This document shows, piece after piece, positions 1-64,000 of a stretch of DNA of 64,000 nucleotides. Every line of letters starts with the position of its first letter. Positions within the stretch are counted from its first letter, which is position 1. Made by a program: the position numbers and the translations under genes. The stretch is from NCBI GenBank assembly GCA_964640195.1, contig CAZXIC010000002.1, forward strand, positions 81,743-145,742, in the 5' to 3' direction. The notes beneath the pieces were generated by a model. It did no database searches. It saw only the letters and a program-made list of their open reading frames with translations, and was not told the DNA's origin. This DNA comes from an uncultured archaeon (GTDB lineage Archaea > Iainarchaeota > Iainarchaeia > Iainarchaeales > GCA-2688035).

Positions 1-918
1 AGGGGAGCAGAGCCGCCAACACAGCCTGTGAGGGAGAGAGTCATTGAAAGGGTTATTGAGCGCCCCCATGAAAGAGGGGCAGAAGTTGAAGCCCCTAGGA
101 AGAGAGAGGCAGAGGAAAGGTTGTGGGAGGAAGCCGGAAAACCTAAGGCAGGGGAAAAGCCTGCAGCAAGGCAGCCTGTTGGAATAGCCAAGGAAAGGGA
201 AGTAGTGGAAGAAAAGCCTGTTCCAGCGCCTGTTGGAAAACCGAAGCCTGCGGAAACGCCGAAGGCTGTTGTAAAGCCGGTTGAAAAGCCGAAGCCGCCC
301 ATGCCCAAAGCCAGAGAAATCAAGAAGCCGGTGCTAAGCGAAAGAATTGGGAAGGCAATCGAGGAAAAGGCTGCCGGCAAAATAAGCAAGGAGCAGGTTG
401 ACAGGATTGAAGAGCAACTTGGAAGGCTGCTTGAAAAGTACAAGGTTCCGGAGAAAACGATTACAATGCAGATTCAATCGCTTGACAGCAGCAGGCTGGT
501 TCAGGACTTCCACAAGCTGATTGGGTTGATTCAAGTGCGGCACGAGGCACTGCGCCAAGAGCCGATTACGCCGGGGTCCCGCTATGAGCCTGGCTTGGCA
601 GTAACCTCCAGAAAAAAGGAAAAGATTGCTGCTCAGGAAAAGGAGATAGTCAAGGCAAAGATTGAAACAGATTTTGACAGGGTGCTTGACCTGGTCAAAT
701 TCAAGGGAATGATTGGGGTGGATGCGGCAGCGAAAGAGCTTGGCATTAAGGAGAGGCAGTTGCAGGAATACGCAAAGGTTTTGGAGGAAAACCACTTAGT
801 GCAATTGATTTATCCCCCGATTGGCGCTATGCGGCTTGCTTTCCCCGGATATTTGCGCTGGAAGGAAAGGGAGAAGAAAAAGAAGGCAGAGGAAAAAAAG
901 AAAAAGAAGAAAAAATAA
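1..918 (+). CDS. Hypothetical Lys/Glu/Pro-rich protein, probably 5'-truncated by the window edge
   Basis: Frame 1 is open from nt 1 (no stop before the GTG at 28). KPE-rich low-complexity N-part, helical C-part, poly-Lys tail. Lies directly upstream of the pilus-type ATPase. Confidence 0.5.
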   Translation, partial: RGAEPPTQPVRERVIERVIERPHERGAEVEAPRKREAEERLWEEAGKPKAGEKPAARQPVGIAKEREVVEEKPVPAPVGKPKPAETPKAVVKPVEKPKPPMPKAREIKKPVLSERIGKAIEEKAAGKISKEQVDRIEEQLGRLLEKYKVPEKTITMQIQSLDSSRLVQDFHKLIGLIQVRHEALRQEPITPGSRYEPGLAVTSRKKEKIAAQEKEIVKAKIETDFDRVLDLVKFKGMIGVDAAAKELGIKERQLQEYAKVLEENHLVQLIYPPIGAMRLAFPGYLRWKEREKKKKAEEKKKKKKK

Positions 919-941
919 ATTAGTTAAAGGCAGGTGAAAAA

Positions 942-2504
942 ATGTACGATGCTGAAAAAAAGGTAACAGGGGTGGAAAAGGCAAACGTGATTGAAACATA
1001 CAGCGTGAAATCAGACGCCGTAGAAGTGGAGGTAAACATAATTGACGCGGAAAAGGCGTTTGTAAGGAATTACTTCCTGAACTTTCCGTCTTATGGGTCG
1101 GGTACAATTGCTTTGCTGAATAACCTGCGGACAGCAATTCTAAGCGAAACCGCATTAAGGGCTGAGAAGATGATGGAGGCAAAATTCGTTGAGAAGACAA
1201 AACAGAGGTTCAAGCAAAGGGCAGCAGAGTTATTGCAGAGGGAACTGCCGAAAATGCCTGACGAGACAAAAAACACCCTGATTGGGATTCTGCTGAATGA
1301 AATGCTTGGCTTGGGAAAGATAGAGTTTTTGCTGAACGATGGCAACCTGGAGGAAATAGTGGTAAACTACAGCAAGGAGCCTGTCTGGGTTTACCACAAA
1401 AAATACGGCTGGCTGAAGACAAACATAACGCTTGGAAACGAGGGCGAAATAGAAAACTATGCAAGCATTATTGCAAGGCGCGTTGGCAAGCAGATAACAA
1501 TCCTGAATCCGCTGCTTGACGCCCACCTGATAACAGGCGATAGGGCAAATGCAACCCTGTTCCCGATTTCAAGCAAAGGGAACACCATAACAATCAGGAT
1601 GTTCAGGAGAGAGCCCTGGACGGTAACAGATTTCATCAGCAATAAAACAGTCAACAAGGAGATAATGGCTCTGGTTTGGCTTGCAATGGAATACGAGTTG
1701 AACATTATTATCAGCGGTGGCACGGGCAGCGGGAAAACAAGCCTTTTGAACGTATGCATGCCGTTCCTGCAACCGAATCACAGAATTTTGTCCATAGAGG
1801 ACACCAGGGAACTGATGCTGCCGGAATTCCTGCACTGGGTTCCACTGACAACGAGGGAACCAAACCCCGAGGGAAAAGGCGGCGTGACAATGCTTGACCT
1901 GCTTGTAAACAGCCTGAGGATGCGGCCTGACAGGATAATCGTCGGAGAGATTAGGCGGCAGAGGGAAGCAGAGGTGATGTTTGAGGCAATGCACACAGGG
2001 CACAGCGTTTACACGACCTTCCACGCAAACACGGCAGATGAGACAATCCGGCGGCTCATAAACCCCCCTGTGAACGTTCCAACAACAATGCTTGAAGCCG
2101 TGCACTTGAATGTTGTGATGTTCAGAAACAGACGCCTGGGAGTGAGACGCGTACTGCAAGTGGCGGAGTACGTTCCGGAGAGAAGGGGGCGAGAATCCGG
2201 GGTAAAGGCAAATGTTCTGTACCGCTGGCGGGGGGCAGATGATATGATTGTGCCCCATGGTGACAGCATCAGGTTGTATGACGAGCTGTCACTGCACACT
2301 GGCTTGAGTAAAAGCGAAATAGATGGCGAGCTTAAGCAGAAGCAGAAAATACTTGATTGGATGGTTAAATTCAATGTCAGGAATGTGACAGATGTCGGCA
2401 GGGTTATAGCCCAGTACTACAGGGACCCGGAAGCGATAGTTAAAGCAGCAGAAAAAAAACAAAAGCCTGAGTTGGAGAAAGGCCCTGCGCAGGAAAAAAA
2501 GTGA
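942..2504 (+). CDS. Type II/IV secretion-family assembly ATPase (archaeal FlaI/PilB/TadA-like)
   Basis: Walker A 'SGGTGSGKTS', 'ILSIEDTREL', Walker B-like 'DRIIVGEIR' and 'HTGHSVYTTFHA'. 520 aa, typical for FlaI-type ATPases. Confidence 0.9.
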   Translation: MYDAEKKVTGVEKANVIETYSVKSDAVEVEVNIIDAEKAFVRNYFLNFPSYGSGTIALLNNLRTAILSETALRAEKMMEAKFVEKTKQRFKQRAAELLQRELPKMPDETKNTLIGILLNEMLGLGKIEFLLNDGNLEEIVVNYSKEPVWVYHKKYGWLKTNITLGNEGEIENYASIIARRVGKQITILNPLLDAHLITGDRANATLFPISSKGNTITIRMFRREPWTVTDFISNKTVNKEIMALVWLAMEYELNIIISGGTGSGKTSLLNVCMPFLQPNHRILSIEDTRELMLPEFLHWVPLTTREPNPEGKGGVTMLDLLVNSLRMRPDRIIVGEIRRQREAEVMFEAMHTGHSVYTTFHANTADETIRRLINPPVNVPTTMLEAVHLNVVMFRNRRLGVRRVLQVAEYVPERRGRESGVKANVLYRWRGADDMIVPHGDSIRLYDELSLHTGLSKSEIDGELKQKQKILDWMVKFNVRNVTDVGRVIAQYYRDPEAIVKAAEKKQKPELEKGPAQEKK

Positions 2505-3416
2505 ATGCCCATGGCTAGAATAATTCCCTTTGCACCAATGCCAATGAGCATGTTGAAGAGAGCAAGCAGCCCGTTCATTAGGTATGCTTTTGGCTTCAGC
2601 AGGATGTTCCCAAACCTGGGGGCGAAACTGGATGCAGCCGACATAGAGGCAGACGAAAGGGAATACGCAGCGATAATGCTTTTTTTGACGGTTTTCTACT
2701 TCGTTTTCTTCACAGTTGCATCCACCCTGATTTTTTACAGGCTGCAGCTGGACCAAGCCTTGCAGGTCGCCTTGCCCTTTTGGGCGCTTGGACTGTGCGT
2801 GGGGCTGTTAATGGGCTTCATGATGGTCGTTCAGGTGCTGGTGTACCCGACGCTGCTTTTAAGGAAAAAGGTGAGAAGCCTTGAAAGAAACCTCGTATTT
2901 GCTTTGAGGGCCATTCTTATCCAGATAAAAAGCGGCGTGAGCCTGTTTGATGGAATGGCGACCATCGCAAACGGCGAGTACGGCGCGGTAAGCACTGAAT
3001 TCAAAAAAGCAGTTGACAAAATAAACACCGGAACGCCGGCTGAGGAAGCATTGGAGGACATGGCTGAAAAAAACCCCAGCCCTTTCTTTCGGAAAGTGCT
3101 GTGGCAGATAGTCAACGGGATGAAGGCGGGGGCTGACATAAGCAGTGTCCTGGCTGAAACTGTTGCATCAATGATAAGAGAGCAGAAGATTGCCATAAGT
3201 AGATATGGCTCGCAATTGAAAATCCTTTCACTGATGTACATGATGTTGGGCGTGATTGTCCCAGCATTGGGCGTAACGTTTTTAATTGTCCTCGGCTCCT
3301 TCCCCCAGATAAAAATCGATGAATTCACTTTTTGGGTAATGCTGTTGCTGGTTGTAGTTACTGAGTTCATGTACGTTGGCATAATAAAAAGCAGGAGGCC
3401 AACAATCATAGGGTGA
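2505..3416 (+). CDS. T2SS-F/TadC/FlaJ-like polytopic membrane protein (1 of 2)
   Basis: ATG immediately follows the ATPase stop. Cytoplasmic helical domain flanked by TM helices, as in TadB/TadC/FlaJ. Assignment rests on position and topology. Confidence 0.65.
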   Translation: MPMARIIPFAPMPMSMLKRASSPFIRYAFGFSRMFPNLGAKLDAADIEADEREYAAIMLFLTVFYFVFFTVASTLIFYRLQLDQALQVALPFWALGLCVGLLMGFMMVVQVLVYPTLLLRKKVRSLERNLVFALRAILIQIKSGVSLFDGMATIANGEYGAVSTEFKKAVDKINTGTPAEEALEDMAEKNPSPFFRKVLWQIVNGMKAGADISSVLAETVASMIREQKIAISRYGSQLKILSLMYMMLGVIVPALGVTFLIVLGSFPQIKIDEFTFWVMLLLVVVTEFMYVGIIKSRRPTIIG

Positions 3417-3422
3417 GACAAA

Positions 3423-4427
3423 ATGGGCATATATCAAAGAATCACTTCCCTGCTGCCGGAAGGCGTAATAGAATCGTTTAGAAAAGAGCTCAATTACGTT
3501 GGAATTCACGTTGAGGGAAAACGGTTTGTTGGCTTTTTGGTGCTGTTCGGCTTGGGCATCGCGACAGCAATTGCAATAAACCTCTACCTGTTCTTCAACA
3601 TGCCGGTTTACGCCAGCTTTTTTCTGGTATTTGCAATCTTCTGCGGCGGGGTGTACTTTTGGATTGACCAAATGGCTGAAGGGAGCGGGAGAAGGGTGGA
3701 AAGGGTGCTGCCGGACGTGCTTGAATTGATTGCAAGCAACATCAGGGCCGGCCTGACCACGGAGAGAGCTATTTTCACCTCAGCAAGGCCGGAGTTTGGC
3801 CTACTTTCAAGGGAGCTCAGGGAGGCAAGCAAAGAAATCCTCTCTGGCGAGAGAATGGATACTGCGTTGATGAAGCTGCCGAGCAAAATAAAAAGCGACG
3901 TGCTTGAGAGAACGGTTTGGCTGCTTGTGCAGGGGATGAAAGGCGGCGGCCAGATGGCAGACCTGCTGATTCAATTGGGCTCGGATTTGCGGGAAGAGAA
4001 CGCAATGCAAGACGAGATAAAGGCAAACATCAGCATGTACGTGCTGCTGATTTTCTTTGCTGCCGCATTTGGCGCCCCTATGCTGTTTGGGATAAGCAGC
4101 ATAATTGTGGGGATGCTGGCAGAGCAGACAGCAGAGCTGCCGATAACGGCAGAGCAGATGGCGCAGTACAGCCAGATGAGCCCCATCGGCAGGTTTTTCG
4201 GCGTACCAACAGTCGGGATAACGGAGGAATTTGTAACATTTTTTGCAGCCATTGCATTAATTTTAACCGCAATTTTCGCTTCTTTCACGATTGGGGCAAT
4301 AAGCGCAGGAAGCGAGAAAAAGGGCGTGAAATTCCTCCCCATAATTTTGTTCATAGGGCTCGGCTTGTTCTATGCAGTGAGAATGGTCCTAGGGGAGATG
4401 CTGGGCAGCATAACGACAATGCTCTAG
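3423..4427 (+). CDS. T2SS-F/TadC/FlaJ-like polytopic membrane protein (2 of 2)
   Basis: Same architecture as the preceding gene: N-terminal TM pair, soluble helical domain, C-terminal TMs. Tandem to the ATPase. Confidence 0.65.
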   Translation: MGIYQRITSLLPEGVIESFRKELNYVGIHVEGKRFVGFLVLFGLGIATAIAINLYLFFNMPVYASFFLVFAIFCGGVYFWIDQMAEGSGRRVERVLPDVLELIASNIRAGLTTERAIFTSARPEFGLLSRELREASKEILSGERMDTALMKLPSKIKSDVLERTVWLLVQGMKGGGQMADLLIQLGSDLREENAMQDEIKANISMYVLLIFFAAAFGAPMLFGISSIIVGMLAEQTAELPITAEQMAQYSQMSPIGRFFGVPTVGITEEFVTFFAAIALILTAIFASFTIGAISAGSEKKGVKFLPIILFIGLGLFYAVRMVLGEMLGSITTML

Positions 4428-4509
4428 GCAGAGAAAAACCAAGGATAAAATAATAAATATTTGAAGCTGTGTTAAATAATTCAATGATAGGCCTGGGTGC
4501 CCCATCAGC

Positions 4510-5994
4510 TTGAAAAGGGGGGTGGATTTGCACAACCTAAGATATGCAAAGGCGGCTGTAATAGGAATAGTGCTGCTGTTTGTTGCACTAAAAATCCCTG
4601 CAATGCAGTCGTTTTACATGGACAGGGATGAGCCGCTCTACGTCTGGCAGAGTCTGAGAATATACAAAGAGCCTGCGAGCATTCTGCTGCTGGAAATTAA
4701 CCGCCCCTATTATGCACTCTTTACTGCAACGGCAGCACCATTGCATGCGTTTTTCCCGCCGCAGGTTCCACTCAGGATTGTAACAATGGCATTTGCGCTG
4801 GTTGCCCTGTTCTTCACTTACTTAATCGGGAAAGAACTATTCTCTGAAAAAGCAGGTCTGGCTGCAATAGTGCTGATGTTATCTTCCCCTGCCTTTTTCT
4901 TCTATGCCGCAAGGGGCTTGCCGAGTGTGCCGCTTACAGCGCTGTCCGCAATTTTGATATATTTACTGATAACACTAAACAGAAGGCGGGCAATTCTTGC
5001 CGCTCTGACACTTGCTGCAATGTACCTGATAAAAACCACTTCAATGGTTGTACTGCCTGCGGTGGCTGTTTTTCTAATGCTCAAGTACAGGGAAAAGCTA
5101 AACAAGAAACAAATAGCTGCTGGGTTTGGGCTGCTGGCACTTCTGATTGCCTGCGCCATTGCATTCGCACCGGGCGAAATTGTAGGCGTTATCTTGAAAA
5201 CATTCAGCAAGCAGGATTGGGATGTCTTCTTTGCCATAGTTGGCCGTGGCATCATTTGGGCCCTAACAGGGACGTTCACTATCGTGTTTGCATTAGTAGG
5301 CATGCTTGAACTTAAGGGAAGGAGAGACTCCAATATTGCGCTTCTGCTGCTGTGGATTGTATTTATATCTGCCGCGTTCGCTCTGACCTTCAGGAGTTTC
5401 GTGCGCTACTATCTCCCAATAATGCCTGCTGTTGCGGTAATTGCCGGTTATGGCTTTGCAAGGTTAGCTGAAAGGGGGCTGCGGTTTGTGGCAATTCTGG
5501 CTGCAGCAGGGCTGCTCTTTTTTGCTTGGGGCTTCTACTGGGAGGCTATTTTCTGGAAAGCACCTTGGGAAAACCTCTATGCCAGGGGCTACATGCCGCT
5601 AAAGCAGGAGCGTTGGAGCGAGATGGGCCAATGGTTTGGTGAGAATGTAGGGGGAGAGGACAGGCTTATAGTCCTTTCAGAACAGTTTGTAGCAAGAACC
5701 ATCGTGCTTTCAGCAGAGCTTGGCTTGCCTGAGGCAAGCAGGCGGCTGGTTGTTAATCCAAGTAGGGGTGATTTTGAGATGCTTATCTCCCAGGCAGAAA
5801 GGGACTGCTTTGTAGTCAGGGATAGCACTTCACCCATAAGGCCTTTTGAGCAGCTGATTTGGCTTTACGCAGACACAAATGCAGAAGAATACCTTGCTTC
5901 AATGGGTTTTGAAGAAATAAAAGAGTTTCCGCCACAGGATGGCGCATTTTTCTTCAAAGAAACCTATTTCGCTTATAAAAAGTCAAAACAGTAG
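4510..5994 (+). CDS. GT-C-fold integral membrane glycosyltransferase (ArnT/PMT-like)
   Basis: About 11 predicted TM helices, an early 'DRDEPLY' acidic loop motif and a soluble C-terminal domain. This is the GT39/GT83-like layout. Confidence 0.55.
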   Translation: MKRGVDLHNLRYAKAAVIGIVLLFVALKIPAMQSFYMDRDEPLYVWQSLRIYKEPASILLLEINRPYYALFTATAAPLHAFFPPQVPLRIVTMAFALVALFFTYLIGKELFSEKAGLAAIVLMLSSPAFFFYAARGLPSVPLTALSAILIYLLITLNRRRAILAALTLAAMYLIKTTSMVVLPAVAVFLMLKYREKLNKKQIAAGFGLLALLIACAIAFAPGEIVGVILKTFSKQDWDVFFAIVGRGIIWALTGTFTIVFALVGMLELKGRRDSNIALLLLWIVFISAAFALTFRSFVRYYLPIMPAVAVIAGYGFARLAERGLRFVAILAAAGLLFFAWGFYWEAIFWKAPWENLYARGYMPLKQERWSEMGQWFGENVGGEDRLIVLSEQFVARTIVLSAELGLPEASRRLVVNPSRGDFEMLISQAERDCFVVRDSTSPIRPFEQLIWLYADTNAEEYLASMGFEEIKEFPPQDGAFFFKETYFAYKKSKQ

Positions 5995-6060
5995 GGATTA
6001 ACAACGGTAATTAACCTAAATAAAAGAAGAAAAAGGAAATTAAAGGAAAAATGAACGATT

Positions 6061-6516
6061 TCAGCTGCTGATTACAATGTTTGTACCGCGGCAAGTGATT
6101 GTAAGCCCTGTGTGCGTCAAGCCAGCTGCGTCAGTATAGGTGATTGTATAGACCCCTGACGTATAAGTGGCTGCTGTTGATGTCGCTGCAACGTCAAGCG
6201 TTGTGTTTCCAACCGGCAGGCTTGTTGTAGCGTTATTATCCGCGAATGCCTGACTTCCTGCAATCGTTACGCTTGTCAGCGTTCCGCCTGCTGTGTTTGT
6301 CACTATGAGGTCTTGTAGGTCTCCACTTGCAGAAGCTGCGCTCAGAAGGTTGTTTGAGACAACGTTAAGCACTGTCGGGTCTGAACTGCTGCAGGTTACG
6401 CCGCCTGTCGGCGTTGCGACAATGAACACTAGGACGCCTACGACGATTGCTATGACGATTAATGCCCATCCGTAGGTCATCAGGTATTCCAATGCTGCTT
6501 GTCCTTTCTTGTTCAT
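6061..6516 (-). CDS. Archaeal type IV pilin-like protein (class III signal peptide)
   Basis: N-terminus 'MNKKGQAALEYLMTYGWALIVIAIVVGVLVFI' gives a KGQ|A prepilin-peptidase site plus hydrophobic helix. Thr/Ser-rich beta-type C-part. GGAGGG RBS upstream. Confidence 0.8.
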   Translation of the reverse strand: MNKKGQAALEYLMTYGWALIVIAIVVGVLVFIVATPTGGVTCSSSDPTVLNVVSNNLLSAASASGDLQDLIVTNTAGGTLTSVTIAGSQAFADNNATTSLPVGNTTLDVAATSTAATYTSGVYTITYTDAAGLTHTGLTITCRGTNIVISS

Positions 6517-6687
6517 GCTTTCCCTCCTATAGGTTTTTCATTTTATTTTAATGCCTTTTCCCAAAATAAACATCAATTCTTTTGATGCTGGGAGTTTTTG
6601 TATTATAAGAAGTGTTTCTCCTTTAAAAATCTTTGCTTTAACGCAGCGGCTTTAAATTTAATTATTTGCCGAATTGCGCCTGCTTTT

Positions 6688-7176
6688 TCACTTTTTCCTG
6701 AATTTTTTCCTCAGCGCTCTTTCAACCGGCGGCGCAACAAAGCAGTCAATTCTTCCGCCAAGCGAAGCGATTTCCTTTACTGCAGTGCTGTTCAGGTAAA
6801 AATACCTCGGCGATGTCATCACAAAGACTGTTTCAAGGCTCGGCACAAGCTTTCTGTTTATCGTCGCCTGCTGGAACTCGAACTCAAAGTCCGACAACTC
6901 GCGCAGGCCCCTTAAAATCACTTTTGCATTTTTCCTTTTGACGTAGTCAACCAGAAGCCCCTGGAAAGAGTCAACCGAAACGCGCTCCATGCCCTTGGTG
7001 CACTGTTTTATCAGGGCAACCCTTTCAGCCAGCGGGAAGAGCGCTTTCTTGCGCGGGCTGGTCGTTACAGCGACAATAACCTGGTCAAACAATTGCAGGG
7101 CGCGCTTTATGACGTCCAGGTGCCCAAGTGTAACCGGGTCAAAGGTTCCAGCATAGATTGCGGTTCTTTTATTCAA
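6688..7176 (-). CDS. coaD: Phosphopantetheine adenylyltransferase, bacterial CoaD type
   Basis: 'AIYAGTFDPVTLGHLDVIKRA' is the T/HxGH nucleotidyltransferase motif, with CoaD-like sequence throughout. Start revised to TTG 7176, preceded by GGGAGG. The track start is 7200. Confidence 0.85.
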   Translation of the reverse strand: MNKRTAIYAGTFDPVTLGHLDVIKRALQLFDQVIVAVTTSPRKKALFPLAERVALIKQCTKGMERVSVDSFQGLLVDYVKRKNAKVILRGLRELSDFEFEFQQATINRKLVPSLETVFVMTSPRYFYLNSTAVKEIASLGGRIDCFVAPPVERALRKKFRKK

Positions 7177-7744
7177 AAAAATTGCCTCCCAGTTTTGCAA
7201 TTACGGCTTTTACCTGCTTCTTGGTTTTTTGCAGGCCGCCTGTGTTATTAATTAAAAAGCGGGCTTTTTTAATTTTTTTCTTTAGGGGCAACTGGGCGTG
7301 CAGCCTGAGCCCTGCTTCTTTTCTGGTAAGGCCACTGCGCTGCAGCCTTGCCAGGCACTGCTTTCTTGTTGCGAAAACAACGCAGGTGCTGTCAAAGTAA
7401 TGCTGCCACCTTGCCTCAAAAAGAAGCGGCACGTCAACCACAACAAGCCGCTTTCCCTGCTTTTTGAATTTTTTCATGCTGCGCTGCAGCTGTTTCCAGA
7501 CAAGTGGATGCAAAATTTTCTCCAGTTTTTTCCTCTTTCTTGCACTGCGGAAAACAACCGAAGAGAGTTCTTTCCTGTTGGCTGTGCCAAACAGGCGCAG
7601 CAACTTGCTTTGAATGCCTTTCTGCCTGTACAGCTTTCGCACTATTGCATCGCAGTCGATGGCTGGAATGCCACACTGCCTGAAAAAACGCAGGGCAGTG
7701 CTCTTCCCGCTGCCTGCAGAACCGGTTAAAGCAAGCGAATGCAT
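7169..7744 (-). CDS. coaE: Dephospho-CoA kinase, bacterial CoaE type
   Basis: P-loop 'LTGSAGSGKST', 'IDCDAIVRKLY' and 'VVDVPLLFE', all CoaE-typical. Overlaps coaD by 8 nt. Confidence 0.85.
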   Translation of the reverse strand: MHSLALTGSAGSGKSTALRFFRQCGIPAIDCDAIVRKLYRQKGIQSKLLRLFGTANRKELSSVVFRSARKRKKLEKILHPLVWKQLQRSMKKFKKQGKRLVVVDVPLLFEARWQHYFDSTCVVFATRKQCLARLQRSGLTRKEAGLRLHAQLPLKKKIKKARFLINNTGGLQKTKKQVKAVIAKLGGNFFE

Positions 7745-7917
7745 TGTAATGGAATTGGGTGGAAGTTAATTTAAGGAAAGGCACAGCGGTTTTGAAATAA
7801 AAAAGCTTTTGAAACCCCAACACAGAAGCATTTAAATTAGATTTGCCCGCCTTATTTATATGGGCAAGGTATAAGCAAAAACCCCTCTTTTTCAAGCAGG
7901 GCTGGAGGCGATTTAAG

Positions 7918-9117
7918 TTGAAAATAGCGTTGGTGAGCAGCTGGCCGCCGAGGCACTGCGGCATTGCAACCTACAGCCAGGAGCTGGTCAGGGCCCTGAG
8001 AAAACAGGGGCACGAGGTGCATGTTGTGACATTCAGTGATGGGGGCAAGAAAGGCGAACGCTTTGTACATAAGGCAATGAGGGTTCGAAAGAAAGGCGCT
8101 AAGTTGGTTGACCCAAACTGGGAAGAGCGGCTGTACAACGTGATTGCAAGGATAAAGCCGGATGTGGTTCATATACAGCATGAGTACGCTTTGTACGAAT
8201 ATGACAAGGACTTCAGCAGCGGGCTGTTCAGGCCATTTTTCAGGTGGGGCGTGGAAGCAGAATTCCCTGTGGTGGTGACGTTTCACAGCATCTACACTGC
8301 TTTGGAAAGGGCGCACAGCTATTACATGAATACCTGCCTGATGCTGATAGATGCAGGTGTTGTCCACGAGGAATACCAGAAAATCTACTTGCCTGAGAAC
8401 ATTGGCAGGGTTCCGCAGAATGTGTACGTCATACCGCACGGTGCCAAGGACATAAAGCCGTACAAGGGCGCAAAGGAAGCCCTGGGCTTGGCTGGAAAGA
8501 GGGTTGTCGGCGTTATCGGCTGGTGGGAGCCGAACAAGGGCTTTGAAAGAGTTGTGCAGATTTGGCCTGATGTAAGGAGGGAGTTGGGCAAGAAGGCTGT
8601 CTTGGTTGTTGCAGGCGATGCAAGGCCTGGAAGCAAAAGCGGGCAGATATACAAGCCCCTGCTTTTGCAGGCGATAAGGCAAAGCAAAGCAAAAAGCAGC
8701 ATTAAGCTTATCGAAGGCAGCTTTTCGCCGCAGGAATACGACAGGATACTTTCGGCATTTGATTTGATGGTTTTGCCATACAGCAGGGCGTCGCAGTCAG
8801 GTAACCTAGCCCATGCGTTTGCGTTGGGAATTCCATGCGTTGCAACTGCAATGGAGGGCCTCAAGGCAGAGGTTGAGAGGAGCAAGGGCGGTGTCACAGT
8901 TCCAGCAGAGGACGATGTGGAGTTGATGCACGCGATTGCACATGTGATGAAGCACGAGGAGTTGCGCAAGAGGTATGCAAGGAACGCTGCCAAGCATGTT
9001 ACGAAGCAGATAAAGTGGAGCATTGTTGCAAGAAAGCATGTTGCCCTCTACCAGAAGTTGATTGCAGAGTTGCGCGAGGAATGCAAGCCGAGGAAAAAGG
9101 AAAGCTTGCTGGCTTGA
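7918..9117 (+). CDS. GT4-family glycosyltransferase
   Basis: 'KIALVSSWPPRHCGIATYSQEL' N-terminus and a C-terminal GT-B domain ('LMVLPYSRASQSGNLAHAFALGIPCVAT'). Start revised to TTG 7918 after GGAGG. Confidence 0.8.
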   Translation: MKIALVSSWPPRHCGIATYSQELVRALRKQGHEVHVVTFSDGGKKGERFVHKAMRVRKKGAKLVDPNWEERLYNVIARIKPDVVHIQHEYALYEYDKDFSSGLFRPFFRWGVEAEFPVVVTFHSIYTALERAHSYYMNTCLMLIDAGVVHEEYQKIYLPENIGRVPQNVYVIPHGAKDIKPYKGAKEALGLAGKRVVGVIGWWEPNKGFERVVQIWPDVRRELGKKAVLVVAGDARPGSKSGQIYKPLLLQAIRQSKAKSSIKLIEGSFSPQEYDRILSAFDLMVLPYSRASQSGNLAHAFALGIPCVATAMEGLKAEVERSKGGVTVPAEDDVELMHAIAHVMKHEELRKRYARNAAKHVTKQIKWSIVARKHVALYQKLIAELREECKPRKKESLLA

Positions 9118-9130
9118 AAAGATTATATTT

Positions 9131-10300
9131 ATGGGAAAATGGGGTTGGGTCCATTTCTTGAGCAGCTTCCCGCCGAGGGAATGCGGCATTGCAACCTTTA
9201 CGCAGGACTTGCTCGGGGCTGTTGAGAGAAACAACAGCATAGGCATTGAGTGCAGGGTTGCAGCAGTAAACGATAACATGTATTCAACCTACAACTACCC
9301 GAAAAGGGTAAACATCCAAATTGATGAAGAAGATGAGGAGTCCTATCACATAGCTGCGGAGAGGCTGAATAAAAGCAACAAGACAAGGCTTGTGTGCGTT
9401 CAACACGAATTCGGCTTGTTCGGCGGAAATTTCGGCTACTATCTGATTCCCTTGCTGGAGGAGCTGGAAAAGCCTGTTGTTACAACATTCCACAGTGTTC
9501 TGCCCGGCAACCCAAAGCCGGAAAGGCACAGGAAGTACGTCGTGAAAAAAATCTGCAAAAACAGCGAGAAGGTTGTTGTAATCAGCGGCTTTGGAAAGGA
9601 AATACTGATACAGCAGTATGACATACCAGAGAAAAAGATTGAGGTAGTGCCGCACGGCGTTCCGGCTGTTCCGTTCAGGGAGGAGGCAAAGGCAAAAAAA
9701 GAGCTTGGCCTGCAGGGGAGGAAAGTGCTTTCAACCTTTGGGCTGATGAGTAGGAGGAAAGGGATTCACTTTGCAATAAGGGCACTGCCAAGAATAGTGA
9801 GCAAAAACCCAGATGTGCTGTATATGATTATTGGCGAAACCCATCCGGTTGTGAGAAAGAAGGAGGGCGAACGCTACAGGAATTATTTGAAGAGGATTGT
9901 GAAGGAACTGCGGTTGAAAAGGCACGTAAGGTTTGAAAACCGCTTCTTGCCCATGCCGGATATATGCAAGTACATCCAAGCGACAGACGTATACATAACT
10001 CCCTACTATGACCCGCAGCAGGTAAGCAGTGGAACACTTGCTTATGCAGTCGGCAGCGGCACTGCCTGTGTTGCAACGCCTTACCTGTATGCAAGGGATG
10101 CCCTGAGGCACGGCAGGGGCAGCATAGTGAAATTCAAGAGCAGCAAGTGCTTGGCTGAGGCAGTGAACAGAATTCTTTTAGACAGAAGGCACAGGCTTTC
10201 GCTTGAAAGAAAGGCATTCAATTACACCAGGGGCTGGCAGTGGTCGAGTATTGGTGAGAGATACTGTGAGCTGTTCAAGGAGGCTGCAAGAAGGGATTAA
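9131..10300 (+). CDS. GT4-family glycosyltransferase (paralog of the previous gene)
   Basis: 'FLSSFPPRECGIATFTQDL' parallels the upstream paralog. C-terminal 'VYITPYYDPQQVSSGTLAYAVGSGTACVATP'. Start revised to ATG 9131. Confidence 0.8.
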   Translation: MGKWGWVHFLSSFPPRECGIATFTQDLLGAVERNNSIGIECRVAAVNDNMYSTYNYPKRVNIQIDEEDEESYHIAAERLNKSNKTRLVCVQHEFGLFGGNFGYYLIPLLEELEKPVVTTFHSVLPGNPKPERHRKYVVKKICKNSEKVVVISGFGKEILIQQYDIPEKKIEVVPHGVPAVPFREEAKAKKELGLQGRKVLSTFGLMSRRKGIHFAIRALPRIVSKNPDVLYMIIGETHPVVRKKEGERYRNYLKRIVKELRLKRHVRFENRFLPMPDICKYIQATDVYITPYYDPQQVSSGTLAYAVGSGTACVATPYLYARDALRHGRGSIVKFKSSKCLAEAVNRILLDRRHRLSLERKAFNYTRGWQWSSIGERYCELFKEAARRD

Positions 10301-10382
10301 GCTGTTTTGCTTGCAATGGCGCCATTGGCAGTTGGCAATCGCGTTAAAAACAGGTTAAGAAAATTAAGCGCCTTGGGCTTTG

Positions 10383-10419
10383 CTGGTTTGTTTTGCAAAC
10401 CCAGAATTATTTTATTTTT
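10383..10419 (+). terminator. Hairpin plus T-rich tract downstream of the glycosyltransferase pair
   Basis: CTGGTTTG-TTTT-CAAACC(C)AG stem-loop followed by 'attattttattttt'. Confidence 0.35.
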
Positions 10420-10439
10420 CAAAAGAGACAATATTAAGC

Positions 10440-10525
10440 GGTGTGGTTGGGAACGGTGAATCGTTAATCAGAAATGATTAACCGCGGGGATTCCTTGGAA
10501 TTCCGGTTCCCGTTTTTTCCACACC
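10440..10525 (+). ncRNA. Candidate structured RNA (three-way junction), unknown class
   Basis: Outer stems GGTGTGG/CCACACC and GGGAACGG/CCG(G)TTCCC enclose two hairpins: GTTAATCA-GAAA-TGATTAAC (10463-10482) and GGATTC-CTTG-GAATTC. Lies in a 370-bp intergenic gap. Strand not determined. Confidence 0.25.
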
Positions 10526-10681
10526 ATCTGCTTTAGGACGAAAGGCATCTATTAAACCCGAAAGAGCCTAAAAGACTTTGATTGCCCTTAAAGCATTTTT
10601 TTCTTCTAATTCCTTATTCTTCTTGCAGGGAGATTAGTTTTTTAAATAAGTTAACTGTTTATATTGTGAGGCTTGCGTGAA

Positions 10682-11380
10682 ATGGTTGAACCAGAGAGAA
10701 CAAAAACAGGCGTGCCTGGCTTGGATGAGATATTGTACGGCGGCATACCAAAAAACAACCTGCTTGTAATAAGCGGCGACCCAGGCAGCGGCAAAACATG
10801 CATGTGCCTTGAATTCCTCTACTACGGGGCAGTTAAATACAATGAGCCCGGCGTATACATCTCGCTTGAGGAAAGCGAGGAGGAAATTATCGGCTTTGCT
10901 GAATTGTTTGGGTGGGATGTAAAGGGCTTAATTGAGAAGGGGCAGCTGAGCATTGTGACAGTGGAATTGTACGACTTTGACAAGCTGAAGAACACTGTTG
11001 AGGACGAAATATCAAGGCTTAAGGCAAAGCGCTTGATTATTGACCCGGGTGTCGTGTTCAGGCTGTACTTTGACAGGGAGCTTGACGCAAGGAAAAGGAT
11101 TCTCAGCTTGGGCAGGATGCTGAAGAGAATTGGGTGCACCGCCATCATTACAAACGAGATTAGCTTGGAGAAGGCTGCTTCCCTTTTTGGCCTGGAGGAA
11201 TACGTTGCTGACGGCGTAATACTGCTATACCACACAAAGCTGGAGGACAGGTTCATCAGGAGCATAGGCGTATTGAAGATGCGGGGCACGAAGATAAGCG
11301 AAAAGCTGCACCCCATAAGGATAACGAATGATGGCTTGAAGGTCTTAGCCAACCAAGAACTTTTTGAAGAAGTGAAATAG
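10682..11380 (+). CDS. KaiC-like single-domain RecA-superfamily ATPase
   Basis: 'TGVPGLDEILYGGIPKNNLLVISGDPGSGKTCMCLEFLYYG' (Walker A), 'RLIIDP' (Walker B-like) and 'IGVLKMRGTK'. ATG 10682 preferred over TTG 10673. Confidence 0.8.
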   Translation: MVEPERTKTGVPGLDEILYGGIPKNNLLVISGDPGSGKTCMCLEFLYYGAVKYNEPGVYISLEESEEEIIGFAELFGWDVKGLIEKGQLSIVTVELYDFDKLKNTVEDEISRLKAKRLIIDPGVVFRLYFDRELDARKRILSLGRMLKRIGCTAIITNEISLEKAASLFGLEEYVADGVILLYHTKLEDRFIRSIGVLKMRGTKISEKLHPIRITNDGLKVLANQELFEEVK

Positions 11381-11382
11381 CT

Positions 11383-12021
11383 ATGAGGGAACTTAAAATC
11401 TTCCCTGCAGCCAAGAAAAAAAGCAGGGCAGCTGAGATAGACGAATTGATGCAGTTTCTCAAGCCTGGCAGGGAGCTGGGCATTATGGTCAGGAGGCATT
11501 TGGAGGAGCTGCCTGAAAAATACGTGGTGCTTGTTGTAACAACCCACAAAAACTACGCGCTACTTGGCGAACAGTTAATCAAATACTTTTTGGAAAAACA
11601 AGTCGCGGGGATTTTTGTTACGACGAACAGGCCCGCAGCGAATTTGATTGAAGTACTGCAAAGGGACAAACTAAACGTTGGCAGCGTTTTCTTTATTGAT
11701 GCCGTGAGCAGAAAGAGCAGTGAAGAAAAAGCGGGGGGAAAGAATGTAATCTACATAGATTCACCGGAAAACCTAACCGAATTGGACTCCGCAATAGGGG
11801 AATGCACTGAAAAGCTGCAAAGCAAAAACCGCTTCTTTGTTTTGGACAGCCTGAGCACGCTGCTTGTATACAGCCCCCAGAGAACTTTGGAAAAGTTCAC
11901 ACACAGTTTAAGCGGAAAAATGCGGGCAGCGCAATTCAAGGTTGTTTTCACCCTTGTAAGCAAAAAGGCTGAAACCATAGGCACCCTGGGGCAGTTCTGC
12001 GACAAGGTAATAGAAATCTAG
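11383..12021 (+). CDS. Hypothetical protein, possibly a degenerate RecA/KaiC-like fold lacking a P-loop
   Basis: Starts 2 nt after the KaiC-like gene. The beta-strand/helix pattern 'VVLVVTT...IFVTTNR...FFVLDSLSTLLVY' resembles RecA-fold cores, but no Walker A is present. Confidence 0.45.
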   Translation: MRELKIFPAAKKKSRAAEIDELMQFLKPGRELGIMVRRHLEELPEKYVVLVVTTHKNYALLGEQLIKYFLEKQVAGIFVTTNRPAANLIEVLQRDKLNVGSVFFIDAVSRKSSEEKAGGKNVIYIDSPENLTELDSAIGECTEKLQSKNRFFVLDSLSTLLVYSPQRTLEKFTHSLSGKMRAAQFKVVFTLVSKKAETIGTLGQFCDKVIEI

Positions 12022-12023
12022 AA

Positions 12024-13322
12024 TCAGTCAACTAATTCAATTTTTTTTCCGGCTGCATCCTGCAAAAGGTTTTGCACTGCCTGCTTCAACTGTGGAATTT
12101 GCTGGCTTTCGCTTCTCAGCAAAGCGGTTTTTTCCTCCAAAGCTGCTCTTTTCTCAGCGCTTCTTTTCCTGTCCTCATTTGCTTGGGCAAGCAGTTCGGC
12201 TTCTTTTTTCACAACGGGCAGGTGCCTCAACTGCCCTTCAATTCCTGCAAGTTGTGAGTCAATTTGGTTGAATCTCCAAAAAACCCGCTCAAAGAAGTCA
12301 AACGAACGTGCTTCCCTTAAAGCAGACAGCCGCTTCTCTTTTTCGTGCTCCTTGAAGTCGATTAAGCCCTGCCCTATCGCTTGCTCCGTCTCCTGCAGCA
12401 GCTGCTTCAGTTTCAGGGCTTTTGGGTCCTTTTTCAGGGCATTGAACGGGTTGAGCATCACATTGTTCAAAAAATCGGCAATGTCCTTTGGCAGAACAAA
12501 TTTGCCTGCATTTGCAGCCTTTCTCATCCTGTGCAAAGGCTTCTCAACTTTTGAGAACAAGTCAATTACTTCGGTTTTCGCCTGCTGCTTTTGGTGCAGC
12601 AAAGCAGACTTTTTCTCATTCAGCGCCTTGATTTGCAGAAATTCCTTGCCCTGCCGCAAGGAGTCCAAATTCCTCTGCGTGGCTTTTAGCCTTTGCTCTG
12701 CCTCAGCAAGCCCTTTTTCCAACACACCAACTTCCTCGGACAGGGCAGAAACATGCCCTACCTTTTCCCTTAATTCGTCCAGCGCTTTCTTCACCCCCTG
12801 CTGCAAAAGGACCGGCTCAGAAGCATCAAATAACCGCTGCGCTTCCGAGAACACTGAGTCAATCTGCTTTACAACGCTGCCAATCTGCTTGACCTCCTGC
12901 TTGAGTGAAACAGAGGTGTAGGCAATGTTCTTTCCAAAAACCCTGAGCTCGCGCTGCAATAAGATGCTTGCCTCAGTGCAGTATTTGCGCACAATCTCTG
13001 CATCGCTGCTGCTGGGGGGCTGCAGCTTTTCAATAAGGGAAAGAAGCTGCCTCTCAGCATTCCTCTTCGCGGTTTCCACAATTTTCTGCAGCCTCTTGTT
13101 CTCTGTTTCAACGCTGGCATTGCGCAGCCTGCCAAGAGCTGCCCTTAACTCTGAAAGCAGGTGCTTTATTTCGGCCTTCTTTCCTGCAATGCCCTGCTCA
13201 AGCTGTTTGCCCTGTTTTTCCGTGCTGTTCTGGAGGAAGCTCTCAACTTCATCCAGCCGCAGCTTAAGCACTTTTTGCTCTCTTCTTGCAAAAATTCTGC
13301 CAAAAAAGCCCATCTGGAACAA
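12024..13322 (-). CDS. Long coiled-coil protein, unknown function
   Basis: 432 aa and strongly E/K/L/Q-rich with heptad-like periodicity. No catalytic motif recognised. Confidence 0.6.
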   Translation of the reverse strand: MFQMGFFGRIFARREQKVLKLRLDEVESFLQNSTEKQGKQLEQGIAGKKAEIKHLLSELRAALGRLRNASVETENKRLQKIVETAKRNAERQLLSLIEKLQPPSSSDAEIVRKYCTEASILLQRELRVFGKNIAYTSVSLKQEVKQIGSVVKQIDSVFSEAQRLFDASEPVLLQQGVKKALDELREKVGHVSALSEEVGVLEKGLAEAEQRLKATQRNLDSLRQGKEFLQIKALNEKKSALLHQKQQAKTEVIDLFSKVEKPLHRMRKAANAGKFVLPKDIADFLNNVMLNPFNALKKDPKALKLKQLLQETEQAIGQGLIDFKEHEKEKRLSALREARSFDFFERVFWRFNQIDSQLAGIEGQLRHLPVVKKEAELLAQANEDRKRSAEKRAALEEKTALLRSESQQIPQLKQAVQNLLQDAAGKKIELVD

Positions 13323-13451
13323 TAAAACTAATTGAAATAGGAATTTAAAGGAATTGCGATTGAAGTGCTGAAATAAAAAAATCAGCGGAAGGACACTCTT
13401 CCAAAAGGGCTTAAAAAATGTTGAGACAGGGTTCTTAGAGGCGCAGTTGAA

Positions 13452-14111
13452 ATGATTGACTTCAATGAAATGGTTTCAAGGGTGCTTGAGAGGGGAATGC
13501 GGCAGAAAAGCATCGGGAGATACTACCCAAGCGAGATAGGCAACTGCATTAGAAAGGTATGGTACAGCTACAAGTATCCGCAAAAAATTGACCCAGAGAA
13601 ATTGAAAATATTTGAGGTTGGGAACATAATGCACGGCTTTGTGGTTGAAGTGCTGAGGAGCGAAAAAAACAAGGAGGTTAAGCTGCTGCAAAGCGAATTT
13701 CCCTTGCAGATTAAGATGCCTGAATTCACTGTAAGCGGCAGGGTAGACGACCTTGTTTTGGTGAGGACAAGCGGAAAAACAATTGTCGTTGAAGTGAAGT
13801 CAACAAAGAGCATTGAGTTTGTTAAAGAGGCAAGCCAAGGCCATGTAATGCAACTGCAGCTGTACATGCACGCAACAGGAATCCACAACGGCATCGTGCT
13901 TTACATTGACAAGGGGAACCTGCAAAGCAAGCAGTTCCAAATAGAATATAGCGAAAAGCAGGTTAAAGGGATTATGCAAAGGTTTGGCAAGCTGCACAGG
14001 TTGCTTGAAAGCGACCTGCTGCCTGCAGCTGAAGCAAAGAAGGAAGAGGAAATGCGGTGGATGTGCAAGTACTGCGAGTACGCTGAAAAGTGCGAGAAAA
14101 ACGAGGGCTAA
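13452..14111 (+). CDS. Cas4-like PD-(D/E)XK nuclease with Fe-S cysteines (stand-alone)
   Basis: N-terminal Cys ('IGNCIRK'), the 'GRVDDLVLV...VVEVKSTK' D..E-x-K nuclease core, 'QLQLYMHA' and C-terminal 'CKYCEYAEKC' (CX2CX5C). Confidence 0.75.
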   Translation: MIDFNEMVSRVLERGMRQKSIGRYYPSEIGNCIRKVWYSYKYPQKIDPEKLKIFEVGNIMHGFVVEVLRSEKNKEVKLLQSEFPLQIKMPEFTVSGRVDDLVLVRTSGKTIVVEVKSTKSIEFVKEASQGHVMQLQLYMHATGIHNGIVLYIDKGNLQSKQFQIEYSEKQVKGIMQRFGKLHRLLESDLLPAAEAKKEEEMRWMCKYCEYAEKCEKNEG

Positions 14112-16765
14112 CCTGCCTTTTTCTTACCTTGCTTTTCCTTTATTGCTGCCTGCGCTGCAGCTAATCGCGCGATAGGAACCCTGTACGGGGAGCAGCTCAC
14201 ATCATTCAAGCCGATGCTGTGGCAGAACTCGACGCTCTTGGGTTCGCCGCCATGCTCCCCACATATTCCTATTTCAATGCGCTTGTTGGCTTTCCTTGCT
14301 TTTTCAACGCACAGCCGCATCAAGAGACCAACGCCGCCTTGGTCAATGCTCTGGAAAGGATCCCGCTCATAGATTCCCATTTCAACATAGTGCTTCAGGA
14401 ACTTTCCTGCATCATCCCTGCTGAAGCCGCAGGTCATCTGCGTTAAATCGTTTGTCCCAAAAGACATGAAATCTGCTTCCCTTGCAATCTCATCAGCTGT
14501 AAGCGCTGCCCTCGGAACCTCAACCATTGTCCCAATCTTGTAGCTGACTTTGCCCTCTGCGCCTGTTTCTTTTGCAACCCTGTGCACCAGCTGCTTTATC
14601 CTGAGGAACTCCTCAAGCTTTCCAACCAAAGGAACCTCTATTTCAGGCAAAGGTCTTTTGCCTGCCTTTCGTAGGGCAAGCGCGGCTTCAAAAATTGCCC
14701 TAACCTGCATTTCGTTTATTTCAGGATAAACCAGACCAAGCCTGCAGCCCCTGAAGCCAAGCATCGGGTTGAACTCGTGCAGCTCCTCAACCTTGGCTTT
14801 TAGCTTTTCCTTGCTGATGCTGATTTCCTGCGCAATAGCTGCGACCTCCTTGTCCTCCTTAGGCAGAAACTCGTGCAGGGGCGGGTCAAGCAGCCTTATC
14901 AAAACCGGCAGGCCGTCCATTACCTCAAACAAGCCCTTGAAGTCTCTCCTCTGGTAAGGCAGCAATTTTGCAAGCGCCTTCTTCCTGCCATCCAGGTTCT
15001 CGGCAAGAATCATCTCCCTGACCGCCTGGATTCTGTCGCCTTCAAAAAACATGTGCTCTGTTCTTGTAAGGCCGATTCCTTCCGCGCCAAAACCCCTGGC
15101 AACCTTTGCGTCCTTGGGGGTGTCTGCATTTGTCTTAATTTTTAGCTTCCTGAAAGAGTCTGCCCAAGTCATGAGCTTTGCAAAGTCGCCTTTCAGCTTG
15201 GGTTCAACCAGCGGAATCTTGCCCTGAAAAACCTCGCCTGTGCCTCCGTCCAGGGAAATCCAATCCATTTCCCTAAAAACAAGCCCCTGTTTTGTCCTCA
15301 TTTCACCTGCCTTTTCGTCAATTGAGATATCGCCAGCACCGGCAACACAGGGCGTTCCCATGCCCCTGGCAACCACAGCAGCATGGCTTGTGCTGCCGCC
15401 CCTTGCTGTAAGGATTCCCTGCGAGGCGTGCATTCCCTCAACATCCTCAGGGCTTGTCTCCAAGCGCACCAGAACGACCTTTTCGCCTGGATTGTCCTCT
15501 TTCATCTGCTTTGCCTTCTCTGCGGTGAAAACTACCTTTCCAACCGCAGCGCCAGGGCTTGCGTTGATGCCCTTTGCAATAACCTGGGCTTCCTTCACCG
15601 CAACCGGGTCAAGCTGCTTGTGCAGCATCTGGTCAAGCTGCTCTGGCTTGATTCTCAGGACTGCCTCCTCCTTTGAAATGAGCCCCTCGCCAACCATGTC
15701 AACGGCAATCTTCACCGCTGCATGAGCAGTCCTCTTTCCAGCCCTTGTCTGCAGGATGTAGAGCTTCCTGCCCTCAATCGTGAACTCAAAGTCCTGCAAA
15801 TCCCTGTAATGTCGCTCAAGCTTTTCGTAAACGCCAAGCAATTGCTTGTAGATGGCAGGCATTACTTCCTTTAAGCTGTCAATCGGCTTTGGTGTCCTGA
15901 TGCCTGCAACAACGTCTTCGCCCTGCGCGTTCAGCAGGAATTCGCCGTAGTGCTCCTTATCGCCGGTTGCGGGGTTTCTTGTGAAGCTGACGCCCGTGCC
16001 GCTTGTTTCACCCATGTTCCCGAAAACCATTGCCTGAACGTTAACCCCTGTTCCGGCATCGCTGCGCAGGTTATTTATTCTCCTGTAGGCAATTGCCCTT
16101 GGATTGTTCCAGCTGCTGAAAACCGCGTCAATTGACATTTTAAGCTGTTGCCAGGGCTGCTGCGGAAAGTCTTTGCCTGCCTCTTTCCGCACAAGCGCTT
16201 TATACTTCGGGATAAGTGCTTTCAAATCAGCGGAATCAAGCCCGGTGTCATACTTCACGCCCTTTGTTTCCTTTGCATTGTCAAGCAGTTCCTCAAATTT
16301 GGCGTGCTTTACGCCCATTACAACATCGCCAAACATTGTAATAAAGCGCCTGTAGCTGTCGTAGGCTGCCCTCTCGTTTTCTGTTTTTCGGGCAAACACC
16401 ACAACACTTTCATCGTTCATTCCAAGGTTCAGGACAGTGTCCATCATGCCGGGCATTGAAACATAGGAACCTGAGCGCACGCTCACAAATAGGGGATTTT
16501 GCTTGTCGCCAAGCCGTTTTCCCATCTTCTTCTCCAGAGCAGCCAGCTTTTGCCTGACCTGCTCTTGCAGGCCCTTGGGCCAGCGCCTTCCCTCCTTGTA
16601 GAAGAGGTTGCATGCTTCTGTTGTAATAGTGAATCCATGGGGAACGGGCAGACCTGACTCAGTCATTTCAGCAAGCTGCGCCCCCTTGTTCCCGAGCAGG
16701 AGAACCCATTTCGGGCTGTTTGCCTTCTTTACCTCATTGAACGAATAAACATACCTCTTGCTCAA
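14108..16765 (-). CDS. ppdK: Pyruvate, phosphate dikinase
   Basis: 'LLGNKGAQLAEM', phospho-His loop 'GGSTSHAAVVARGMG' and PEP-utiliser C-domain 'FMSFGTNDLTQMT'. Start revised to TTG 16765 after AGGTGA. The track start is 16825. Confidence 0.95.
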   Translation of the reverse strand: MSKRYVYSFNEVKKANSPKWVLLLGNKGAQLAEMTESGLPVPHGFTITTEACNLFYKEGRRWPKGLQEQVRQKLAALEKKMGKRLGDKQNPLFVSVRSGSYVSMPGMMDTVLNLGMNDESVVVFARKTENERAAYDSYRRFITMFGDVVMGVKHAKFEELLDNAKETKGVKYDTGLDSADLKALIPKYKALVRKEAGKDFPQQPWQQLKMSIDAVFSSWNNPRAIAYRRINNLRSDAGTGVNVQAMVFGNMGETSGTGVSFTRNPATGDKEHYGEFLLNAQGEDVVAGIRTPKPIDSLKEVMPAIYKQLLGVYEKLERHYRDLQDFEFTIEGRKLYILQTRAGKRTAHAAVKIAVDMVGEGLISKEEAVLRIKPEQLDQMLHKQLDPVAVKEAQVIAKGINASPGAAVGKVVFTAEKAKQMKEDNPGEKVVLVRLETSPEDVEGMHASQGILTARGGSTSHAAVVARGMGTPCVAGAGDISIDEKAGEMRTKQGLVFREMDWISLDGGTGEVFQGKIPLVEPKLKGDFAKLMTWADSFRKLKIKTNADTPKDAKVARGFGAEGIGLTRTEHMFFEGDRIQAVREMILAENLDGRKKALAKLLPYQRRDFKGLFEVMDGLPVLIRLLDPPLHEFLPKEDKEVAAIAQEISISKEKLKAKVEELHEFNPMLGFRGCRLGLVYPEINEMQVRAIFEAALALRKAGKRPLPEIEVPLVGKLEEFLRIKQLVHRVAKETGAEGKVSYKIGTMVEVPRAALTADEIAREADFMSFGTNDLTQMTCGFSRDDAGKFLKHYVEMGIYERDPFQSIDQGGVGLLMRLCVEKARKANKRIEIGICGEHGGEPKSVEFCHSIGLNDVSCSPYRVPIARLAAAQAAIKEKQGKKKAG

Positions 16766-16875
16766 CAGGCTCACCTTATGGCTCAAAAAACTGAAAAAAC
16801 TGGCTCTTATACCCCCAAACAGCAAATAAATTCAACCAAGAAAAGGGTTTTAAAAGTAATGTGAAAAGCGCGCAG

Positions 16876-17436
16876 TCAGCGCCTTCTCACAATCTTTGGT
16901 CTTTGGGCAGTCCTTCTCTTCTTGGTTTTCCTGCGTGGCTTTGTAAGAAATTTATATTCCTCCGTGGAACCTGTTGCAGTATGCTCTAGAATCCTATCCC
17001 TAACAAGTTTTCTTATGAAATTCAGCCCATCAGGGGTAAGCCCACGCAAACAGAGAGTTGTTTTACGGCCAACCCCGTGTTGCATCCAGCTGAAAAGCGC
17101 CCTCGCTGGCGTCTTTCCCCTTGCCCTGGCATAATTCAGGGTTGCCGCCTTTTTAGCACTGCTTGCAATATGAAAGGAAGCATAAGGCTTTCCAGTAATA
17201 TCGTTGACCCATTGCTTGTAAAACAACGCAGTTATCGGCTGGTTGTTTGCGAGAACAACAAGCAGGTGATTTCCCCGTTTCCTGAGAGAACTTGGCTTTA
17301 CCGGCATGACCTTCCCGATAATACGGCGCGATTTCTCAAGCAAATCCCTTTTTTCTGCGCCACTCAACTTCGGTTCGTAACCTGAAGGAGTTCTCCAGGT
17401 TGCCACATCAAGCAACTGGAATTCCACTTTCTGCAT
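16876..17436 (-). CDS. Hypothetical protein with basic C-terminal tail
   Basis: 186-aa ORF with normal composition ending in 'KPRRKTKKRRTAQRPKIVRRR'. No motif recognised. Confidence 0.5.
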   Translation of the reverse strand: MQKVEFQLLDVATWRTPSGYEPKLSGAEKRDLLEKSRRIIGKVMPVKPSSLRKRGNHLLVVLANNQPITALFYKQWVNDITGKPYASFHIASSAKKAATLNYARARGKTPARALFSWMQHGVGRKTTLCLRGLTPDGLNFIRKLVRDRILEHTATGSTEEYKFLTKPRRKTKKRRTAQRPKIVRRR

Positions 17437-17452
17437 ATAAAAACAATTGCCT

Positions 17453-18148
17453 CTACTCCTTAATAACCGCTTTCTTTAGGGGATAGCGGCCGCACGTCTG
17501 TCTCTCAGGGCAATAGCCCAGCCTGTCGCATACTGGACCAGTGTTTTCAAACAGCAGCGGCGCTGCCTTTTTGCACAGCCTGAGCATTTCCTCTGCAAGC
17601 TGCCTTATCTCCCACTGGGCTCTTGCGCACAGGCGCCTTTCAAAGAAATTGTAAAGGCTTCTTGTGTTCATTGTTACGATGATTCTTGTTTCGCAGGCAT
17701 TCGGCAGGACAAAGCGCGCGTCCTCTGCAGGCGCCGACTTCAGCAGGGCATCGTAAGCTTTTCTTGTTTCCTCAATCATCTTTTCAAAAACCTTCAATGC
17801 CTCCTTGTTCCCCTTCACCTTCGGCGGGACAACAAAGTTAAAGCCGGTTTCCTTCACATACCTCTGGCTCTGCTGAGAAAAGGAGGCAATCCTGTGCCTC
17901 ACCAGCTGGTGAGAGCAAGCCCTGCTTATTCCTTCAATCGCAAAGGTGAAGGAAGCGTGCTCAAGGGGGGAGAGATGCCCTTCCTCACCCAAGCGCTTTA
18001 ACAGCTTTTTTGCATAATCTGGATTTACCCTTTTTTTAAGCTCTTCAATTGAAACCCCCGCATAGCACAAATGCGCTGCTGTTGCAGCGGTAATCCCTGG
18101 CTGTGGCGTGAACGCAAGCAGTTGCACTTTCAGCTTTGCCTCCGGCAT
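17453..18148 (-). CDS. thyX: FAD-dependent thymidylate synthase
   Basis: ThyX signature 'RHRIASFSQQSQRY' (RHRxxSxxxxSxRY). Length is typical at 231 aa. Confidence 0.95.
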   Translation of the reverse strand: MPEAKLKVQLLAFTPQPGITAATAAHLCYAGVSIEELKKRVNPDYAKKLLKRLGEEGHLSPLEHASFTFAIEGISRACSHQLVRHRIASFSQQSQRYVKETGFNFVVPPKVKGNKEALKVFEKMIEETRKAYDALLKSAPAEDARFVLPNACETRIIVTMNTRSLYNFFERRLCARAQWEIRQLAEEMLRLCKKAAPLLFENTGPVCDRLGYCPERQTCGRYPLKKAVIKE

Positions 18149-18214
18149 TTTCTCCCAACCCTATGGAAATTAGTGGAATTCAATTAAATAACTTTCTTTG
18201 TGCAATTAAATCCA

Positions 18215-18811
18215 ATGGCAGGGATAAAGGCAGTTATTTTTGACAGCGGCGGGGTAATGCAGAAAGGCAGCTGCAGGCACTTTTTTGAAGCGGTCCGCGA
18301 GAGCACAGGGCTGAGGCCCGAGGGATGCAAAGCAACCCCTGTGAGCTTTGATAAAGATGTTAATGAGGGCAAGATAACCACAAGGCAGCTGCTTGAGAGA
18401 ATGTACCCGGAAGCAGGCGAAAAGCAGCTGCAGGAAATAATCGGGCTTTGGGCTGCTGAGTGGCCCCCAAACCAGGAAATGGTCAAATTGGCAAAAAAGC
18501 TGAAAAGAGAGTATGTTGTTTCGCTGCTTTCAAACAGCGATGACGTGCATGAGAAGGTTGCGGAACGCAGCGGCTTTTTGCCGGTATTTGAAAAGCCTGT
18601 CCTAAGCCATCGGGTTGGCCTGGCAAAGCCAAGCCCTTCAATTTTCAGGCTGGCGCTGAAGCAGCTTGGGCTGAAAGCTGAAGAGTGCGTATTTGTTGAC
18701 GATGCACTGGAAAACATTGAGGCAGCGGAAAGGCTCGGCTTCAAAACCATCCACTTCCGCAACAGGCGGCAGTGCGAAAGGGAGTTAAGGAAATTTGGTG
18801 TCAAGTGGTGA
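18215..18811 (+). CDS. HAD-superfamily hydrolase (subfamily IA-like)
   Basis: Motif I 'AVIFDSGGV', 'LLSNSDD' and motif IV 'VFVDDALENIEAAERLGF'. ATG 18215 preferred over GTG 18200. Confidence 0.8.
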   Translation: MAGIKAVIFDSGGVMQKGSCRHFFEAVRESTGLRPEGCKATPVSFDKDVNEGKITTRQLLERMYPEAGEKQLQEIIGLWAAEWPPNQEMVKLAKKLKREYVVSLLSNSDDVHEKVAERSGFLPVFEKPVLSHRVGLAKPSPSIFRLALKQLGLKAEECVFVDDALENIEAAERLGFKTIHFRNRRQCERELRKFGVKW

Positions 18812-18813
18812 TT

Positions 18814-19455
18814 ATGCAGCCTGCTATGATGCGGGAAATTGAAAAAATTGCCCTAAGCTATTTTCCAGGGCAGGGGCACCACGGGTTTGACCATACGTTC
18901 AGGGTGAGGGAGCTGGCTCTGAGGATTGCAAGGGAAGAGAAAGCAGATTTGCAGGTTGTTGAGGCAGCAGCGTTGCTGCACGACATCGCAAGGTCGCGCG
19001 AGGACAAGGGAGAGGTGGAATGCCACGCGGAGAAGGGCACTGAGGAGGCTGCAAAAATTCTTGAAGGGGTTGGCTTTCCAAAGGAAAAAATCGCTGCAGT
19101 GCAGCACTGCATTGCAGTGCACAGGGCAAGCAAGGGCTTGAAGGGAAAGACAATGGAGGCAAAAATACTGCAGGACGCTGACAGGCTGGATGTGCTGGGC
19201 GCGATAGGGATTGGCAGGTATTTCCACAGGGCTGGCGCCCTTGGCTTGGAAATGTATGATCAAAAACAATCAACAGACGTTGAATACAGGGGGCAGCGGC
19301 TGCCTGCAATAAACCACATCATAGTGAAGGGCATCAACTTTGCCAAGCCGGAGAAATTCAACACAGCAAAAGGCAGGGAAATTGCAAGGGAAAGGCACGG
19401 CTTCCTGCGGCAGTTTGTTGAAAGGTTTATTGCAGAGTGGGGGGGAGAAAAATGA
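18814..19455 (+). CDS. HD-domain phosphohydrolase
   Basis: 'GFDHTFRV', 'LLHDIAR' and 'DADRLDVLGAIGIGR'. ATG 18814 lies 2 nt after the HAD stop. Confidence 0.8.
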   Translation: MQPAMMREIEKIALSYFPGQGHHGFDHTFRVRELALRIAREEKADLQVVEAAALLHDIARSREDKGEVECHAEKGTEEAAKILEGVGFPKEKIAAVQHCIAVHRASKGLKGKTMEAKILQDADRLDVLGAIGIGRYFHRAGALGLEMYDQKQSTDVEYRGQRLPAINHIIVKGINFAKPEKFNTAKGREIARERHGFLRQFVERFIAEWGGEK

Positions 19456-19557
19456 GGGGAGCAAGGACGCGAAAGGCAGCAGAAATCAGTACAGCGCTAA
19501 TCCGAATTTCGTTCAGTTTGATTAGTTTTTAAAGCATTTTCGCCCCGGTTTTTTAGA

Positions 19558-20934
19558 ATGCTTACAGTGATGAAATTCGGCGGAAGCATCTTGTCAAGCG
19601 AAAGCGATTTGAGGAGAGCAGCAAAAACAGTAAAGCAGCGCTCGAAAAGGGAAAGGCTTGTGGTTGTGGCATCGGCGCTGAAAGGCGCCACTGATTCGCT
19701 TATTGCTGCAGGGTGCAGCAGCCTTGAAAACAGCAGGGCTGTTGAGAGGGAGGTTGCTGCAGTAAGGGAGAAGCACATTGCAATGCTTGCAGGCATAAAA
19801 AGCGACGAGATAAGGCTGCAAGCAGAGAAAAAGCTGCTGAGGAAGACCGCAATGCTGGAGAGGGCCTTGTACGGAATAGCCTACCTCAAGGAGCTTTCAC
19901 CGCGCTCACTTGACATCGTGCAGACAACAGGGGAGAGGATGAGCGTGCCCCTGATTGAGGCATACCTGCTGGATGCAGGTGTTGCCGCTGTTGCCCTGAG
20001 CGGAAGGAAGCACGGTATTGTGACAAACAGCGATTACGGGCAGGGCATCCCATTAATGCACGAAACGAGGAAAAGGCTGGGGAAAAAGGCAAGAAAACTG
20101 CTACATAACAAGGTCGTTGTTTTCCCGGGCTTTTTTGGTTCTGACAGGAAAGGAAACATTGTGAGCTTCGGCAGGGGCGGCAGCGATTTCAGCGCTGCAA
20201 TAGTTGCTGCAGCGCTTAACGCAGATGCGCTTGAGCTGTGGAAGGATGTTGACGGCTTTATGAGTGCAGACCCCAAAATTGTAAGGAATGCCGTGCTGTT
20301 GCCGCACCTCAGTTACGATGAAGCAGAGGAGCTCGGCTATTTCGGCGCAAAAATCATGCACCCGAAAACCGTTCTGCCCCTGAGAAAAAAAGGCATTAGA
20401 ATAGTTGTGAAGAACATTTTAAAGCCGGAAAAAGCGGGCACTATTGTAAGCGGGAGGAAACAGAGACATGAGAGGGTGATAAAGTCTATTGCAATCAAGA
20501 GAAACATTGCCTGCGTTACCCTGAGGAGCCCTGCCTTTGTCGGTCAAGCAGGGGTGCTGCAGAAGATTTTCTCGGCGATGGCAGATGCATGCGTTAGCGT
20601 TGACCTGGTTGCAACAAGCGAAACCGGCGTCAGCTTCACAATCGACGAGCAAAACATGCAGCTTGCGAGAAAGTCGGTTCCAGCAATAGACCTCTCCCTG
20701 GAGGAGGTTGCGTTTGACAGCAGCGTCGCAATGGTTGGAATGGTCGGCGAGGGGCTGAAACACACACCGGGCCTGGCAGGCAGGGTGTTCAGCTGCCTCG
20801 GGAAACACAAAATAAACGTTGAAATGATTTCCCAGGGTAGCAGTGAGATAAACATCTCTTTTCTGGTAAAGGAAAGGGATTTGGGAAAAGCAGTGAGGGC
20901 GCTGCACAGGGAAGTGTGCGGGGGCAGCAGATGA
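19558..20934 (+). CDS. lysC: Aspartate kinase
   Basis: 'MKFGGSIL' amino-acid-kinase N-terminus, 'FGRGGSDFSAA' and two C-terminal ACT-like repeats. Confidence 0.9.
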   Translation: MLTVMKFGGSILSSESDLRRAAKTVKQRSKRERLVVVASALKGATDSLIAAGCSSLENSRAVEREVAAVREKHIAMLAGIKSDEIRLQAEKKLLRKTAMLERALYGIAYLKELSPRSLDIVQTTGERMSVPLIEAYLLDAGVAAVALSGRKHGIVTNSDYGQGIPLMHETRKRLGKKARKLLHNKVVVFPGFFGSDRKGNIVSFGRGGSDFSAAIVAAALNADALELWKDVDGFMSADPKIVRNAVLLPHLSYDEAEELGYFGAKIMHPKTVLPLRKKGIRIVVKNILKPEKAGTIVSGRKQRHERVIKSIAIKRNIACVTLRSPAFVGQAGVLQKIFSAMADACVSVDLVATSETGVSFTIDEQNMQLARKSVPAIDLSLEEVAFDSSVAMVGMVGEGLKHTPGLAGRVFSCLGKHKINVEMISQGSSEINISFLVKERDLGKAVRALHREVCGGSR

Positions 20935-21983
20935 AAAAAACGAAGGTCGGCGTTCTGGGCGCTACAGGAATGGTTGGACAGCGCTTCCTGGCTTTGCTTG
21001 AGAACAACAGCTGGTTTGAAGTAACAGCACTGGCTGCAAGCGAGAGGAGCGCTGGGAAGACTTACAGGGAAGCGGTTGCCGGCAGATGGGCTGTTGAAGG
21101 AAACATTCCGGAAAAATTTGCTGAAATGGTTGTACAAAAATGCGAGCCTGTACTGGACTGCGAACTGGTTTTTGGTGCGCTGGACAGCAGTGTTGCAGAA
21201 CCGATAGAGCAGCGGTTTGCAAAAGAGGGCTATGCTGTTTCAAGCAACACCAGGTGCCACAGGATGTGCGATGATGTTCCACTTGTGATTCCGGAAGTGA
21301 ACCCAGAGCATTTGCAAGCAGTGGAGCAGCAGAAAAAGAACAGGAAATGGGAAGGATTTATTGTAACAAACCCGAACTGCAGCACTATTGCAATGGTTCT
21401 TGCGCTGACACCGCTGCACAAAAAATTCGGTTTGCAGAAAATCAATGTTACGACAATGCAGGCCCTGAGCGGCGCAGGCTACCCGGGGGTTGCATCGCTT
21501 GACATAATTGACAACGTTGTGCCTTTCATAAAAAACGAGGAGGAAAAGATGCAGACAGAGCCCCTGAAAATTTGGGGCAGCCTGAGCAATGGGCAATTTG
21601 AAAACGCGGAAATAAAGATTAGCGCGCACTGCAACAGGGTGAACGTCAAGGACGGTCATCTGGAAGCGGTTTCAATCGCACTGCAGCGCAAGCCAGGGCT
21701 GCGGGAAGTGGTTAAAACTCTGCGGGAATTCAGGGGAGAGCCCCAGAGGCTTGGGCTGCCGTCAGCACCAAAACATCCCGTTATTGTGCTGGAAGAGGAG
21801 AACAGGCCGCAGCCGAGGCTTGACAGGATGCTGGAAAACGGGATGGCCTCCGTTGTTGGAAGAATCAGGGAAGACCAGATAATGGACTACAAGCTGCTTG
21901 TTTTGGGGCACAACACGATTAGGGGCGCTGCAGGCTGCGCAGTATTGAACGCGGAACTGTTAAAAGCAAAAAAGTACATCTGA
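20931..21983 (+). CDS. asd: Aspartate-semialdehyde dehydrogenase
   Basis: '[14 protein letters not shown]' Rossmann motif and active-site 'NPNCSTI'. ATGA start/stop overlap with lysC. Confidence 0.9.
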
Positions 21984-21986
21984 TTA

Positions 21987-22742
21987 TTGGTGAGCAGATA
22001 CTTGATTGCAATAACAGGCCACTTTGAAAGGCCGAAAGTGAAAAGAATTGCAAAAAAGGCAGAGGCACGGCTGCAAAAACTGGGTGCAAAAGCAGTTGCA
22101 GCAGACATCAAAAAAAAGAAATTCAACGGGAAGAAAATCCGGTTGGTTATCGCCGTTGGAGGCGACGGAACCCTTCTGAGAGTGGTGCGCGAATTGAGGG
22201 CGCGAAAGGCGGTTGTCGGAATTGCGGCTGGGGAACAAAGCGCTTTAATGCAAATAAAGCAGGAACATTTGCAAAGGGCGCTGCAGAGAATTGCGAAGGG
22301 AAAATACTCAATCCAGAAAAGGCTGAGGCTTCAGGCATTGGCAGGCAGGAAACCACTGCAGGAAGCGCTAAACGAGGTAATGCTGGTGAACAGCAAAAGC
22401 GGTGCAATAATAAATTACTGCCTTTACGTGAATGGGAAAAGGCGCTACTGCTGCAGGGCTGACGCTTGCATTGTTGCAACCCCAACAGGAAGCACAGGGC
22501 ATGCGTACAGCGCCGGCGGTAAACGGCTCCCTGCCGGCTGCAAAAAAATTGCAGTGGTACCAAGCAACCCGCTTAACAGGGCAGCAAAGCCCCTGTATCT
22601 GAAGGGCGGCAGCAAAATCGCCTTGCTTGGCTTTGACGAAAAGCAAGGACACGAGGTTGTGGTGGACGGCCAGCCGCGTTTCAGGGTGAAGAAGAGGCTG
22701 CTGGTAAGTGTGGGAAAAGAAGCGCTTTTCCTGAAGATTTAG
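21987..22742 (+). CDS. nadK: NAD kinase
   Basis: 'VIAVGGDGTLL' and 'IVATPTGSTGHAYSAGG' motifs. Confidence 0.85.
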   Translation: MVSRYLIAITGHFERPKVKRIAKKAEARLQKLGAKAVAADIKKKKFNGKKIRLVIAVGGDGTLLRVVRELRARKAVVGIAAGEQSALMQIKQEHLQRALQRIAKGKYSIQKRLRLQALAGRKPLQEALNEVMLVNSKSGAIINYCLYVNGKRRYCCRADACIVATPTGSTGHAYSAGGKRLPAGCKKIAVVPSNPLNRAAKPLYLKGGSKIALLGFDEKQGHEVVVDGQPRFRVKKRLLVSVGKEALFLKI

Positions 22743-22804
22743 TTTATTGCCGAAGGGGTATTATTAAAATAAATTTGCAGGGCAATTCTGTTTGGTTGGG
22801 CTGA

Positions 22805-23869
22805 ATGGATATAGAGAAATATCTCGCGGAAAAGAAGCCCTTGATTGACAGGGAGATTGAAAAGGTGATTCCCAGAAAGCTCAGTGAGAATTGGCTGCAC
22901 GATGCCCTTGGTAAACCAGATTACAGCTATGACGCAGAGAGCATTTCGCGCAGCACTGCAGGGCCAATTTGGGATTTGTTGGACAGGGGCGGCAAGAGGT
23001 GGAGGCCTGGGCTTACGCTGCTCTGCTGTGAAGCGGTCGGCGGTGGGGAAAATGATGCGTTGCCTTTCACGCCAGTTGTGGAATTAATCCACTCTGGAAC
23101 ACTGATTTGCGATGATGTTGAGGACGACAGCCAGAAGCGGAGGGGCAAGCCCTGCATCCACTTGGTTTACGGGCAGGACACCGCGATAAACACCGGCTGC
23201 GCGCTTTACTTCATTCCCTTGACACTGCTGTACAAAAACAGGCAAGGGATTGGCTGTGAAAAGGGCAAGAAAATCTATGACCTGTACGCGGAAGAAATGC
23301 TGAGGTTAAGCATCGGGCAGGCGACAGACATTTTTTGGCACAAGGGGGAAAAGCAGGGCATTACGGAGCAGCAGTACCTGCAGATGGTTGTAAACAAGAC
23401 AGGCGTCCTTGCAAGGTTTGCGGCAAAAATGGGCGCTATTCTTGGAAACGGAAGCATGGAGCAGATTGATGCACTTGGAAAATTCGGGGAATCAGTTGGC
23501 ATCGGCTTCCAGATACAGGATGACATACTTGAGCTGACCAGCGGGCAGTTCAGGAAAGGCAAGGGCAGTTTGGGGGGAGACATCCATGAGGGGAAGATGA
23601 CGCTGCTTGTCATAAAAACGCTTGAAAAGGCTTCGGCAAGCGATAAAAAGCGCTTGATTGAGATTTTGCAATCCCACGCAAGCGATGAAAAGCGCATTAA
23701 CGAGGCGATTGCGATAATTAAAAGATACGGGGCAATTGAATACGCTGGGGAAAAAGCCAACGCGATTGTTGAAAACGCATGGAAGGAGATTGACGCAGTG
23801 CTGCCGGAAAGCGGGGCAAAGGAGCTCTTACACGGCTTGGCCCTGTACTGCACGAAAAGGGAAATATAG
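22805..23869 (+). CDS. idsA: Polyprenyl (geranylgeranyl) diphosphate synthase
   Basis: First Asp-rich motif 'ICDDVEDDSQKRRGKP' and second 'GFQIQDDILE'. Confidence 0.9.
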   Translation: MDIEKYLAEKKPLIDREIEKVIPRKLSENWLHDALGKPDYSYDAESISRSTAGPIWDLLDRGGKRWRPGLTLLCCEAVGGGENDALPFTPVVELIHSGTLICDDVEDDSQKRRGKPCIHLVYGQDTAINTGCALYFIPLTLLYKNRQGIGCEKGKKIYDLYAEEMLRLSIGQATDIFWHKGEKQGITEQQYLQMVVNKTGVLARFAAKMGAILGNGSMEQIDALGKFGESVGIGFQIQDDILELTSGQFRKGKGSLGGDIHEGKMTLLVIKTLEKASASDKKRLIEILQSHASDEKRINEAIAIIKRYGAIEYAGEKANAIVENAWKEIDAVLPESGAKELLHGLALYCTKREI

Positions 23870-23924
23870 CTGATTGCTGCAAAAAAGGTGAGGCTGCATT
23901 AAACCCAAGGGCAAAAGCATTGCC

Positions 23925-24785
23925 GTGATTGGTTCAGGGCCAGCAGGAATGCATGCAGCGCTGCTGCTTGCAAAGGCAGGCTTTGCCGTTGAGCTGTTTG
24001 AAAGGGAGGAAAAGCTCGGGGGTGCCTTGCGCTATTACCTGCCCCTTTTCAGGTTCAAGAGGGATGGCATAGAAAAGAAAGCAGCTGAATTGCGGAAACT
24101 TGGCGTGGAAATCCATCTGGGAAAAGAGATTGGAAAGCACGAAAAGCTGGATAAAATATCTAAAAGGTTTGATTCTGTTGTGCTTGCAACAGGCGAATGG
24201 AAGGAGAGAAAGCTCGGCTTGGGCGGGGAGCAGTTAAAAGGAGTGGAATATTGGACAACATTTCTGCGGAAATACAACGAGGGAAAGCAAGAACTGCTGC
24301 GTGGAGAGAATGCAATTGTCATCGGGGGCGGTGATACTGCAATAGATTGCGCAAGAGTGGCAAAAAGGCTCGGGGCAGATGCGACGATTGCCTACAGGAG
24401 GAGCAGGGAGGGAATGCCAGCGGAAAAGCAGGGGGTAGAGGCAGCCGAACAAGAAGGCGTGAAATTCAGGTTTCACTTGAGCCCGGTTGAATTCAGGGGG
24501 AAAGAAAGGCTTGAAGCGATTGTCTTTGAAAAAACACTGGGAACAGGAAGGGAAATGCAAATGACTGGAGAGAGTGAAGAGCTGCCGGCAGGCAGGGCAA
24601 TAATCGCCTCAGGCCAGCAGCCAGACATGGGTGTTTTGCATGGCACCTGCTGGAACAGCTTTGCCCAGCTGCCTGAAAAAATAGTGCTTGCCGGAGACCT
24701 TGCAAACAGGGAAAGGAGGATTGCCGCAGCAATTGGTTCAGCTGCAGCTGCAGCTGAAAAAATAAAAGAAATTATAGGCAATTGA
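23925..24785 (+). CDS. FAD/NAD(P)-binding oxidoreductase, glutamate-synthase-small-subunit-like, lacking the Fe-S N-domain
   Basis: Two dinucleotide folds, 'VIGSGPAGMHAALLLAKAG..ELFEREEKLGG' and 'IVIGGGDTAIDCARVA'. The in-frame region upstream of the GTG encodes the missing beta1 strand (see findings). Confidence 0.7.
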   Translation: MIGSGPAGMHAALLLAKAGFAVELFEREEKLGGALRYYLPLFRFKRDGIEKKAAELRKLGVEIHLGKEIGKHEKLDKISKRFDSVVLATGEWKERKLGLGGEQLKGVEYWTTFLRKYNEGKQELLRGENAIVIGGGDTAIDCARVAKRLGADATIAYRRSREGMPAEKQGVEAAEQEGVKFRFHLSPVEFRGKERLEAIVFEKTLGTGREMQMTGESEELPAGRAIIASGQQPDMGVLHGTCWNSFAQLPEKIVLAGDLANRERRIAAAIGSAAAAAEKIKEIIGN

Positions 24786-24860
24786 CGAATTTTGATTTGA
24801 CGATAACCGTAACCTTTTTATAAGGCAGCTGAATATAATTGATAAAACAAGGGTGGAAAG

Positions 24861-26156
24861 TTGCCTTCAAGCGAGATACACAGGTTCTACAAAAAAAGCC
24901 AGCAGGAAAGGCTGCAGACAGTGAAGGAATTCGCTTCATTGTCAGGAGAGGACATTGCTGTTTTACAGAAATTTGGCGCAATGGATTTTGAGACAGCAGA
25001 CAGGATGAACGAGAATGTTGTTGGAACACAGCAGTTGCCGCTTGGCATAGCAACCAACTTCCAGATAAACGGGAAGGACTACATTGTGCCAATGAGCATT
25101 GAGGAGCCGAGCATTATTGCAGCAGCAAGCAAAATTGCAGGATTGGTAAGGAAAACAGGCGGCTTTACTGCATCGGCAGACGAACCAATAATGGTAGGGC
25201 AGATTCAGCTTTTGGGGGCAAAAGATGCACGCAAAGCAAAGAAGGCAATAATGGCAAAGAAGAAAGAGCTTCTCCGAAAGGCGAATTCGTTTGACCCGGT
25301 CTTGGTGAAATTCGGCGGCGGGGCAAAGGACATCAAGGCGAGGGAAGTGAAAAGCGAACGAGGGAAGATGCTTGTAGTGCACCTGTTGGTTGATTGCAGG
25401 GATGCAATGGGGGCAAATGCAGTGAACGGAATGGTTGAAACAATAGCGCCGGAGGTTGCGGAATTGGCAGGAGGAGAGCCGCGGCTGTTCATAATCAGCA
25501 ACCTTGCAGTGCACAGGAAGGCAAGGGCAAAAGCGGTTTTAACACCTAAGGCACTGGAAGAGAGCTTCAAGGGAAAAGAAGTCGGGTTTTCCGGCAAGGA
25601 AATAATTGAAAGGATTCTGGATGTGTATGCCCTGGCTGCAGCAGACCAGTTCCGTGCTACAACGCACAACAAGGGGGTAATGAATGCGATTGACGCAATT
25701 GCAATTGCAACAGGGCAGGACTGGAGGGCGCTTGAGAGCGGGGCGCACAGCTTTGCGGCTTATGAGCGGAAATACAGCCCTTTGACGCGTTACAGGAAGG
25801 ACAAGAAAGGTAACCTTGTTGCTGAGATAGAGCTGCCCTTGGCTGTTGGGCTGGTTGGAGGGGCGGTAAAAACAAGCCCAGTTGCACAGGTTGCGATAAA
25901 AATCCTTGGCATCAAGACCGCGCAGCAATTGGCCCAGGTAATGGCAGCTGTTGCTTTGGCAGAGAACATCGGCAGCCTGAGGGAGATTGCTGTTAGGGGG
26001 ATAAGGCACGGGCACATGGAACTGCATGCAAAGAACATTGCGGTCATTGCCGGCGCAAAGGCGAAAGAGATTGACGCAGTTGCGGAGCAGATAGCAAGGG
26101 AAGGGAATATAAGGGTTAACAGGGCAAAGGAAATACTTTTGGAGTTGAGGAAATGA
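24861..26156 (+). CDS. mvaA: HMG-CoA reductase, class II (bacterial/MvaA-like)
   Basis: '[16 protein letters not shown]', 'DAMGANAVN', '[14 protein letters not shown]', 'GLVGGAVK' and '[13 protein letters not shown]'. Collinear with class II enzymes as I recall them. Confidence 0.9.
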
Positions 26157-27205
26157 TTGGGATAACTGGTTACGGGGTGTACGTGCCAAAGTACAGGATT
26201 ACGCTTGAAGAGATTGCCCTCACCTGGGAAAAGGACGGGAAAAAGATAGCTGAATCCCTGAATGTAAAGGAGAAGGCAGTGGCAAGTTTTGACGAGGATG
26301 CCTGCACTATTGCGGTTGAGGCAGCAAGAAACGCAGTGAAGATGGCTGGCATTGATGCCCAGAAGATAGGTGTAGTGTATGTGGGCAGTGAATCCCACCC
26401 CTATGCAGTGAAGCCCACTGCATCGGTTGTAGCAGACGCAATAAACGCCGGCCCGGAGCTGACAGCAGCAGACCTGGAGTTTGCCTGCAAGGCTGGAACT
26501 GCCGGAATGCAGATGTGCATGGGCCTGGTGCTGAGCGACCAGCCTGATTGGATTGATTACGGCCTGGCGATTGGGGCTGACACTGCCCAGGGCAGGCCGG
26601 GAGATGCCTTGGAGTACACTGCAGCAAGCGGCGGTGCAGCGTTTATCATTGGGAAGAAGCCAACGGAAGTGATTGCAGAGATTGACGAAACATTTTCCTA
26701 TACAACCGACACGCCTGATTTCTGGAGGAGGCAGAACGCGGAATTCCCGAGGCACGCTGGCAGGTTTACGGGAGAACCGGCATACTTCAAGCACGTTGTG
26801 AACGCAGCAGAGGGGCTGATGGCAAAAGCCAAAATGAAGGCAGATGATTTTGATTACGCCGTGTTCCACCAGCCAAACGGAAAGTTCCCAATAAGGGCTG
26901 CAAAAATGCTTGGAATCAAGCCAGAGAAGACAGTTCAGGGATTGCTCGCGCCACTGATAGGAAACACTTACAGCGGGAGCACCCTGATTGGGCTTGCGTC
27001 AATCCTGGACGCTGCAAAGCCAGGGCAAAAAATCCTTGCGGTAAGCTATGGAAGTGGAGCAGGCAGCGATGCGTTTGCCCTGACAGTCAGAAAGCCGATT
27101 GAAAGGAAGAGGGCAGGGCAGCCAGTGCTTGCTGTGATTAAGGAAAAGCAGTACATCAGCTACGCCCAGTACGCAAAATTCAGGAGGAAGCTGAAAACAC
27201 TGTAA
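26153..27205 (+). CDS. HMG-CoA synthase, archaeal type
   Basis: '[21 protein letters not shown]' N-terminus, active-site region '[11 protein letters not shown]' and 'FHQPNGKFP'. 4-nt overlap with the reductase gene. Confidence 0.9.
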
Positions 27206-27250
27206 AGGTGGAAAAATGCTGTCAGGAAAAGTAAGGAGAAGGGGGCAAGA

Positions 27251-28408
27251 ATGAGGAGCGTTTCAATAATCGGCGCGGCATGCACCAAGTGCGGCGAGCA
27301 CTGGGAGAAGGCATTCAGGGAACTGGTTGCAGAGGCCGGAGTACAGGCGCTGATGCAAAGCGGCTTGGTTGGCAAGGACATTGAGGCAATTTACGGCAGC
27401 TGCATGGCTTCAGGGCGCTTTATCGCACAGGAGCACATCGGCGCGCTGATTGTGGACCAGCTTGGTTTGGTACCTATACCAGCAACGAGGATTGAGGCTG
27501 CCTGCGCTTCAGGCGGCGTTGCGCTGAGGAATGCCTACCTTGCGGTTGCTTCAGGCGCATACGATGTGGTTGCAGTTGGAGGCGTGGAAAAGATGACTGA
27601 GGTGAGCACGAGCGAGGCGGCGATTGCATTAGGGGGAGCGGGCGACCAGGAAACAGAGCTGTTCCACGGGGCAAGCTTTCCCGCATTGTATGCACTGATG
27701 GCAAGGCGGCACATGCACGAATTCGGAACAACGGAGGAGCAGATGGCAATGTGCTCTGTCCAGGCGCACAAGAACGGCATGCTGAATCCCAACTCGCAGT
27801 TCCACAGGGAAATTACTGTTGAAGACGTGATGAATTCCGGCTGCGTTGCAAGCCCGCTCAAGCTGCTGGACTGCTCGCCCATAACAGATGGGGCAGCAGC
27901 CCTCATCCTGTGCGAAACAGGGAAGGCAAAAAAGCTCGGGGCAGACGCGATTGAAATCATTGGCTCTGCGCAGGCTTCAGATAGCTTGGCCCTGACAGGC
28001 AGAAAGAGCCTCACAGAGCTGCGCGCCACAAAGAGTGCTGCGGAGAAAGCATACTCGCAGGCAGGCGTCAGGGTAAAGGACATTGACGTGGTTGAATTGC
28101 ATGATTGCTTTTCCATAGCGAACATAATGGCAATAGAGGGTCTGGGTTTCTTCAAAAAAGGCGAAGGGGGTAAGGCTGTTGAGGAAGGAAGAACAGCCCT
28201 AAATTCAGAAATCTCGGTTAATCCCTCAGGCGGGCTGAAATGCGGGCATCCTGTGGGAGCGACAGGCGTAAAGCAAGTGGCGGAAATAGTTGGGCAGCTG
28301 CTCGGCAAATGCGGGAAACGGCAGGTTAAAGGCGCGGAAATCGGCTTGGCGCACAACGTTGGAGGCAGTGGGGCAACAGCTGCTGTCCACATACTGCGCA
28401 GGGCATAG
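27251..28408 (+). CDS. Acetyl-CoA acetyltransferase (archaeal thiolase)
   Basis: 'RIEAACASGGVALR' (active-site Cys), 'ELHDCFSI' and 'GGLKCGHPVGATG'. Confidence 0.9.
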   Translation: MRSVSIIGAACTKCGEHWEKAFRELVAEAGVQALMQSGLVGKDIEAIYGSCMASGRFIAQEHIGALIVDQLGLVPIPATRIEAACASGGVALRNAYLAVASGAYDVVAVGGVEKMTEVSTSEAAIALGGAGDQETELFHGASFPALYALMARRHMHEFGTTEEQMAMCSVQAHKNGMLNPNSQFHREITVEDVMNSGCVASPLKLLDCSPITDGAAALILCETGKAKKLGADAIEIIGSAQASDSLALTGRKSLTELRATKSAAEKAYSQAGVRVKDIDVVELHDCFSIANIMAIEGLGFFKKGEGGKAVEEGRTALNSEISVNPSGGLKCGHPVGATGVKQVAEIVGQLLGKCGKRQVKGAEIGLAHNVGGSGATAAVHILRRA

Positions 28409-28467
28409 CGAGGAGAATAAGGATAATAGCAAAAGGCGAATAAATTTGCATTAAGGTGGAATCGGGA

Positions 28468-28806
28468 ATGGTCGAAAAAATCTTGCAGAATTTCTTGGTT
28501 GGTGGGGCATTGGTTGCATTGGCTTTGGCTGTGGGTTCAGTTGCAGGGGCTGTTTTCGGCGGCTTGGTTGCTGCTCTACCAATAAGGCTAGCTGCAACGC
28601 TGCTGATAGGCGGCATGAGAGAGGGCGAGCAATTTGCACTAAAGATGGCTGAAGGCTCATTGCTTACTTATTTCGGAACTTTTGCCTTCATTGCAATTTT
28701 GTTTTTGGGAATTCCAAGAATCGGCTTTGCAAAGAGTTTTGTTATAGCAATAGTTGCAGATGCGGCAATTATCTTGTTATTGTTTAAGTTAGCTGGAAAA
28801 ATTTGA
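28468..28806 (+). CDS. Small integral membrane protein
   Basis: About 112 aa with 3-4 hydrophobic helices ('FLVGGALVALALAVGSVAGAVFGGLVAALPI...'). Inserted between the thiolase and DUF35 genes. Confidence 0.5.
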   Translation: MVEKILQNFLVGGALVALALAVGSVAGAVFGGLVAALPIRLAATLLIGGMREGEQFALKMAEGSLLTYFGTFAFIAILFLGIPRIGFAKSFVIAIVADAAIILLLFKLAGKI

Positions 28807-28817
28807 TTGGTGACGGA

Positions 28818-29222
28818 ATGACGAACGGCGGTTTGCCTTTGATTTGGAGGAAATTCCCTGAAAGGTACTTGCTGCAGGGGAACAAGTGCGAAACGTGCGG
28901 AAGCGCTTTCTTCCCAGCAAGGACAATCTGCCCGAACTGCAGGAGGAAAGGGAAGCTGGTTGAACAGGAAATGCCAAGGGAAGGGAAAATAATCACTTTC
29001 ACTGAGGTCTTCACTGCCCCATACGGCTTTGAGTTTGAGACGCCTTACTTTATCGCAATAATTGAGTTGAGCAACAAGGCAAAAGTGCTTTCGCAGGTTG
29101 TTGATTCGCCGAGGGAAAAAATTAGGATTGGGACAAAGGTCAGGAAGGTCTTCAGGAAAATATCAGACATTGACCCTGAAGGGCCGATTGCGTACGGGTA
29201 TAAATTCAAGGTTGTGGACTAA
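28818..29222 (+). CDS. DUF35-type Zn-ribbon/OB-fold protein (thiolase/HMGCS scaffold family)
   Basis: 'CETCGSAFFPARTICPNCRRKG' rubredoxin-like ribbon followed by an OB-fold-like segment. ATG 28818 preferred over TTG 28803. Confidence 0.8.
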   Translation: MTNGGLPLIWRKFPERYLLQGNKCETCGSAFFPARTICPNCRRKGKLVEQEMPREGKIITFTEVFTAPYGFEFETPYFIAIIELSNKAKVLSQVVDSPREKIRIGTKVRKVFRKISDIDPEGPIAYGYKFKVVD

Positions 29223-29237
29223 TTTTATTGGTGTGAA

Positions 29238-29567
29238 ATGCCTAAACCAAGGGATGCAAGAACCGAGATTAGGAAGCTGGTTTTCACCGCAATGGGACTG
29301 GGCCCCAGTAAAGGCATCCTAAGAGAAAAGTCAAGGTCCGATATACACGCTTTTCTACAGCCCTACGGAGGAGCAAGATATCCGTTGGTTAGGGCAGGCG
29401 ATAGAACAAAGATCGCACAGGAATACCTGCAAGCACAGCACAGGCTGCTGGAATTTTACCAGCGAGCGATGAGGGAAGTCGGGCTTATCGGGGAAAGGGA
29501 AACTCCCTTTACAATTTACCCATTAAGAAATAGCCTACTTTATCAGATAAAGGCAAGGAAAAGGTAA
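29238..29567 (+). CDS. Hypothetical protein
   Basis: 109-aa ORF with normal composition inside the mevalonate cluster. No motif recognised. Confidence 0.45.
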   Translation: MPKPRDARTEIRKLVFTAMGLGPSKGILREKSRSDIHAFLQPYGGARYPLVRAGDRTKIAQEYLQAQHRLLEFYQRAMREVGLIGERETPFTIYPLRNSLLYQIKARKR

Positions 29568-29596
29568 TCTTTAACTTATTTTGCGAAAATAAGTTA

Positions 29597-30550
29597 ATGG
29601 GTGCTCTAATGGGGAAAGGTAAGGGATTTGGGAAAACAATTCTCTTTGGAGAGCACTTTGTAGTATACGGCTTGCCGGCAATTGCCTCTGCTCTGGCTGA
29701 TATCACAACTGCCGAAGTTGAAAAAGCCGAAGAAAAAGGATTGCATTTCATTGACGAAAGACCTGCAACACCCGGCTACAAAGAAAAGAAAAAAGAGGAA
29801 ATCCAAAGGCAGCTGGATGCACTTATTGAACACTTCAAGATTGACACTGGGAAAGAAGGCACCAGGATAAGGCTTGCGGGAAACCTGACCTGCGCATCCG
29901 GTGTCGGAGCAAGTGCAGCGCTTGCAGCAAGCATCGCCAGGGCTTTGAACAAAATGCTTGGGCTTAACATGAATGACGACCAGATAAACGAAGCGGCATA
30001 CATAGCCGAAAAAGCCGGAACAGGAACGCCGTCCGGAATAGACAACACCTGCTCTGTCTATGGGGGATTCATACTGTTTGAGAAAAACCTCACAGGCGGG
30101 CCAAACAAAATAGAAAGGCTCTCGGTAAAAGAGCCTGCAGAGATAGTGCTTGCAAACACAGGCATAACACAGGAAACAAAGGTTGTGGTTGGGGATGTGA
30201 GAAAGAAAAAGGAAGCTGACGAGGCATGGTTTGGAAAGGTATGCGAAGAATACAAAGAAATGTTTGACAAAGCACTGGAAGGCTTAAAAAATGGCGATTG
30301 GAAAACAGTTGGAGAGCAAATGGACAGAAACCAAGAACTGCTCCAAGAAATTGGCGTTTCCTGCAAAGAAATAGAGGAGATAGTTAAGGCTGCCAAAGAA
30401 AACGGGGCATTTGGAGCAAAGCTCACAGGCACGGGCAGGGGTGGCTACGTTCTGCTGCTTACGCCAGGAAAAGAACTCCAGGAAAAAGTAGCCAACGCAG
30501 TAAAAGATAAGGGCTACGCAACTTTTAGGACAAAAATTGGAGGCGAGTAA
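29597..30550 (+). CDS. mvk: Mevalonate kinase
   Basis: 'GKTILFGEHFVVYGLPAIA' and GHMP motif 'SGVGASAALAASIARAL'. Confidence 0.9.
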   Translation: MGALMGKGKGFGKTILFGEHFVVYGLPAIASALADITTAEVEKAEEKGLHFIDERPATPGYKEKKKEEIQRQLDALIEHFKIDTGKEGTRIRLAGNLTCASGVGASAALAASIARALNKMLGLNMNDDQINEAAYIAEKAGTGTPSGIDNTCSVYGGFILFEKNLTGGPNKIERLSVKEPAEIVLANTGITQETKVVVGDVRKKKEADEAWFGKVCEEYKEMFDKALEGLKNGDWKTVGEQMDRNQELLQEIGVSCKEIEEIVKAAKENGAFGAKLTGTGRGGYVLLLTPGKELQEKVANAVKDKGYATFRTKIGGE

Positions 30551-31549
30551 ATGAAAGCAACGGCAAAGGCAAACGCAAACATTGCCCTGACAAAATATTG
30601 GGGGAAGAGAGACAAAAAGCTGATGCTGCCACAGAACGGAAGCACAAGCATGACATTGAGTGACCTATTTACGATTACAACTGTTGAGTTTGACAAGAAG
30701 TATGATAAAGACATTTTTATTCTTGGGGAAGAGGAATTCAAAGAAGGGAGCGAGGAATACGATGAAGTAAAAGGACACCTGGGCTTGGTAAGGGAAATGG
30801 CTGGAGTGAGTGAAAAAGCAAAGGTTCAGAGCAAAAATAATTTTCCAACAGCAGCAGGCCTGGCAAGCAGTGCTTCAGGCTTTGCTGCATTAAGTGTTGC
30901 CGCAGCAGGGGCAACGGGCTTGAAGCTGGACCAGCAGCAGCTTAGCGCATTAGCGAGGAGAGGGAGTGGAAGTGCGACCCGGTCTGTTTTGGGCGGCTTT
31001 GTTGAATGGAAAAGGGGGGGAAAGGCGGACGGCAGCGACAGCGTTGCTGTGCAGATTGCACCACCAGAGCATTGGACTGAATTCAGGATGATTACAACGA
31101 TTGTAAGCACTGTGCAGAAGAAGGTTAAAAGCAGGGCTGGAATGGCGAAGACAGTGGAAACATGCCCTTACTACAAGGACTGGCTGGCAACCGTGAACAA
31201 CGACATTGAAAACGTGAAAAAAGGCGTTAAAGACAAGAATTTCACTTTGGTTGGGGAAACCGCCGAGCACAATTGCCTGAAGATGCATGCGACAATGATT
31301 ACAACCAAGCCGCCGATAATATACTGGATGCCTGCAACGATGGCTGTAATCCACGCGGTTCTTGCCTGGAGGGAGGAAGGCCTGGAATGCTATTTCACGA
31401 TTGACGGCGGGCCGCAGGTGAAAGTGATTTGCTTGGAAAAAGACGCAGATGAATTGGAGAAGCGGCTGCAAGGAATTGAGGGCGTTCAGAAAACCATTTT
31501 ATGCAGGCCCGGAGAAGGCGCCAAATTGGTGGAAGGGCACTTGTTTTGA
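30551..31549 (+). CDS. mvaD: Diphosphomevalonate decarboxylase family
   Basis: 'ANIALTKYWGKRD', 'AGLASSASGFAAL' and 'RRGSGSATRS'. ATG directly follows the mvk stop. Confidence 0.85.
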   Translation: MKATAKANANIALTKYWGKRDKKLMLPQNGSTSMTLSDLFTITTVEFDKKYDKDIFILGEEEFKEGSEEYDEVKGHLGLVREMAGVSEKAKVQSKNNFPTAAGLASSASGFAALSVAAAGATGLKLDQQQLSALARRGSGSATRSVLGGFVEWKRGGKADGSDSVAVQIAPPEHWTEFRMITTIVSTVQKKVKSRAGMAKTVETCPYYKDWLATVNNDIENVKKGVKDKNFTLVGETAEHNCLKMHATMITTKPPIIYWMPATMAVIHAVLAWREEGLECYFTIDGGPQVKVICLEKDADELEKRLQGIEGVQKTILCRPGEGAKLVEGHLF

Positions 31550-31560
31550 GGTGATATAAA

Positions 31561-32676
31561 TTGGTTGAAGTTAAAGCGCCTGGAAAACTGCTGCTTACGG
31601 GCGAATGGGCTGTTCTTGAAGTGGGCAATCCCTGCATTGTCCTTGCTGTTGACAAGTATGTTACAGCAAAAGTTGAGGAAAGTGGCAGCATTGCAATAAG
31701 CGCAAGGGATTTGGGGGTAGAAAACAAAGAGGCAAAATTCGACGGAAAGCAGCTGCAATTTAAGCAGGCATTGAGTGACGAGGAGAAGGAAAAAATTGTG
31801 ATGGCGAAGAACTCTGTTGAGATTTGCCTGCGCTATCTGCAGGAGAAAGGCATTGAAACAAAGAAATTCTCTGCAAGCACGGAATCAGAGATAACCTCAA
31901 TAACATTAAAGGATGGTTCAACTGCAAAAGTAGGCTTTGGGAGCAGTGCTGCCGCAGTTGTTGCAATAATCAAGGGCATCCTAAAATTGCATGGCCGGGA
32001 TATTGAATCCCCTGAGGGAAAGGAAAAAACATACAAGCTTGGCTGCATCGCACATTATTTTGGCCAGGGAAAGGTTGGCTCTGCGTTTGATGTTGCAGCA
32101 TCAACTTATGGCGGAGCAATAGTATACCGCCGCTTTGACCCGGAATGGCTTGTGAAAGAGATTGAGTCAGGCAAGCCCGTGAAAGAAATTGTTGAATCAA
32201 AATGGGCTGCCTTTGAAGCAACTCCAATAAAACTCCCTGAAGACTTTATCCTATGCGTTGGGTTTGTCGGCTACAGCGCTTCAACAAAGGTTCTTGTTGT
32301 AAAAATGAGGGACTTCAAGGCAAGCAATGAAGCGTGTTACAACGAGATTTACAGCGGGATAAAAAAGGTCGTAGAGCAGATGATTGAAGCAATCAAGCAA
32401 AGCAACAGTGAAAACATAATGCGGTTAATAAAGGAAAACAGGGTTTTGCTGAAACAGCTTGCAGAGGAAAGCGGAAACAACCTTGAGACAAGGGAATTGA
32501 CTGCTCTAATTGAAGCAGCTGATGCAGCCGGCGCAGCTGCAAAGTTTTCTGGTGCAGGGGCAGGAGACTGCGGCATTGCCATCTGCTTTAACAACGAAAC
32601 CGCCGAGAAAGTGAAGAATGTTTGGAAAGAGAAGGGCATTTACTCAATAGATGTCAATGTTTCACGAAGATGTTAA
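31561..32676 (+). CDS. mvaK2: Phosphomevalonate kinase, GHMP/ERG8 (bacterial MvaK2-like) type
   Basis: 'VKAPGKLLLTGEWAVLE', 'GFGSSAAAVVAIIKG' and 'KFSGAGAGDCGIAICF'. These parallel streptococcal PMK motifs. Confidence 0.85.
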   Translation: MVEVKAPGKLLLTGEWAVLEVGNPCIVLAVDKYVTAKVEESGSIAISARDLGVENKEAKFDGKQLQFKQALSDEEKEKIVMAKNSVEICLRYLQEKGIETKKFSASTESEITSITLKDGSTAKVGFGSSAAAVVAIIKGILKLHGRDIESPEGKEKTYKLGCIAHYFGQGKVGSAFDVAASTYGGAIVYRRFDPEWLVKEIESGKPVKEIVESKWAAFEATPIKLPEDFILCVGFVGYSASTKVLVVKMRDFKASNEACYNEIYSGIKKVVEQMIEAIKQSNSENIMRLIKENRVLLKQLAEESGNNLETRELTALIEAADAAGAAAKFSGAGAGDCGIAICFNNETAEKVKNVWKEKGIYSIDVNVSRRC

Positions 32677-33455
32677 AAATGGAAATAGAGCCCCTGGAAA
32701 ACTATTGCAAGCCCATCTATGAAAGAGCTCCAAGCGTAATCCATAATTGGGGGCATGCCAAAAGAACCGCTGTCGGCGCAAAGTGGTTTGTAAAACTTTT
32801 AGGCGGCACTAAAGAAGAGGAAGAACTTGCATACATAGCCGGAATACTGCATGATATTGTAAGGCCAAACACTGAAAAGGTAGACCACGCACAGGCAAGC
32901 GCGGATGAAGCCAGAAAAATTCTTAAAAAATTTGAATTTGAAGAGGAAAAGATTCAACTAATAGTCCAAAGCGTTAGAGGCCATAGAAAAAAACCAGCTA
33001 AATGGCTGTCTCCACTTCATCAAAGCGTTTTCCTCTCAGACAAACTGCTGGAACAGATGGGAGCATATGTTGTTTTTAGGAGAGCCACTTATGCTGGCGA
33101 AGTAAAGGAATACGCGGACATGGAAGCTAAAGAGGCCATACCAATAAGATGGAATAACGCACTGAAAAAAACGGAAAAACAGTTTTTTGTGGAAAAATTT
33201 CATGAGCTATACGACTACCAAAACGCCTGGCAGATGGAGTTTATAGAAGCCTTTGAAAAAAATGAGAAATGGGCGAACAGGCTGGGCAGCTATTCCTTTG
33301 GGCAAGGAAGAAAGAAAAACAGCAGCCTCGACCAGGCAATATATGACTTTGAACCAAACTCAGAAAAAGAAGAAAAATTCAGGTCAGAAGCATTGGACTA
33401 CATGCAAGGAAAAAAGTTTGCCGAATTTAAAAAAATGGTTTTGCAGGGAGATTAG
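32670..33455 (+). CDS. HD-domain protein
   Basis: 'NWGHAKRTAV' and 'AGILHDIVRP' His/Asp metal motifs. Start at ATG 32670 or 32679. Embedded between the PMK and IDI-2 genes. Confidence 0.7.
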   Translation: MLKMEIEPLENYCKPIYERAPSVIHNWGHAKRTAVGAKWFVKLLGGTKEEEELAYIAGILHDIVRPNTEKVDHAQASADEARKILKKFEFEEEKIQLIVQSVRGHRKKPAKWLSPLHQSVFLSDKLLEQMGAYVVFRRATYAGEVKEYADMEAKEAIPIRWNNALKKTEKQFFVEKFHELYDYQNAWQMEFIEAFEKNEKWANRLGSYSFGQGRKKNSSLDQAIYDFEPNSEKEEKFRSEALDYMQGKKFAEFKKMVLQGD

Positions 33456-33496
33456 CAATTGTTGCAGGCATTTTTAACCTTTTTTGAACAAATTTA

Positions 33497-34534
33497 ATGA
33501 GGGTCAAGATGGCAAACAAAACAAAGAACAGGAAGGCAGAGCACCTGAGGATAGCTGTTGAGAAAGGCGTGCAGTTCAAGGAGAAGAAAACCGGCTTAGA
33601 AAAGATTTCCTTCAAGAATGTAGACTTGAAATATAATGCTTTGCCTGAACTTGATAAAAAAGAGGTCAAGCTTGCTACCCGATTTTTTGGAAAAAAATTA
33701 AAAGCGCCGTTACTAGTTGAGGCAATTACTGGCGGCGTGAAAGAGGCAAAGAAGATAAACAAAGATATTGCAAAGGCTTGCCAAGAGGTTGGCGTTGGAA
33801 TGTGCCTCGGAAGCCAGAGAGCAATGCTGGAAACGCCTGCATTGAAAGAAACCTACATTGTCAGGGGTGTGGCACCGACAATATTCCTGGCTGGGAACAT
33901 TGGGATAACAGAATTGGGGAAGTATTCTGCCAAAGAGATAGAAAATGCGCAGCGCGCTGTGGGGGCAGATGCCCTTGCAGTCCACATCAATGCTGCCCAA
34001 GCGGCGATGCAACCAGAGGCTGAAACCAATTTTAAAAACAGGCTAAAAGAATTGGGGAAAGTAGTGAAACAATTAAAGAAATCAGTATATGTGAAAGAGG
34101 TTGGCCATGGCATAGGGCTTGAGACAGCGAAAGCGCTTGCCAAGACAGGGATAAAGGCAATAGACGTTGCAGGCGCAGGTGGCACAAGCTGGATAGCGGT
34201 TGACTCACTTCGGGGCAAGAAAAGTTTGGGAGAAACATTCTGGGATTTTGGAATTCCAACTGCAGAGAGCATAATCCAATGCAGAAAGGCATTCAAGGGA
34301 AAAATAATTGCATCTGGGGGGATAAGAAGCGGCTTGGACTGTGCAAAGGCGATTGCATTGGGAGCTGACCTCTGCGGCATTGCATTGCCAGTACTCAAAG
34401 CACAGCAAAAAGCAGGTAGTAGCGGGGTTAAGGGATACTTGGAGAAGATTATTGACGAGCTGCGCACTGCAATGTTTCTGGTTGGGGCAAAAAATTTGCA
34501 GCAGTTAAAAAAGAAAGCAATAGTTAAATATTAA
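33497..34534 (+). CDS. fni: Isopentenyl-diphosphate delta-isomerase, type 2 (FMN-dependent)
   Basis: 'NRKAEHLRIA', 'GAGGTSW' and 'IASGGIRSGLDCAKAIALGADL'. Confidence 0.9.
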   Translation: MRVKMANKTKNRKAEHLRIAVEKGVQFKEKKTGLEKISFKNVDLKYNALPELDKKEVKLATRFFGKKLKAPLLVEAITGGVKEAKKINKDIAKACQEVGVGMCLGSQRAMLETPALKETYIVRGVAPTIFLAGNIGITELGKYSAKEIENAQRAVGADALAVHINAAQAAMQPEAETNFKNRLKELGKVVKQLKKSVYVKEVGHGIGLETAKALAKTGIKAIDVAGAGGTSWIAVDSLRGKKSLGETFWDFGIPTAESIIQCRKAFKGKIIASGGIRSGLDCAKAIALGADLCGIALPVLKAQQKAGSSGVKGYLEKIIDELRTAMFLVGAKNLQQLKKKAIVKY

Positions 34535-35302
34535 TTAACCCGGCAGCTTCCTGACGCGCAAAACAGGCAGCTGCTGCCCTGAAAGCAGTTCTTTTACCCT
34601 CTGCTTTTCCTTCCCCAGGCCCTTCCAGTCAAGGACCACTGCTTCGGGCTTCGGCTCGGTTGCCTCTATCGCCTTTTGCAGCATTTCCGCGTCAAAGTTT
34701 GAGAGGGCATACATCGGGCAGATTGCCCCAAGAGCGTACTCTGTCCGCAGGACAAGCTTTGTGAATTCAGGGCAGTAGTGCCCTCCGCCAAGGGCAATTG
34801 CAGTCTTGTAGCTGCCTTCAAGTGAGCTGCAGTTGAGAATTACACTTGCAACCGCCTCCGCTGCTTTTCTGTCCTGCCACTGCTTTTCACTGCTCCCCAG
34901 TTCAATGAAAACAGTCGGCTTTGTCAGGAAAGGACCGTGGTGAAGGCACTCCAGAGAAACATCATACTGCAAACCCATTTCCTCTTTTTGCTTGTGCAGC
35001 CCGACCAAATAATTTTTCATCAAATTTGCGTTTGTCGGCACAAGCATCCTGTCCCTTCCCCCTAATTCTGCCCTGCCCCAGTTTCCGATTGCATGAGCTG
35101 TAAGCGTGGGCTTCTTTGCTTCACTTCTGTGTAGCGAGGCAAAGATGAAAAAATCAGTAGCAATTTCATTCACAGAATCAGCAAAGCACTGGTTGCCCTC
35201 AATGAAATGCAGCTGCATGCTTTTCGGCAGGTTTCCCTGCAGGAAAGAAGCTATGTTCTTTCCCGCAGCATCTTCTTTTGAAACAATTACCGCAAAATCC
35301 AT
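34535..35302 (-). CDS. dtdA: D-aminoacyl-tRNA deacylase, archaeal DTD2 type
   Basis: 'TAHAIGNWG.AELGG', 'ECLHHGP', 'FIELGSSEKQW', 'LGGGHYCP' and 'LDWKG'. Collinear with the archaeal DtdA pattern. Confidence 0.85.
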   Translation of the reverse strand: MDFAVIVSKEDAAGKNIASFLQGNLPKSMQLHFIEGNQCFADSVNEIATDFFIFASLHRSEAKKPTLTAHAIGNWGRAELGGRDRMLVPTNANLMKNYLVGLHKQKEEMGLQYDVSLECLHHGPFLTKPTVFIELGSSEKQWQDRKAAEAVASVILNCSSLEGSYKTAIALGGGHYCPEFTKLVLRTEYALGAICPMYALSNFDAEMLQKAIEATEPKPEAVVLDWKGLGKEKQRVKELLSGQQLPVLRVRKLPG

Positions 35303-35329
35303 TTCAACCAGAAAAGAATTTTCCCTGGA

Positions 35330-35809
35330 TTACTTTTTATAGGAATCCGAAAGCTTTGCGAGAACCTTTGCGATGTCGTCCATTGCAGCGTTCGCAGGCT
35401 GCTTTATCCAATAGCTGAAAGATTCCTGCAAGCTGTCCGGCTCTGCGTAGGGGCTGTTGTTGATGAAATACCTGTTGCTCTTCCTCTGCAGCAGTTCCAA
35501 GTCAATCAGCTTGTTCAGATGATAGCGCAGCAGTTTCTCGCTTATTTTTTTGTGGTACCTGCTGTCAATGTACGCCTGCAGCTCTGCTGTCGTCGGCCTC
35601 TGTTTCTTTGCAAGGAGGAAGTGGAACAATGCATCCAAAACGTTCAGGGCAGTGTCCCTTGACTCCTGCTCTGACAGCAGGCCGAACGAAAGGGCAAACC
35701 AGCGCAGCAGGCTGCGCTTTGTCAGCTGCACGCTGGGCGGCAGGTCCATTTTCTTGATGACAAAGGTTTTTCTCACAAGCCCTGCTTCCGGAAGCGCCAT
35801 AAAGACCAC
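35330..35809 (-). CDS. Putative winged-helix DNA-binding protein
   Basis: 'ISEKLLRYHLNKLIDLELLQRKSNRYFIN' is a wHTH-like segment. ATG 35800 is an alternative start. TATA-like ATTATGTATAC lies upstream. Confidence 0.5.
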   Translation of the reverse strand: MVFMALPEAGLVRKTFVIKKMDLPPSVQLTKRSLLRWFALSFGLLSEQESRDTALNVLDALFHFLLAKKQRPTTAELQAYIDSRYHKKISEKLLRYHLNKLIDLELLQRKSNRYFINNSPYAEPDSLQESFSYWIKQPANAAMDDIAKVLAKLSDSYKK

Positions 35810-35953
35810 AGCATTATGGGGACGTATACATAATTTTGTTGGAAATAATTTATTTCCTTCGCTAATAGATTATTCTAAGGTGGTATTTATTCCTTTGCCC
35901 GGGATGCAATTGGTTTTTAAAACATTCAAACAGGGGGTTTTAGTGGTGCGGGC

Positions 35954-36310
35954 ATGATTGAGGTCAAGACAAAGTTCACTCCTTTCAGGCTGAAGCTGGC
36001 GCGGAAAGAGCCTGTGCAGCTGGCTGTTGAGCTGGTTAACAAAAACCCGGAAAATGCGATGCTGTCTCTGAACCTTGAACTCGGGGCGTGTTTCAGCCTG
36101 GAGAAAAGCGGTTACAAAACAGGCGCGGCTGAGCAAATCCCGGAATTGAAGCCGGGGGAAAGCAAGAAATTTTACTACGAGCTGTGGCCAAAGCACAGCA
36201 TCAGGGTTGGAGCGGCAAAAATCAGGCTAACTGTCCTAGAGCACTACCAGAACTTCAATTACGTTAAAAAAGAATACAAGAAAGGCCCTGAACTGATTGT
36301 TGAGGAATAA
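35954..36310 (+). CDS. Hypothetical beta-rich protein
   Basis: 118-aa ORF with an alternating pattern suggestive of a beta-sandwich. No motif recognised. Confidence 0.5.
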   Translation: MIEVKTKFTPFRLKLARKEPVQLAVELVNKNPENAMLSLNLELGACFSLEKSGYKTGAAEQIPELKPGESKKFYYELWPKHSIRVGAAKIRLTVLEHYQNFNYVKKEYKKGPELIVEE

Positions 36311-36313
36311 AAT

Positions 36314-39061
36314 TTACTGCAATTTCTTTTTCTCCAATTCAAGCAGATGGATTTTCTCCCTGTACTCGAAAAGCTTCTGCCTGAAATAGTCCTCTTTTAT
36401 TGTCTGCTTGCAGAACTCTGTTTCAAGGTTCTGCACCATATCCCTGAGCTTTGCGATTTCCGCATCAATTTCCTGCAGCCTGAGCCCTGCCTCAACGGGC
36501 TCAGCTGGCTTCCCTGGCTTGGCAAAAAGCCCCATCAGCTTGGCCGGCAGCATTGAAGCGCTGACTGCAGTTTTATGGGCAGCATACCTGGACTCAGAAG
36601 GCAGCCTTTTCCAGGCAAGGACATGCCTCTTCCTCTCAGTGCTTATTTCCGCAGCTGCCTTCCGCATCTCCTTCTCATGCATGGAAATCTGCTTCTCCAG
36701 TTCACGCCCCTGGGCCTTTCCCTTAACAACGGCTTTCTGCAGCTGCGCTTTCTTTTTCGCAATTGCAAGGCTGCCCCTCTTGTGTTCCAGGAAAAACAGC
36801 TTGTGCATTCTCTTAAGCATATACAAGGCAAACAGTATCACGACAAGCAGAACAAGCAGCAAGGCAATCAAGAAAATAGGCAGCGGCGCATAAACAGCGA
36901 AGGGAAAAGAGGTTGTGCCTTTGTTCCCCAATGAATCAATTGCGGTAATTACAAGCGCAGCTTCAGGCAGGTCTTTGTCGGAAAACACGTAATGCCCGGT
37001 GAAAACATTGCCGTCCTGCTGCAACGGGATGGAAACTCCGTTCAGGACAGCATTCACGTCAGCGCCTGGCACAGCAGCGTTGTTGGCGTAAACAAGCTGG
37101 AACTTAAACTCAAGCTTCTCGCTGACGGACACCTTAAGCTCCTTGGGTTGGAGGAGAACTGCCTTGATTGCCCCTGCATTAATGTCAAGCGTCAGCTCCT
37201 GCAGCCCTGCCAACTCGCCCTTTGCAGCAAAAAAGGAAAAGCTCTGCTTGCCGATGGGAAGGTCAACTGGCACAACATAGCTTCCGGTGTAAGAGCCGTT
37301 TCCGAGGTCCTGCAAATCAATTCCGTTTCCGTAAGCGTCTGTAAGGGAGATTGCTGCACCTTCAATAGGCTCTCCCTCAAGGTCTGTTACAAGCACGTTC
37401 AAGTCAATCGCCTGACCCCTTAAAACAGTGTTGAAGTCAGTGAGGAGCTCGATTGACAACTGCTGCTGCCCTGTATGGGTGCAGGCAGCAGAACAGGTGC
37501 CAGGAGAAAGGCATTCATCCAATGTTATCGGATTCTGGTCATCGCAGTCAGCAGTGCTGCTGCAGGCAATTGTGCAAGGTGTGTTTGAGCAAGAGGCTTC
37601 ACAAGTGCCAGCATTAAGGCACTTGTCGAGGGTCTGGGGGTCATCGTCAAAGCAGTCGCCGTCACCGCTACAGGCAACAGTGCAACCAACGTTGGCGCAA
37701 TACGAATCGCACTGCCCGGGAAAAAAGCAGTAATCACTGGTTGCCTCTATACCGTCATCACAGTCAGCATCAGCTGTGCAAGCAACAGTGCAAACAGTAT
37801 GCGTGCAGTTTGCATCGCAGGTTCCAGCATTATTACATACATCCACTGTCTCAGTGCTGTTGTCATCGCAGTCTGCGTTGCTGTAGCATGCGATTGCGCA
37901 AAGCGAGCTGCTGCAGTTTGCATCGCATGTGCCTGGGTTCAAACAAACATCGACAGTCATAGCGTTGCTATCATCGCAGTCGGCGTTGGCGTCGCATGCA
38001 ACAGTGCAGGCAATTGGCGTATTAGCGCAGTTTGCATCGCATGTGCCTGGGTTCAAACAGGTATCGGTTGTAAGGCTGTTGCTGTCATCGCAGGCAGAAT
38101 CAGAAGTGCATTCAATGGAACAGACAGTGTTGGAACAACTGGCAGAGCAGGTGCCTGGATTGAGGCAAACGTCAGTTGTAAGGGAATTGCTGTCATCGCA
38201 GGCAGCATTATTGTCACACGCGATATCGCACACAGTATGGGAGCAGTTTGCATCGCATGTGCCTGGGTTCAAACAGGTATCGGTTGTAAGGCTGTTGCTG
38301 TCATCGCAGGCAGAATCAGAAGTGCATTCAATGGAACAGACAGTGTTGGAACAACTGGCAGAGCAGGTGCCTGGATTGAGGCAAACGTCCACTGTTAAGC
38401 TATTGCCATCGTCACAGTCAGCGTTTGCATCGCATGCAATCATGCAGTAGCTGAATGTTACGTCTGCTGACGTGTCATCGTCATCGCCTGTTTCGCTGAT
38501 AAAGAAGTTGCCGCTGCCTGTTGCTGCATCGCTGCCTGTTGAAAGGACAAAATAAAAGCTTTCACTGCCGCCGCTTTTCTCAATTCTGCACTGGTCAACT
38601 GTTGGCAGGGCACACAATACGTCATTGCCGCTTAAAGAGGGTGTTCCAGCCTTATAGGTCGTATCATCCAAACAGCCGCAGTATGAAACAGTTGCATCTG
38701 AGCCTATTACATCATTTGCTGCATAAACGTTATGGAAATTGAATTGGTCTGGATAGCCGTGTTGAAACCAATCACTGTTTGAAATAGTCAGCTCAAAGCG
38801 GTAATCGGTACTTCTCAACAAATTGGTATCGCATGCTGCGCTTGCGCCAGTGACATCAATGCCTGTGCATACTGCTGTGCCACTCCCTATAACAGTGCTG
38901 CCGCTTTGAAAAACACCCAAAGAGTCAATTGAGTAATTTGGAGCAGGGGCAAGAAACAGGGAAAAAAAGCCAGCTGGCTGTCCTGGCGCAGAATACAGAA
39001 GCAGGAAAAGCGCTGCAATGGCAAGGGCAGCGGCTGCCAGGACTGCAATGCTTTTGTTCAT
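36314..39061 (-). CDS. Large type-I membrane surface protein with about 10 tandem Cys-rich repeats and a cytoplasmic coiled-coil tail
   Basis: N-terminal signal/TM. Repeats of C-x3-C-x5-C-DD-x8-C-x5-C-x3-C ('ACDDSNSLTTDxCLNPGTCxAxCS') followed by an Ig-like region. TM 'LPIFLIALLLVLLVVILFALYML' and a basic/coiled C-tail. Confidence 0.85.
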   Translation of the reverse strand: MNKSIAVLAAAALAIAALFLLLYSAPGQPAGFFSLFLAPAPNYSIDSLGVFQSGSTVIGSGTAVCTGIDVTGASAACDTNLLRSTDYRFELTISNSDWFQHGYPDQFNFHNVYAANDVIGSDATVSYCGCLDDTTYKAGTPSLSGNDVLCALPTVDQCRIEKSGGSESFYFVLSTGSDAATGSGNFFISETGDDDDTSADVTFSYCMIACDANADCDDGNSLTVDVCLNPGTCSASCSNTVCSIECTSDSACDDSNSLTTDTCLNPGTCDANCSHTVCDIACDNNAACDDSNSLTTDVCLNPGTCSASCSNTVCSIECTSDSACDDSNSLTTDTCLNPGTCDANCANTPIACTVACDANADCDDSNAMTVDVCLNPGTCDANCSSSLCAIACYSNADCDDNSTETVDVCNNAGTCDANCTHTVCTVACTADADCDDGIEATSDYCFFPGQCDSYCANVGCTVACSGDGDCFDDDPQTLDKCLNAGTCEASCSNTPCTIACSSTADCDDQNPITLDECLSPGTCSAACTHTGQQQLSIELLTDFNTVLRGQAIDLNVLVTDLEGEPIEGAAISLTDAYGNGIDLQDLGNGSYTGSYVVPVDLPIGKQSFSFFAAKGELAGLQELTLDINAGAIKAVLLQPKELKVSVSEKLEFKFQLVYANNAAVPGADVNAVLNGVSIPLQQDGNVFTGHYVFSDKDLPEAALVITAIDSLGNKGTTSFPFAVYAPLPIFLIALLLVLLVVILFALYMLKRMHKLFFLEHKRGSLAIAKKKAQLQKAVVKGKAQGRELEKQISMHEKEMRKAAAEISTERKRHVLAWKRLPSESRYAAHKTAVSASMLPAKLMGLFAKPGKPAEPVEAGLRLQEIDAEIAKLRDMVQNLETEFCKQTIKEDYFRQKLFEYREKIHLLELEKKKLQ
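38027..38389. repeat. Perfect 147-bp direct duplication at 216-bp spacing inside the Cys-rich-repeat gene
   Basis: 38027-38173 and 38243-38389 read identically. A 33-bp partial third copy starts at 37913. Confidence 0.9.
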
Positions 39062-39160
39062 TCCACACTATATACATATTAATTGGTATTTAAAAGTAGC
39101 TTTGGGTGCGATCTCCAAGATAAGAAACAATTAAATTCTGGCGAACACAAAGGATATTTA

Positions 39161-39382
39161 ATGGCTGTAAGGAAATCAAACCGTCCAACAACCTGGTTGT
39201 CTACCCCACGGGTTAGTGCCCCGGCGGAGGCAATTTTGCCAAGGGGCAGCATGAGCAGCCATGCCCTGCTCAAGTTGGCAAAAAAACAGCGCCTACCCTT
39301 GCAACGTAAAACCATACAGGACAAAATTGCTGAGATTGAGCGAACTGGGAGAATAGTGCCTGGTTCGCTAGAGACGGAATAG
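39161..39382 (+). CDS. Small hypothetical protein
   Basis: 73 aa from ATG 39161 (AAGGA upstream). The longer track ORF from 39083 is less likely. Competes with an antisense ORF. Confidence 0.35.
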   Translation: MAVRKSNRPTTWLSTPRVSAPAEAILPRGSMSSHALLKLAKKQRLPLQRKTIQDKIAEIERTGRIVPGSLETE

Positions 39383-39411
39383 ACCGACAACACAGATACA
39401 TTCTGCCAAAA

Positions 39412-39897
39412 GTGTTGTGCAAAGAACTGCTGGGAGAAGCAGAGCTAAGGAAAAAACTTCCAGCGCTGCTGAAAACCGGCGAGCTTATACCACTGTCGAA
39501 AGTCGCGCAAGACTTGGGCTTGACTACAAGGACACTTTCCAGAAGAAAGGACGTTAAAACTGTGAAGGTGGGGGGACGCGGAGCGGGAGAACGCAGTTTC
39601 ATGATAAAAACAGATGCCGCGGAATTTAAGCGAACATACCCCGAAACTAAAATTAGAAGGAAGAAGAGTGCAGCTGTAGTTGAGCAACAGCCAGCAGGCA
39701 AGGCAATGAAAATAAGAGCGACCAAGACAACAAAGACTGTGGGGAAAAAGGCGTGGCAATGGTTTAATGCACACCGCGAATTAGTATCGCCTGCCCACAG
39801 CGAGATGCTTGAAAAAATGGTGAGGCAATGCGAGAACCTACCGCTGGAGAGATGGGATAAGGTAGTTGGGTGGCTTGAAAGGGCTTTTTTCAGATGA
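39412..39897 (+). CDS. Putative helix-turn-helix DNA-binding protein
   Basis: 'LIPLSKVAQDLGLTTRTLSRR' is an HTH-like segment (excisionase/MerR style). Basic linker and helical C-part. Confidence 0.55.
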   Translation: MLCKELLGEAELRKKLPALLKTGELIPLSKVAQDLGLTTRTLSRRKDVKTVKVGGRGAGERSFMIKTDAAEFKRTYPETKIRRKKSAAVVEQQPAGKAMKIRATKTTKTVGKKAWQWFNAHRELVSPAHSEMLEKMVRQCENLPLERWDKVVGWLERAFFR

Positions 39898-39947
39898 CCA
39901 GACCGGGCCAAAGAAACTGTTACTAAAATATCTTTTAACAGCCAAGA

Positions 39948-39979
39948 ATTGTTATGTAGCTAGAATGCTACATAATAAT
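39948..39979. repeat. 32-bp near-perfect palindrome: 13-bp inverted arms with a 6-bp spacer (recombinase-core-like)
   Basis: ATTGTTATGTAGC-TAGAAT-GCTACATAATAAT. Arms match 12/13. Lies in a convergent intergenic gap. The arm sequence recurs as half-sites downstream. Confidence 0.6.
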
Positions 39980-39981
39980 AC

Positions 39982-40185
39982 CTATATTAACCCTAACTTC
40001 TTAGCCTTTGGCAACAGCCTCATAACTTGCCTTAATTCATTTAAAAGGGCCTTTTCATCTACAGCGTTTGCAGCAAAGAGTTGTGGTTCTCGTGCTTGCT
40101 CACGTGTTAAAATGCTGAGAAGCTTGTAGGCATCAACTCTTATTTCAGCGAGGCTTCTTCCGACACCATTTTTCCACAAAAACAC
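39982..40185 (-). CDS. Small hypothetical ORF
   Basis: 67 aa. Overlaps the upstream small ORF by 46 nt in another frame, so a frameshifted single gene is possible. Confidence 0.3.
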   Translation of the reverse strand: MFLWKNGVGRSLAEIRVDAYKLLSILTREQAREPQLFAANAVDEKALLNELRQVMRLLPKAKKLGLI

Positions 40186-40349
40186 CTCAATTTGCGCTTA
40201 TCAGGCCTGCCCAAAACTTCTGCCCTGCCCAGCGCCGTAACAGCATTGGCGACTGTTTTAATATCCCTAGCCAAAACGAGTTCTCTGCCCCGTCTTGCAC
40301 GGGTCTTGTTCCGCTTTGCGGCTGAGGTTAGAGTCGCCCTTGCAGCCAT
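40140..40349 (-). CDS. Small basic hypothetical ORF
   Basis: 69 aa from the internal ATG ('MAARATLTSAAKRNKTRARRGRE...'). AT-rich TATA-like stretch about 25 nt upstream. Confidence 0.3.
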   Translation of the reverse strand: MAARATLTSAAKRNKTRARRGRELVLARDIKTVANAVTALGRAEVLGRPDKRKLRCFCGKMVSEEASLK

Positions 40350-40729
40350 TGTAAAATATTTTAGGGCATTCCAAAATAAAAACCCGCCCAAAATGGGCTT
40401 TACTTATACATAACTTATATCCCGCCCTGCCCCTGCGCCGCTCCCTTTCAAGCCACCCCTATTCCGCTATTCAATTTTTCCAGTGCGTTTTTCACATTTT
40501 TTTCAAAATTTCCGAAGGAATTTTACAGTATAATGTAGAATATGTTGTATCCTGTATGCTGTTTTTAGCCACCTCCAGAAGGCGGAAATGGCTTAAAAGC
40601 GTGAAATCAGGCCTCCTGCACTAAAATAGCTGGTTTGACCTGGCTCAACTTTGTCTGGGATGGCTTTAAATTTGAGGGAGCTGCAGAACTTGCAGCAGGG
40701 AGCGCAGGGCCCGCACGGGACGCCTTATA

Positions 40730-40749
40730 GTTATGTAGAAGTTATGGGG
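40730..40749 (+). repeat. Left copy of the cassette-flanking direct repeat
   Basis: GTTATGTAGAAGTTatGGGG. 18/20 identical to 44282-44301. Contains the TAA stop (40742-40744, minus strand) of the TcmP-like gene. Confidence 0.7.
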
Positions 40750-41674
40750 CGAACAGTTTTTTCTGCGTTCCATCAACTACACTAAATCCAGTTTCAATCA
40801 TTTTACAGGTTGTTCTTTCTACCTTCTTTTTTGTATAAATAACCGCTTTGAGCCAGGGGTTCCTTCCCTTTGTTCGTCTTGTAGCAAATATGAGGTCGTA
40901 GAAAAAACTTCCTTCATCACTTTTAATTCTAATGTAGAAACACACATCACGGCCGCTTTTCTTTATGTTAGAAATATATAAATTACACAAATCATCTCTA
41001 TTTAGACCGCCCTCCTTAATCTTCTTAACCTCAACTCCAAAAAACTTTGCGAGTTTTGAATGGGGGATGTCACATTGGGCTGCTTTAATAGCCCTAGCAG
41101 CCCCACATGATTGAAAATTAATAATTAGGTCGCCTGATTTATTCAATAATTTCTGAATCGTTACCCATTCAACTTCCATGTTTTCACAATCAATGAAAGC
41201 AAGGTAGTGGCTATTTTCAGGCATTTCTTCTAGGATTTCATCGATGGCCTGGTTACAATCCTTATGAATTATTTTATAATTTATTTTTGAATAAGCAGGC
41301 AACTTTTTAAGATAACTAATTCTTTTCTCCAAAGCGCCTAATGATTTAGAATTGGTATCTACGAAGAACATTTTTGTGAAGGGTTTGTGAGTGTACAGTG
41401 TGGCTATTAAAGCAGAACCTAAAATGACCTGCTCTTTAACTTTGCACACTCCTGAATCAGCCAATAAATCAATATAATAAAAAGCCCCCCACCTTTTTGG
41501 GATTATCGCACTATAAACTGTTGATAAATAAGATTTTAAAAAAATTAATTTTTTAACCGGCCAGTAGCCATTTTTCTCATAATAGACGCTCTTGCCAAAC
41601 GGCAATAGATTTGCTAAAAGGGAGGGTTTAAGACTAAAAAGCTGTTTCTCAAGCCAAGGTTGTTTGATAGCCAT
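40742..41674 (-). CDS. TcmP-like protein (three-Cys-motif partner family, methyltransferase-like core). Tentative.
   Basis: N-terminal 'WPVKKLIFLKSYLSTVYSAI...FYYIDLLADSGV' resembles the TcmP pattern (K-L-x-L-x-YL ... YID-FAG-G) as I recall it. About 36% GC. Starts 1 nt after the upstream rSAM stop. Confidence 0.55.
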   Translation of the reverse strand: MAIKQPWLEKQLFSLKPSLLANLLPFGKSVYYEKNGYWPVKKLIFLKSYLSTVYSAIIPKRWGAFYYIDLLADSGVCKVKEQVILGSALIATLYTHKPFTKMFFVDTNSKSLGALEKRISYLKKLPAYSKINYKIIHKDCNQAIDEILEEMPENSHYLAFIDCENMEVEWVTIQKLLNKSGDLIINFQSCGAARAIKAAQCDIPHSKLAKFFGVEVKKIKEGGLNRDDLCNLYISNIKKSGRDVCFYIRIKSDEGSFFYDLIFATRRTKGRNPWLKAVIYTKKKVERTTCKMIETGFSVVDGTQKKLFAP

Positions 41675-41675
41675 A

Positions 41676-42641
41676 TCAAATCAGGCAATTACACCTTATT
41701 TTCCTATAATCCATTCCCAGTTCTTCCCACATCTCAACTGTTTCCTTGCAAAGCGCCAGTTTTCTGTATCCAAAGTTGGCTTTTAAGTAGTCCCTAACAA
41801 ATGAATACATTTCTCGTCGCGTGTTGAAGTCTATTTTCTTGCCCCAGTTTGATTTTTCGTTGAGGTATTTTACCCAGCTCTTGTCAGGGCAGCATCTAAT
41901 CGTTGAAGCTAGCCCCCTCAACGACCCGATTGTTATCCTTTCTGGCGTGTAACTATTAAACAGTTTGTCAAGCAACTTACTGTACTCTTTTTTCCAGTTC
42001 TCAATCGGTACCATAGGGTCAACTCTAACTCTTACAACATAGCTCCTCTCATGCAGTTTTTTTCCTGCCTCAATTCTATCAAATGGCGAGGGCGCTTTCT
42101 CCCATCTTTTTGAAACTTCTGGCGCATTTAAACTAAAGCTAACCACCGTCTGGTTATGCTCTTCCATCCCAAGGAGGTTCTTTACGTTAGTAGATTTCGT
42201 GCAAAGAAGCACTTTGTGTTTCCTCTGTTTTTCAAACATCGGCATGATAAACTGCGAAAAAGGTCGTTCCAGATGTTCGGTCATTAGCGAATCGGCAAGC
42301 TCGCCTGAGTTAAGCAGCTCGTTGGAAACCCCGTCATTTTGCAAAAAATAATTTACGTGGTTTGCAATTTTTTCATGGTCCTTTGGCACTGGTGCGGTCT
42401 TTGTTTTGACCATGCGCAGGGTGCCTTTTAAGAAACACCAAGAACAGTTGAAAGGGCAGCCATAGCCCCACTTCAGCTCAAGGAAGTGAGGGCATACAAC
42501 ATCTTGCGCATATTTTGGGATGGGCGTCTTATCAAAACGGGTAATTATTGAGCCATCCTTCACCCGCTCAACTAGGATTTTGGTGCTACCATCCAACAGC
42601 TCGTACTCTTTGTATTTAACAGCCGAGCCCATGTGCAGCAC
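41676..42641 (-). CDS. Radical SAM protein, spore-photoproduct-lyase-like (SplB/COG1533-type)
   Basis: 'VVCPHFLELKWGYGCPFNCSWCFLKG' gives CxxxCxxC plus the upstream Cys typical of the SPL family. About 40% GC. Confidence 0.75.
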   Translation of the reverse strand: MLHMGSAVKYKEYELLDGSTKILVERVKDGSIITRFDKTPIPKYAQDVVCPHFLELKWGYGCPFNCSWCFLKGTLRMVKTKTAPVPKDHEKIANHVNYFLQNDGVSNELLNSGELADSLMTEHLERPFSQFIMPMFEKQRKHKVLLCTKSTNVKNLLGMEEHNQTVVSFSLNAPEVSKRWEKAPSPFDRIEAGKKLHERSYVVRVRVDPMVPIENWKKEYSKLLDKLFNSYTPERITIGSLRGLASTIRCCPDKSWVKYLNEKSNWGKKIDFNTRREMYSFVRDYLKANFGYRKLALCKETVEMWEELGMDYRKIRCNCLI

Positions 42642-42795
42642 TGCTATAATTACAATCTGTTAATATTTAAAATAGGTAGAAAGAGTGGACTTCCGGTGAA
42701 TACTCATTTACAGGCTGCCGATATTAGCCTGCTAACCAGACGGCTCTTGCAGAATCCCTACTTATAAAAATAACATTCCAGATAGATACTATGGC

Positions 42796-44223
42796 ATGGC
42801 AAAGCGGATTTTGTTTGTGAATGGCCCTTCGCAGGACACCTGCGACAGGTTTTTTGGGTGGCCCACCCCATTGCTTTATGCGATAGCGCCAAGCGTTGAT
42901 GCAATCAAGAATGATGAGCTTGATTTGGAGTACGTGCCCAAAATATTTGACCCGATATGGTACGCTGAGGGAAAAAATGATGGCAGAGTAAAGAAGGAAT
43001 TCCTCAGGCAGTTGAACGGCGTTGATGTCGTTTGCGCCAGCTCAACGTATGATTCGCTTTACCCCACAATGCAGTTGTTGGCCGAAGCCAAAAGGGAAGA
43101 CCCGAACATAAGGATTGTTCTGGGCGGGCCGCATTTTGACGAAGTGCACAGCCTTGCTGGATTCAATGATGTGGAAAAGTCTCCTGAACTGGTTGACTTT
43201 GGCGTTGCAGGCGATGGGGAATTTGCATTGAAGGCTCTTCTGGAAGCAATCGCGGCAGATAGCTTGGAGAAGCTTGATTTGTCTTCAGTTCCGGGAAAAG
43301 CTTGGGTGTATTCCAAAAAGGGCGTGCAACCCACCAGCGGGAAGCCCCTTGATTTGAACAGGCTGCCTTTCATGCCCATTGAGCTTGCTGATGTTGAGAG
43401 GCACAAGCACGATTTTGACATTTTCACTGATAGCAGCGGAATACTGCCGACCTTCCAGATGGTTGCTGCCAGGGGATGCACGTATTCTTGCGATTTCTGC
43501 TCTGAAAGAAGACAACTTGCGTACCCTAATGCAAGGTCTGTTGAAAATGTCATTGAGGAAGTCCTATTGCGTAAAGAGCAGGGATTCAAGGCGATTTTCT
43601 TTGACGACAGCACCTTCGGCTTGTACCCGGAGCTGATGGAACTGTTAAAAGAGCTGGGCAAGACAGGCATGGTTTTCGGGAGCCTGAACCGCTTTAACCA
43701 CTTGGACAGGCAGGAAACAGTGGGAGCCTACAAGGATGCTGGCTTTGCCTACCTCTACTGTGCAATCGAGCAGTTCGATGACAGGGCTCTGGCAAAAATG
43801 AGGAAAGGGCAGGGAACGAAAAAAATCGCGGAATCAATGAAACTGTTGTCCAAAAACCAGTTTACTGTCGGGGTTTCCCTGCTTTACGGGCTGCCCTACG
43901 AAACCGGCAATTCAATAAAGGCAACTCTGGACTTTACAGAGGAATGGGTAAATAAGGGAACAGTAAGATTGGTGAGCGAGTCAGTGCTCTCTTTCCATCC
44001 TGCAACCCCTGCCGGAAAAAGCCTCAGGCAGGGCTTCAACCGCACTCCGCCGAACCAGGGCTTTCCCTTCAACAGGTTTGAGGAAGGCCAGTGGTATCAT
44101 CCAGAACACGTGACAGCAGAATACCTGGAAAAAATACTGAAGATGTCCGAGGAGAAATTCAGCAAGGCGATGGTGAGAAACAGGCACTCGTGGTACGCTG
44201 CACAAGGGTTAATTGTGGAGTGA
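42796..44223 (+). CDS. B12-binding-domain radical SAM protein (class B)
   Basis: N-terminal Rossmann-like cobalamin-domain pattern ('ILFVN', 'VVCASSTY', 'IVLGGPHF'), then 'AARGCTYSCDFCSE' (CxxxCxxC). Confidence 0.85.
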   Translation: MAKRILFVNGPSQDTCDRFFGWPTPLLYAIAPSVDAIKNDELDLEYVPKIFDPIWYAEGKNDGRVKKEFLRQLNGVDVVCASSTYDSLYPTMQLLAEAKREDPNIRIVLGGPHFDEVHSLAGFNDVEKSPELVDFGVAGDGEFALKALLEAIAADSLEKLDLSSVPGKAWVYSKKGVQPTSGKPLDLNRLPFMPIELADVERHKHDFDIFTDSSGILPTFQMVAARGCTYSCDFCSERRQLAYPNARSVENVIEEVLLRKEQGFKAIFFDDSTFGLYPELMELLKELGKTGMVFGSLNRFNHLDRQETVGAYKDAGFAYLYCAIEQFDDRALAKMRKGQGTKKIAESMKLLSKNQFTVGVSLLYGLPYETGNSIKATLDFTEEWVNKGTVRLVSESVLSFHPATPAGKSLRQGFNRTPPNQGFPFNRFEEGQWYHPEHVTAEYLEKILKMSEEKFSKAMVRNRHSWYAAQGLIVE

Positions 44224-44281
44224 TGGGTGGTTCAGGGAGCAATAAAAACAGCGCTTCTTTGTGGGGTTGGCACAGAGATTT

Positions 44282-44301
44282 GTTATGTAGAAGTTTGGGG
44301 G
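44282..44301 (+). repeat. Right copy of the cassette-flanking direct repeat
   Basis: GTTATGTAGAAGTTtgGGGG, 58 nt after the B12-rSAM stop. Confidence 0.7.
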
Positions 44302-44384
44302 GACGGAACCAAACTACCCCGCCTCTTTTATTTTATTTAAATTAATAAACATCCCTTGGTATTGGAATTTTCTCCCCATTTTAG

Positions 44385-45086
44385 TTACGTTTCTTTGTAA
44401 CTCGAACTCGTCAAGATTGGGTTGTCCACCAATTTGAAGAGAAGCTTATCTATCCTATCTGTTGTGCTCTTATCCGATAAAAACCTTACGAGAACGAGGG
44501 GTGTACCTTTTGCAACACGGTCGATTATGCCTTTTTGAATGTGTGTATCAGACATGGCAGTTTGGATCATGAAGCAAAACTGCCGATAATTAATTACAAA
44601 TTTATCAAAAAGGCGATTGAAAGTTAGCTCCTGTTGTGCTGGATCGCCTGTTAGTTTATCCAGATAACTCATTATTATGCCAATGTCTCCTGTGCCCACC
44701 ATATCGACAATGTTTATGCCTTTATCCTTATACTTTTTGTGTACTTCTCTTCGACGTTCTTCAGCATCGTTATGCAAGTTGTTTTCATTTAGCCACCTTA
44801 TCTGCTCTGCAATCCTCAGGATGGCGATATATTCCTGATTGACCAGTATGGACTTAAGCCTACGGAGGGTAGAGCTGGACATATCAATGGTAAAAAGCTC
44901 AGCATTAGTAGATGCCGTATCTAAACTAACTTGCTTTGTTTTGAAAAAATTTCGGACAGCCTTTTTTAATTTTGTCTTGAGTTCTTTGGGGATCAATTTC
45001 CAAACGATAAGAATTCGCTTTAAATTTGCGATGGTAATTCCATTCGTAAGTATTGCTTTAATCTCTTCCGAAAGAGGATCTACCAT
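44385..45086 (-). CDS. Hypothetical protein (AT-rich island)
   Basis: 233 aa at about 38% GC. No motif recognised. Lies downstream of a 59-aa ORF on the same strand. Confidence 0.6.
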   Translation of the reverse strand: MVDPLSEEIKAILTNGITIANLKRILIVWKLIPKELKTKLKKAVRNFFKTKQVSLDTASTNAELFTIDMSSSTLRRLKSILVNQEYIAILRIAEQIRWLNENNLHNDAEERRREVHKKYKDKGINIVDMVGTGDIGIIMSYLDKLTGDPAQQELTFNRLFDKFVINYRQFCFMIQTAMSDTHIQKGIIDRVAKGTPLVLVRFLSDKSTTDRIDKLLFKLVDNPILTSSSYKET

Positions 45087-45146
45087 TAAATCACTTAGGG
45101 TTTAAGAATTCGTTTATATACTCTGAAATGCAATACGAATAATTAT

Positions 45147-45326
45147 TTATTTTAATTTCAGAGCCAGCAACAATTGCCAATCGGTTTTCCTTAATTGGTT
45201 CTTTACTATACCTGCAAATAACTCTTTTTCTTCTGTGTCCACGACGTAACCCTTTTTATCAATAGCTAAATCAAAAATTTCGAGTACCGCCTCTCGGTTT
45301 TTATCATTAATTTCTATTACTTCCAT
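45147..45326 (-). CDS. Small acidic hypothetical protein (59 aa, absent from the ORF track)
   Basis: ATG 45326 is preceded by AGAGGTG 5 nt upstream. 'MEVIEINDKNREAVLEIFDLAIDKKGYVVDTEEKELFAGIVKNQLRKTDWQLLLALKLK'. Confidence 0.5.
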   Translation of the reverse strand: MEVIEINDKNREAVLEIFDLAIDKKGYVVDTEEKELFAGIVKNQLRKTDWQLLLALKLK

Positions 45327-45590
45327 CTAGACACCTCTTTTGCAGGCATAGTAGGGCTTGCTAGTTTATATACTTTACTTGCCCCTGAATTGTTCTTCTG
45401 ATAAAATATACTCTTCCAAACCTATTTAAAATTTATGATTTGGTACGTCATTTAACGTTGCTTTGGAGTGTAATTTTTGCCCCAAAACCCTTTTTACCTC
45501 TTTCCCGCGGGGCGGGCTGTCCGAGAATTTGGGTTCTTTGCTGTTGTGAAATGTATTAAAACCTGGAGCGGCGTATATCTTATTGGTTCT

Positions 45591-46202
45591 ATGGCTAGGA
45601 AGATTGTTGGCTCAGAGAGGATAACACATGGTTCTGTTACTAGGCATGGGATTGTGCTGCCGAACCTGCCAAAGCGGGGAAAGGCCCAAAATGCAAAGGC
45701 CGAGAAGCCGAAACAGCAGGTCTTAAATGATTTAAAAGGTAGTAAAGTGATTATCGCTGGAGAGCCAGCAGTTGCCAGAAGATGGACGGATGTGGGGGAC
45801 AAAGTGGTTTTCCACATTTCAAAGGGCAAAACATTTACTTTAACAAAGGCAGAGATGGTAAAAATTATGGGGCTGCCTATCACTATTGGCTCAAAAGGAT
45901 TCCTTCACTTTAAAGAATCTGATTCGCCTGTTAGAGGAATTACTGGAAAAAGCCTGTATGCTATATCTGTTTTAACACCGCTCGAGGCAAGGGGCAAAGG
46001 CCACGGGATGGCAATGTTTGAAAGGCTTGAAGAAGAGGCAAAGAAAATGGGGATAAGGCTTATCTGGGGCAGATTACTGAAAGAAGACTTTCAACTGCTG
46101 ACACGCCTCCAAAGAATTGGTTGGAGGCAAGTCAATCCAAGAACACTGAAAAGATGGGTTGCCTTAAAGGAATTTCAAACAATTATGATGAAAGAAATAT
46201 AG
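45591..46202 (+). CDS. Hypothetical protein with GNAT-like C-terminal segment
   Basis: 'LEARGKGHGMAMFERLEEEAKKMG' resembles GNAT motif A (R/Q-x-x-G-x-G/A). ATG 45591 preferred over the track start 45477. Confidence 0.5.
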   Translation: MARKIVGSERITHGSVTRHGIVLPNLPKRGKAQNAKAEKPKQQVLNDLKGSKVIIAGEPAVARRWTDVGDKVVFHISKGKTFTLTKAEMVKIMGLPITIGSKGFLHFKESDSPVRGITGKSLYAISVLTPLEARGKGHGMAMFERLEEEAKKMGIRLIWGRLLKEDFQLLTRLQRIGWRQVNPRTLKRWVALKEFQTIMMKEI

Positions 46203-46335
46203 ATTTAACTGCTATAAAGAAGAAGACTGGGCGAGGAAAGGGCAAGGGAAAGAAGTAGCTGCTTTTTCTGAAAGCCCTGCCGCTATCTTGCCTCTTTTGT
46301 GGAGGTATTAAGTATTTTGTCGCGCTAATTCTTGT

Positions 46336-47085
46336 ATGCTTGTTAAAGTAAAAAAGCGCGGTGGGGATAAGCGAGCTGTTCATAAGAGGAGACGGAAGCC
46401 GCGCCCTGTTTCGCGCAAGTATGGTTGCATGGAGAGGATTGACGGGGCTATCAAGTTGGGGAGAATCTGTTCTGCTTTTTATCTTCCGTTTGAAGCGATT
46501 AAGGTTTATCGCGCTGGAACGCCTGTCAGGGTGAAGAACATTATAGGCGCTGACAGGCTGCTTGTACGGATGCCCTGGCAGAGGTTTGAAGTGGTTTTAA
46601 GGGGCGCTTCGCTTCCGCAATTGAAGGCTGTTGCTGACTCAATAACCGACCTTACATCAAGGAAAAGCGGCTCGGACCAAAGGTTTATGCTGCAGAAGGT
46701 CGGGCTAAGGCAAACAATCAAAGCATATGGTTCAATAACAATCGAGAAAGGCATGAAAGGAACAAGCGTTTATTACGCAGAGTCTCCATACAAAAGCCGC
46801 GAAGAGGCCCCGCCTGGCAAATTTGTTACCGGCGACAACACCAACGGCTTTTTGGCAGGCACTGGTTCAAGGAATGACCTCGGGCTTGAAAAAGGAAGGC
46901 TAAGCCAAGAGGCAGGGAAAGTGCTCGCGCAAAAATTCGGCACTAAAAATGCAGTAAAAATGACTGACCACATCCTGCAGAGAATGGAAAACGGTACAAT
47001 AGCGGAAATAAGGTTTGCAAGATATCAGGGCAAAATACCGTGGTTTTATGACATGACAATAAGGCACTTCACGCTGTTTAGTTAG
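46336..47085 (+). CDS. Hypothetical protein with strongly basic N-terminus
   Basis: 249 aa. Starts 'MLVKVKKRGGDKRAVHKRRRKPRP'. No motif recognised. Confidence 0.5.
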   Translation: MLVKVKKRGGDKRAVHKRRRKPRPVSRKYGCMERIDGAIKLGRICSAFYLPFEAIKVYRAGTPVRVKNIIGADRLLVRMPWQRFEVVLRGASLPQLKAVADSITDLTSRKSGSDQRFMLQKVGLRQTIKAYGSITIEKGMKGTSVYYAESPYKSREEAPPGKFVTGDNTNGFLAGTGSRNDLGLEKGRLSQEAGKVLAQKFGTKNAVKMTDHILQRMENGTIAEIRFARYQGKIPWFYDMTIRHFTLFS

Positions 47086-47152
47086 AAACCGCCCAAAGCT
47101 AAGAGACCCAAAGGCCGGCGATTTTGTAATAGTGTGCAGGAAATAAACAGAA

Positions 47153-47578
47153 TCACACTTTAGAAATTACATGCTCTGTAAACTCATTGCCATTCCAGAT
47201 ATGCCTGGTGGTTTCATATTTCCAGCTTTTTCCCAAAAGATAATCTACTTTGAAGCCCATGTAGGTTTTATCCAGTTTTTGCGGCTTAACCTTTCCTTTT
47301 AATCCTGGAAAGGGGTCTGTCAAAAACCTGTAGACTATCTTTGATTCGCTAACTTCTGGGAATGAAACCTCAAGGCCAACGCTTTTGTCCCGTTCTCCAA
47401 CCACTCTTGCAAAGTCTCCAGGCGAGCCCTTTTCAAAACCGCTTGCATCATAGGATTTTTTTAACCCGAACCGCATGACTTTTGCGAAGAGTGCAAGGGC
47501 TTTTTCTTCCCCAAATTCTTCCTTTAAAACAAGAAAAACGTTTTCATACAAACCAAAGAAAGGATTGTTGTATCCCAT
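47153..47578 (-). CDS. Hypothetical protein
   Basis: 141 aa with globular composition. No motif recognised. Confidence 0.55.
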   Translation of the reverse strand: MGYNNPFFGLYENVFLVLKEEFGEEKALALFAKVMRFGLKKSYDASGFEKGSPGDFARVVGERDKSVGLEVSFPEVSESKIVYRFLTDPFPGLKGKVKPQKLDKTYMGFKVDYLLGKSWKYETTRHIWNGNEFTEHVISKV

Positions 47579-47635
47579 AAGTTAATCAACTACAAAAAGG
47601 GAATGGCTATGAAAGAAATAATTGCCTTTATTGCT

Positions 47636-47863
47636 TTAAATCGCTTTCCTTTGCCCCCACGGGCAAGAAAAAAGTTTTGCCCCTGAATCAACAGGCGGCA
47701 GTATTTTAAGGGGAGGGTAAGTAACATTAATGGAACTTGAGGCCACCATCTCACGGTGCTTCCATACGCCGGCTTTAGGCAATTTCTCTAAATTGATGCC
47801 TGCAAGCATTTCCTTTGCCTCAGACAATAAGGAATCGAAGTCGCTCAAACTGCTTCCAGCCAT
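47636..47863 (-). CDS. Small hypothetical protein
   Basis: 75 aa. Preceded by the conserved 25-bp leader element. Confidence 0.45.
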   Translation of the reverse strand: MAGSSLSDFDSLLSEAKEMLAGINLEKLPKAGVWKHREMVASSSINVTYPPLKILPPVDSGAKLFSCPWGQRKAI

Positions 47864-47905
47864 AACAAAACAAGTAATGATTTAACTCCTTTAAAACCCT
47901 CTTAC
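47864..47905 (-). promoter_or_regulatory. Conserved leader element, copy 1
   Basis: In the gene direction: GTAAGAGGGTTTTAAAGGAGTTAAA...ATG. A 25-bp block is identical to copy 2 and contains TTTTAAA and GGAG. Confidence 0.5.
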
Positions 47906-47963
47906 GGGCTTTCCGGGAGGACAGCAGTCCAAGGCAAGGAATAAAAGTTATGTTGCAATTCTG

Positions 47964-48704
47964 TTACCTATAAATCTTCTCGCCATCTGCCCGTGTTACT
48001 TCAGCTATTGTTTGCCTCACGCCCGCAAGTTGTTCTGCAACATATTGGTGCAGGGCTTTGCCTGAAAGGCCCATGGCCAGCCCCCTTCGGGTTAACCGCT
48101 CTCTGTCGCTTAAAACATACTTTTGGCTGTAGTCAAAAACTGTTTTCTTTCCCTCCTGCGGCCTTAGCTGGACAAATCGTTTTTTGTCTATTCCCCCAAG
48201 CGTCTTTTTGTTGATTATTGGCTTTATTTTATTTTTTAAAAGGTCTCTTTCAATTAGTTGAATTTCCGGGCATTTGCCCTTTCCATAGCCGCCGATTATT
48301 TCCACCCTTGTGGGTAAGGGCATTGCATTCAGCAAAGCCGGAACAATTTTTTCAGCATAAGCAAACGGCGCCCTGTGCTCGTGGGCTCTTTGTCTTGGAG
48401 GCACGTGGAAAACGATTGCTTTGGGCTGGCCTGGCTTTGCAGCACTGTTTTCAGCAATAACGCCGGTGCAGTAACTCAGCGGTATTGAAACCGCGTGTCT
48501 TGCACAGTCAAGTGCTTGCACGGGCGCTTTCTGGGATGGGGGAAAAGAGGCAATAAAGAGTTTACCTTCTCTCTCAAAAATTGCCATCGCCCTACCAGTA
48601 GTAACCAAGAGGTTAGAGATATAAGCTGGCCTAAGATTCTGTTTTGGTGAAGGTTGCACCCGCCTCCATCTGCCAACCTTCTTTTTCTTTCTGATTTTAG
48701 CCAT
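47964..48704 (-). CDS. Hypothetical protein with basic N-terminus
   Basis: 246 aa. Starts 'MAKIRKKKKVGRWRR'. Preceded by leader copy 2. Confidence 0.55.
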   Translation of the reverse strand: MAKIRKKKKVGRWRRVQPSPKQNLRPAYISNLLVTTGRAMAIFEREGKLFIASFPPSQKAPVQALDCARHAVSIPLSYCTGVIAENSAAKPGQPKAIVFHVPPRQRAHEHRAPFAYAEKIVPALLNAMPLPTRVEIIGGYGKGKCPEIQLIERDLLKNKIKPIINKKTLGGIDKKRFVQLRPQEGKKTVFDYSQKYVLSDRERLTRRGLAMGLSGKALHQYVAEQLAGVRQTIAEVTRADGEKIYR

Positions 48705-48743
48705 AAAACAAGTAGTGGTTTAACTCCTTTAAAACCCTCTTAC
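48705..48743 (-). promoter_or_regulatory. Conserved leader element, copy 2
   Basis: TTTAACTCCTTTAAAACCCTCTTAC (plus strand) is identical to copy 1. Overlaps the 3' end of the upstream 79-aa ORF. Confidence 0.5.
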
Positions 48744-48968
48744 ATCCTCGCCTTGGGTTCGAATCCAGGTGTCACTGCTGAGCTTGTATGGTGTGTTATC
48801 TGGCAGAAACTCAACTCTTGTGCTCTTGCACCACTCCCTAAACCAAACCTTTTTGAATCCTTGCAAATGCCGAGCCTTTCTCAAAACAAGCGGGGTTAAT
48901 AGCTGTCTGTGAACTGTCTTAAGGTTGAGATTGGGTGCTTTGCTCTTAGGCATTAAACAATTAGCCAT
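48729..48968 (-). CDS. Small hypothetical protein
   Basis: 79 aa. Preceded by a degenerate third leader copy (48969-48992), where AAGGAG sits 5 nt from the ATG. Confidence 0.4.
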   Translation of the reverse strand: MANCLMPKSKAPNLNLKTVHRQLLTPLVLRKARHLQGFKKVWFREWCKSTRVEFLPDNTPYKLSSDTWIRTQGEDVRGF

Positions 48969-49368
48969 TTATCTCCTTTAGAACTCTTTTACTTTCTTCT
49001 TTGGAACCTTATTTGTTTATCTTTGGCAGCACGATGAACGCGAACAGTGCGGTTGCTGCTGCAAAACCCCAGAAAATCAACGGGTTGATGTAGGCAGTCA
49101 GGGAAAGAAGTAAGGCTGAAACAAGTGCAGCTATGAGAAAAACTACCAGAATTTTGAGGGCTTTTTGGTTCATGGGGGGCAATTGAATTATGCTGAAAAC
49201 TGTTATAAAACAAGCCAGGAGAGTTTTTTGCCCTTTCCCTTGAAAGGGCGCCTGCCCGGGAATTGGCGCTGTCTTTTCCCTGCGCCAAGGCATAGCTTTC
49301 GCTGGACCGTGCAATAAAAATAAAAAAATAGAAATAGTTTTGAAGAATTCCAAACTGATTGCCTAGAA

Positions 49369-49521
49369 TTAATAGTCTCTTCTTGGTTTCCTGTGTTTCA
49401 TATAGCAGTCTTTGCAGTAAACAGGTCTTGTTCCGTCGGGCTTGAAGGGAACTTCTGTTTCCTTGCCGCAATCGGCACAAGTGACCTTGTGCATTGCCCT
49501 GCCATATTGATCTTCAGCCAT
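49369..49521 (-). CDS. CxxC-x17-CxxC zinc-ribbon mini-protein (50 aa, absent from the ORF track)
   Basis: 'MAEDQYGRAMHKVTCADCGKETEVPFKPDGTRPVYCKDCYMKHRKPRRDY'. GGTGAA RBS-like sequence upstream. A paralog lies at 57731-57901. Confidence 0.8.
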   Translation of the reverse strand: MAEDQYGRAMHKVTCADCGKETEVPFKPDGTRPVYCKDCYMKHRKPRRDY

Positions 49522-49726
49522 TGTTTTCATTCACCTTTTTTTGTTTGTTCTATCACTCAAACCAATTTGCTAAAATCAGCCAAGCAATAAGAGTATTCTG
49601 GGGGCAGGGGTTTAAAAGCGCTTTGAATGGGGCCCTTTGTGGCGCATTCCCTATTTTTGCCCTTTTCTTGTCTTTTTTACACATTTTTAGGTTTTGGGCA
49701 ATAGGGCAGGGTTTGGTTTGTTGTTT

Positions 49727-50008
49727 TTAGCCGTCCATGCTGCGCGCTTTCGGTTTCTTGGCTTTGATTCTGCCAGTAACCCTGTCGGATTCCAGCAAGT
49801 CGTAGATCCTCCGCTCCAGGGCAGAGTATTTTCTCTCCTTTAGCAATGCCTGCATTTCAAACAGCCTAGCGCGCCAGAAGTTTTGCGGCTCTGCCTTGTT
49901 TGCTTCATCCAAAAGCGCGGACAGCTTCCGCCTAGCCACTAGGATTGCCTCCCGCAAAAAAGAACCTGTGCGTTCAAAACTATAAACAACTGCTTTAGTA
50001 TAGCTCAA
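49727..50008 (-). CDS. Small helical hypothetical protein
   Basis: 93 aa with a TTG start after TAGGGG. Basic C-tail. Confidence 0.45.
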   Translation of the reverse strand: MSYTKAVVYSFERTGSFLREAILVARRKLSALLDEANKAEPQNFWRARLFEMQALLKERKYSALERRIYDLLESDRVTGRIKAKKPKARSMDG

Positions 50009-50075
50009 ACCCCTATTTTATTGTTTCGCACAGCGGTACGCCCCCTTTATCCATTCTTCCATGCCATAATCTGTT

Positions 50076-50441
50076 ATGCCAAAGCTAGTTTACAGCATTT
50101 CAAAAACAAAGGCTGAGCTGGAGAGGAACAGGCTCAGCAGGGACGGGAGGGGGCAAGCCCCCGGCTGCCAGCGCTCGGTTTTGCTTGGGTCGCACAAGAA
50201 GTCCGGAAAGCCTGCTCTTTTTACCGTGTTTGACTTTCTGGAAAAGGCGCTGACAGGAAAGGCTTTTGGCTCGAGGGCAACCTACACTGTAGAGAGGGCC
50301 AGCGGGTGGGTTGGGTATGTTTACGAAAGCGCCCACAACAACTATTTCCTTGTTGAAAAGCGCCACTTTCCCTTGGGCGGGGGCAACCCAAGAATAGAGA
50401 AGGTGCCAATGCCCAACTGCTTGCAGCCAAAGAAGGTTTAA
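50076..50441 (+). CDS. Hypothetical protein
   Basis: 121 aa. The start context CTGTTATGCC resembles the recurring motif. Competes with antisense ORFs. Confidence 0.4.
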   Translation: MPKLVYSISKTKAELERNRLSRDGRGQAPGCQRSVLLGSHKKSGKPALFTVFDFLEKALTGKAFGSRATYTVERASGWVGYVYESAHNNYFLVEKRHFPLGGGNPRIEKVPMPNCLQPKKV

Positions 50442-50520
50442 TTTCCAAAAAAGCCTTTTGCAGGGAATTTTCAAGGGTTGCTCCGCATTTGGCACTGGCA
50501 TACAAGCAGGCTGAGGAAAA

Positions 50521-50850
50521 CTAGGCTGCTGTCTTTTTCACTCCTGCACGCCTTTGCTTTTTGGCTGGCTCTGCAAGCTTTGGCTGGACAGCAGGGCTTT
50601 TTTGGGACACACCTTCTGGCTTTGCGCGCCTGTCAGGCTCAACGCGCCTTTCAACGCCGCTCCTTTTGTCAAGACCCATACGCAACTGGCCAGGAAGGGG
50701 ATTTTGAACGTAAAACCTTCCGCCAGAAACTTCCACTTCCCTCTCACGCCTGTCACGACCTGACCTTCGTTCGCGAACGCGCTTTTCCCGACCAGCACCC
50801 AAATGACCTGGTTTTGGCGATTTCACCTCAAATTTTCGCCGGTGAACCAT
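50521..50850 (-). CDS. Small highly basic protein with an internal duplicated 'F-x-V-x-x-P-x-x-G-x-L-x-x-G-x-x-KR' module
   Basis: 109 aa from ATG 50850: 'KFEVKSPKPGHLGAGREKR' plus 'RFYVQNPLPGQLRMGLDKR', RSGxxRR motifs and a Lys-rich tail. A paralog lies at 54025-54324. Confidence 0.55.
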   Translation of the reverse strand: MVHRRKFEVKSPKPGHLGAGREKRVRERRSGRDRREREVEVSGGRFYVQNPLPGQLRMGLDKRSGVERRVEPDRRAKPEGVSQKSPAVQPKLAEPAKKQRRAGVKKTAA

Positions 50851-50955
50851 AAATAGATTGTGGAAGTCAGGCAATTTAAGGGTTTGTGTTAAAAATAAGC
50901 TTTCAAATAAAACCACAGAAAGGCTTTTTAACCGGAAGCAGGCTATTTTTAGGTT

Positions 50956-51207
50956 ATGTGGATTCTCATTGCAATAGGGATATTGGCTGTAATTCTCGGC
51001 ATTGTTGGAATCATTGCCATGAAGAGGGGAAGGCGGCCGCTTGACCCAATGCCGGTTGGAATGGCTGCAGGCGGCATAGTTGGCGTTGCAGTTGGAATCG
51101 GGCTTGTTGAGCTTGCGGGCTTTGAATATCCTTTTCCCTTCATAACCTGGATGCTTGGAATGGCGGCAGGGCAAATTGTTGGGCTGTTGTGGAAGAAGGG
51201 CAAATAA
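50956..51207 (+). CDS. Small membrane protein
   Basis: 83 aa and Gly/Ile/Val-rich, with 3 predicted TM helices. Confidence 0.55.
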   Translation: MWILIAIGILAVILGIVGIIAMKRGRRPLDPMPVGMAAGGIVGVAVGIGLVELAGFEYPFPFITWMLGMAAGQIVGLLWKKGK

Positions 51208-51218
51208 GAGGTTTTTAT

Positions 51219-51383
51219 TTGAAGCATCGGCTCGGCTTGGCATTGGTTGCAATCGGCTTTATCCTCATAGTGCTGAATGCAGCTGATTACATTGTTGGCT
51301 GGAATGCTGTTTCGCCAAGCACCGGCGGCTTTGGGATAATACTAGTTATGCTTGGCATAGTGTTCGGGAAAAGGTTCAAGTAA
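51219..51383 (+). CDS. Small membrane protein
   Basis: 54 aa from TTG 51219 after AAGAGG. Two hydrophobic helices. Confidence 0.45.
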   Translation: MKHRLGLALVAIGFILIVLNAADYIVGWNAVSPSTGGFGIILVMLGIVFGKRFK

Positions 51384-51394
51384 GAGTGGTTTTT

Positions 51395-52075
51395 ATGGCT
51401 GCTGCAATGCCCTTGGCGCGCCTTCTTGGCGGCTTTGTTGTAGCAATGTTTTTCCTTGCTGCACTGCTTTTTGTTCCGGCTGGCACGCTAGATTGGCCTG
51501 AGGGCTGGCTATTGCTTTTTCTTTTCGCCTGTTATTTTGTACCAGCGGGATTATGGCTCGGAAAGCACAGGCCGGAGATAGCAAAAAAGCGCACCTCGCT
51601 GCGCAGGCCGGTAAAAGGATGGGACGCGGTTATCGTTTCCTTGCTAAGCATTGCACTGCTTGCAATAATGCCAGTTGCAGCTCTTGACGCTGTTGCATTC
51701 CGCCTGAGCGCAGTGCCATTGGAAATAAAGGCGATTGGCTTTGCGGGAGTTGCTTGCTCGCTTGTATTGGTGTTCTGGGCGATAAGGGAAAACGCTTTTG
51801 CATCGAGGATTGTTGAAGTACAAAAAGGGCAGAAGGTAGTGAGCACTGGCCCTTACGCTATTGTAAGGCACCCGATATACTCTGCTTTTGCCCTGCTGTC
51901 AGTAGGAATGGCAATCGGGCTCGGTTCCCTGTACGCATTGGCGCCTGCACTGCTGACAATTGTTGGCTTGGTTGCAAGGACAGCACTAGAAGACAAGGAG
52001 CTGCAGGAAAACCTGCCTGGCTATAAGGAGTACGCGAAGGAAGTGCGCTACAGACTTTTACCTGGCATTTGGTAA
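51395..52075 (+). CDS. Isoprenylcysteine carboxyl / phospholipid methyltransferase-family membrane protein
   Basis: 'GPYAIVRHPIYSAFALLSVG' (RHPxY motif) in a 5-TM protein. ATG 51395 preferred over GTG 51386. Confidence 0.8.
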   Translation: MAAAMPLARLLGGFVVAMFFLAALLFVPAGTLDWPEGWLLLFLFACYFVPAGLWLGKHRPEIAKKRTSLRRPVKGWDAVIVSLLSIALLAIMPVAALDAVAFRLSAVPLEIKAIGFAGVACSLVLVFWAIRENAFASRIVEVQKGQKVVSTGPYAIVRHPIYSAFALLSVGMAIGLGSLYALAPALLTIVGLVARTALEDKELQENLPGYKEYAKEVRYRLLPGIW

Positions 52076-52116
52076 GTTAAGGGATTAAAGTAGCCAGGAA
52101 TCTGTTATGTAGCAGT

Positions 52117-52893
52117 TTAGAACCTTGTTGGCTTATAGTCGCTCCATGTTTTGTTGCCAGTTCTGAAATATTTGCTTATCCTGACATAGCCGTCCCTGTA
52201 TGAGATTACCCCGAGCTCCCTTAGTTGATCCAGTATGCGAATTAATCTGACGCCCGCAAGTCCTTTATTCCCCCTGAACCGCCGCATTAGCCAGCTTTTT
52301 TTGACTGAAAGATGCGGCTTTGAAATAAGTTCATTGACCACAAAAAGTCTTGCCTTGATTACGCGCACGTTTTCGTAAACAACGGGGTTTGGGCCCGCTT
52401 GCCTTAAGACGTTTGGTCTGTTAAGCGATTCCGGCGCCTTTGCCTTGCCTTTTGCAATTGATTCTGCGGAGTAGTTTGCCATTAAGTAAGGGGTTGGCAT
52501 TATGCCGTTGGCAAGGCACACCTCTACTTTTTGCAGGATGTTCGTCGGCCTGAACTGCTTCAGCACATTGAATTTTGTCCAGCCAGGCAACAGTTTGTTC
52601 AGGCACTTTGATGCCTTGTTATCTTCAAGACACCTTTGCTCAAACCTTTTGATAAACCCCTCAAATCCCTTGTTTGGCAATGATAACCTCCAAACAAGCC
52701 CTTCTATTGGCACTCCTGCCTTCTTCATTCTTTTAATCCGCTTGGAAACAAGGCGTGGCGTGATGTTCCTGCTTGCAAGCATGTTAATGCCTTTTTTGCT
52801 AACCTCATAGGGGGAAAGAATTTTTGATATGCCAGCCTTGTTCTGCGGGAAGGTTGAGACAACCTTGTGTTTCTTAGCAATGGCAGTTTGCAT
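52117..52893 (-). CDS. Hypothetical protein with C-terminal wHTH-like segment
   Basis: 258 aa. 'GVRLIRILDQLRELGVISYRDGYVRI' is wHTH-like. The stop abuts a motif copy (52104-52116). Confidence 0.55.
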   Translation of the reverse strand: MQTAIAKKHKVVSTFPQNKAGISKILSPYEVSKKGINMLASRNITPRLVSKRIKRMKKAGVPIEGLVWRLSLPNKGFEGFIKRFEQRCLEDNKASKCLNKLLPGWTKFNVLKQFRPTNILQKVEVCLANGIMPTPYLMANYSAESIAKGKAKAPESLNRPNVLRQAGPNPVVYENVRVIKARLFVVNELISKPHLSVKKSWLMRRFRGNKGLAGVRLIRILDQLRELGVISYRDGYVRISKYFRTGNKTWSDYKPTRF

Positions 52894-52987
52894 AAGTAGA
52901 ATTAGGCATTTTCCCCTTTAAAATTGTTTTTTTCAGAGCCTTTTTGCATGGATTTCCTGTCTGAAGGAATTTGCTATGGCAACGGCC

Positions 52988-53329
52988 CTATTTTTTCGCA
53001 ACCTTCGCCCACTGCTTTGTTATTGCATTAACCATTGGGCGATTTTTCTGCAAAACCCTTCTTGCGAGGTCTGGCGGCTCAAAGCAGTGGTTGATGGCAA
53101 GCTTAATGAACTCTCCGATAAACTCTGGGCCACTTAGCGGATTGGTTTCTCTCAATCTAGCATCCAATAAACTATGGATATCAGCCCAACAGTCTTTGCT
53201 TATTGGTCTGGACGCCTCTGCCTTTCGGCTCAAAAGGCGCATATGGCGGTCACGAATTAGTTCAGAGAGATCCCCCCTACTCCCCTGCTTCCTCCCTGCT
53301 GCAGTCGTCTCTCGCCTGAGCTTAGCCAT
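52988..53329 (-). CDS. Small hypothetical protein
   Basis: 113 aa. More protein-like than the overlapping plus-strand ORF. Confidence 0.4.
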   Translation of the reverse strand: MAKLRRETTAAGRKQGSRGDLSELIRDRHMRLLSRKAEASRPISKDCWADIHSLLDARLRETNPLSGPEFIGEFIKLAINHCFEPPDLARRVLQKNRPMVNAITKQWAKVAKK

Positions 53330-53350
53330 AACACTATAAAAGGGGGCATC

Positions 53351-53938
53351 TTATTTAATTTTTTGCTTTGAATGCGCTCCAGTTGGCCACACTGGCAGCA
53401 CTTCCCTGCCACTGCTTTTGTTTATCACCAGTGCCATTGCAAGGTATAAAGCACTGAAGCCGCAGATTATCCCCTCAAAGCCTGCAATCGTTGTTATCTC
53501 TTTCACGCCTGTGAAGTTTGCTGCAGCAAGCAGGAAGAAAAGCAGTGCAAGGGAAGCGAAGACGAACTGCAGCGCCCTGTTTGTGCGCAGCGTGCCGAAA
53601 AACATGAGAAGCGTGAACAGACCCCAGAGGAAAAGGTATGCGGACATTGCAGTTGGAGTTGCTGCCTCGCCTAGGTTCAGGGCCGGAATCATTATCAGGG
53701 CTACCAATGAAAGCCAGAACAGGCCGAAAGAGGTGAAGGCAGTGGTGCCGAAGGTGTTGCCGTTCCTGAATTCAAGGATGCCTGCAATAATCTGGCCTAT
53801 GCCGCCGTAAAAAATCCCCATTGCGAGAATCATGCTGCCCAGGGCAAAAAAGCCTGCGTTGTGCAGATTGAGCAGCACTGTTGTCATGCCAAAGCCAGCC
53901 AAGCCGAGCGGCGCGGGATTTGCTTTGAGTTCAGGCAT
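53351..53938 (-). CDS. satP: Acetate/succinate transporter, GPR1/FUN34/YaaH (SatP) family
   Basis: '[23 protein letters not shown]' family signature. Six TM helices. Confidence 0.9.
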
Positions 53939-54024
53939 GGGCTCACCGTTATGGGATAAAAAAAGAGCGTTTGGTTTAAATAGGTTGGTGTTGCGCTTCC
54001 TAAAAAATTGGGCACAACCGGCGG

Positions 54025-54324
54025 CTAAGCTCGTTTTTTGGATTTTGCTCTCTTTTTGGTTTTTGCTCTCTTTTTGGTTTTTGCCCTCTTTTGGGTTGTT
54101 GTGCTCTTTTTGTCTGTTGCCCTCTTTGCCCTGCCAAAACCAAGATACCCTGTCTTGGGGTGCGAAACTGTAAACATGCCGTCTTCGACTTTTGACTTCA
54201 TAAACCGCCTTTCAGGCTCCATCTTAGTTGGCCTTGCCCCCCTCAATGTGCGTTTGTTTGGCCCGCCGATAAGCTCTCCTGATTTGGGCCTCGAAACCCT
54301 GAACATGTTGCCAATAAGGCTCAT
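54025..54324 (-). CDS. Small highly basic protein, paralog of 50521-50850
   Basis: '[19 protein letters not shown]' plus '[19 protein letters not shown]', then a (KRAKTK)n tail. Confidence 0.55.
54043..54114. repeat. 18-bp tandem repeat (2 exact plus 2 degenerate units)
   Basis: TTTTGCTCTCTTTTTGGT x2, then TTTTGCCCTCTTTTGGGT and TGTTGTGCTCTTTTTGTC. Encodes the KKRAKT repeats of the basic protein tail. Confidence 0.85.
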
Positions 54325-54580
54325 TCCCCCTTGTCTTCTCTTACCCCCCGTCTCTGGTAAACACCTAAAGGATTAGCGCTTTTGAAAAATTTAATGGTTT
54401 CGGTTTATCCTCCCGCATTGCTGCCGCACGCCCCATTGCAGGGCAGTACAGCAATCTTTTTTGCAGGCGCTGGCGGCTTAAAGTTCTTGCCTGCGCTTTT
54501 TAGATATGTTTTTATAACCAAAGCAGGCATCTTTTTCAGGGGATTTGTTTTTGGCTGCGTTTGGCGCACACCCGGTTTTT

Positions 54581-55507
54581 ATGTACAGGGCGCAGAAAGC
54601 CGAGCAGGAATACAGCTCTGGCAGCAGGGGCCCTGTTCCGGTTGGTGTGGTTATTGGGGTAATACTGCTCTTTCTGTCCATACTAATCGGCATAGTTTTC
54701 AGGAGCGCTGAAATTGCCATTATTGGAATCCTGGTTGCGTTCATTGCAATGCTGAGCATAAGGATTGCGGCAGAATGGGAAAGGGCCATTATACTGCGGC
54801 TTGGGAAGTACAGCAGGATGGTTGGCCCAGGGCTGTTTTTAATAATCCCCTTCTTTGAAACAACCTTCAAGGTTGATTTGAGGGTAAGGGTCTGGGACGT
54901 GAAGCCGCAGGAGATAATGAGCGCTGACAGCGTTCCGGTTGAAGTGGATGCTGTTGTTTATTACCAGATAACTGACCCCAAGAAGGCGATAATGAATGTT
55001 GAGGACTTTGCAGTTGCCTCAGTGAAGATGTCGCAGACAACTTTGAGGGACATTGTCGGGAAATCTGACTTGGACAGGCTGCTGATGAAAAAGGAGGAAA
55101 TAGGGAACGACATCAAGATAATTCTGGACAAGGCAACCGACCCCTGGGGCATCAGGGTTATAAGCGTTGAAATAAAGGACGTTGTGCTGCCAGAGATGCT
55201 GAAAAGGGCGATGGCAAAGGAGGCAGAGGCGACAAGGGAAAAGAAGGCAAGGCTGATAAAAGCCAGCGCTGAACAGGAGGCAGCCGCGAAATTCGAGAAA
55301 GCCGCTTCAGTAATGCTGAAGAGCCCGCCTGCAATGCAGTTGAGGCAGCTGCAGACATGGCAGGAAATTGGTGCGGAGCAGAACAGCCTGATGATTCTGA
55401 TTCCAACAGAGTTTGCCAAAAGCATGGGGAGCCTCGGCATTGTAGGCTTGGGGGACGAGCTGCTAAAGCAGATGCCGAAAAGGGAAGCGAAAAAGAAAAA
55501 GGATTAG
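54581..55507 (+). CDS. SPFH/band-7 (stomatin/prohibitin-like) membrane protein
   Basis: N-terminal TM, then 'ERAIILRLGKYSRMVGPGLFLIIPFFE...VDAVVYYQITDP' and an Ala/Glu-rich coiled region. ATG 54581 preferred. Confidence 0.9.
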   Translation: MYRAQKAEQEYSSGSRGPVPVGVVIGVILLFLSILIGIVFRSAEIAIIGILVAFIAMLSIRIAAEWERAIILRLGKYSRMVGPGLFLIIPFFETTFKVDLRVRVWDVKPQEIMSADSVPVEVDAVVYYQITDPKKAIMNVEDFAVASVKMSQTTLRDIVGKSDLDRLLMKKEEIGNDIKIILDKATDPWGIRVISVEIKDVVLPEMLKRAMAKEAEATREKKARLIKASAEQEAAAKFEKAASVMLKSPPAMQLRQLQTWQEIGAEQNSLMILIPTEFAKSMGSLGIVGLGDELLKQMPKREAKKKKD

Positions 55508-55530
55508 TTTTCTGGGGAAACGCTGGGCAA

Positions 55531-56475
55531 CTATTTTCTGAAAAGGGCTGCTTTTCCCTCGCAGCCCAGCAATTTTAGTTTCCGGGCAACAACCTCTTTG
55601 ACCATGTCCCTTGCAGGGCCAAGGTACTTTCTCGGGTCGAACTCTTCCGGTTTTTCGGCAAGCGCTCTTCTTGTTGCTGCTGTCATAGCCAGCCTCAAAT
55701 CAGTGTCAATGTTTACTTTCTGCACCCCGATCTTCACAGCCTGCCTTATCTGCTCTTCTGGCACGCCCCTGCTGCCGATTATCTTGGCGCCGTACTTGTT
55801 TGCAATCCCAACGTATTCAGGCAGCACTGAAGAAGCGCCGTGCAACACCAAGGGAATGCGCACAAGTTCCCTGATTTGCTTCAGCCTTTCAAAATCCAGT
55901 TTCGGCTCAGCCTTGAATTTGTACGCGCCGTGGGAGGTGCCGATAGCAACAGCCAGGGCATCACATTCTGTCCTTTCAACAAATTCTTTCGCCTCACCAG
56001 GGTTAGTGTACACTGCACTTGTAGATACTTTGTCGCCCTCGCCTGAATCAAACTGCTCCCCGACAAGTTTCCCAAGCTCGGCTTCCACTGAAACTTTCTT
56101 TGGATGCGCGTAATCAACCACTTTTTTGGTGAGGCTTATGTTTGCCTCAAAAGGCTCATGGCTGCCGTCTACCATCACTGAGGTGAAGCCGTCGCCAATC
56201 ACCTCTTTGCAGATTTCAAAGCTGTCGCCGTGGTCAAGATGCAGTGCAATCGGCAGCCCAGAATCCTTTTCAGCTGCCTCAGCCAACTTCAGTATGTAGG
56301 TCTTGCCGGCGTAGGACCTCGCCCCTCTGCTGACCTGCAGTATCAGCGGCGCGTCAAGCTCCTTTGCGGCAGACACTATCCCCTGGATGATTTCCATGTT
56401 ATTTATGTTAAATGCCCCAAGGGCAAAACCTTCCTCCATTGCCCTGTCCAGCAGTTCTTTATTCGTGACAAACAT
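55531..56475 (-). CDS. fba: Class II fructose-bisphosphate aldolase
   Basis: 'GAFNINNMEIIQGIVSAA', 'PIALHLDHG' and 'VLHGASS'. ATG 56475 is preceded by GGAGGGG, right after the PFK stop. Confidence 0.9.
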   Translation of the reverse strand: MFVTNKELLDRAMEEGFALGAFNINNMEIIQGIVSAAKELDAPLILQVSRGARSYAGKTYILKLAEAAEKDSGLPIALHLDHGDSFEICKEVIGDGFTSVMVDGSHEPFEANISLTKKVVDYAHPKKVSVEAELGKLVGEQFDSGEGDKVSTSAVYTNPGEAKEFVERTECDALAVAIGTSHGAYKFKAEPKLDFERLKQIRELVRIPLVLHGASSVLPEYVGIANKYGAKIIGSRGVPEEQIRQAVKIGVQKVNIDTDLRLAMTAATRRALAEKPEEFDPRKYLGPARDMVKEVVARKLKLLGCEGKAALFRK

Positions 56476-56476
56476 T

Positions 56477-57541
56477 TTACCCCTCCACGCCGAAGAAAAG
56501 CCTTGCCTCCCCATACCTTTCATCTGGCACTGTCTTTAAAGAACCAAGTGCTTCATTCATGTCCACTGAAACAATTTCTGTCCCCCTCAGTGCAGCAATC
56601 TTTCCGAATTCGCCTTTGTCAATCATCTGGACAGCGTGCAGCCCAAGCCTTGTCCCGAACACGATGTCAAAGGCAGTGGGCTGCCCGGCTCTCTGCAAGT
56701 GCCCTAATACAACGTGCCTGCACTCCTTGTCTATTAATTTCTCAATCTCCCTTGCAAGGCTCTCCGCAACCCCGCCCAGCCTTACGTGCCCGAAGGCATC
56801 TTTCTCCTTGACCTGCGTAACAAAGCAGCCTTTTTTGGGAACAGCCCCTTCGGAAACCGCAATTATGGTATGGTGCTTACCTCTTTTCTCCCTTCTCTCA
56901 ATCACTTTGCATATTTCACGCGTGTCATAGGGCTGTTCTGGAATGAGGATTATGTGCGCTCCCCCTGCCATGCCTGCATGCAGCGTAAGCCAGCCTGCAT
57001 GCCTTCCCATGACCTCAATTAAAAGAACCCTCTCGTGGCTTTGGGCGGTTGTATGCAGTTTTGTTATTGCCTCAGCGGCAATATTGGCAGATGTGTTAAA
57101 GCCGAACGCATAATCTGTTGCATTGACATCATTGTCAATGGTTTTTGGCACTCCAACAACCTTAATTCCGTCCTTGTGCAGCCTGTGGGCTATGCCGAGG
57201 GTGTCCTCGCCGCCAATAACAACAAGGTAGTCGCATCTGAACCGCTTAAGATTCCTCTTTACCTGCTCTATGCCGTTCTCTACTTTAAGGGGGTTTGTTC
57301 TGGAGGTTCCTAATATTGTGCCGCCAAGTATGTGTATGTCTTCCACCTCATCCAAATCAAGGGGGTGTTGCTCGCCCTCTCCGAGCAAACCAGCCCATCC
57401 CTTCCTGAAGCCAAGAACATCATAACCAAGGGAAATGGCTTTTGTTGTCAGCCCGCGAATCACAGCGTTCAATCCCGGGGCGTCGCCGCCGCCTGTAAGA
57501 ACCGCAATCAATTTTTTCTTTGAACCGGTAATTGCCATCAA
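56477..57541 (-). CDS. pfp: PfkA-family 6-phosphofructokinase, with residues suggesting PPi dependence
   Basis: 'LTGGGDAPGLNAVIRG', 'VVIGGEDTLG' (Asp at E. coli position 104), 'VPKTIDNDV' (Lys at position 124) and 'MGRHAGW'. Confidence 0.9.
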   Translation of the reverse strand: MMAITGSKKKLIAVLTGGGDAPGLNAVIRGLTTKAISLGYDVLGFRKGWAGLLGEGEQHPLDLDEVEDIHILGGTILGTSRTNPLKVENGIEQVKRNLKRFRCDYLVVIGGEDTLGIAHRLHKDGIKVVGVPKTIDNDVNATDYAFGFNTSANIAAEAITKLHTTAQSHERVLLIEVMGRHAGWLTLHAGMAGGAHIILIPEQPYDTREICKVIERREKRGKHHTIIAVSEGAVPKKGCFVTQVKEKDAFGHVRLGGVAESLAREIEKLIDKECRHVVLGHLQRAGQPTAFDIVFGTRLGLHAVQMIDKGEFGKIAALRGTEIVSVDMNEALGSLKTVPDERYGEARLFFGVEG

Positions 57542-57730
57542 ATTTGCCCCATAGTTTATTCACCTTATATGGGTATTTAAGGGTTATTATTGCAGGGTTG
57601 GGAACACAAGGCTCTGTTATGTATAATTTTGGTGTTTGCCTTTTTGCCTGCGGCAGCGATTAGCCTAACAGAAAATAAAAATAAAAAATTAGAAACTGTT
57701 TTGTACGGAACTTCAACTAATTGCTTAGAA

Positions 57731-57901
57731 TTAGTAGTCTCTTCTTCCACCGAAGCCGCTTCTAGGTTTCCTGTGCTTCATGTAGCACTCTCGGCAGTAA
57801 ACCGGCCTGCTCCCGTCTGGCTTGAAAGGAACTTCAGTCTCTTGACCGCACTCAGAACAGGTTACCTTGAACAGTTGCCTGCCGAACTTATCTTCACCCA
57901 T
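57731..57901 (-). CDS. CxxC-x17-CxxC zinc-ribbon mini-protein (56 aa, absent from the ORF track)
   Basis: 'MGEDKFGRQLFKVTCSECGQETEVPFKPDGSRPVYCRECYMKHRKPRSGFGGRRDY'. The flanks are also similar to the 49369-49521 copy. Confidence 0.8.
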   Translation of the reverse strand: MGEDKFGRQLFKVTCSECGQETEVPFKPDGSRPVYCRECYMKHRKPRSGFGGRRDY

Positions 57902-58104
57902 ATTGTTTTATTCACCTACGTTTTTGATTATATTGCCTGAACTAAGAATCAGGCAAGTAGATATTTTCTACGGGGCATGGTTTTAAAAGGCAATGGGAAG
58001 CCTGCAGGTGAATTCCTTTGAGGGCACTGAAATAGAGGACAGACCAGTAGAAGCGTCAACATTTGACTAAAGGGGGTTTCCCCTTTTCTTTTTTACGCGC
58101 AACA

Positions 58105-58476
58105 TTAAATTCGCAGCTTTTGGAATGCTGCCTCAACGCTTTTGCTCCCAACATGCGGCTTGTGGTGCCTGAAGCCGCCGCCAAACGAATGCGGGATGTG
58201 CAACAGCTCGTGGATTAGGGTTTTAAGCTGCTCTTCCCTGCTCTGCTTTTCAAACCTTTCACTTATCAGCTCGATTACGTAAAAGGGCCTTTGCCGCATG
58301 CCCAGCTGCATCACTTTGCCAAGCGTATGAATCCTCGCAATTACCCTTCTTGTTTTTGTGCCAGTGCTGACCACGCACGCAAGCCTGTCAAGTGGGATGT
58401 AATTAAAACCAAGCTTTTTTACTATCCCCCTTGCTTCCTCAGTCCACTCTGCAGAGAAAGAGTAGCGCATCCCCAA
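58105..58476 (-). CDS. Putative small zinc metallopeptidase-like protein (HExxH)
   Basis: 'LIHELLHIPHSFGGGFRHH'. About 120 aa, as in the archaeal predicted-metallopeptidase family. Confidence 0.6.
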   Translation of the reverse strand: MGMRYSFSAEWTEEARGIVKKLGFNYIPLDRLACVVSTGTKTRRVIARIHTLGKVMQLGMRQRPFYVIELISERFEKQSREEQLKTLIHELLHIPHSFGGGFRHHKPHVGSKSVEAAFQKLRI

Positions 58477-58552
58477 GATTTTGGAAGGAATTGATTAAAA
58501 AGCAGGCTGGCTCTTGTGAAAGGAATTGATTAAAAACAACCAGTGTGCCGGC

Positions 58553-58843
58553 TCAAAATATTGCGCCCACGTAGCCAAGGGTTTCCTCAACAAGCTGAGG
58601 AAAAAGCAGTACGGCCAATAACAACAACACAAGCAAGAGAATGCCCTCATCCAGCCTGTACCACATCACAAACATCGCTATAACCGGGATTGCAAGCAGC
58701 AGCGGGCTCAAGTGCAGGGTTGCCATCACATATCCTGCAAACATCCCAACAGTGAAAATCAGCAGCAGGAAAGTGCCTATCTTAACCAGCAGAAGGGGGA
58801 TTGCTTTTACAATGCCGCTGAAAAAGTTTGCAACAAACGCCAT
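58553..58843 (-). CDS. Small membrane protein
   Basis: 96 aa with three hydrophobic helices. Confidence 0.5.
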   Translation of the reverse strand: MAFVANFFSGIVKAIPLLLVKIGTFLLLIFTVGMFAGYVMATLHLSPLLLAIPVIAMFVMWYRLDEGILLLVLLLLAVLLFPQLVEETLGYVGAIF

Positions 58844-58869
58844 AATAAAATTAGCTGCCCTCGAAGTAT

Positions 58870-59517
58870 TTAAATTTGCTTTTTTGATGCAACACTTAAA
58901 AAGTAATCACAGCGATTCCTTAAGCCGCACTGCATGCACTTTGGATTGCGGGGCAAGCAGACATGCTGACCGAAGTGGACCATCAGATGATTCAACTCTA
59001 TCCAATGCCTTTTTGGGATTACGCACATCAACTCCAGCTCCGTCTGTGTTGGTTTTTTTGTTTTAACCAAGCCAATCCGGTTGCTGATTCTATGGACGTG
59101 AACATCAACAGGGATTGCCGGCTGCCCAAAGCCGTAAACCAGGACACAGTTTGCGGTTTTCCTGCCAACGCCGGGCAACTGCAGCAACTGCTGCATATCA
59201 CTTGGCACCCTGCCGTTGTGTTTCAGCAATAATTCCTTGCTTATTCCTATAATCCGTTTTGCCTTTTGCCTGTAAAAGCCCGCTGGTTTGATTAAGCACC
59301 TAATCTCTTCCAACTGCGCGCCTGCAATTGCATTTGCTGTGCGATGTCTGGCAAACAACTGGGCTGCCGCTTTCCTTGTGTTGCTGTCCTTTGTTCTCTG
59401 GCTTAGCACTGTTGTAATTAAAACCTTGAAAGGGCTTCCAGGGGGGAAGACGGCTGGTGATGCCGCGCCAACAGTGCGCCGCATCTCCCTCAAGATTAAG
59501 GGAATTTTTTTGTGCAT
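58870..59517 (-). CDS. nth: Endonuclease III (HhH-GPD DNA glycosylase/lyase)
   Basis: 'VLSQRTKD', 'LPGVGRKTANCVL', 'VDVHVHRISNRIG' and Fe-S cluster 'CLPRNPKCMQCGLRNRC'. Confidence 0.9.
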   Translation of the reverse strand: MHKKIPLILREMRRTVGAASPAVFPPGSPFKVLITTVLSQRTKDSNTRKAAAQLFARHRTANAIAGAQLEEIRCLIKPAGFYRQKAKRIIGISKELLLKHNGRVPSDMQQLLQLPGVGRKTANCVLVYGFGQPAIPVDVHVHRISNRIGLVKTKKPTQTELELMCVIPKRHWIELNHLMVHFGQHVCLPRNPKCMQCGLRNRCDYFLSVASKKQI

Positions 59518-59570
59518 CAGAAAAAATGTGGGGAAAACAGCTAAAAATAAAAGGGGGAACGCAAGGGAGA

Positions 59571-59738
59571 TTAAATCGTTTTAATGGGGGTAAAATATTG
59601 CTCCTTACACTCCACACTGCAAAACAACCTGCTGTAAAGATTGCCTGCCGTACCAATCGTTTTCCCGCAATTCAGGCACCGCCATTGCTTTTTCTCAGCA
59701 AAATTCGGTGCGCGCTGCTCCAGCACGGTGATACCCAA
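59571..59738 (-). CDS. Small zinc-finger protein, DUF2116-like (55 aa, absent from the ORF track)
   Basis: TTG start after GAGGTGAGG. 'WRCLNCGKTIGTAGNLYSRLFCSVECKEQY' gives CxxC...CxxxC. Lies upstream of nth on the same strand. Confidence 0.55.
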   Translation of the reverse strand: MGITVLEQRAPNFAEKKQWRCLNCGKTIGTAGNLYSRLFCSVECKEQYFTPIKTI

Positions 59739-59841
59739 CTAACCTCACCTCAAAACAAGATAGATAAGCAAAGAGAATTTAATACTATTTGCTTCAAAAA
59801 GCAAACCCTTGCTTTGCTTTTAATGTAAAAAATAAACAGGT

Positions 59842-60387
59842 TCACTGCTTTTTCTTTCTTTTTTTCTTTTTTGCCTGCTTCTTCTCCTGCGGCGCTCCGC
59901 CTTTCTCCTCTGCTTCCTCTGTCTTCCCTGCTTCAGCTGCCCCTTCCTCTGCGGCTGCCTCTTTAGCTTCCTCTTCCGCTTGGGCTTCTTCTATTCCCTT
60001 TCCCTCTGAAGGCACTTCTTCAACTGCTTCCTCTTTGCCGGCTGCCTCTTCAGCCGCTCCTTCTTCCTTGCCAGGTACTTCTTCAGACACTGCCTCTTCC
60101 TTAGTTGGTGCTTCTTCAGATGCTTCTTCTTTACCTGGTGCTTCTTCAGATGCCGCGCTTGCCTCACCAGCGACCGATCCAAAGGCAACCTTGCCCCTGA
60201 CTGCATCAACCTTCACTTTGACCCTCTGACCCGGCTTTGTGTTTGGAACAATTACTACAAAGCCTTTAATCTTTCCAATGCCGTCTCCCTTTGTGCCTGT
60301 TGCCTCTATTTCAAGGTCATAGGTTTCGCCTTCTTTTACAGGCTTCTCCCCCATGAACCTTTGTTTGTTGTATTTGCTATATGCCAC
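59842..60387 (-). CDS. TRAM-domain protein with long acidic Ala/Glu-rich extension and poly-Lys terminus
   Basis: 'PVKEGETYDLEIEATGTKGDGIGKIKGFVVIVPNTKPGQRVKVKVDAVRGKVAFGSV' is a TRAM fold pattern. The tail is (E/A/G/K)n followed by KKQAKKKKRKKKQ. Confidence 0.8.
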   Translation of the reverse strand: MAYSKYNKQRFMGEKPVKEGETYDLEIEATGTKGDGIGKIKGFVVIVPNTKPGQRVKVKVDAVRGKVAFGSVAGEASAASEEAPGKEEASEEAPTKEEAVSEEVPGKEEGAAEEAAGKEEAVEEVPSEGKGIEEAQAEEEAKEAAAEEGAAEAGKTEEAEEKGGAPQEKKQAKKKKRKKKQ

Positions 60388-60639
60388 CTAAATTCACCTC
60401 CAAACCAAAAAATGAAAGGCCAACCACGGCCCCAAAAACAGTATACTGCTTAGCCCCCCTACTGAACGAGTTGAAAGGATAAACCATGCTCCCCTTATAA
60501 CCCCAAAAAAACAGCAATTCCTTCAGATCCTTCATTATTCCCCTTCACATAATATACTAAGTAACTTAACCGGCGTAACGCTTTTAAAATTTATAGCCTT
60601 GGGTGCCCAAAAAAAGAAGGTAAAGGGCAAAAGGCTGCT

Positions 60640-61020
60640 TTATTTTGGTAGTGTAGGCGTTTTTGACAGGTTGTAGAATGCCTTCAGTGAAACAACCAAG
60701 ACTGCTGGCGCCGCAAACACTGCAATCATCTGCAAAATCTTAGACAACACAGTGCCTAATGGCGTGATGATTGTATCCAACACCAGCAAGCTGCCTGCAG
60801 GAATTCCTACAATCAACAAAGCCATGCCTGCAATCAAGAACGCTTGGACTTCTTTGTCGGCAATGTTCAAAAAGCCGACAATCAATCCTAAGATCACTAG
60901 GACCAATGGGACATAGCCGGCAGTTGTAGGGTCCAGTACGCCGGCAGCCGCACCAGCAAGTATGGCAATGATGATACCTATCAAGAAGGCCCATGAACCA
61001 ACTGCTTGTTGGTTGACCAT
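60640..61020 (-). CDS. Integral membrane protein, unknown function
   Basis: 126 aa with four hydrophobic helices. Confidence 0.6.
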   Translation of the reverse strand: MVNQQAVGSWAFLIGIIIAILAGAAAGVLDPTTAGYVPLVLVILGLIVGFLNIADKEVQAFLIAGMALLIVGIPAGSLLVLDTIITPLGTVLSKILQMIAVFAAPAVLVVSLKAFYNLSKTPTLPK

Positions 61021-61147
61021 TTTTTAGTACCTCCAAACGGTGAAAGGAAAAAAGTAGTATTTAAAGCTATCTTTTTAAGGTTCTGGGGGGGTGGGGGCAA
61101 CAATTCGCATTGCCCCCAAAAAAAACACGCTTGTAGTTATGTATAAG

Positions 61148-61294
61148 TTATGCTTTGTTTTTCTTTCTGTTTGCCCCAAAATTTGCGTACTTCCTATACT
61201 TCTGCATAGTCCATGCTGGGGGCTGCTTTTTCCTCAGCTTGAATTCCTCTTCAAGCAAGCGCGTTCTCAGCACTTCATCTACACCCATATCCAT
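61148..61294 (-). CDS. Small basic hypothetical ORF (48 aa, absent from the ORF track)
   Basis: ATG follows AAGGTGGAG. 'MDMGVDEVLRTRLLEEEFKLRKKQPPAWTMQKYRKYANFGANRKKNKA'. The stop abuts motif copy 61136-61147. Confidence 0.3.
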   Translation of the reverse strand: MDMGVDEVLRTRLLEEEFKLRKKQPPAWTMQKYRKYANFGANRKKNKA

Positions 61295-61383
61295 AACTCC
61301 ACCTTCTTTGCCTTGCTTCTCAAAACACCATAGAAAAGTAGCGGATTGTAATATTCTTATACATTAAACCCTTTAAAAATATA

Positions 61384-61632
61384 TTGTATTTATTAGTTAC
61401 CGCCATGCAGCAAATAAGAGAAATGTTCGCAAAAGGCTGCTTTTTCTTCATTGTCGGCGTTGTGCTCGCAACGCTGTTTGTTTGGGGCATGGTCCAGGGC
61501 ATACTCTCCCACCTTGGGGGCGAAGATTTCACCCTACTCTACTACTTTACCTCATGGCTGGCGGGGGTTGGCGCACTTACACTCTACCACCAAGCCAGGT
61601 CAATCCTGCACTATGCGCAGATATCGAAGTGA
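61384..61632 (+). CDS. Small membrane protein
   Basis: 82 aa with two hydrophobic helices. An internal ATG start is possible. Confidence 0.4.
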   Translation: MYLLVTAMQQIREMFAKGCFFFIVGVVLATLFVWGMVQGILSHLGGEDFTLLYYFTSWLAGVGALTLYHQARSILHYAQISK

Positions 61633-61821
61633 GCAAATCTGCTTTGGTTTTTTAAAACGGCAAACACTACGGCAAACAGGCAGCAATGCCCAGTGCCAAT
61701 CTTCTTAAAAACAACAAACAGCCGCTGCCTGCCAACAGCAAGGCCCAATACCATGCGGCTTAAACAGCGCAACCTTGCTGTCCGCGGATACTAAAAAGAT
61801 AGAAGTAGATTCTATGCCTGC

Positions 61822-62025
61822 CTAATCCCCTGCCTTCTTTGTTTTGTGGGATTTTTTAAACCCTTCCGTTTCCTCCCATTCCTCTATGTCCCCTTTATCC
61901 AATCCAAGCTTTGACAAATAATCCTCATGCTCCTTTGCATCCAGCTTGTTGAACCATTCACGCCAAGCCTTGTCTTCAGGTTTATCTATTTTGCCCCCAG
62001 GCACGGGCTTCAATCTCCTAGCCAT
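61822..62025 (-). CDS. Small charged hypothetical protein
   Basis: 67 aa, K/E/D-rich and Trp-containing ('KAWREWFNKL'). Confidence 0.45.
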   Translation of the reverse strand: MARRLKPVPGGKIDKPEDKAWREWFNKLDAKEHEDYLSKLGLDKGDIEEWEETEGFKKSHKTKKAGD

Positions 62026-62215
62026 GCCAAACCAAAAAGCGTGATACCAAAAATCATTAAAAATGCTACCCTGGGAAGAAAAAAATTAAAATCTTTTCTG
62101 TTCCGCTCTAAGCCATGCAACTGATTTGGCACCACACAGAAAAAGGGGGGAATGCTAACGCCTGCCTTAGGAAAAAAATAAAAGGGGGTAGGGCAATTAA
62201 CTTACAGGTTGGGTT

Positions 62216-63124
62216 ATGCTGCAAAACGGAGCAGGCGCCGGTGTTGAAAAAACAAAAGAGGAAACAATAAAGGGTGGCAGCCCTGCCAACAGCGAACCCG
62301 ATGACTGGCTGCGCAGATTCAAGCAGGAGCTGATTGTAAGCGGCTACAGTGTAAGGACGCAAAAAATGTACTGCTATTACCTGCGGCAGTTCCTGCGCTC
62401 AGAGCAAAGGCCGGTTGCAGACATTGAGAGGGGTGACATAATAAGGTTCCTCGCAGAGAAAAAAGAGAAGGGAAATGCGAGCAACGCCACACTTGCACTG
62501 GCACATGCAGCATTGCGTTTCTTCTTCCACAACATATTGCATAAGAAAATTGTGGACGAAATTAAAACCCCGAAAAAAGCGAAAAAGCTGCCGGTTGTTC
62601 TGACACGGCAGGAGGTCAAGGCACTGATAACCGCGGCTAAGCCAAAAAGAAACCGGCTGATTGTGCAATTCCTGTACAGCACTGGCTGCAGGGTAAGCGA
62701 ATCTGTAAAACTACAGACCATGGACCTCAATTTAAAGGAGAGAACTGGTTTAATAAAAGGCGGCAAAGGAAACAAGGACAGGACAATCATACTGTCAAAG
62801 GAATGGATAAAAGCGGCAAAGAAATATCTGGCGAGAAAGAAAGCAAAAACCCCCTTTGTTTTCAGCAAAAAAAACGGCAAACCAATTTCTGCAGACACTG
62901 TACAGAGGATAGTCAGGGGGGCTGCAAAAAAAGCAGGCATCCAAAAAGAGGTGACGCCGCACACGCTTAGGCACAGCTATGCCACCCACCTGCTCGAGGC
63001 AGGGGAAAATATTAGAAAAATACAAGAATTGCTTGGCCATTCAAACCTCAACACAACACAAATATACACCCAGATTTCGCTGCAGGAGTTGAAAAAAGTC
63101 CAAAGCCCCTTGGATAAACTCTGA
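62216..63124 (+). CDS. xerA: Tyrosine recombinase, XerA/XerCD-like
   Basis: N-terminal SAM-like core-binding domain, 'GCRVSE' (catalytic Arg region), 'HTLRHSYATHLLEAGENIRKIQELLGHSNLNTTQIYTQ' (R-H-x-x-R..H..Y). Confidence 0.9.
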   Translation: MLQNGAGAGVEKTKEETIKGGSPANSEPDDWLRRFKQELIVSGYSVRTQKMYCYYLRQFLRSEQRPVADIERGDIIRFLAEKKEKGNASNATLALAHAALRFFFHNILHKKIVDEIKTPKKAKKLPVVLTRQEVKALITAAKPKRNRLIVQFLYSTGCRVSESVKLQTMDLNLKERTGLIKGGKGNKDRTIILSKEWIKAAKKYLARKKAKTPFVFSKKNGKPISADTVQRIVRGAAKKAGIQKEVTPHTLRHSYATHLLEAGENIRKIQELLGHSNLNTTQIYTQISLQELKKVQSPLDKL

Positions 63125-63447
63125 TTCCTTAAAAAGCCGCTAGCCCCTTGATGCAACAACAACAGGGCCCCCATACTTCAAGTATTCCACTCTGGCAACC
63201 CGGCCGCCAAATAAAATAAAAATTTCCAGTGAGAATGGAAGGGGTTTGCAAGGCGGCCCCTGGTTATGTATAAGGATGAAAAATCCCCCCACTTTAAATT
63301 TTTGGTCCACTCGAAAGGCACCGCCATTCTTTCAAGTATTTTTTATTATGTAGAATTTACTGCCGGCGCTGGTTTGCAAGACAAAAGATTTATATAGGTA
63401 AACGGGTTTAATTTAATACCAATATAACGTCCCAGGAGGAATCAAAT

Positions 63448-63741
63448 ATGACAATGCGCTTGTCAAAAATGTTTGGCATGGACATCTACACTACAGACGC
63501 AGACTACAGAGGGAAGATATTTGACTTGGTTATAAACCTTGAAAAGGGCAGAATAGAAACAATAACAACCGAGGCCCTGAAAGCGAGGACAAAACAGGAA
63601 GCAAAGAAAATTATAAGTGAGAAAAGCATCCCCTACAAAAACGTTAAATCCGCAAAGGACATCCTAATTGTCGCAGGCAAGGGGAGTGCAGCGCGCAGCG
63701 AACAGCCAGAGCCGACCTACTACCGCTACAAAAGAAGGTAA
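63448..63741 (+). CDS. PRC-barrel-domain protein
   Basis: 'LSKMFGMDIYTTDADYRGKIFDLVINLEKGRIETI' matches the PRC-barrel pattern. Canonical TTTATATA lies about 52 nt upstream. Confidence 0.6.
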   Translation: MTMRLSKMFGMDIYTTDADYRGKIFDLVINLEKGRIETITTEALKARTKQEAKKIISEKSIPYKNVKSAKDILIVAGKGSAARSEQPEPTYYRYKRR

Positions 63742-63807
63742 GCCCGCCACACCAGCCAACTTCTCTCTTTTCTTTCTCTTCTTTTACATCCTTAACGTTT
63801 TTATACT

Positions 63808-63831
63808 GTTATGTTTTATATTATACATAAG
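63808..63831. repeat. Second inverted-arm site with a 6-bp spacer, related to 39948-39979
   Basis: GTTATGTTT-TATATT-ATACATAAG. Arms match 7/9 as an inverted repeat. About 700 bp downstream of the recombinase gene. Confidence 0.4.
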
Positions 63832-63878
63832 CAGGATTCTACTCTTATAAGGCTTAATAGGGGAAGTGTGGGGTGTCA

Positions 63879-64000
63879 ATGGTTTTAAAAGGCTACTTTA
63901 TCCAATACAAATTCATTATCCCAAAGACGCTTAAACATTCCTCCTATACATACCAAAAGCTTTTCAGGGCGCTGTATGGCTACACCCAAGCAGTATTTAA
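63879..64000 (+). CDS. Partial ORF running off the window end
   Basis: ATG 63879, reading 'MVLKGYFIQYKFIIPKTLKHSSYTYQKLFRALYGYTQAVF...' with no stop before nt 64000. Confidence 0.3.
   Translation, partial: MVLKGYFIQYKFIIPKTLKHSSYTYQKLFRALYGYTQAVF

Follow-up and report, generated by a model that had tools for sequence, protein, structure and literature searches.

Copies of a short motif around xerA

The stretch of DNA that we analysed (the window, 64 kb) comes from a DPANN archaeon of the Iainarchaeota. It carries repeated copies of a 12-base word with the consensus GTTATGTA(G/T)AAG, which lies mostly between genes and occurs far above chance both in the host archaeon and in its relatives. 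Near the right end of the window is the chromosome-resolving gene xerA, which anchors the motif cluster in the genome and is followed by a PRC-barrel gene. The copies and the genes named with them are as follows, apart from those of a 0.8-kb element that is described below; scores are those of a weight matrix.

9992-9999 and 20102-20109, minus strand: two matches within coding sequence (scores 17.4 and 18.8)
35824-35834, minus strand: variant of the A type (ATTATGTATAC); the gene 35330-35809(-) starts 15 nt further on
44282-44299, plus strand: GTTATGTAGAAGTT, in the spacer between the convergent genes 42796-44223(+) and 44385-45086(-); family D10, score 23.5
47947-47957, plus strand: weak copy GTTATGTTGCA, 6 nt from the stop of 47964-48704(-); score 11.6
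50073-50083, plus strand: degenerate copy GTTATGCCAAA, a doubtful family member, 16 nt from the stop of 50100-50501(-); under the matrix threshold
52104-52121, plus strand: GTTATGTAGCAGTTTAG (core GTTATGTAGCAGTT), in a 41-nt convergent spacer and adjoining the stop of 52117-52893(-); score 19.5
57616-57633, plus strand: GTTATGTATAA, between the phosphofructokinase start (57541) and the 3' end of a zinc-ribbon gene; score 22.1
about 57716-57901, minus strand: the small zinc-ribbon gene, with its 3' end near the 57616 copy
61136-61153, plus strand: GTTATGTATAA-GTTATGC, adjoining the stop of a conserved 48-aa gene, 61148-61294(-); score 19.0
62216-63124, plus strand: xerA, a single-copy Xer-type tyrosine recombinase gene (Pfam; XerA_Arch 267 bits, cut-off 220)
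63263-63355, plus strand: two direct copies, at 63263 (GTTATGTATAA) and 63345 (ATTATGTAGAAT), 82 nt apart in the xerA/PRC-barrel spacer, upstream of the TATA box of the PRC-barrel gene
63808-63831, palindromic: P2, the head-to-head pair GTTATGTTTTATATTATACATAAG, overlapping the AT-rich promoter region of a conserved gene that encodes about 198 aa

The sequences that the first-pass annotation had picked out from 39951 to 63808, including the weaker ones at 47947 and 50073, are all present, although the one at 40531 (TAATGTAGAA, one mismatch) belongs instead to a separate conserved block, GTATAAT..GATTAT. That annotation had placed the motif in the last 25 kb only because the copies were read on the plus strand; it is the plus-strand orientation that is confined to the right part, and minus-strand copies lie at 9992, 20102, 35824, 39966 and 40404. 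The intragenic matches at 9992 and 20102 may be chance or genuine sites, about 0.5-1 chance match being expected in the 55 kb of coding DNA. A modest but real contrast in density nevertheless separates the left 39.9 kb, where 3.5 kb of spacer hold no strong intergenic copy, from the right 24 kb with its 5.7 kb of spacer. A plus-strand ORF at 57590-57940 proved spurious, the actual gene there being the minus-strand zinc-ribbon gene.

The excess is pronounced. GTTATGTA has 10 matches in the window against 0.58 expected, a number reached by none of 100 dinucleotide shuffles, and within the 9.1 kb of intergenic DNA it occurs 6 times against 0.13 expected (maximum of 2 in 300 shuffles). Because the excess holds within intergenic DNA, the AT-rich composition of the spacers, which the annotation had named as a possible explanation, cannot account for it. 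A weight matrix trained on relatives only gave 11 matches in the window compared with 1.7 in shuffles. The motif was found at the xerA neighbourhoods of about 50 Iainarchaeota genomes and is essentially missing from the Aenigmatarchaeota and Woesearchaeota xerA loci that were scanned. Although about 82% of the sequence is coding, 111 of 163 matches are intergenic, and spacers near xerA hold 0.64 matches per kb, five times the 0.12 of control loci.

Individual positions are conserved as well. The place of the 61136 copy is occupied in four of the eight genomes compared, and an orthologue of the 35824 site is kept in four relatives (L162, L164, L165 and L166). The order xerA, two to three direct copies, PRC-barrel gene and palindrome is kept in about 45 genomes, and nearly all relatives have the P2 palindrome downstream of the PRC-barrel gene. 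Among the best-scoring matches, homologues of XerA are 58-79% identical, and the named ones are mostly from Iainarchaeota/Diapherotrites MAGs.

A switch element and the polarity of the copies

At about 40 kb the copies form part of a compact element (39950-40747), which we call the switch element.

39950-39977, palindromic: P1, the head-to-head pair TGTTATGTAGC-TAGAAT-GCTACATAATA, between convergent genes and at the point where motif polarity flips
39966-39976, minus strand: inverted partner of the 39951(+) copy
40404-40414, minus strand: inner copy (GTTATGTATAA); CTTACTTMTACATAAC is common to the window, L162 and L165
40415-40729: conserved non-coding core, from the alignment of the window with L162 and L165
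40730-40747, plus strand: outer copy GTTATGTAGAA-GTTATGG (GTTATGTAGAAGTT), a head-to-tail 11-nt repeat; score 20.8

The same 0.8-kb layout (palindrome, about 400 nt, inward copy, 200-350 nt of non-coding DNA, outward copy) recurs in the window, L162, L165, L052, L047 and L030. P1 is kept in these five relatives (at 5419/5441 in L162 and 3667/3689 in L165), with a gap of N12 in the window and N11 in most relatives, and could form a 10-bp hairpin between the convergent genes. About 50 nt downstream of the inner copy starts a small minus-strand gene (39982-40391) that is frameshifted in the window and has a 115-aa homologue in L162 only. The core contains an ORB-like box (CCACCCCTATTCCGCTATTCAA, 40453-40474), a T-rich tract and the GTATAAT..GATTAT block; the two ends form imperfect inverted repeats about 45 nt long (fold z-scores of -2.9 and -4.3), and it matched no Rfam family. 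Copies border conserved ORF-free regions in this way in the window (40415-40729), L002 (3742-4186) and L052 (6758-7470). The outer copy adjoins the stop of a tcmP-like gene, 40742-41674(-). In the window, xerA lies 21.5 kb from the switch element. The corresponding distances are 2.5 kb (L052), 11 kb (L002 genome) and about 41 kb (L006 genome), and despite this variation both flanks are syntenic.

Orientation flips at this element: up to about 40.5 kb the copies are on the minus strand, and beyond that point on the plus strand. Matrix matches in the window are three minus and one plus on the left, and seven plus and no minus on the right (Fisher p=0.024). In relatives, intergenic matches are 97 plus and 10 minus at xerA loci, compared with 0 plus and 11 minus at control loci some 60-70 kb leftwards, counts that come partly from orthologous sites and hence are not independent. 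Four more genomes show the opposite orientation at every copy on the element's DTD2 side. Orientation at xerA loci does not depend on the direction of the flanking genes, with 38 plus and 6 minus over convergent, divergent and tandem contexts.

Several features of the region are terminus-like. Cumulative GC skew reaches its maximum at 40-56 kb of the window, and gene directions converge on about 40 kb. At four-fold sites, genes reading toward the element have a GC skew of +0.014 vs -0.083 for the others in the left-hand control domain (p=4e-6), and of 0.0 vs -0.077 to the right of xerA (p=0.013); there is no such contrast within the window itself (0.081 vs 0.076), and that to the left of xerA is not significant. 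If the leading strand is G-rich, as this reasoning presupposes, the region would be a replication terminus.

Gene starts, gene ends and site geometry

The position of the copies relative to genes differs with their flanking bases. G-flanked copies adjoin stop codons. Four minus-strand stops noted previously (40742, 47964, 52117 and 61148) each have a copy 1-16 nt away. Of the G-type copies no more than 30 nt from a stop, 22 are antisense and 10 sense, and about half of the latter are single copies in convergent spacers, antisense to the other adjoining gene. Variants flanked by A or T (ATTATGTAT..) gather 5-22 nt ahead of start codons and read in the same direction as the gene. The earlier division into TATA-like and G-containing copies was thus sensible. 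An ordinary TATA box is rejected for the G type: the TATA boxes of tRNA and protein genes here are TTTAAA/TTTATATA, about 25-35 nt upstream, and motif-bearing upstream regions hold a separate canonical TATA between motif and start (for example GATTTATATAGG before 63448 and CTTTAAATAC before 61020). The motif is not uniformly placed at -25 to -35 of starts. Since neither this nor base composition explains it, the motif stands as a real feature. The suggestion that its core reads as start-stop (ATG-TAG) found no support.

The geometry of the sites is constrained. TTATGT-N11-ACATAA makes up 37 of 52 head-to-head pairs with gaps of 0-40 nt, and 37 of the 41 with gaps of up to 12 nt, the palindrome gap differing by 1-2 nt between genomes. 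Direct copies are spaced by 51-54 nt (n=14), 62-65 nt (n=19), 73-74 nt or 82 nt, a period of about 10.5 nt; the xerA/PRC-barrel spacer of relatives holds two to three, 51-54 or 62-65 nt apart. Fixed-gap pairs and helix-phased direct copies are typical of protein binding, which this pattern of sequence indicates here. Most copies have no inverted partner.

Proposed oriented docking sites and competing readings

The intergenic excess and the opposite orientation on either side of a conserved spot near xerA suggest that the motif is probably a docking site for a DNA-binding protein rather than an ordinary promoter. Our best explanation, put forward tentatively and at somewhat less than even confidence, is that the copies serve, depending on their orientation, as docking or roadblock sites in a region that is terminus-like and linked to xerA. 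Counting against this reading, xerA and the genes to its right point away from the switch element, and the control-locus matches are mostly A-type copies beside the start codon of one orthologous gene.

The main rival, possible but somewhat less likely, is that the motif is the operator of a lineage-specific regulator, such as a winged-helix ModE/LysR-type protein or another dimeric factor. A regulator's operator was one of several options, with recombination half-sites and 3'-end signals, that the first-pass annotation had listed without preferring any. A palindrome would then be a full operator, a single copy half of one, and a phased array a set of cooperative upstream sites, and the regulon would include the PRC-barrel gene and the 198-aa gene among others. 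The half-site RTTATGT is also that of the Methanosarcina ModE operator, RTTATGT-N8-RCATAAY, which has been verified by experiment (PMC12327845), but the geometry differs from that of ModE: 37 pairs have an N11 gap, and none has N8. Fixed gap and helical phasing would suit a cooperatively binding dimer. P2 covers the AT-rich promoter of the 198-aa gene, the PRC-barrel gene's own TATA is preceded at 40-180 nt by two to three phased copies, the inner copy precedes a small gene, and A-type variants precede start codons. The palindrome that covers a promoter and the direct copies in the xerA/PRC-barrel spacer do resemble ordinary operators, which counts against our best explanation. Many strong copies, however, have no promoter (the convergent spacers at 39951, 44282 and 52104, and the stop-adjoining copies), orientation does not track the adjacent gene and flips at one locus, and flanking genes share no functional theme. 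No molybdenum or tungsten genes lie nearby, and a weak search of 2 Mb of DNA revealed no ModE-like gene.

It is improbable that the copies are sites of recombination or their remnants, XerA having inserted gene modules beside a primary site in the manner of Xer-exploiting integrative elements (IMEX), dif modules or an integron array. Such a process would account for the shared orientation of sites at the ends of modules in a hypervariable segment, whose length varies between syntenic flanks, whose GC is low at 40-46 kb and whose genes are of accessory type (radical-SAM/TcmP, many without a family match, a toxin-antitoxin in L165). Where minus-strand genes that read away from xerA end, co-oriented copies supply the stop codon, like many integron attC sites, and the motif core resembles Xer-binding arms, matching 8 of 11 positions of the Pyrococcus abyssi dif arm TTATATCTAAA. 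But most copies have no inverted partner and thus form no two-armed core site, and the palindromes, with their TTAT ends outward and a gap that shifts between genomes, have a register opposite to that of all known dif sites. No convincing canonical dif arrangement emerged when one was searched for, the defining features of dif and of integron attC sites are absent, and XerA scores under the cut-off of the integron-integrase model (integron features from PMC9668308). Furthermore, when the window is compared with L003, the blocks do not end exactly at copies, about eight genes separate successive copies in the L002 genome, and copies also occupy conserved orthologous positions outside the variable segment.

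Very unlikely is a promoter role, in which a variant TATA/BRE recognised by TBP and TFB would drive non-coding or antisense RNAs, including transcripts of the copy-flanked non-coding regions of 320-700 nt. The core is AT-rich and nearly symmetric, with an A-rich tract 5-15 nt upstream, A-type variants lie near start codons and copies border conserved ORF-free regions. Against this, the same genes have a different, canonical TATA, TAGAAG makes a poor TATA box, the distance to the downstream start is broad (40-270 nt), the flanked regions have no Rfam match, and fixed N11 palindromes and helical phasing are foreign to core promoters. Least credible is a 3'-end or terminator signal in RNA, CUUMUACAUAAC directly after the stop: the positional association with stops is real (the 22 antisense copies), and P1 could form its hairpin, but copies keep this orientation in divergent spacers too, as well as ahead of co-directional genes (xerA to PRC-barrel), single copies have neither hairpin nor T-run, and helical phasing at distances of 50-80 nt belongs to DNA rather than RNA.

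To return to oriented docking sites, GTTATGTA(G/T)AAG would be recognised by one sequence-specific Iainarchaeota DNA-binding protein, for which XerA is a candidate, if a doubtful one. Its basic unit would be the asymmetric half-site RTTATGTA. This could be used singly or in arrays on one helix face, and could be doubled either head to tail, repeating after 11 nt, or head to head across a fixed gap of 11 nt. On both sides the sites point away from the switch element, which would give a polarity on the scale of the chromosome, and they are concentrated around xerA and in the variable, accessory-gene-rich segment between it and the element. Depending on orientation, the bound protein might act as a roadblock, a polar barrier that halts element-bound transcription or replication at the ends of transcription units, or as a landmark of the terminus-like, Xer-linked region. 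Such a logic would resemble that of bacterial Ter/RTP sites or of XerD-binding XDS sites.

An oriented word in the spacers of Iainarchaeota

The motif is a 12-nt word with the core RTTATGTA, and we found it in the window well in excess of expectation. The string GTTATGTA occurs 10 times, with 0.58 expected, and six times in the 9.1 kb of spacer DNA, where 0.13 are expected. Since the excess is present when only spacers are counted, AT-rich spacer composition, which the first-pass annotation had considered as an explanation for the frequency, does not account for it. A weight matrix trained on relatives only, with the window left out, recovered 11 sites in the window compared to 1.7 in shuffles. 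The copies that had been read by eye were all found at their positions, the one at 40531 proving to belong to another conserved block. The impression that the motif is confined to the last 25 kb held for the plus strand only, since minus-strand copies lie at 9992 and 20102 (both in genes), 35824, 39966 and 40404. The four stop codons reported to adjoin copies are real, and in several cases (40742, 52117 and 61148) it is the motif that supplies the stop, its reverse complement reading TAA in two frames. Gene content marks the window as archaeal (archaeal D-aminoacyl-tRNA deacylase, a FlaI/PilB-type ATPase, pyruvate phosphate dikinase and the mevalonate pathway, among other genes of archaeal type), and the window has no tRNA genes and no Rfam match.

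We compared 80 loci around xerA homologues, taken from genome assemblies. Across about 50 Iainarchaeota loci the word recurs often, with a strong strand bias relative to xerA, and it is essentially absent from Aenigmatarchaeota, Woesearchaeota and bacterial xerA loci. In the fetched loci, 111 of 163 matches are intergenic, though coding DNA makes up ~82% of the sequence, and spacers near xerA carry 0.64 matches per kb compared to 0.12 in control loci. In its extended form the consensus starts with an A-rich tract, continues with GTTATGTA(T/G)AAG and ends in a degenerate second GTTwtGG. One conserved string ~4 kb from xerA, TGTTATGTATAAAATTG, is seryl-tRNA synthetase coding sequence (Val-Met-Tyr-Lys), a false positive to be discounted.

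In head-to-head pairs the gap is almost invariant, with TTATGT-N11-ACATAA found 37 times, N10 once, N12 twice and N8 never. Direct copies are spaced by 51-54 nt (n = 14), 62-65 nt (n = 19), 73-74 nt (n = 2) or 82 nt (n = 1), that is, by multiples of ~10.5 nt, and there are head-to-tail 11-nt repeats at 40730 (GTTATGTAGAA-GTTATGG) and 61136 (GTTATGTATAA-GTTATGC). Such fixed gaps and phasing are traits that would be expected of protein-bound DNA sites lying on one helix face, not of RNA signals or core promoters. It is secure that the motif is genuine and conserved and that it bears the marks of a putative family of protein-binding sites with an intrinsic direction.

The switch element and the variable segment

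Motif orientation appears to be organized on the scale of the chromosome. In the window, matrix matches right of 40.5 kb are all on the plus strand (seven plus, zero minus), and three to the left are on the minus strand, the exception being the left arm of a palindrome (Fisher p = 0.024). Intergenic matches in the xerA loci of relatives number 97 plus versus 10 minus, and those in 80 control loci around a PilB-like ATPase, a gene located ~60-70 kb left of xerA in the window and in the complete genome CP010424.1, number 0 plus versus 11 minus. This bias is independent of flanking gene direction in the xerA loci, with 38 plus versus 6 minus. In four further genomes, the far side of the element where the flip occurs carries opposite-orientation copies only. 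These findings show that motif orientation flips at a conserved non-coding element, hereafter the switch element, which is laid out as follows.

Components of the switch element (39950-40747)
From 39950, head-to-head palindrome P1, TGTTATGTAGC-TAGAAT-GCTACATAATA
After P1, ~430 nt holding a small frameshifted gene
40404-40414, minus strand, inward motif copy
Between the inward and outward copies, a conserved non-coding stretch of ~315 nt
40730, plus strand, outward motif copy at the end of the element

The same layout is seen in L162 and L165 (loci on the contigs of the xerA loci L002 and L006, respectively) and in three other loci from relatives (L052, L047 and L030). The ends of the non-coding part pair as ~45-nt inverted repeats, and within it lies a diverged box of the AGTGGAA...GGGG type (40453-40474), the third such box in the window. 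The 350-nt element at 40400-40745 does have terminal inverted repeats; a miniature inverted-repeat transposable element was rejected, the element being single copy, at an orthologous position in several genomes and without target-site duplication.

Between P1 and the inward copy, two overlapping minus-strand ORFs of 67 and 83 aa (39982-40391) jointly match one 115-aa basic protein in L162 (5062-5409). This implies a frameshift in the window copy of the gene, which is a pseudogene or the product of an assembly error. A universal binding protein encoded by this gene was rejected, since it is found only in the window and in L162. Left of the switch element, 36314-39061 on the minus strand encodes a 915-aa protein with no family match, which contains many tandem Cys-/Asp-rich modules (...CDDSNSLTTDxCLNPGTCxAxCS...), a C-terminal transmembrane segment and a coiled-coil tail. 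L162 and L165 have homologs of 856-888 aa at the equivalent position.

Across genomes, synteny holds for the genes on the DTD2 side of the switch element and for the xerA cluster. The distance from switch element to xerA ranges from 2.5 kb (L052) through 11 kb (L002 genome) and 21.5 kb (window) to ~41 kb (L006 genome). This segment contains accessory-looking genes (a TcmP/radical-SAM cluster, many ORFs with no family match, and toxin-antitoxin genes in L165) as well as housekeeping genes (phosphofructokinase, aldolase and endonuclease III), and its GC content is low, at 0.40-0.41 between 40 and 46 kb. What looks like an acquired accessory cluster adjoins the switch element at 40742-44223, where the GC content of the window is lowest (0.40), and comprises a TcmP-like gene (three-Cys-motif partner, TIGR04474) followed in this list by two radical-SAM genes, one SPL-like and one B12-binding. 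The concentration of the motif in and around a variable xerA-linked segment is secure.

Several other features deserve mention. In relatives, an ORF-free region of ~450-520 nt is flanked by two plus-strand motif copies (L002 3742-4186; L003 3344-3836; L004, L006, L007, L010, L013, L020, L035 and L053). Its 3' block is conserved (AAACCATTTTGCGGCTTTTGC ... TAGGGGTTTTAGGG) with no Rfam family match, and its window counterpart is a decayed remnant of one flanking copy only, near 58040. A search for a small ORF between paired copies in relatives found no conserved ORF. A plus-strand ORF at 57590-57940 was rejected as spurious, the real gene there being a small minus-strand zinc-ribbon gene. It is one of two paralogous minus-strand genes (MAEDQYGRAMHKVTCADCGK...) at ~49313-49521 and 57674-57901, whose downstream T-rich regions are 90% identical, with the motif only beside the 57.6-kb copy. 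Five tandem 18-nt repeats (TTTTTGGTTTTTGCTCTC) lie at 54017-54127, in an unusually long 606-nt non-coding spacer (53939-54544) upstream of an SPFH/band-7 gene.

Cumulative GC skew rises to ~40 kb, is nearly flat with a peak at ~56 kb and then falls, while genes at 18-34 kb are on the plus strand and those at 47-61 kb on the minus strand. To tell replication-linked bias apart from coding bias, we measured the coding-strand GC skew of four-fold degenerate positions. Among the control loci on the left, its mean is +0.014 for genes that point toward the switch element and -0.083 for the rest (p = 4e-6); to the right of xerA, the means are 0.0 for genes on the minus strand and -0.077 for those on the plus strand (p = 0.013). 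Taken by itself, the window has no GC difference, but its AT skew differs with the sign found in both other sets (p = 0.005). There is therefore a change of G-rich strand from one domain to the other, the pattern that would be expected of a terminus on the assumption that leading strands in this lineage are G-rich. On gene convergence and skew, the locus of the switch element is terminus-like.

The xerA module

The tyrosine recombinase encoded on the plus strand at 62216-63124 has XerA_Arch as its best model (267 bits, cut-off 220). Its match to the integron integrase model TIGR02249 stays below the cut-off (216.8 versus 265 bits) and is split in two stretches. Its closest homologs are 58-79% identical and, where named, nearly all come from Candidatus Diapherotrites/Iainarchaeota MAGs. 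Next to xerA, about 45 genomes share one order of genes and sites.

Gene and site order downstream of xerA
Step 1, xerA stop codon
Step 2, box CCCC(G/A)CACTTCCACTAAT
Step 3, two or three direct motif copies
Step 4, canonical TATA box GATTTATATA
Step 5, 63448-63741, PRC-barrel gene
Step 6, 63808-63831, head-to-head pair P2 over an AT-rich stretch
Step 7, inverted box ATTAGTGGAAGTGTGGGGGG
Step 8, conserved gene of ~198 aa

The CACTTCCACTAAT and ATTAGTGGAAGTGTGGGGGG boxes occur almost only as this inverted pair beside xerA (63168-63186 and 63856-63876 in the window; loci L002-L054 among relatives), in nearly all Iainarchaeota loci, where they flank 0.6-1.1 kb containing the PRC-barrel gene. PRC-barrel proteins act in archaeal cell division. 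Throughout the phylum, the conserved ~198-aa gene (window 63870-64000, 5' part only; L002 11574-12170; further entries P0241-P0360) follows xerA and the PRC-barrel gene. Its product has no Pfam, NCBIfam or PDB sequence match, and its AlphaFold model (pLDDT 86.5) has no significant PDB fold match (best E = 0.047). A recognizable DNA-binding protein was thus rejected for this neighbor despite the confident model, and the gene represents an orphan family always linked to xerA.

Other palindromes accompany xerA. In relatives, a palindromic 8-mer, GTAATTAC, is clustered at a conserved site ~2 kb from xerA, with three to five copies in a stretch of ~90 nt (L039 3107-3196; L043 3608-3679; L020 9887-9919; L003 13032-13083; L008 10932-11002). 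These clusters look like operators for another regulator, and the corresponding position falls beyond the end of the window. Three Aenigmatarchaeota xerA loci (L067, L068 and L070) have another perfect palindrome, TGTTAGACGTCTAACA, in spacers 0.4 kb, 2.2 kb and ~9.8 kb from xerA, a lineage-specific intergenic palindrome.

The boxes beside xerA were compared with archaeal origin recognition boxes, which have the consensus GTTCCAGTGGAAAC-AAA----GGGGG and occur as inverted copies flanking an AT-rich region beside orc1/cdc6. The AGTGGAAGTGTGGGG boxes share with the euryarchaeal consensus a 7-nt core AGTGGAA and a G-run, but they are without TTCC, have a shorter spacer and have no cdc6 nearby. An origin of replication at xerA was rejected: no Cdc6-like ORF was found in any fetched locus, and the skew right of xerA is of the wrong sign, so the four-fold test also argues against it. 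A literature search on Iainarchaeota replication origins returned nothing.

Candidate roles of the oriented sites

Fork traps, such as Tus/Ter in E. coli and RTP/Ter in B. subtilis, use short, protein-bound, mostly intergenic sites in two opposed groups that flip at one locus. Both are clustered in the terminus region near dif/xer, and the Bacillus sites are paired half-sites with a small gene beside the central inverted pair. At polar terminus sites of the Ter or XDS kind, fork arrest or SMC unloading by a bound protein takes place in one orientation. The motif would resemble these systems in its opposed oriented groups around a terminus-like point near xer. Its sequence is, however, unrelated, its density (about one per 2-5 kb) is much higher, and no Tus or RTP homolog was identified here. 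Another comparison is with the polar chromosome words of bacteria, KOPS. Like them, and like the ASPS words of Thermococcales (PMC2958812), the motif would have an orientation tied to the replichore, converging or diverging at a dif/terminus-like point. While KOPS and ASPS are 4-8 nt long, genome-wide and mostly inside genes, the motif is 12 nt long, in spacers and locally clustered, with palindromes and phased arrays. The reading that we tentatively favor is that the sites may serve for docking or as roadblocks, depending on their orientation, in a region that resembles a terminus, with XerA as one candidate binding protein.

A conventional regulator's operator with a ModE-like half-site is a somewhat unlikely alternative. 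The Methanosarcina acetivorans ModE operator is RTTATGT-N8-RCATAAY (PMC12327845), which has the identical 7-nt half-site, a palindrome with an AT-rich spacer and multiple intergenic sites; apart from this paper, literature searches with the motif string returned only primers. In contrast, the gap here is 11 nt and never 8, which led us to reject a ModE operator proper, most sites are single and oriented, and the ModE system has no counterpart to the chromosome-scale polarity. No ModE gene was detected by tblastn in 2 Mb of fetched DNA (a weak test, with an approximate E. coli ModE N-terminal sequence as query), and no molybdenum-related context (Mo/W/Fe-type target genes) was seen beside the sites.

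That the copies are recombination scars is improbable. Integron attC sites are paired inverse-core and core sequences (RYYYAAC ... GTTRRRY), 50-150 nt apart, that fold into a hairpin. Integrons, archaeal ones included (PMC9668308), share several traits with the motif: the sites have one orientation and follow the 3' ends of genes that all run the same way, with transcription leading away from the gene for a tyrosine recombinase; a TAA stop codon is often provided by the site; and gene content in the segment varies. Unlike in integrons, the modules here have 3-8 genes, housekeeping genes included, and the recombinase is without the integron-integrase signature, an IntI-specific additional domain being what identifies such integrases (PMC9668308). 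No consistent inverted core partner was found within 300 nt of copies, nor any Rfam match. attC was rejected, as there is no R''/R' inverted pair or folded hairpin and the recombinase is of XerA type, not IntI. Breakpoints between the window and L003, a xerA locus from a relative, fall near copies, not at them.

The other recombination site to be weighed is dif, a 28-bp imperfect palindrome with two 11-bp arms and a 6-bp spacer, single per chromosome and located at the replication terminus. The core TTATGTAtAAg matches the P. abyssi arm TTATATCTAAA at 8/11 positions and resembles the E. coli XerD arm TTATGTTAAAT, and an Xer-type recombinase gene is adjacent in a terminus-like context. However, the palindrome arms are reversed, with TTAT outward, most copies are single-armed, and there are several palindromes per region where dif is unique, at least two (P1 and P2) lying within 24 kb. 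The TAA-N6-8-TTA conserved at the center of archaeal dif sites is missing. P1 can be written as 11-6-11 in the window but as 11-5-11 in L162 and L165. No conserved site was found for ATATAA-N6-TTATAT in the window or for inverted arms with TTAT inward and a 5-8-nt spacer in all loci. A canonical dif was rejected on this reverse register, the missing center, the presence of more than one palindrome per region and a gap that varies between genomes. In Bacillus, dispersed dif-like XerD-only sites, XDS, occur in the terminus region (PMC11840125).

Promoter elements are a highly improbable reading. The first-pass annotation had raised TATA boxes for the TATAA variants and thought that the G-containing ones fit less well, a sensible split. 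Variants with A flanks (ATTATGTAT..) are found 5-22 nt ahead of start codons, in the orientation of the gene, and could form a distinct promoter-proximal class. The G-type copies are instead at stop codons or at a distance of 40-270 nt from start codons, which is not where an ordinary TATA box would be. The archaeal core promoter is an AT-rich 8-mer centered ~26 nt upstream of the transcription start, which with short leaders places it ~25-35 nt upstream of the gene. tRNA genes and ORFs carry TTTAAA/TTTATATA at this position. A TATA box/BRE was rejected since genes having the motif upstream also own a separate TATA box, and a tRNA or ncRNA promoter since tRNA genes use another one. That the motif is not an ordinary TATA box, attC site or canonical dif site is secure.

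An RNA 3'-end signal is scarcely credible. G-flanked GTTATGTA[GT] copies do abut stop codons (<=30 nt), with 22 in antisense and 10 in sense; of these 10, about half are single in convergent spacers and also abut an antisense gene, and two are arms of P1. Known RNA families were rejected, as Rfam searches returned only tRNAs, unrelated to the motif, at gathering thresholds (window and eight loci) and one weak chance match at relaxed thresholds (39850-40800).

Extended to its fullest, the reading as docking or roadblock sites would describe a dedicated Iainarchaeota terminus system, in which dozens of oriented putative protein-binding sites would form two opposed arrays coming together at a conserved non-coding element that has a palindrome at its center. 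XerA or another factor would occupy the sites, and forks, RNA polymerase or SMC would encounter a polar trap or landing pad there, at the border of an Xer-linked hotspot of accessory modules. We regard this complete picture as rather unlikely. To our knowledge, replication, termination and segregation of the small chromosomes of DPANN archaea are essentially not understood, and we know of no fork trap in, and no polar terminus sites described for, any archaeon. If true, archaea would gain their first described system of the fork-trap or XDS kind. If the sites are only a regulator's operator, they would still be the first regulon motif for this phylum, with a ModE-type half-site at a new spacing. 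In practical terms, the motif marks a hypervariable segment (2.5-41 kb) between two syntenic anchors and can be mapped on any metagenome-assembled genome. A phylum-wide, easily recognized 12-nt word that flips at one locus beside xerA and a PRC-barrel gene offers a testable handle on chromosome organization in uncultivated archaea.

Follow-up and report, generated by a model that had tools for sequence, protein, structure and literature searches.

The nearest described relative of the locus reported here is the TcmP/DUF5131 module (DUF5131 also going by 'phage Gp37/Gp68'), an uncharacterised, mobile pair that is tied to defence islands and represented in PADLOC by the candidates PDC-M30 and PDC-M41. 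In RadicalSAM.org, DUF5131 (Megacluster-5-2) is placed next to SPL (Megacluster-5-3) (PMC9477430). The latter family, here represented by SplB (TIGR04070, PDB 4FHC), provides a DNA-acting precedent. A further SPL-like radical-SAM (rSAM) enzyme, phage M6 gp53, is an isomerase of thymidine hypermodification that installs a base modification on polymeric DNA, and is virus-borne and anti-restriction (Lee et al. 2021, PMC8989533). Our search of the literature returned no biochemical or genetic test for any TcmP, for DUF5131, or for the rSAM subfamily described below. Finally, the radical SAM mobile pair proteins A and B (TIGR04471/TIGR04470) are SPL-related rSAM pairs carried on mobile elements.

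The stretch analysed (64,000 nucleotides of an archaeal chromosome, hereafter the window) contains an SPL-type relative of the TcmP/DUF5131 pair. In both, TcmP is paired with a CxxxCxxC protein, and the TcmP in the window is homologous to the DUF5131-neighbouring TcmP of a Rhodococcus plasmid, which its profile aligned at 96% probability. The partner, however, is a 321-aa rSAM that belongs to PF20903 (SPL family) and not to PF07505; hhalign detected no similarity between this rSAM and DUF5131, and no PADLOC model was found for it. Unlike the DUF5131 module, the SPL-type version frequently occurs as a fusion and inside R-M operons.

A two-gene unit in the window

All three open reading frames claimed by the first-pass annotation are present, and their spacing agrees with it to the nucleotide. 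The features are as follows:

40730 to 40749, plus strand: motif copy GTTATGTAKAAG(TT), overlapping the TcmP stop codon
40742 to 41674, minus strand: TcmP, 310 aa, matching TIGR04474 above cutoff
41676 to 42641, minus strand: SPL-fold radical-SAM enzyme, 321 aa, matching Pfam SPL
42642 to 42795, no strand: AT-rich spacer of 154 bp (37% GC), with the pair on one side and the divergent B12-rSAM gene on the other
42796 to 44223, plus strand: B12-binding-domain radical-SAM gene, 475 aa, GC 49.6%, pI 5.57, outside the system
44282 to 44301, plus strand: second motif copy, 59 nt past the B12-rSAM stop

The rSAM stop and the TcmP start are separated by 1 nt, and the likely rSAM start is the ATG at 42632, giving a 318-aa form. 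Both promoters presumably lie inside the 154-bp spacer. The low GC noticed for the minus-strand pair is borne out, at 39.6% (35.5% for TcmP, 43.7% for the rSAM) versus 47.7% for the window, and the pair falls within the 1.9 kb of the window that are lowest in GC (39.3% at the minimum, position 40501; z = -2.8 for the pair). TcmP and the rSAM form a translationally tight unit of foreign-looking composition, a short, unfused version that stands alone in a low-GC variable region of the archaeal chromosome.

The annotation had also taken an 18/20 direct repeat at 40730 and 44282 to bound an insertion of exactly three genes. Both copies exist, but they do not make a unique bracket. The core GTTATGTAKAAG has nine matches in the window at no more than one mismatch, versus 0.22 expected; seven of these are intergenic, all at 40-64 kb. 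It is present too in the related contigs L101 and L103, in the latter directly after a TcmP stop (2843-2854), an arrangement as in the window, while the 20-mer of the right copy, GTTATGTAGAAGTTTGGGGG, recurs unchanged in another genome at L101 8674-8693, where a Dam-type methylase gene adjoins it. When 18/20 direct pairs were counted irrespective of sequence, the window gave 39, versus about 6 in first-order Markov simulations. The right copy lies about 83-84 nt beyond the stop of a convergent 233-aa gene, and the left copy is not cleanly outside the TcmP gene because it overlaps the stop codon. Since the core is dispersed and intergenic, the repeat marks no insertion boundary, and the 20-mers were rejected as att sites.

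These observations bear on the idea of a mobile cassette bounded by repeats, with the B12-rSAM as a third member cooperating with TcmP and the SPL-like rSAM. The divergent adjacency of the B12 gene across a shared spacer and the repeat at both ends would fit such a cassette, but the dispersal of the core argues against it, as does the lack of any integrase or transposase found inside or adjoining the bracket. The B12-rSAM, moreover, is host-like in GC, acidic in pI, and absent from all of the approximately 80 other pair-carrying loci in which it was searched for; apart from L001, which duplicates its sequence, the window is the only locus where the two occur together. Its orthologues, 45-75% identical and belonging to a family of DPANN-like archaea and CPR bacteria, lie in housekeeping archaeal contexts that lack the pair; their synteny with the window did not extend past the gene itself, and in L097 and L099 they adjoin a divergent 320-aa 2xHTH_24 protein. 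A cassette of this kind is highly improbable. The real unit is two genes, TcmP and the SPL-fold rSAM, and the B12-rSAM is an ordinary host gene unrelated to them, in keeping with a caveat on its GC that had been raised at the outset.

The description of the 475-aa protein as a cobalamin-domain rSAM held for its Radical_SAM core (74.9 bits) and less well for its N-terminal B12-binding-like domain, which is weak (24.4 bits, under the Pfam cutoff of 32.1). Both features are shared with Class B, cobalamin-dependent radical-SAM methyltransferases (TokK, PhpK, HpnR), and TokK is its best PDB sequence match, but the protein reaches none of the NCBIfam equivalogs (at most 68 bits versus cutoffs of 250-750). 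Because this gene is not part of the two-gene unit, the earlier argument from B12-rSAM methylation drops out.

The rSAM and TcmP proteins

The 321-aa protein had been called SPL-like, and it matches Pfam SPL (PF20903) at 60 bits. Its cluster motif is C62-x3-C66-x2-C69, within a pattern of C-x11-CxxxCxxC; the CxxxCxxC had thus been read correctly and the preceding spacing, given as x12, had not. Four further Cys (C50, C298, C317, and C319) are invariant. Across 30 relatives identity was 56-81%, with 94 invariant columns, and in a search of 1.84 billion representatives the matches at E<=1e-30 fell into 240 clusters at 50% identity. SplB is the best match in both sequence and fold (4fhc/4rh0, TM 0.59, 17% identity), and in both proteins a partial TIM barrel houses the CxxxCxxC radical-SAM core. 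Yet the rSAM is only 15-17% identical to SplB, has an extra N-terminal beta-hairpin domain along with the four extra Cys, is accompanied by an obligatory MTase-fold partner, and belongs to a subfamily found in non-sporulating archaea and bacteria. The rSAM represents a distinct, highly conserved SPL-fold subfamily. Identity as a true SPL was rejected on its score against the SPL equivalog TIGR04070 (72 bits, far under the cutoff of 400), on the alignment of the SPL hydrogen donor Cys140 to an invariant Glu114, and on the extra Cys; SPL Tyr96 aligns to Trp. Speculatively, the four Cys might coordinate an auxiliary Fe-S or Zn site, or else serve as methyl-carrier and resolving thiols.

Kinship with SPL raises the question of DNA repair, in which the rSAM would reverse a specific lesion such as a methylene-bridged or alkylated base, possibly made by methylases or competitor toxins, with TcmP as the lesion-recognition partner. 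That SPL is closest by sequence and fold is consistent with a repair lyase, as are the methylases adjoining the pair elsewhere, the Vsr repair endonuclease in L108, and, weakly, an endonuclease III gene 16 kb away in the window. However, the equivalog score, the replacement of the donor Cys and of Tyr96, and the obligatory partner and extra Cys, which have no SPL counterpart, all argue against it, and linkage to genes for 5'-dA/MTA salvage (see below) suggests that SAM is consumed and not regenerated. We regard this explanation as distinctly improbable.

The 310-aa protein, tentatively named TcmP in the annotation, matches the three-Cys-motif partner protein model TIGR04474 at 96.4 bits (cutoff 53) and PADLOC PDC-M41A at 68 bits. 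It is the short form, without the wHTH domain, and its AlphaFold model (pLDDT 92) has a class I SAM-methyltransferase fold, the nearest folds being RlmJ/DUF519 and CmoA at a TM of only about 0.5. The DLLADSG segment reported earlier was found at residues 69-75 as motif I, which looks intact for SAM binding; motif II is acidic, and a motif-IV-like segment reads FIDCEN. Outside three close relatives TcmP identity was 27-37%, and the rSAM is far more conserved. Two features of TcmP count against action on DNA: motif IV has neither DPPY nor PC, the signatures that mark known DNA amino- and C5-methyltransferases, and the nearest solved folds, RlmJ and CmoA, are RNA and small-molecule methyltransferases.

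Linkage, fusion, and genomic contexts elsewhere

Conservation of the two genes as neighbours proved extensive. Archaea, bacteria, and viruses supplied 70 non-redundant loci that were informative, and in 68 of them the rSAM was fused to TcmP or within 2.5 kb of it. About half of loci were fused (33 fusions), with the domain order TcmP, wHTH, rSAM, in which the linker is PF22560, a GMT-like wHTH domain; fusion proteins scored 126-214 bits against TIGR04474 and matched SPL too. In L043, L045, L072, and L076 the fusion was the middle gene of a type III R-M operon, preceded by Mod and followed by Res (MTase_III 373 bits, REase_III 58 bits), with gene-to-gene gaps ranging from a few to about 30 nt, and in L042 it was followed by Res. 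Eco57I/type IIG-like methylases adjoined it in five others (L029, L030, L037, L048, and L069). The close split-form relatives in L101 and L108 were adjoined by Dam-type and Dcm-plus-Vsr genes, respectively, and the surroundings in L002 were defence-island-like. The closest relatives (rSAM 72-81% and TcmP 74-75% identical in amino acids) lay in unrelated contexts.

A three-gene form, or triad, has two SPL-like paralogues side by side and in this respect resembles TIGR04471/TIGR04470. The family definition there includes no TcmP, however, and pair protein B was matched only marginally, in some fusions (approximately 19 bits versus a cutoff of 410). One triad, in L093, is on a contig of a head-tailed virus (scaffold protein, major head protein, and a weak portal-like match), where two DNA methyltransferases accompany it. 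No match to the window rSAM was obtained by tblastn in 50,697 phage records. The module has spread by horizontal transfer across archaea, bacteria, and viruses, to which its low GC in the window and the unrelated contexts of its closest relatives testify.

A methylase is already part of type III and IIG systems, which would have no evident need of a second mark; this speaks against DNA modification. Presence within such Mod/Res operons is also what might be expected of a defence effector or guard, in which TcmP (with the wHTH domain) would sense foreign or unmodified DNA, or the lost activity of a partner R-M system, and the rSAM would damage nucleic acid by radical strand scission or cross-linking, or deplete SAM, as a backup toxin much like the PrrC found inside type I R-M loci. 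TcmP proteins match PDC-M30A and PDC-M41A, components of two-gene PADLOC candidates that are not known to include a separate nuclease, and neighbours include the defence island and, about 2 kb from the canonical TcmP/DUF5131 pair of the Rhodococcus plasmid, DUF3375 and DUF4194 genes. Viral carriage beside viral DNA methyltransferases nevertheless fits protective modification better, TcmP motifs I and II look intact and acidic, respectively, and no toxin/antitoxin-like arrangement was seen in the window. Moreover, in one lineage (11 loci) the module is stably inherited as part of an operon, flanked by genes for an IF-2B/MtnA-like isomerase and a PNP/MTAP-like phosphorylase, both of SAM by-product salvage. 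We consider an effector or guard unlikely.

No recognisable methylase, nuclease, or defence gene was found beside the pair in the window, and several pair loci are housekeeping, L005 for instance having IF-2/aIF5B nearby and L106 an rSAM of wyosine synthesis; these observations, too, count against action on DNA. The housekeeping loci would suit a modifier of RNA (tRNA or rRNA), or of a nucleoside or small molecule, with a housekeeping or metabolic role, whose adjacency to R-M genes reflected only shared status as mobile accessories. The structural matches of TcmP to RlmJ (23S rRNA m6A) and CmoA, the extreme conservation of the rSAM across domains, and the 11-locus operon point the same way. 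Against this stand the patchy distribution (the 240 clusters), the low GC of the pair in the window, carriage by a virus, the DNA enzyme SPL as nearest fold of the rSAM, and the wHTH fusion placed tightly between Mod and Res in at least four independent loci. Such a substrate appears quite unlikely.

A candidate DNA-modifying function

Because the pair is often fused and built into R-M operons and viruses, it probably acts on DNA. More specifically, and with moderate confidence, we propose a mobile, SAM-consuming enzyme pair that modifies DNA and is linked to self/non-self systems. The earlier suggestion of a mobile module for nucleic-acid modification with a self/non-self role thus survives in its fit to R-M operons, defence islands, and a virus, with two genes in place of three. 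Also counted toward this reading were the class I methyltransferase fold of TcmP, SPL as nearest fold of the rSAM, the matches of TcmP proteins to PDC-M30A and PDC-M41A, and the DUF3375 and DUF4194 genes near the Rhodococcus pair. In the proposed mechanism, TcmP and the SPL-fold rSAM would work as one unit. The rSAM would cleave SAM to a 5'-deoxyadenosyl radical, which would take a hydrogen from a flipped-out base (or base adduct) of duplex DNA, by analogy with SPL and gp53. TcmP would spend a second SAM, probably as methyl donor, and would supply target recognition, aided in the long forms by the wHTH domain. DNA would thereby receive a covalent mark for self/non-self discrimination, one that would protect the host in R-M-like systems and counter restriction in viruses. 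The operon with isomerase and phosphorylase genes fits stoichiometric SAM consumption and removal of 5'-dA/MTA by-products.

By analogy, gp53 offers the best functional parallel to the window rSAM, although gp53 has no TcmP partner and acts together with a 5-hmdU kinase, an aGPT-Pplase, and a PLP decarboxylase, enzymes that are all absent from the window locus. The conservation of the rSAM far above TcmP could equally mean a conserved non-DNA substrate. Both proteins of the pair are basic (pI 9.45 for TcmP, 9.22 for the rSAM), which we counted toward action on DNA.

A two-gene module of TcmP and an SPL-fold radical-SAM protein

The DNA of the window is archaeal chromosome and carries archaeal chromosomal markers (an archaeal-type D-aminoacyl-tRNA deacylase, mevalonate-pathway genes, PPDK, PFK, and XerA); scans for tRNA genes and Rfam families returned no matches in it. 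Three ORFs were present with the sizes, positions, 1-nt gap, and 154-bp spacer described in the first-pass annotation, which had counted all three as members of one cassette.

Genes of the proposed cassette
40742-41674, minus strand: 310-aa ORF, TcmP (GC 35.5%)
41676-42641, minus strand: 321-aa ORF, SPL-fold radical-SAM protein (rSAM), its stop 1 nt ahead of the start of the 310-aa ORF (GC 43.7%)
42796-44223, plus strand: 475-aa ORF, B12-rSAM, beyond the 154-bp spacer (GC 49.6%)

A sliding GC check agreed with the low GC attributed to the minus-strand pair (39.6% vs 47.7% for the whole window; pair z = -2.8) and placed the pair where GC over 1.9 kb is lowest in the window (minimum 39.3% at 40501).

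The 310-aa protein scored 96.4 bits against TIGR04474 (cutoff 53), covering model positions 2-259 of 263, and its identity as TcmP, tentatively given in the first-pass annotation, was thereby confirmed over a curated NCBIfam cutoff. AlphaFold predicts (pLDDT 92) a class I SAM-methyltransferase fold, for which the closest solved structures were RlmJ/DUF519, CmoA, and small O-methyltransferases, with a TM score of only ~0.5 and 11-14% identity. Conserved among TcmP sequences were motif I (D-L-L/F-A-G/D-S-G) and a motif-IV-like F-[IV]-D-[CP]-x-G.

The 321-aa protein matched Pfam SPL at 60 bits (cutoff 27), and SPL was the best PDB match to its model in Foldseek (TM 0.57-0.59, 15-17% identity), followed by lipoyl synthase. 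The SPL equivalog level was missed by far (TIGR04070, 72.1 bits vs 400; TIGR03886, 36.2 vs 437.6). By Pfam, the protein is an SPL-family radical-SAM enzyme, as first assigned. The radical-SAM CxxxCxxC motif (C62/C66/C69) is invariant across relatives; the pattern first read, C-x12-CxxxCxxC, was right in this motif and wrong in the preceding spacing, which is C-x11-CxxxCxxC. An alignment of 30 relatives, drawn from several phyla in the two prokaryotic domains (56-81% identity), has 94 invariant columns; seven cysteines are invariant in it, namely the triad plus C50, C298, C317, and C319. We speculate that the four extra cysteines could hold an auxiliary cluster, by the logic of lipoyl synthase or MiaB, or could instead be methyl-carrier and resolving thiols, by that of RlmN/Cfr.

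In an HMM alignment to 4FHG, and provided that this alignment is correct, the position of the SPL H-donor cysteine (Cys140 in G. thermodenitrificans, Cys141 in B. subtilis) is taken by invariant Glu114, that of the relay residue Tyr96 by invariant Trp68, and that of Tyr98 by residue 70, which is Phe or Tyr. The fold and CxxxCxxC are common to SPL and the window rSAM; on that alignment the H-donor cysteine and Tyr96 are not kept, which counts against a rival reading of the module as a repair lyase.

In database searches, the rSAM family is small yet phylogenetically broad, with 240 clusters at 50% identity reaching E<=1e-30 among 1.84 billion representatives. No matches were found in the phage collection searched, matches in the plasmid collection were only true SPL-family genes (24-28% identity), and a scan of GTDB genomes with a single protein and narrow peptide patterns gave at least three close loci.

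Conservation of the pair was surveyed in 80 metagenome loci, three from IMG/VR, five from GTDB, and several contigs fetched by exact protein look-up, the six-frame ORFs of which were scanned with HMMs made from the hits. Among 81 non-redundant loci, 70 were informative, and in 68 of these TcmP was fused to rSAM or lay <=2.5 kb away, with fusions in 33 of the 68. The survey thus upheld the claim that the two genes are conserved neighbors, but as a pair and not as the three-gene unit first described. Four architectures were found (L-numbers denote fetched loci).

Architectures of the module
rSAM then TcmP: window, L002, L101, L103, L106, L107
TcmP then rSAM
Fusion: single 630-720-aa ORF, TcmP-wHTH-rSAM (TIGR04474 126-214 bits)
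Triad: rSAM, a second SPL-like paralogue, and a convergent long TcmP

The fusion linker is PF22560, a GMT-like wHTH domain. Because the genes are repeatedly fused, gene architecture provides strong evidence that TcmP and rSAM act together. TcmP identity is 27-37% (outside three close relatives) vs 56-81% for rSAM, and this faster divergence would fit a specificity component coupled to a constrained catalytic engine.

Limits of the module in the window

The 475-aa B12-rSAM, a candidate class B cobalamin-dependent radical-SAM methyltransferase, scored 74.9 bits against Radical_SAM, above the cutoff, and 24.4 bits against the B12-binding domain (cutoff 32.1); its best NCBIfam match was PhpK (68 bits vs 600), no equivalog was reached, and TokK was the top PDB sequence match. 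Among the fetched loci, only the window and L001, itself the window sequence again, have it beside the pair. Orthologues with 45-75% identity are found on DPANN-like archaeal and CPR bacterial contigs that have nothing in common with the window beyond B12-rSAM itself. In two independent genomes (L097 and L099; 6941-9443), the gene is divergent from a 320-aa protein with two HTH_24/AsnC-type domains, amid housekeeping genes (SRP54, eIF2-alpha, ribosomal proteins, DNA polymerase B, and Dus) and with no TcmP or SPL-like gene nearby. This 320-aa regulator is missing in the window; the TcmP/rSAM pair stands there in its place. The predicted pI of B12-rSAM is acidic (5.57) vs 9.45 for TcmP and 9.22 for rSAM. 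B12-rSAM is a host gene with host-like GC that belongs to an uncharacterised orthologous family, and its proposed membership of the cassette is not sustained, given that in the fetched loci it accompanies the pair nowhere outside the window sequence and that its orthologues occur in housekeeping contexts without the pair.

The bracketing repeat fared similarly. Both 20-mers were present as described, at 40730 (GTTATGTAGAAGTTATGGGG) and 44282 (GTTATGTAGAAGTTTGGGGG); their 12-nt core, GTTATGTAKAAG, has nine matches in the window at <=1 mismatch (0.22 expected), five of them exact, and recurs in two other loci. Seven of the nine are intergenic, all within the variable 40-64 kb half.

Copies of GTTATGTAKAAG
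40403, minus strand: window
40730, plus strand: window
44282, plus strand: window
52104, plus strand: window
57616, plus strand: window, inside a marginal ORF
61136, plus strand: window
63263, plus strand: window
7031-7042, minus strand: L101
8682-8693, minus strand: L101
2843, minus strand: L103
3934, plus strand: L103

The core often directly follows stop codons: one copy in the window comes right after the TcmP stop, as does one of the variant copies in L103, and another window copy is 1 nt off the stop codon of a 258-aa gene that is unrelated. Paired copies flank accessory genes, namely xerA in the window, a Dam methylase gene in L101, and a LAGLIDADG gene in L103, and the exact right-hand 20-mer was found again in the different genome of L101, beside the Dam-type methylase. 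L101 and the window both have a PEMT gene ~6-9 kb from the pair, in a rearranged region. Moreover, the window has 39 direct 18/20 pairs when any sequence is allowed, vs ~6 in first-order Markov simulations, and no recombinase lies within or adjoining 40.7-44.3 kb, the only one in the window being XerA (62216-63124). Since the motif is dispersed and no recombinase is in or beside the bracket, we rejected the reading of the repeat as att sites, and with it the cassette boundary that had been drawn there.

The flanking of a tyrosine recombinase by two motif copies led us to consider an integron/attC reading. This recombinase (62216-63124, plus strand) scored 267 bits against the archaeal XerA model (cutoff 220) and 217 against the integron-integrase model (cutoff 265), and only 29 nt were available at 52104, too short for attC; this reading is doubtful. 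GTTATGTAKAAG could function as a regulatory or recombination site, or as a terminator. Upstream of xerA there is a 1.2-kb stretch (61021-62215) that appears to be non-coding.

Beside the pair, we observed a perfect 16-nt inverted repeat, GGGTGGCTTGAAAGGG / CCCTTTCAAGCCACCC (39868-39883 and 40443-40458, arms 559 nt apart), associated with a ~840-bp non-coding stretch (39898-40741), and a second, imperfect inverted repeat of ~20 nt involving the motif copies at 40403 and 40730. These may be MITE-like remnants; a further copy was found neither in the window nor in the fetched loci. The spacer at 44224-44384 gave no RNA structure (z = +0.6).

Genomic company and relation to known systems

No recognisable restriction-modification (R-M) or defense gene adjoins the pair in the window, and no methylase or nuclease was detected within ~10 kb of it; this copy of the module stands alone, in a variable part of the genome of an uncultured archaeon. 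Elsewhere, flanking ORFs of module loci, clustered and then annotated, revealed several recurrent settings.

Settings of the module in other loci
Type III R-M operons, Mod-fusion-Res (MTase_III 373 bits, REase_III 58 bits): L043 1875-8295, L045 3983-9495, L072 1350-8060, L076 1446-6632
Fusion then Res: L042 108-4823
Eco57I/type IIG-like methylases of 840-1140 aa abutting the fusion (REase_MTase_IIG 193 bits): L029, L030, L037, L048, L069
Other N4/N6 methylases nearby: L050, L081 (L081 by eye)
Dam-type methylase and AlbA_2 protein, adjoining the closest relative of the window pair: L101
C5-methylase and Vsr: L108
Defense-island-like neighborhood with SLFN-type helicase, PD-(D/E)XK, NYN, and Fic: L002
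IMG/VR contig bearing the triad and matches to scaffold, major head, and (weakly) portal-like proteins: L093 (UViG_3300031463_000021) 2294-16121
IF-2B/MtnA-like isomerase, module, PNP/MTAP-like phosphorylase in a tight co-directional operon (11 loci, one lineage): L055 3528-7589, L078 3782-7835, L070 1199-4614, also L080, L079, and six others
Plainly housekeeping surroundings: L005, L106

In the type III operons, Mod (572-630 aa where intact), the fusion (705-718 aa), and Res (848-850 aa) are separated by gaps of a few to ~30 nt, and we found no description in the literature of such a fusion between mod and res. The fusion ORF spans 3621-5738 in L043, and that of L037, beside a type IIG-like methylase, spans 4783-6942. 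Tight co-directional spacing with Mod/Res or the IIG methylase was seen in nine loci (L042, L043, L045, L072, L076, L029, L030, L037, and L069), and RadC is often upstream in the Eco57I/type IIG-like loci. The L093 contig, which comes from a head-tailed virus, has the triad ~3.5 kb from two DNA methyltransferase genes. In the lineage with the IF-2B/PNP operon, the module co-diverges with both flanking genes, and the arrangement suggests coupling to removal or salvage of 5'-deoxyadenosine or MTA; such coupling would point to stoichiometric SAM use. This operon and the housekeeping surroundings count in favor of a rival reading of the module as an RNA or small-molecule enzyme; the insertion between Mod and Res and the virus copy count against it.

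The window TcmP matched the PADLOC defense-candidate component PDC-M41A (68 bits), as did other short forms, and long and fused forms matched PDC-M30A (139-201 bits). Component A of PDC-M41/PDC-M30 is thus matched by TcmP, whereas the SPL-like partner is without a PADLOC model: the rSAM proteins of the window and L005 matched none at E<=0.01 or 0.001. These matches and the L002 neighborhood count in favor of a further rival, that the module is a defense effector or guard; the virus copy and the IF-2B/PNP operon count against it.

The canonical TcmP module has a different partner. On a Rhodococcus plasmid (NZ_CP069241, L104), TcmP adjoins a 'phage Gp37/Gp68 family protein', which is PF07505/DUF5131 (345 bits), and the region 3409-11062 comprises two TcmP genes and the DUF5131 gene beside a zeta toxin, with DUF3375/DUF4194 ~2 kb off. 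This pairing shows what the name 'three-Cys-motif partner' refers to. In contrast to PF07505, the window partner is PF20903/SPL with CxxxCxxC and has no PF07505 match, which shows an SPL-fold radical-SAM enzyme taking the place of DUF5131 as TcmP partner. The rSAM profile gave no signal against a DUF5131 sequence in hhalign; RadicalSAM.org places DUF5131 (Megacluster-5-2) beside SPL (Megacluster-5-3) (PMC9477430), and it is that clustering by itself which would point to homology of the two partner types. On the Halopiger xanaduensis SH-6 plasmid NC_015667 (L105 2329-6119), TcmP-wHTH is paired with two other radical-SAM genes. The Rhodococcus and Halopiger hosts are cultured organisms with complete genomes, hence possible experimental hosts.

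Our literature search found no functional study of TcmP, DUF5131, the SPL-like partner, or the PADLOC candidates. The nearest functional precedent is gp53 of phage M6, an SPL-like radical-SAM isomerase in DNA thymidine hypermodification (PMC8989533). What is new here is the SPL-type partner, the fusions, and the embedding in R-M systems; the uncharacterised TcmP/three-Cys pair was already known.

Proposed activity and further features of the window

By its predicted folds, the module is a two-domain unit with two SAM sites, a methyltransferase fold and a radical-SAM core. It is often wHTH-joined, basic, mobile, and embedded among DNA-methylase and restriction genes as well as in a virus. We consider a role in DNA modification to be about evenly poised against the alternatives. 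In such a role, the unit would bind DNA; rSAM would generate a 5'-deoxyadenosyl radical, and this would activate a C-H bond on a flipped-out base or on an adduct of that base; TcmP would provide target recognition and donate a methyl group or another group derived from SAM; and the resulting mark would be read by, or shield from, restriction functions. A tentative, more specific version, which we regard as possible though rather doubtful, is that the module installs a new radical-SAM-dependent covalent mark on DNA bases, for example C-methylation or methylthiolation via a methyl-Cys or auxiliary-cluster route, serving as a self label or extra R-M-type layer in archaea and bacteria and as anti-restriction in viruses.

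TcmP and its three-Cys partners are widespread, known from annotation alone, and listed as unvalidated phage-defense candidates. The SPL-type partner, together with fusions between Mod and Res in type III operons and carriage on a virus beside DNA methylases, provides a first concrete and testable functional context, that of radical chemistry on DNA in self/non-self discrimination. If the new DNA-base mark suggested above is real, the module would be the first radical-SAM 'modification subunit' of an R-M system. Confirmation of radical chemistry on DNA would bring a new enzymatic class into DNA epigenetic and defense biology, a second case, after phage M6 gp53, of SPL-like enzymes building DNA modifications and not repairing them, and new DNA-modification reagents. 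For the window itself the result is more modest, a stand-alone copy in a variable region. The observation in the first-pass annotation was largely real: TcmP, the pair, and the likely area of biology held, while the cassette boundaries and the B12 enzyme did not.

Other features of the window were observed in passing. A 233-aa ORF (44385-45086, minus strand; GC 38.6%) has a weak PADLOC CARF/HEPN match (19 bits, E = 1e-4) and carries the Rx4H-like motif RRREVH. Perhaps this is an accessory gene of HEPN type near the neighborhood of the pair. A 915-aa protein (36314-39061, minus strand) without a Pfam match has a signal/TM-like N-terminus and ~12 tandem Cys-rich repeats of ~36 aa (unit CDDSNSLTTDVCLNPGTCxAxCSxT...); most short DNA repeats between 37.8 and 38.3 kb are due to it. 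Lastly, a diverged duplicate of ~150-190 bp (49312-49450 and 57673-57830), with four collinear 18/20 matches, takes in the 3' portions of two small ORFs on the minus strand, along with the A-rich spacer downstream of each; the two are probably paralogous small genes.
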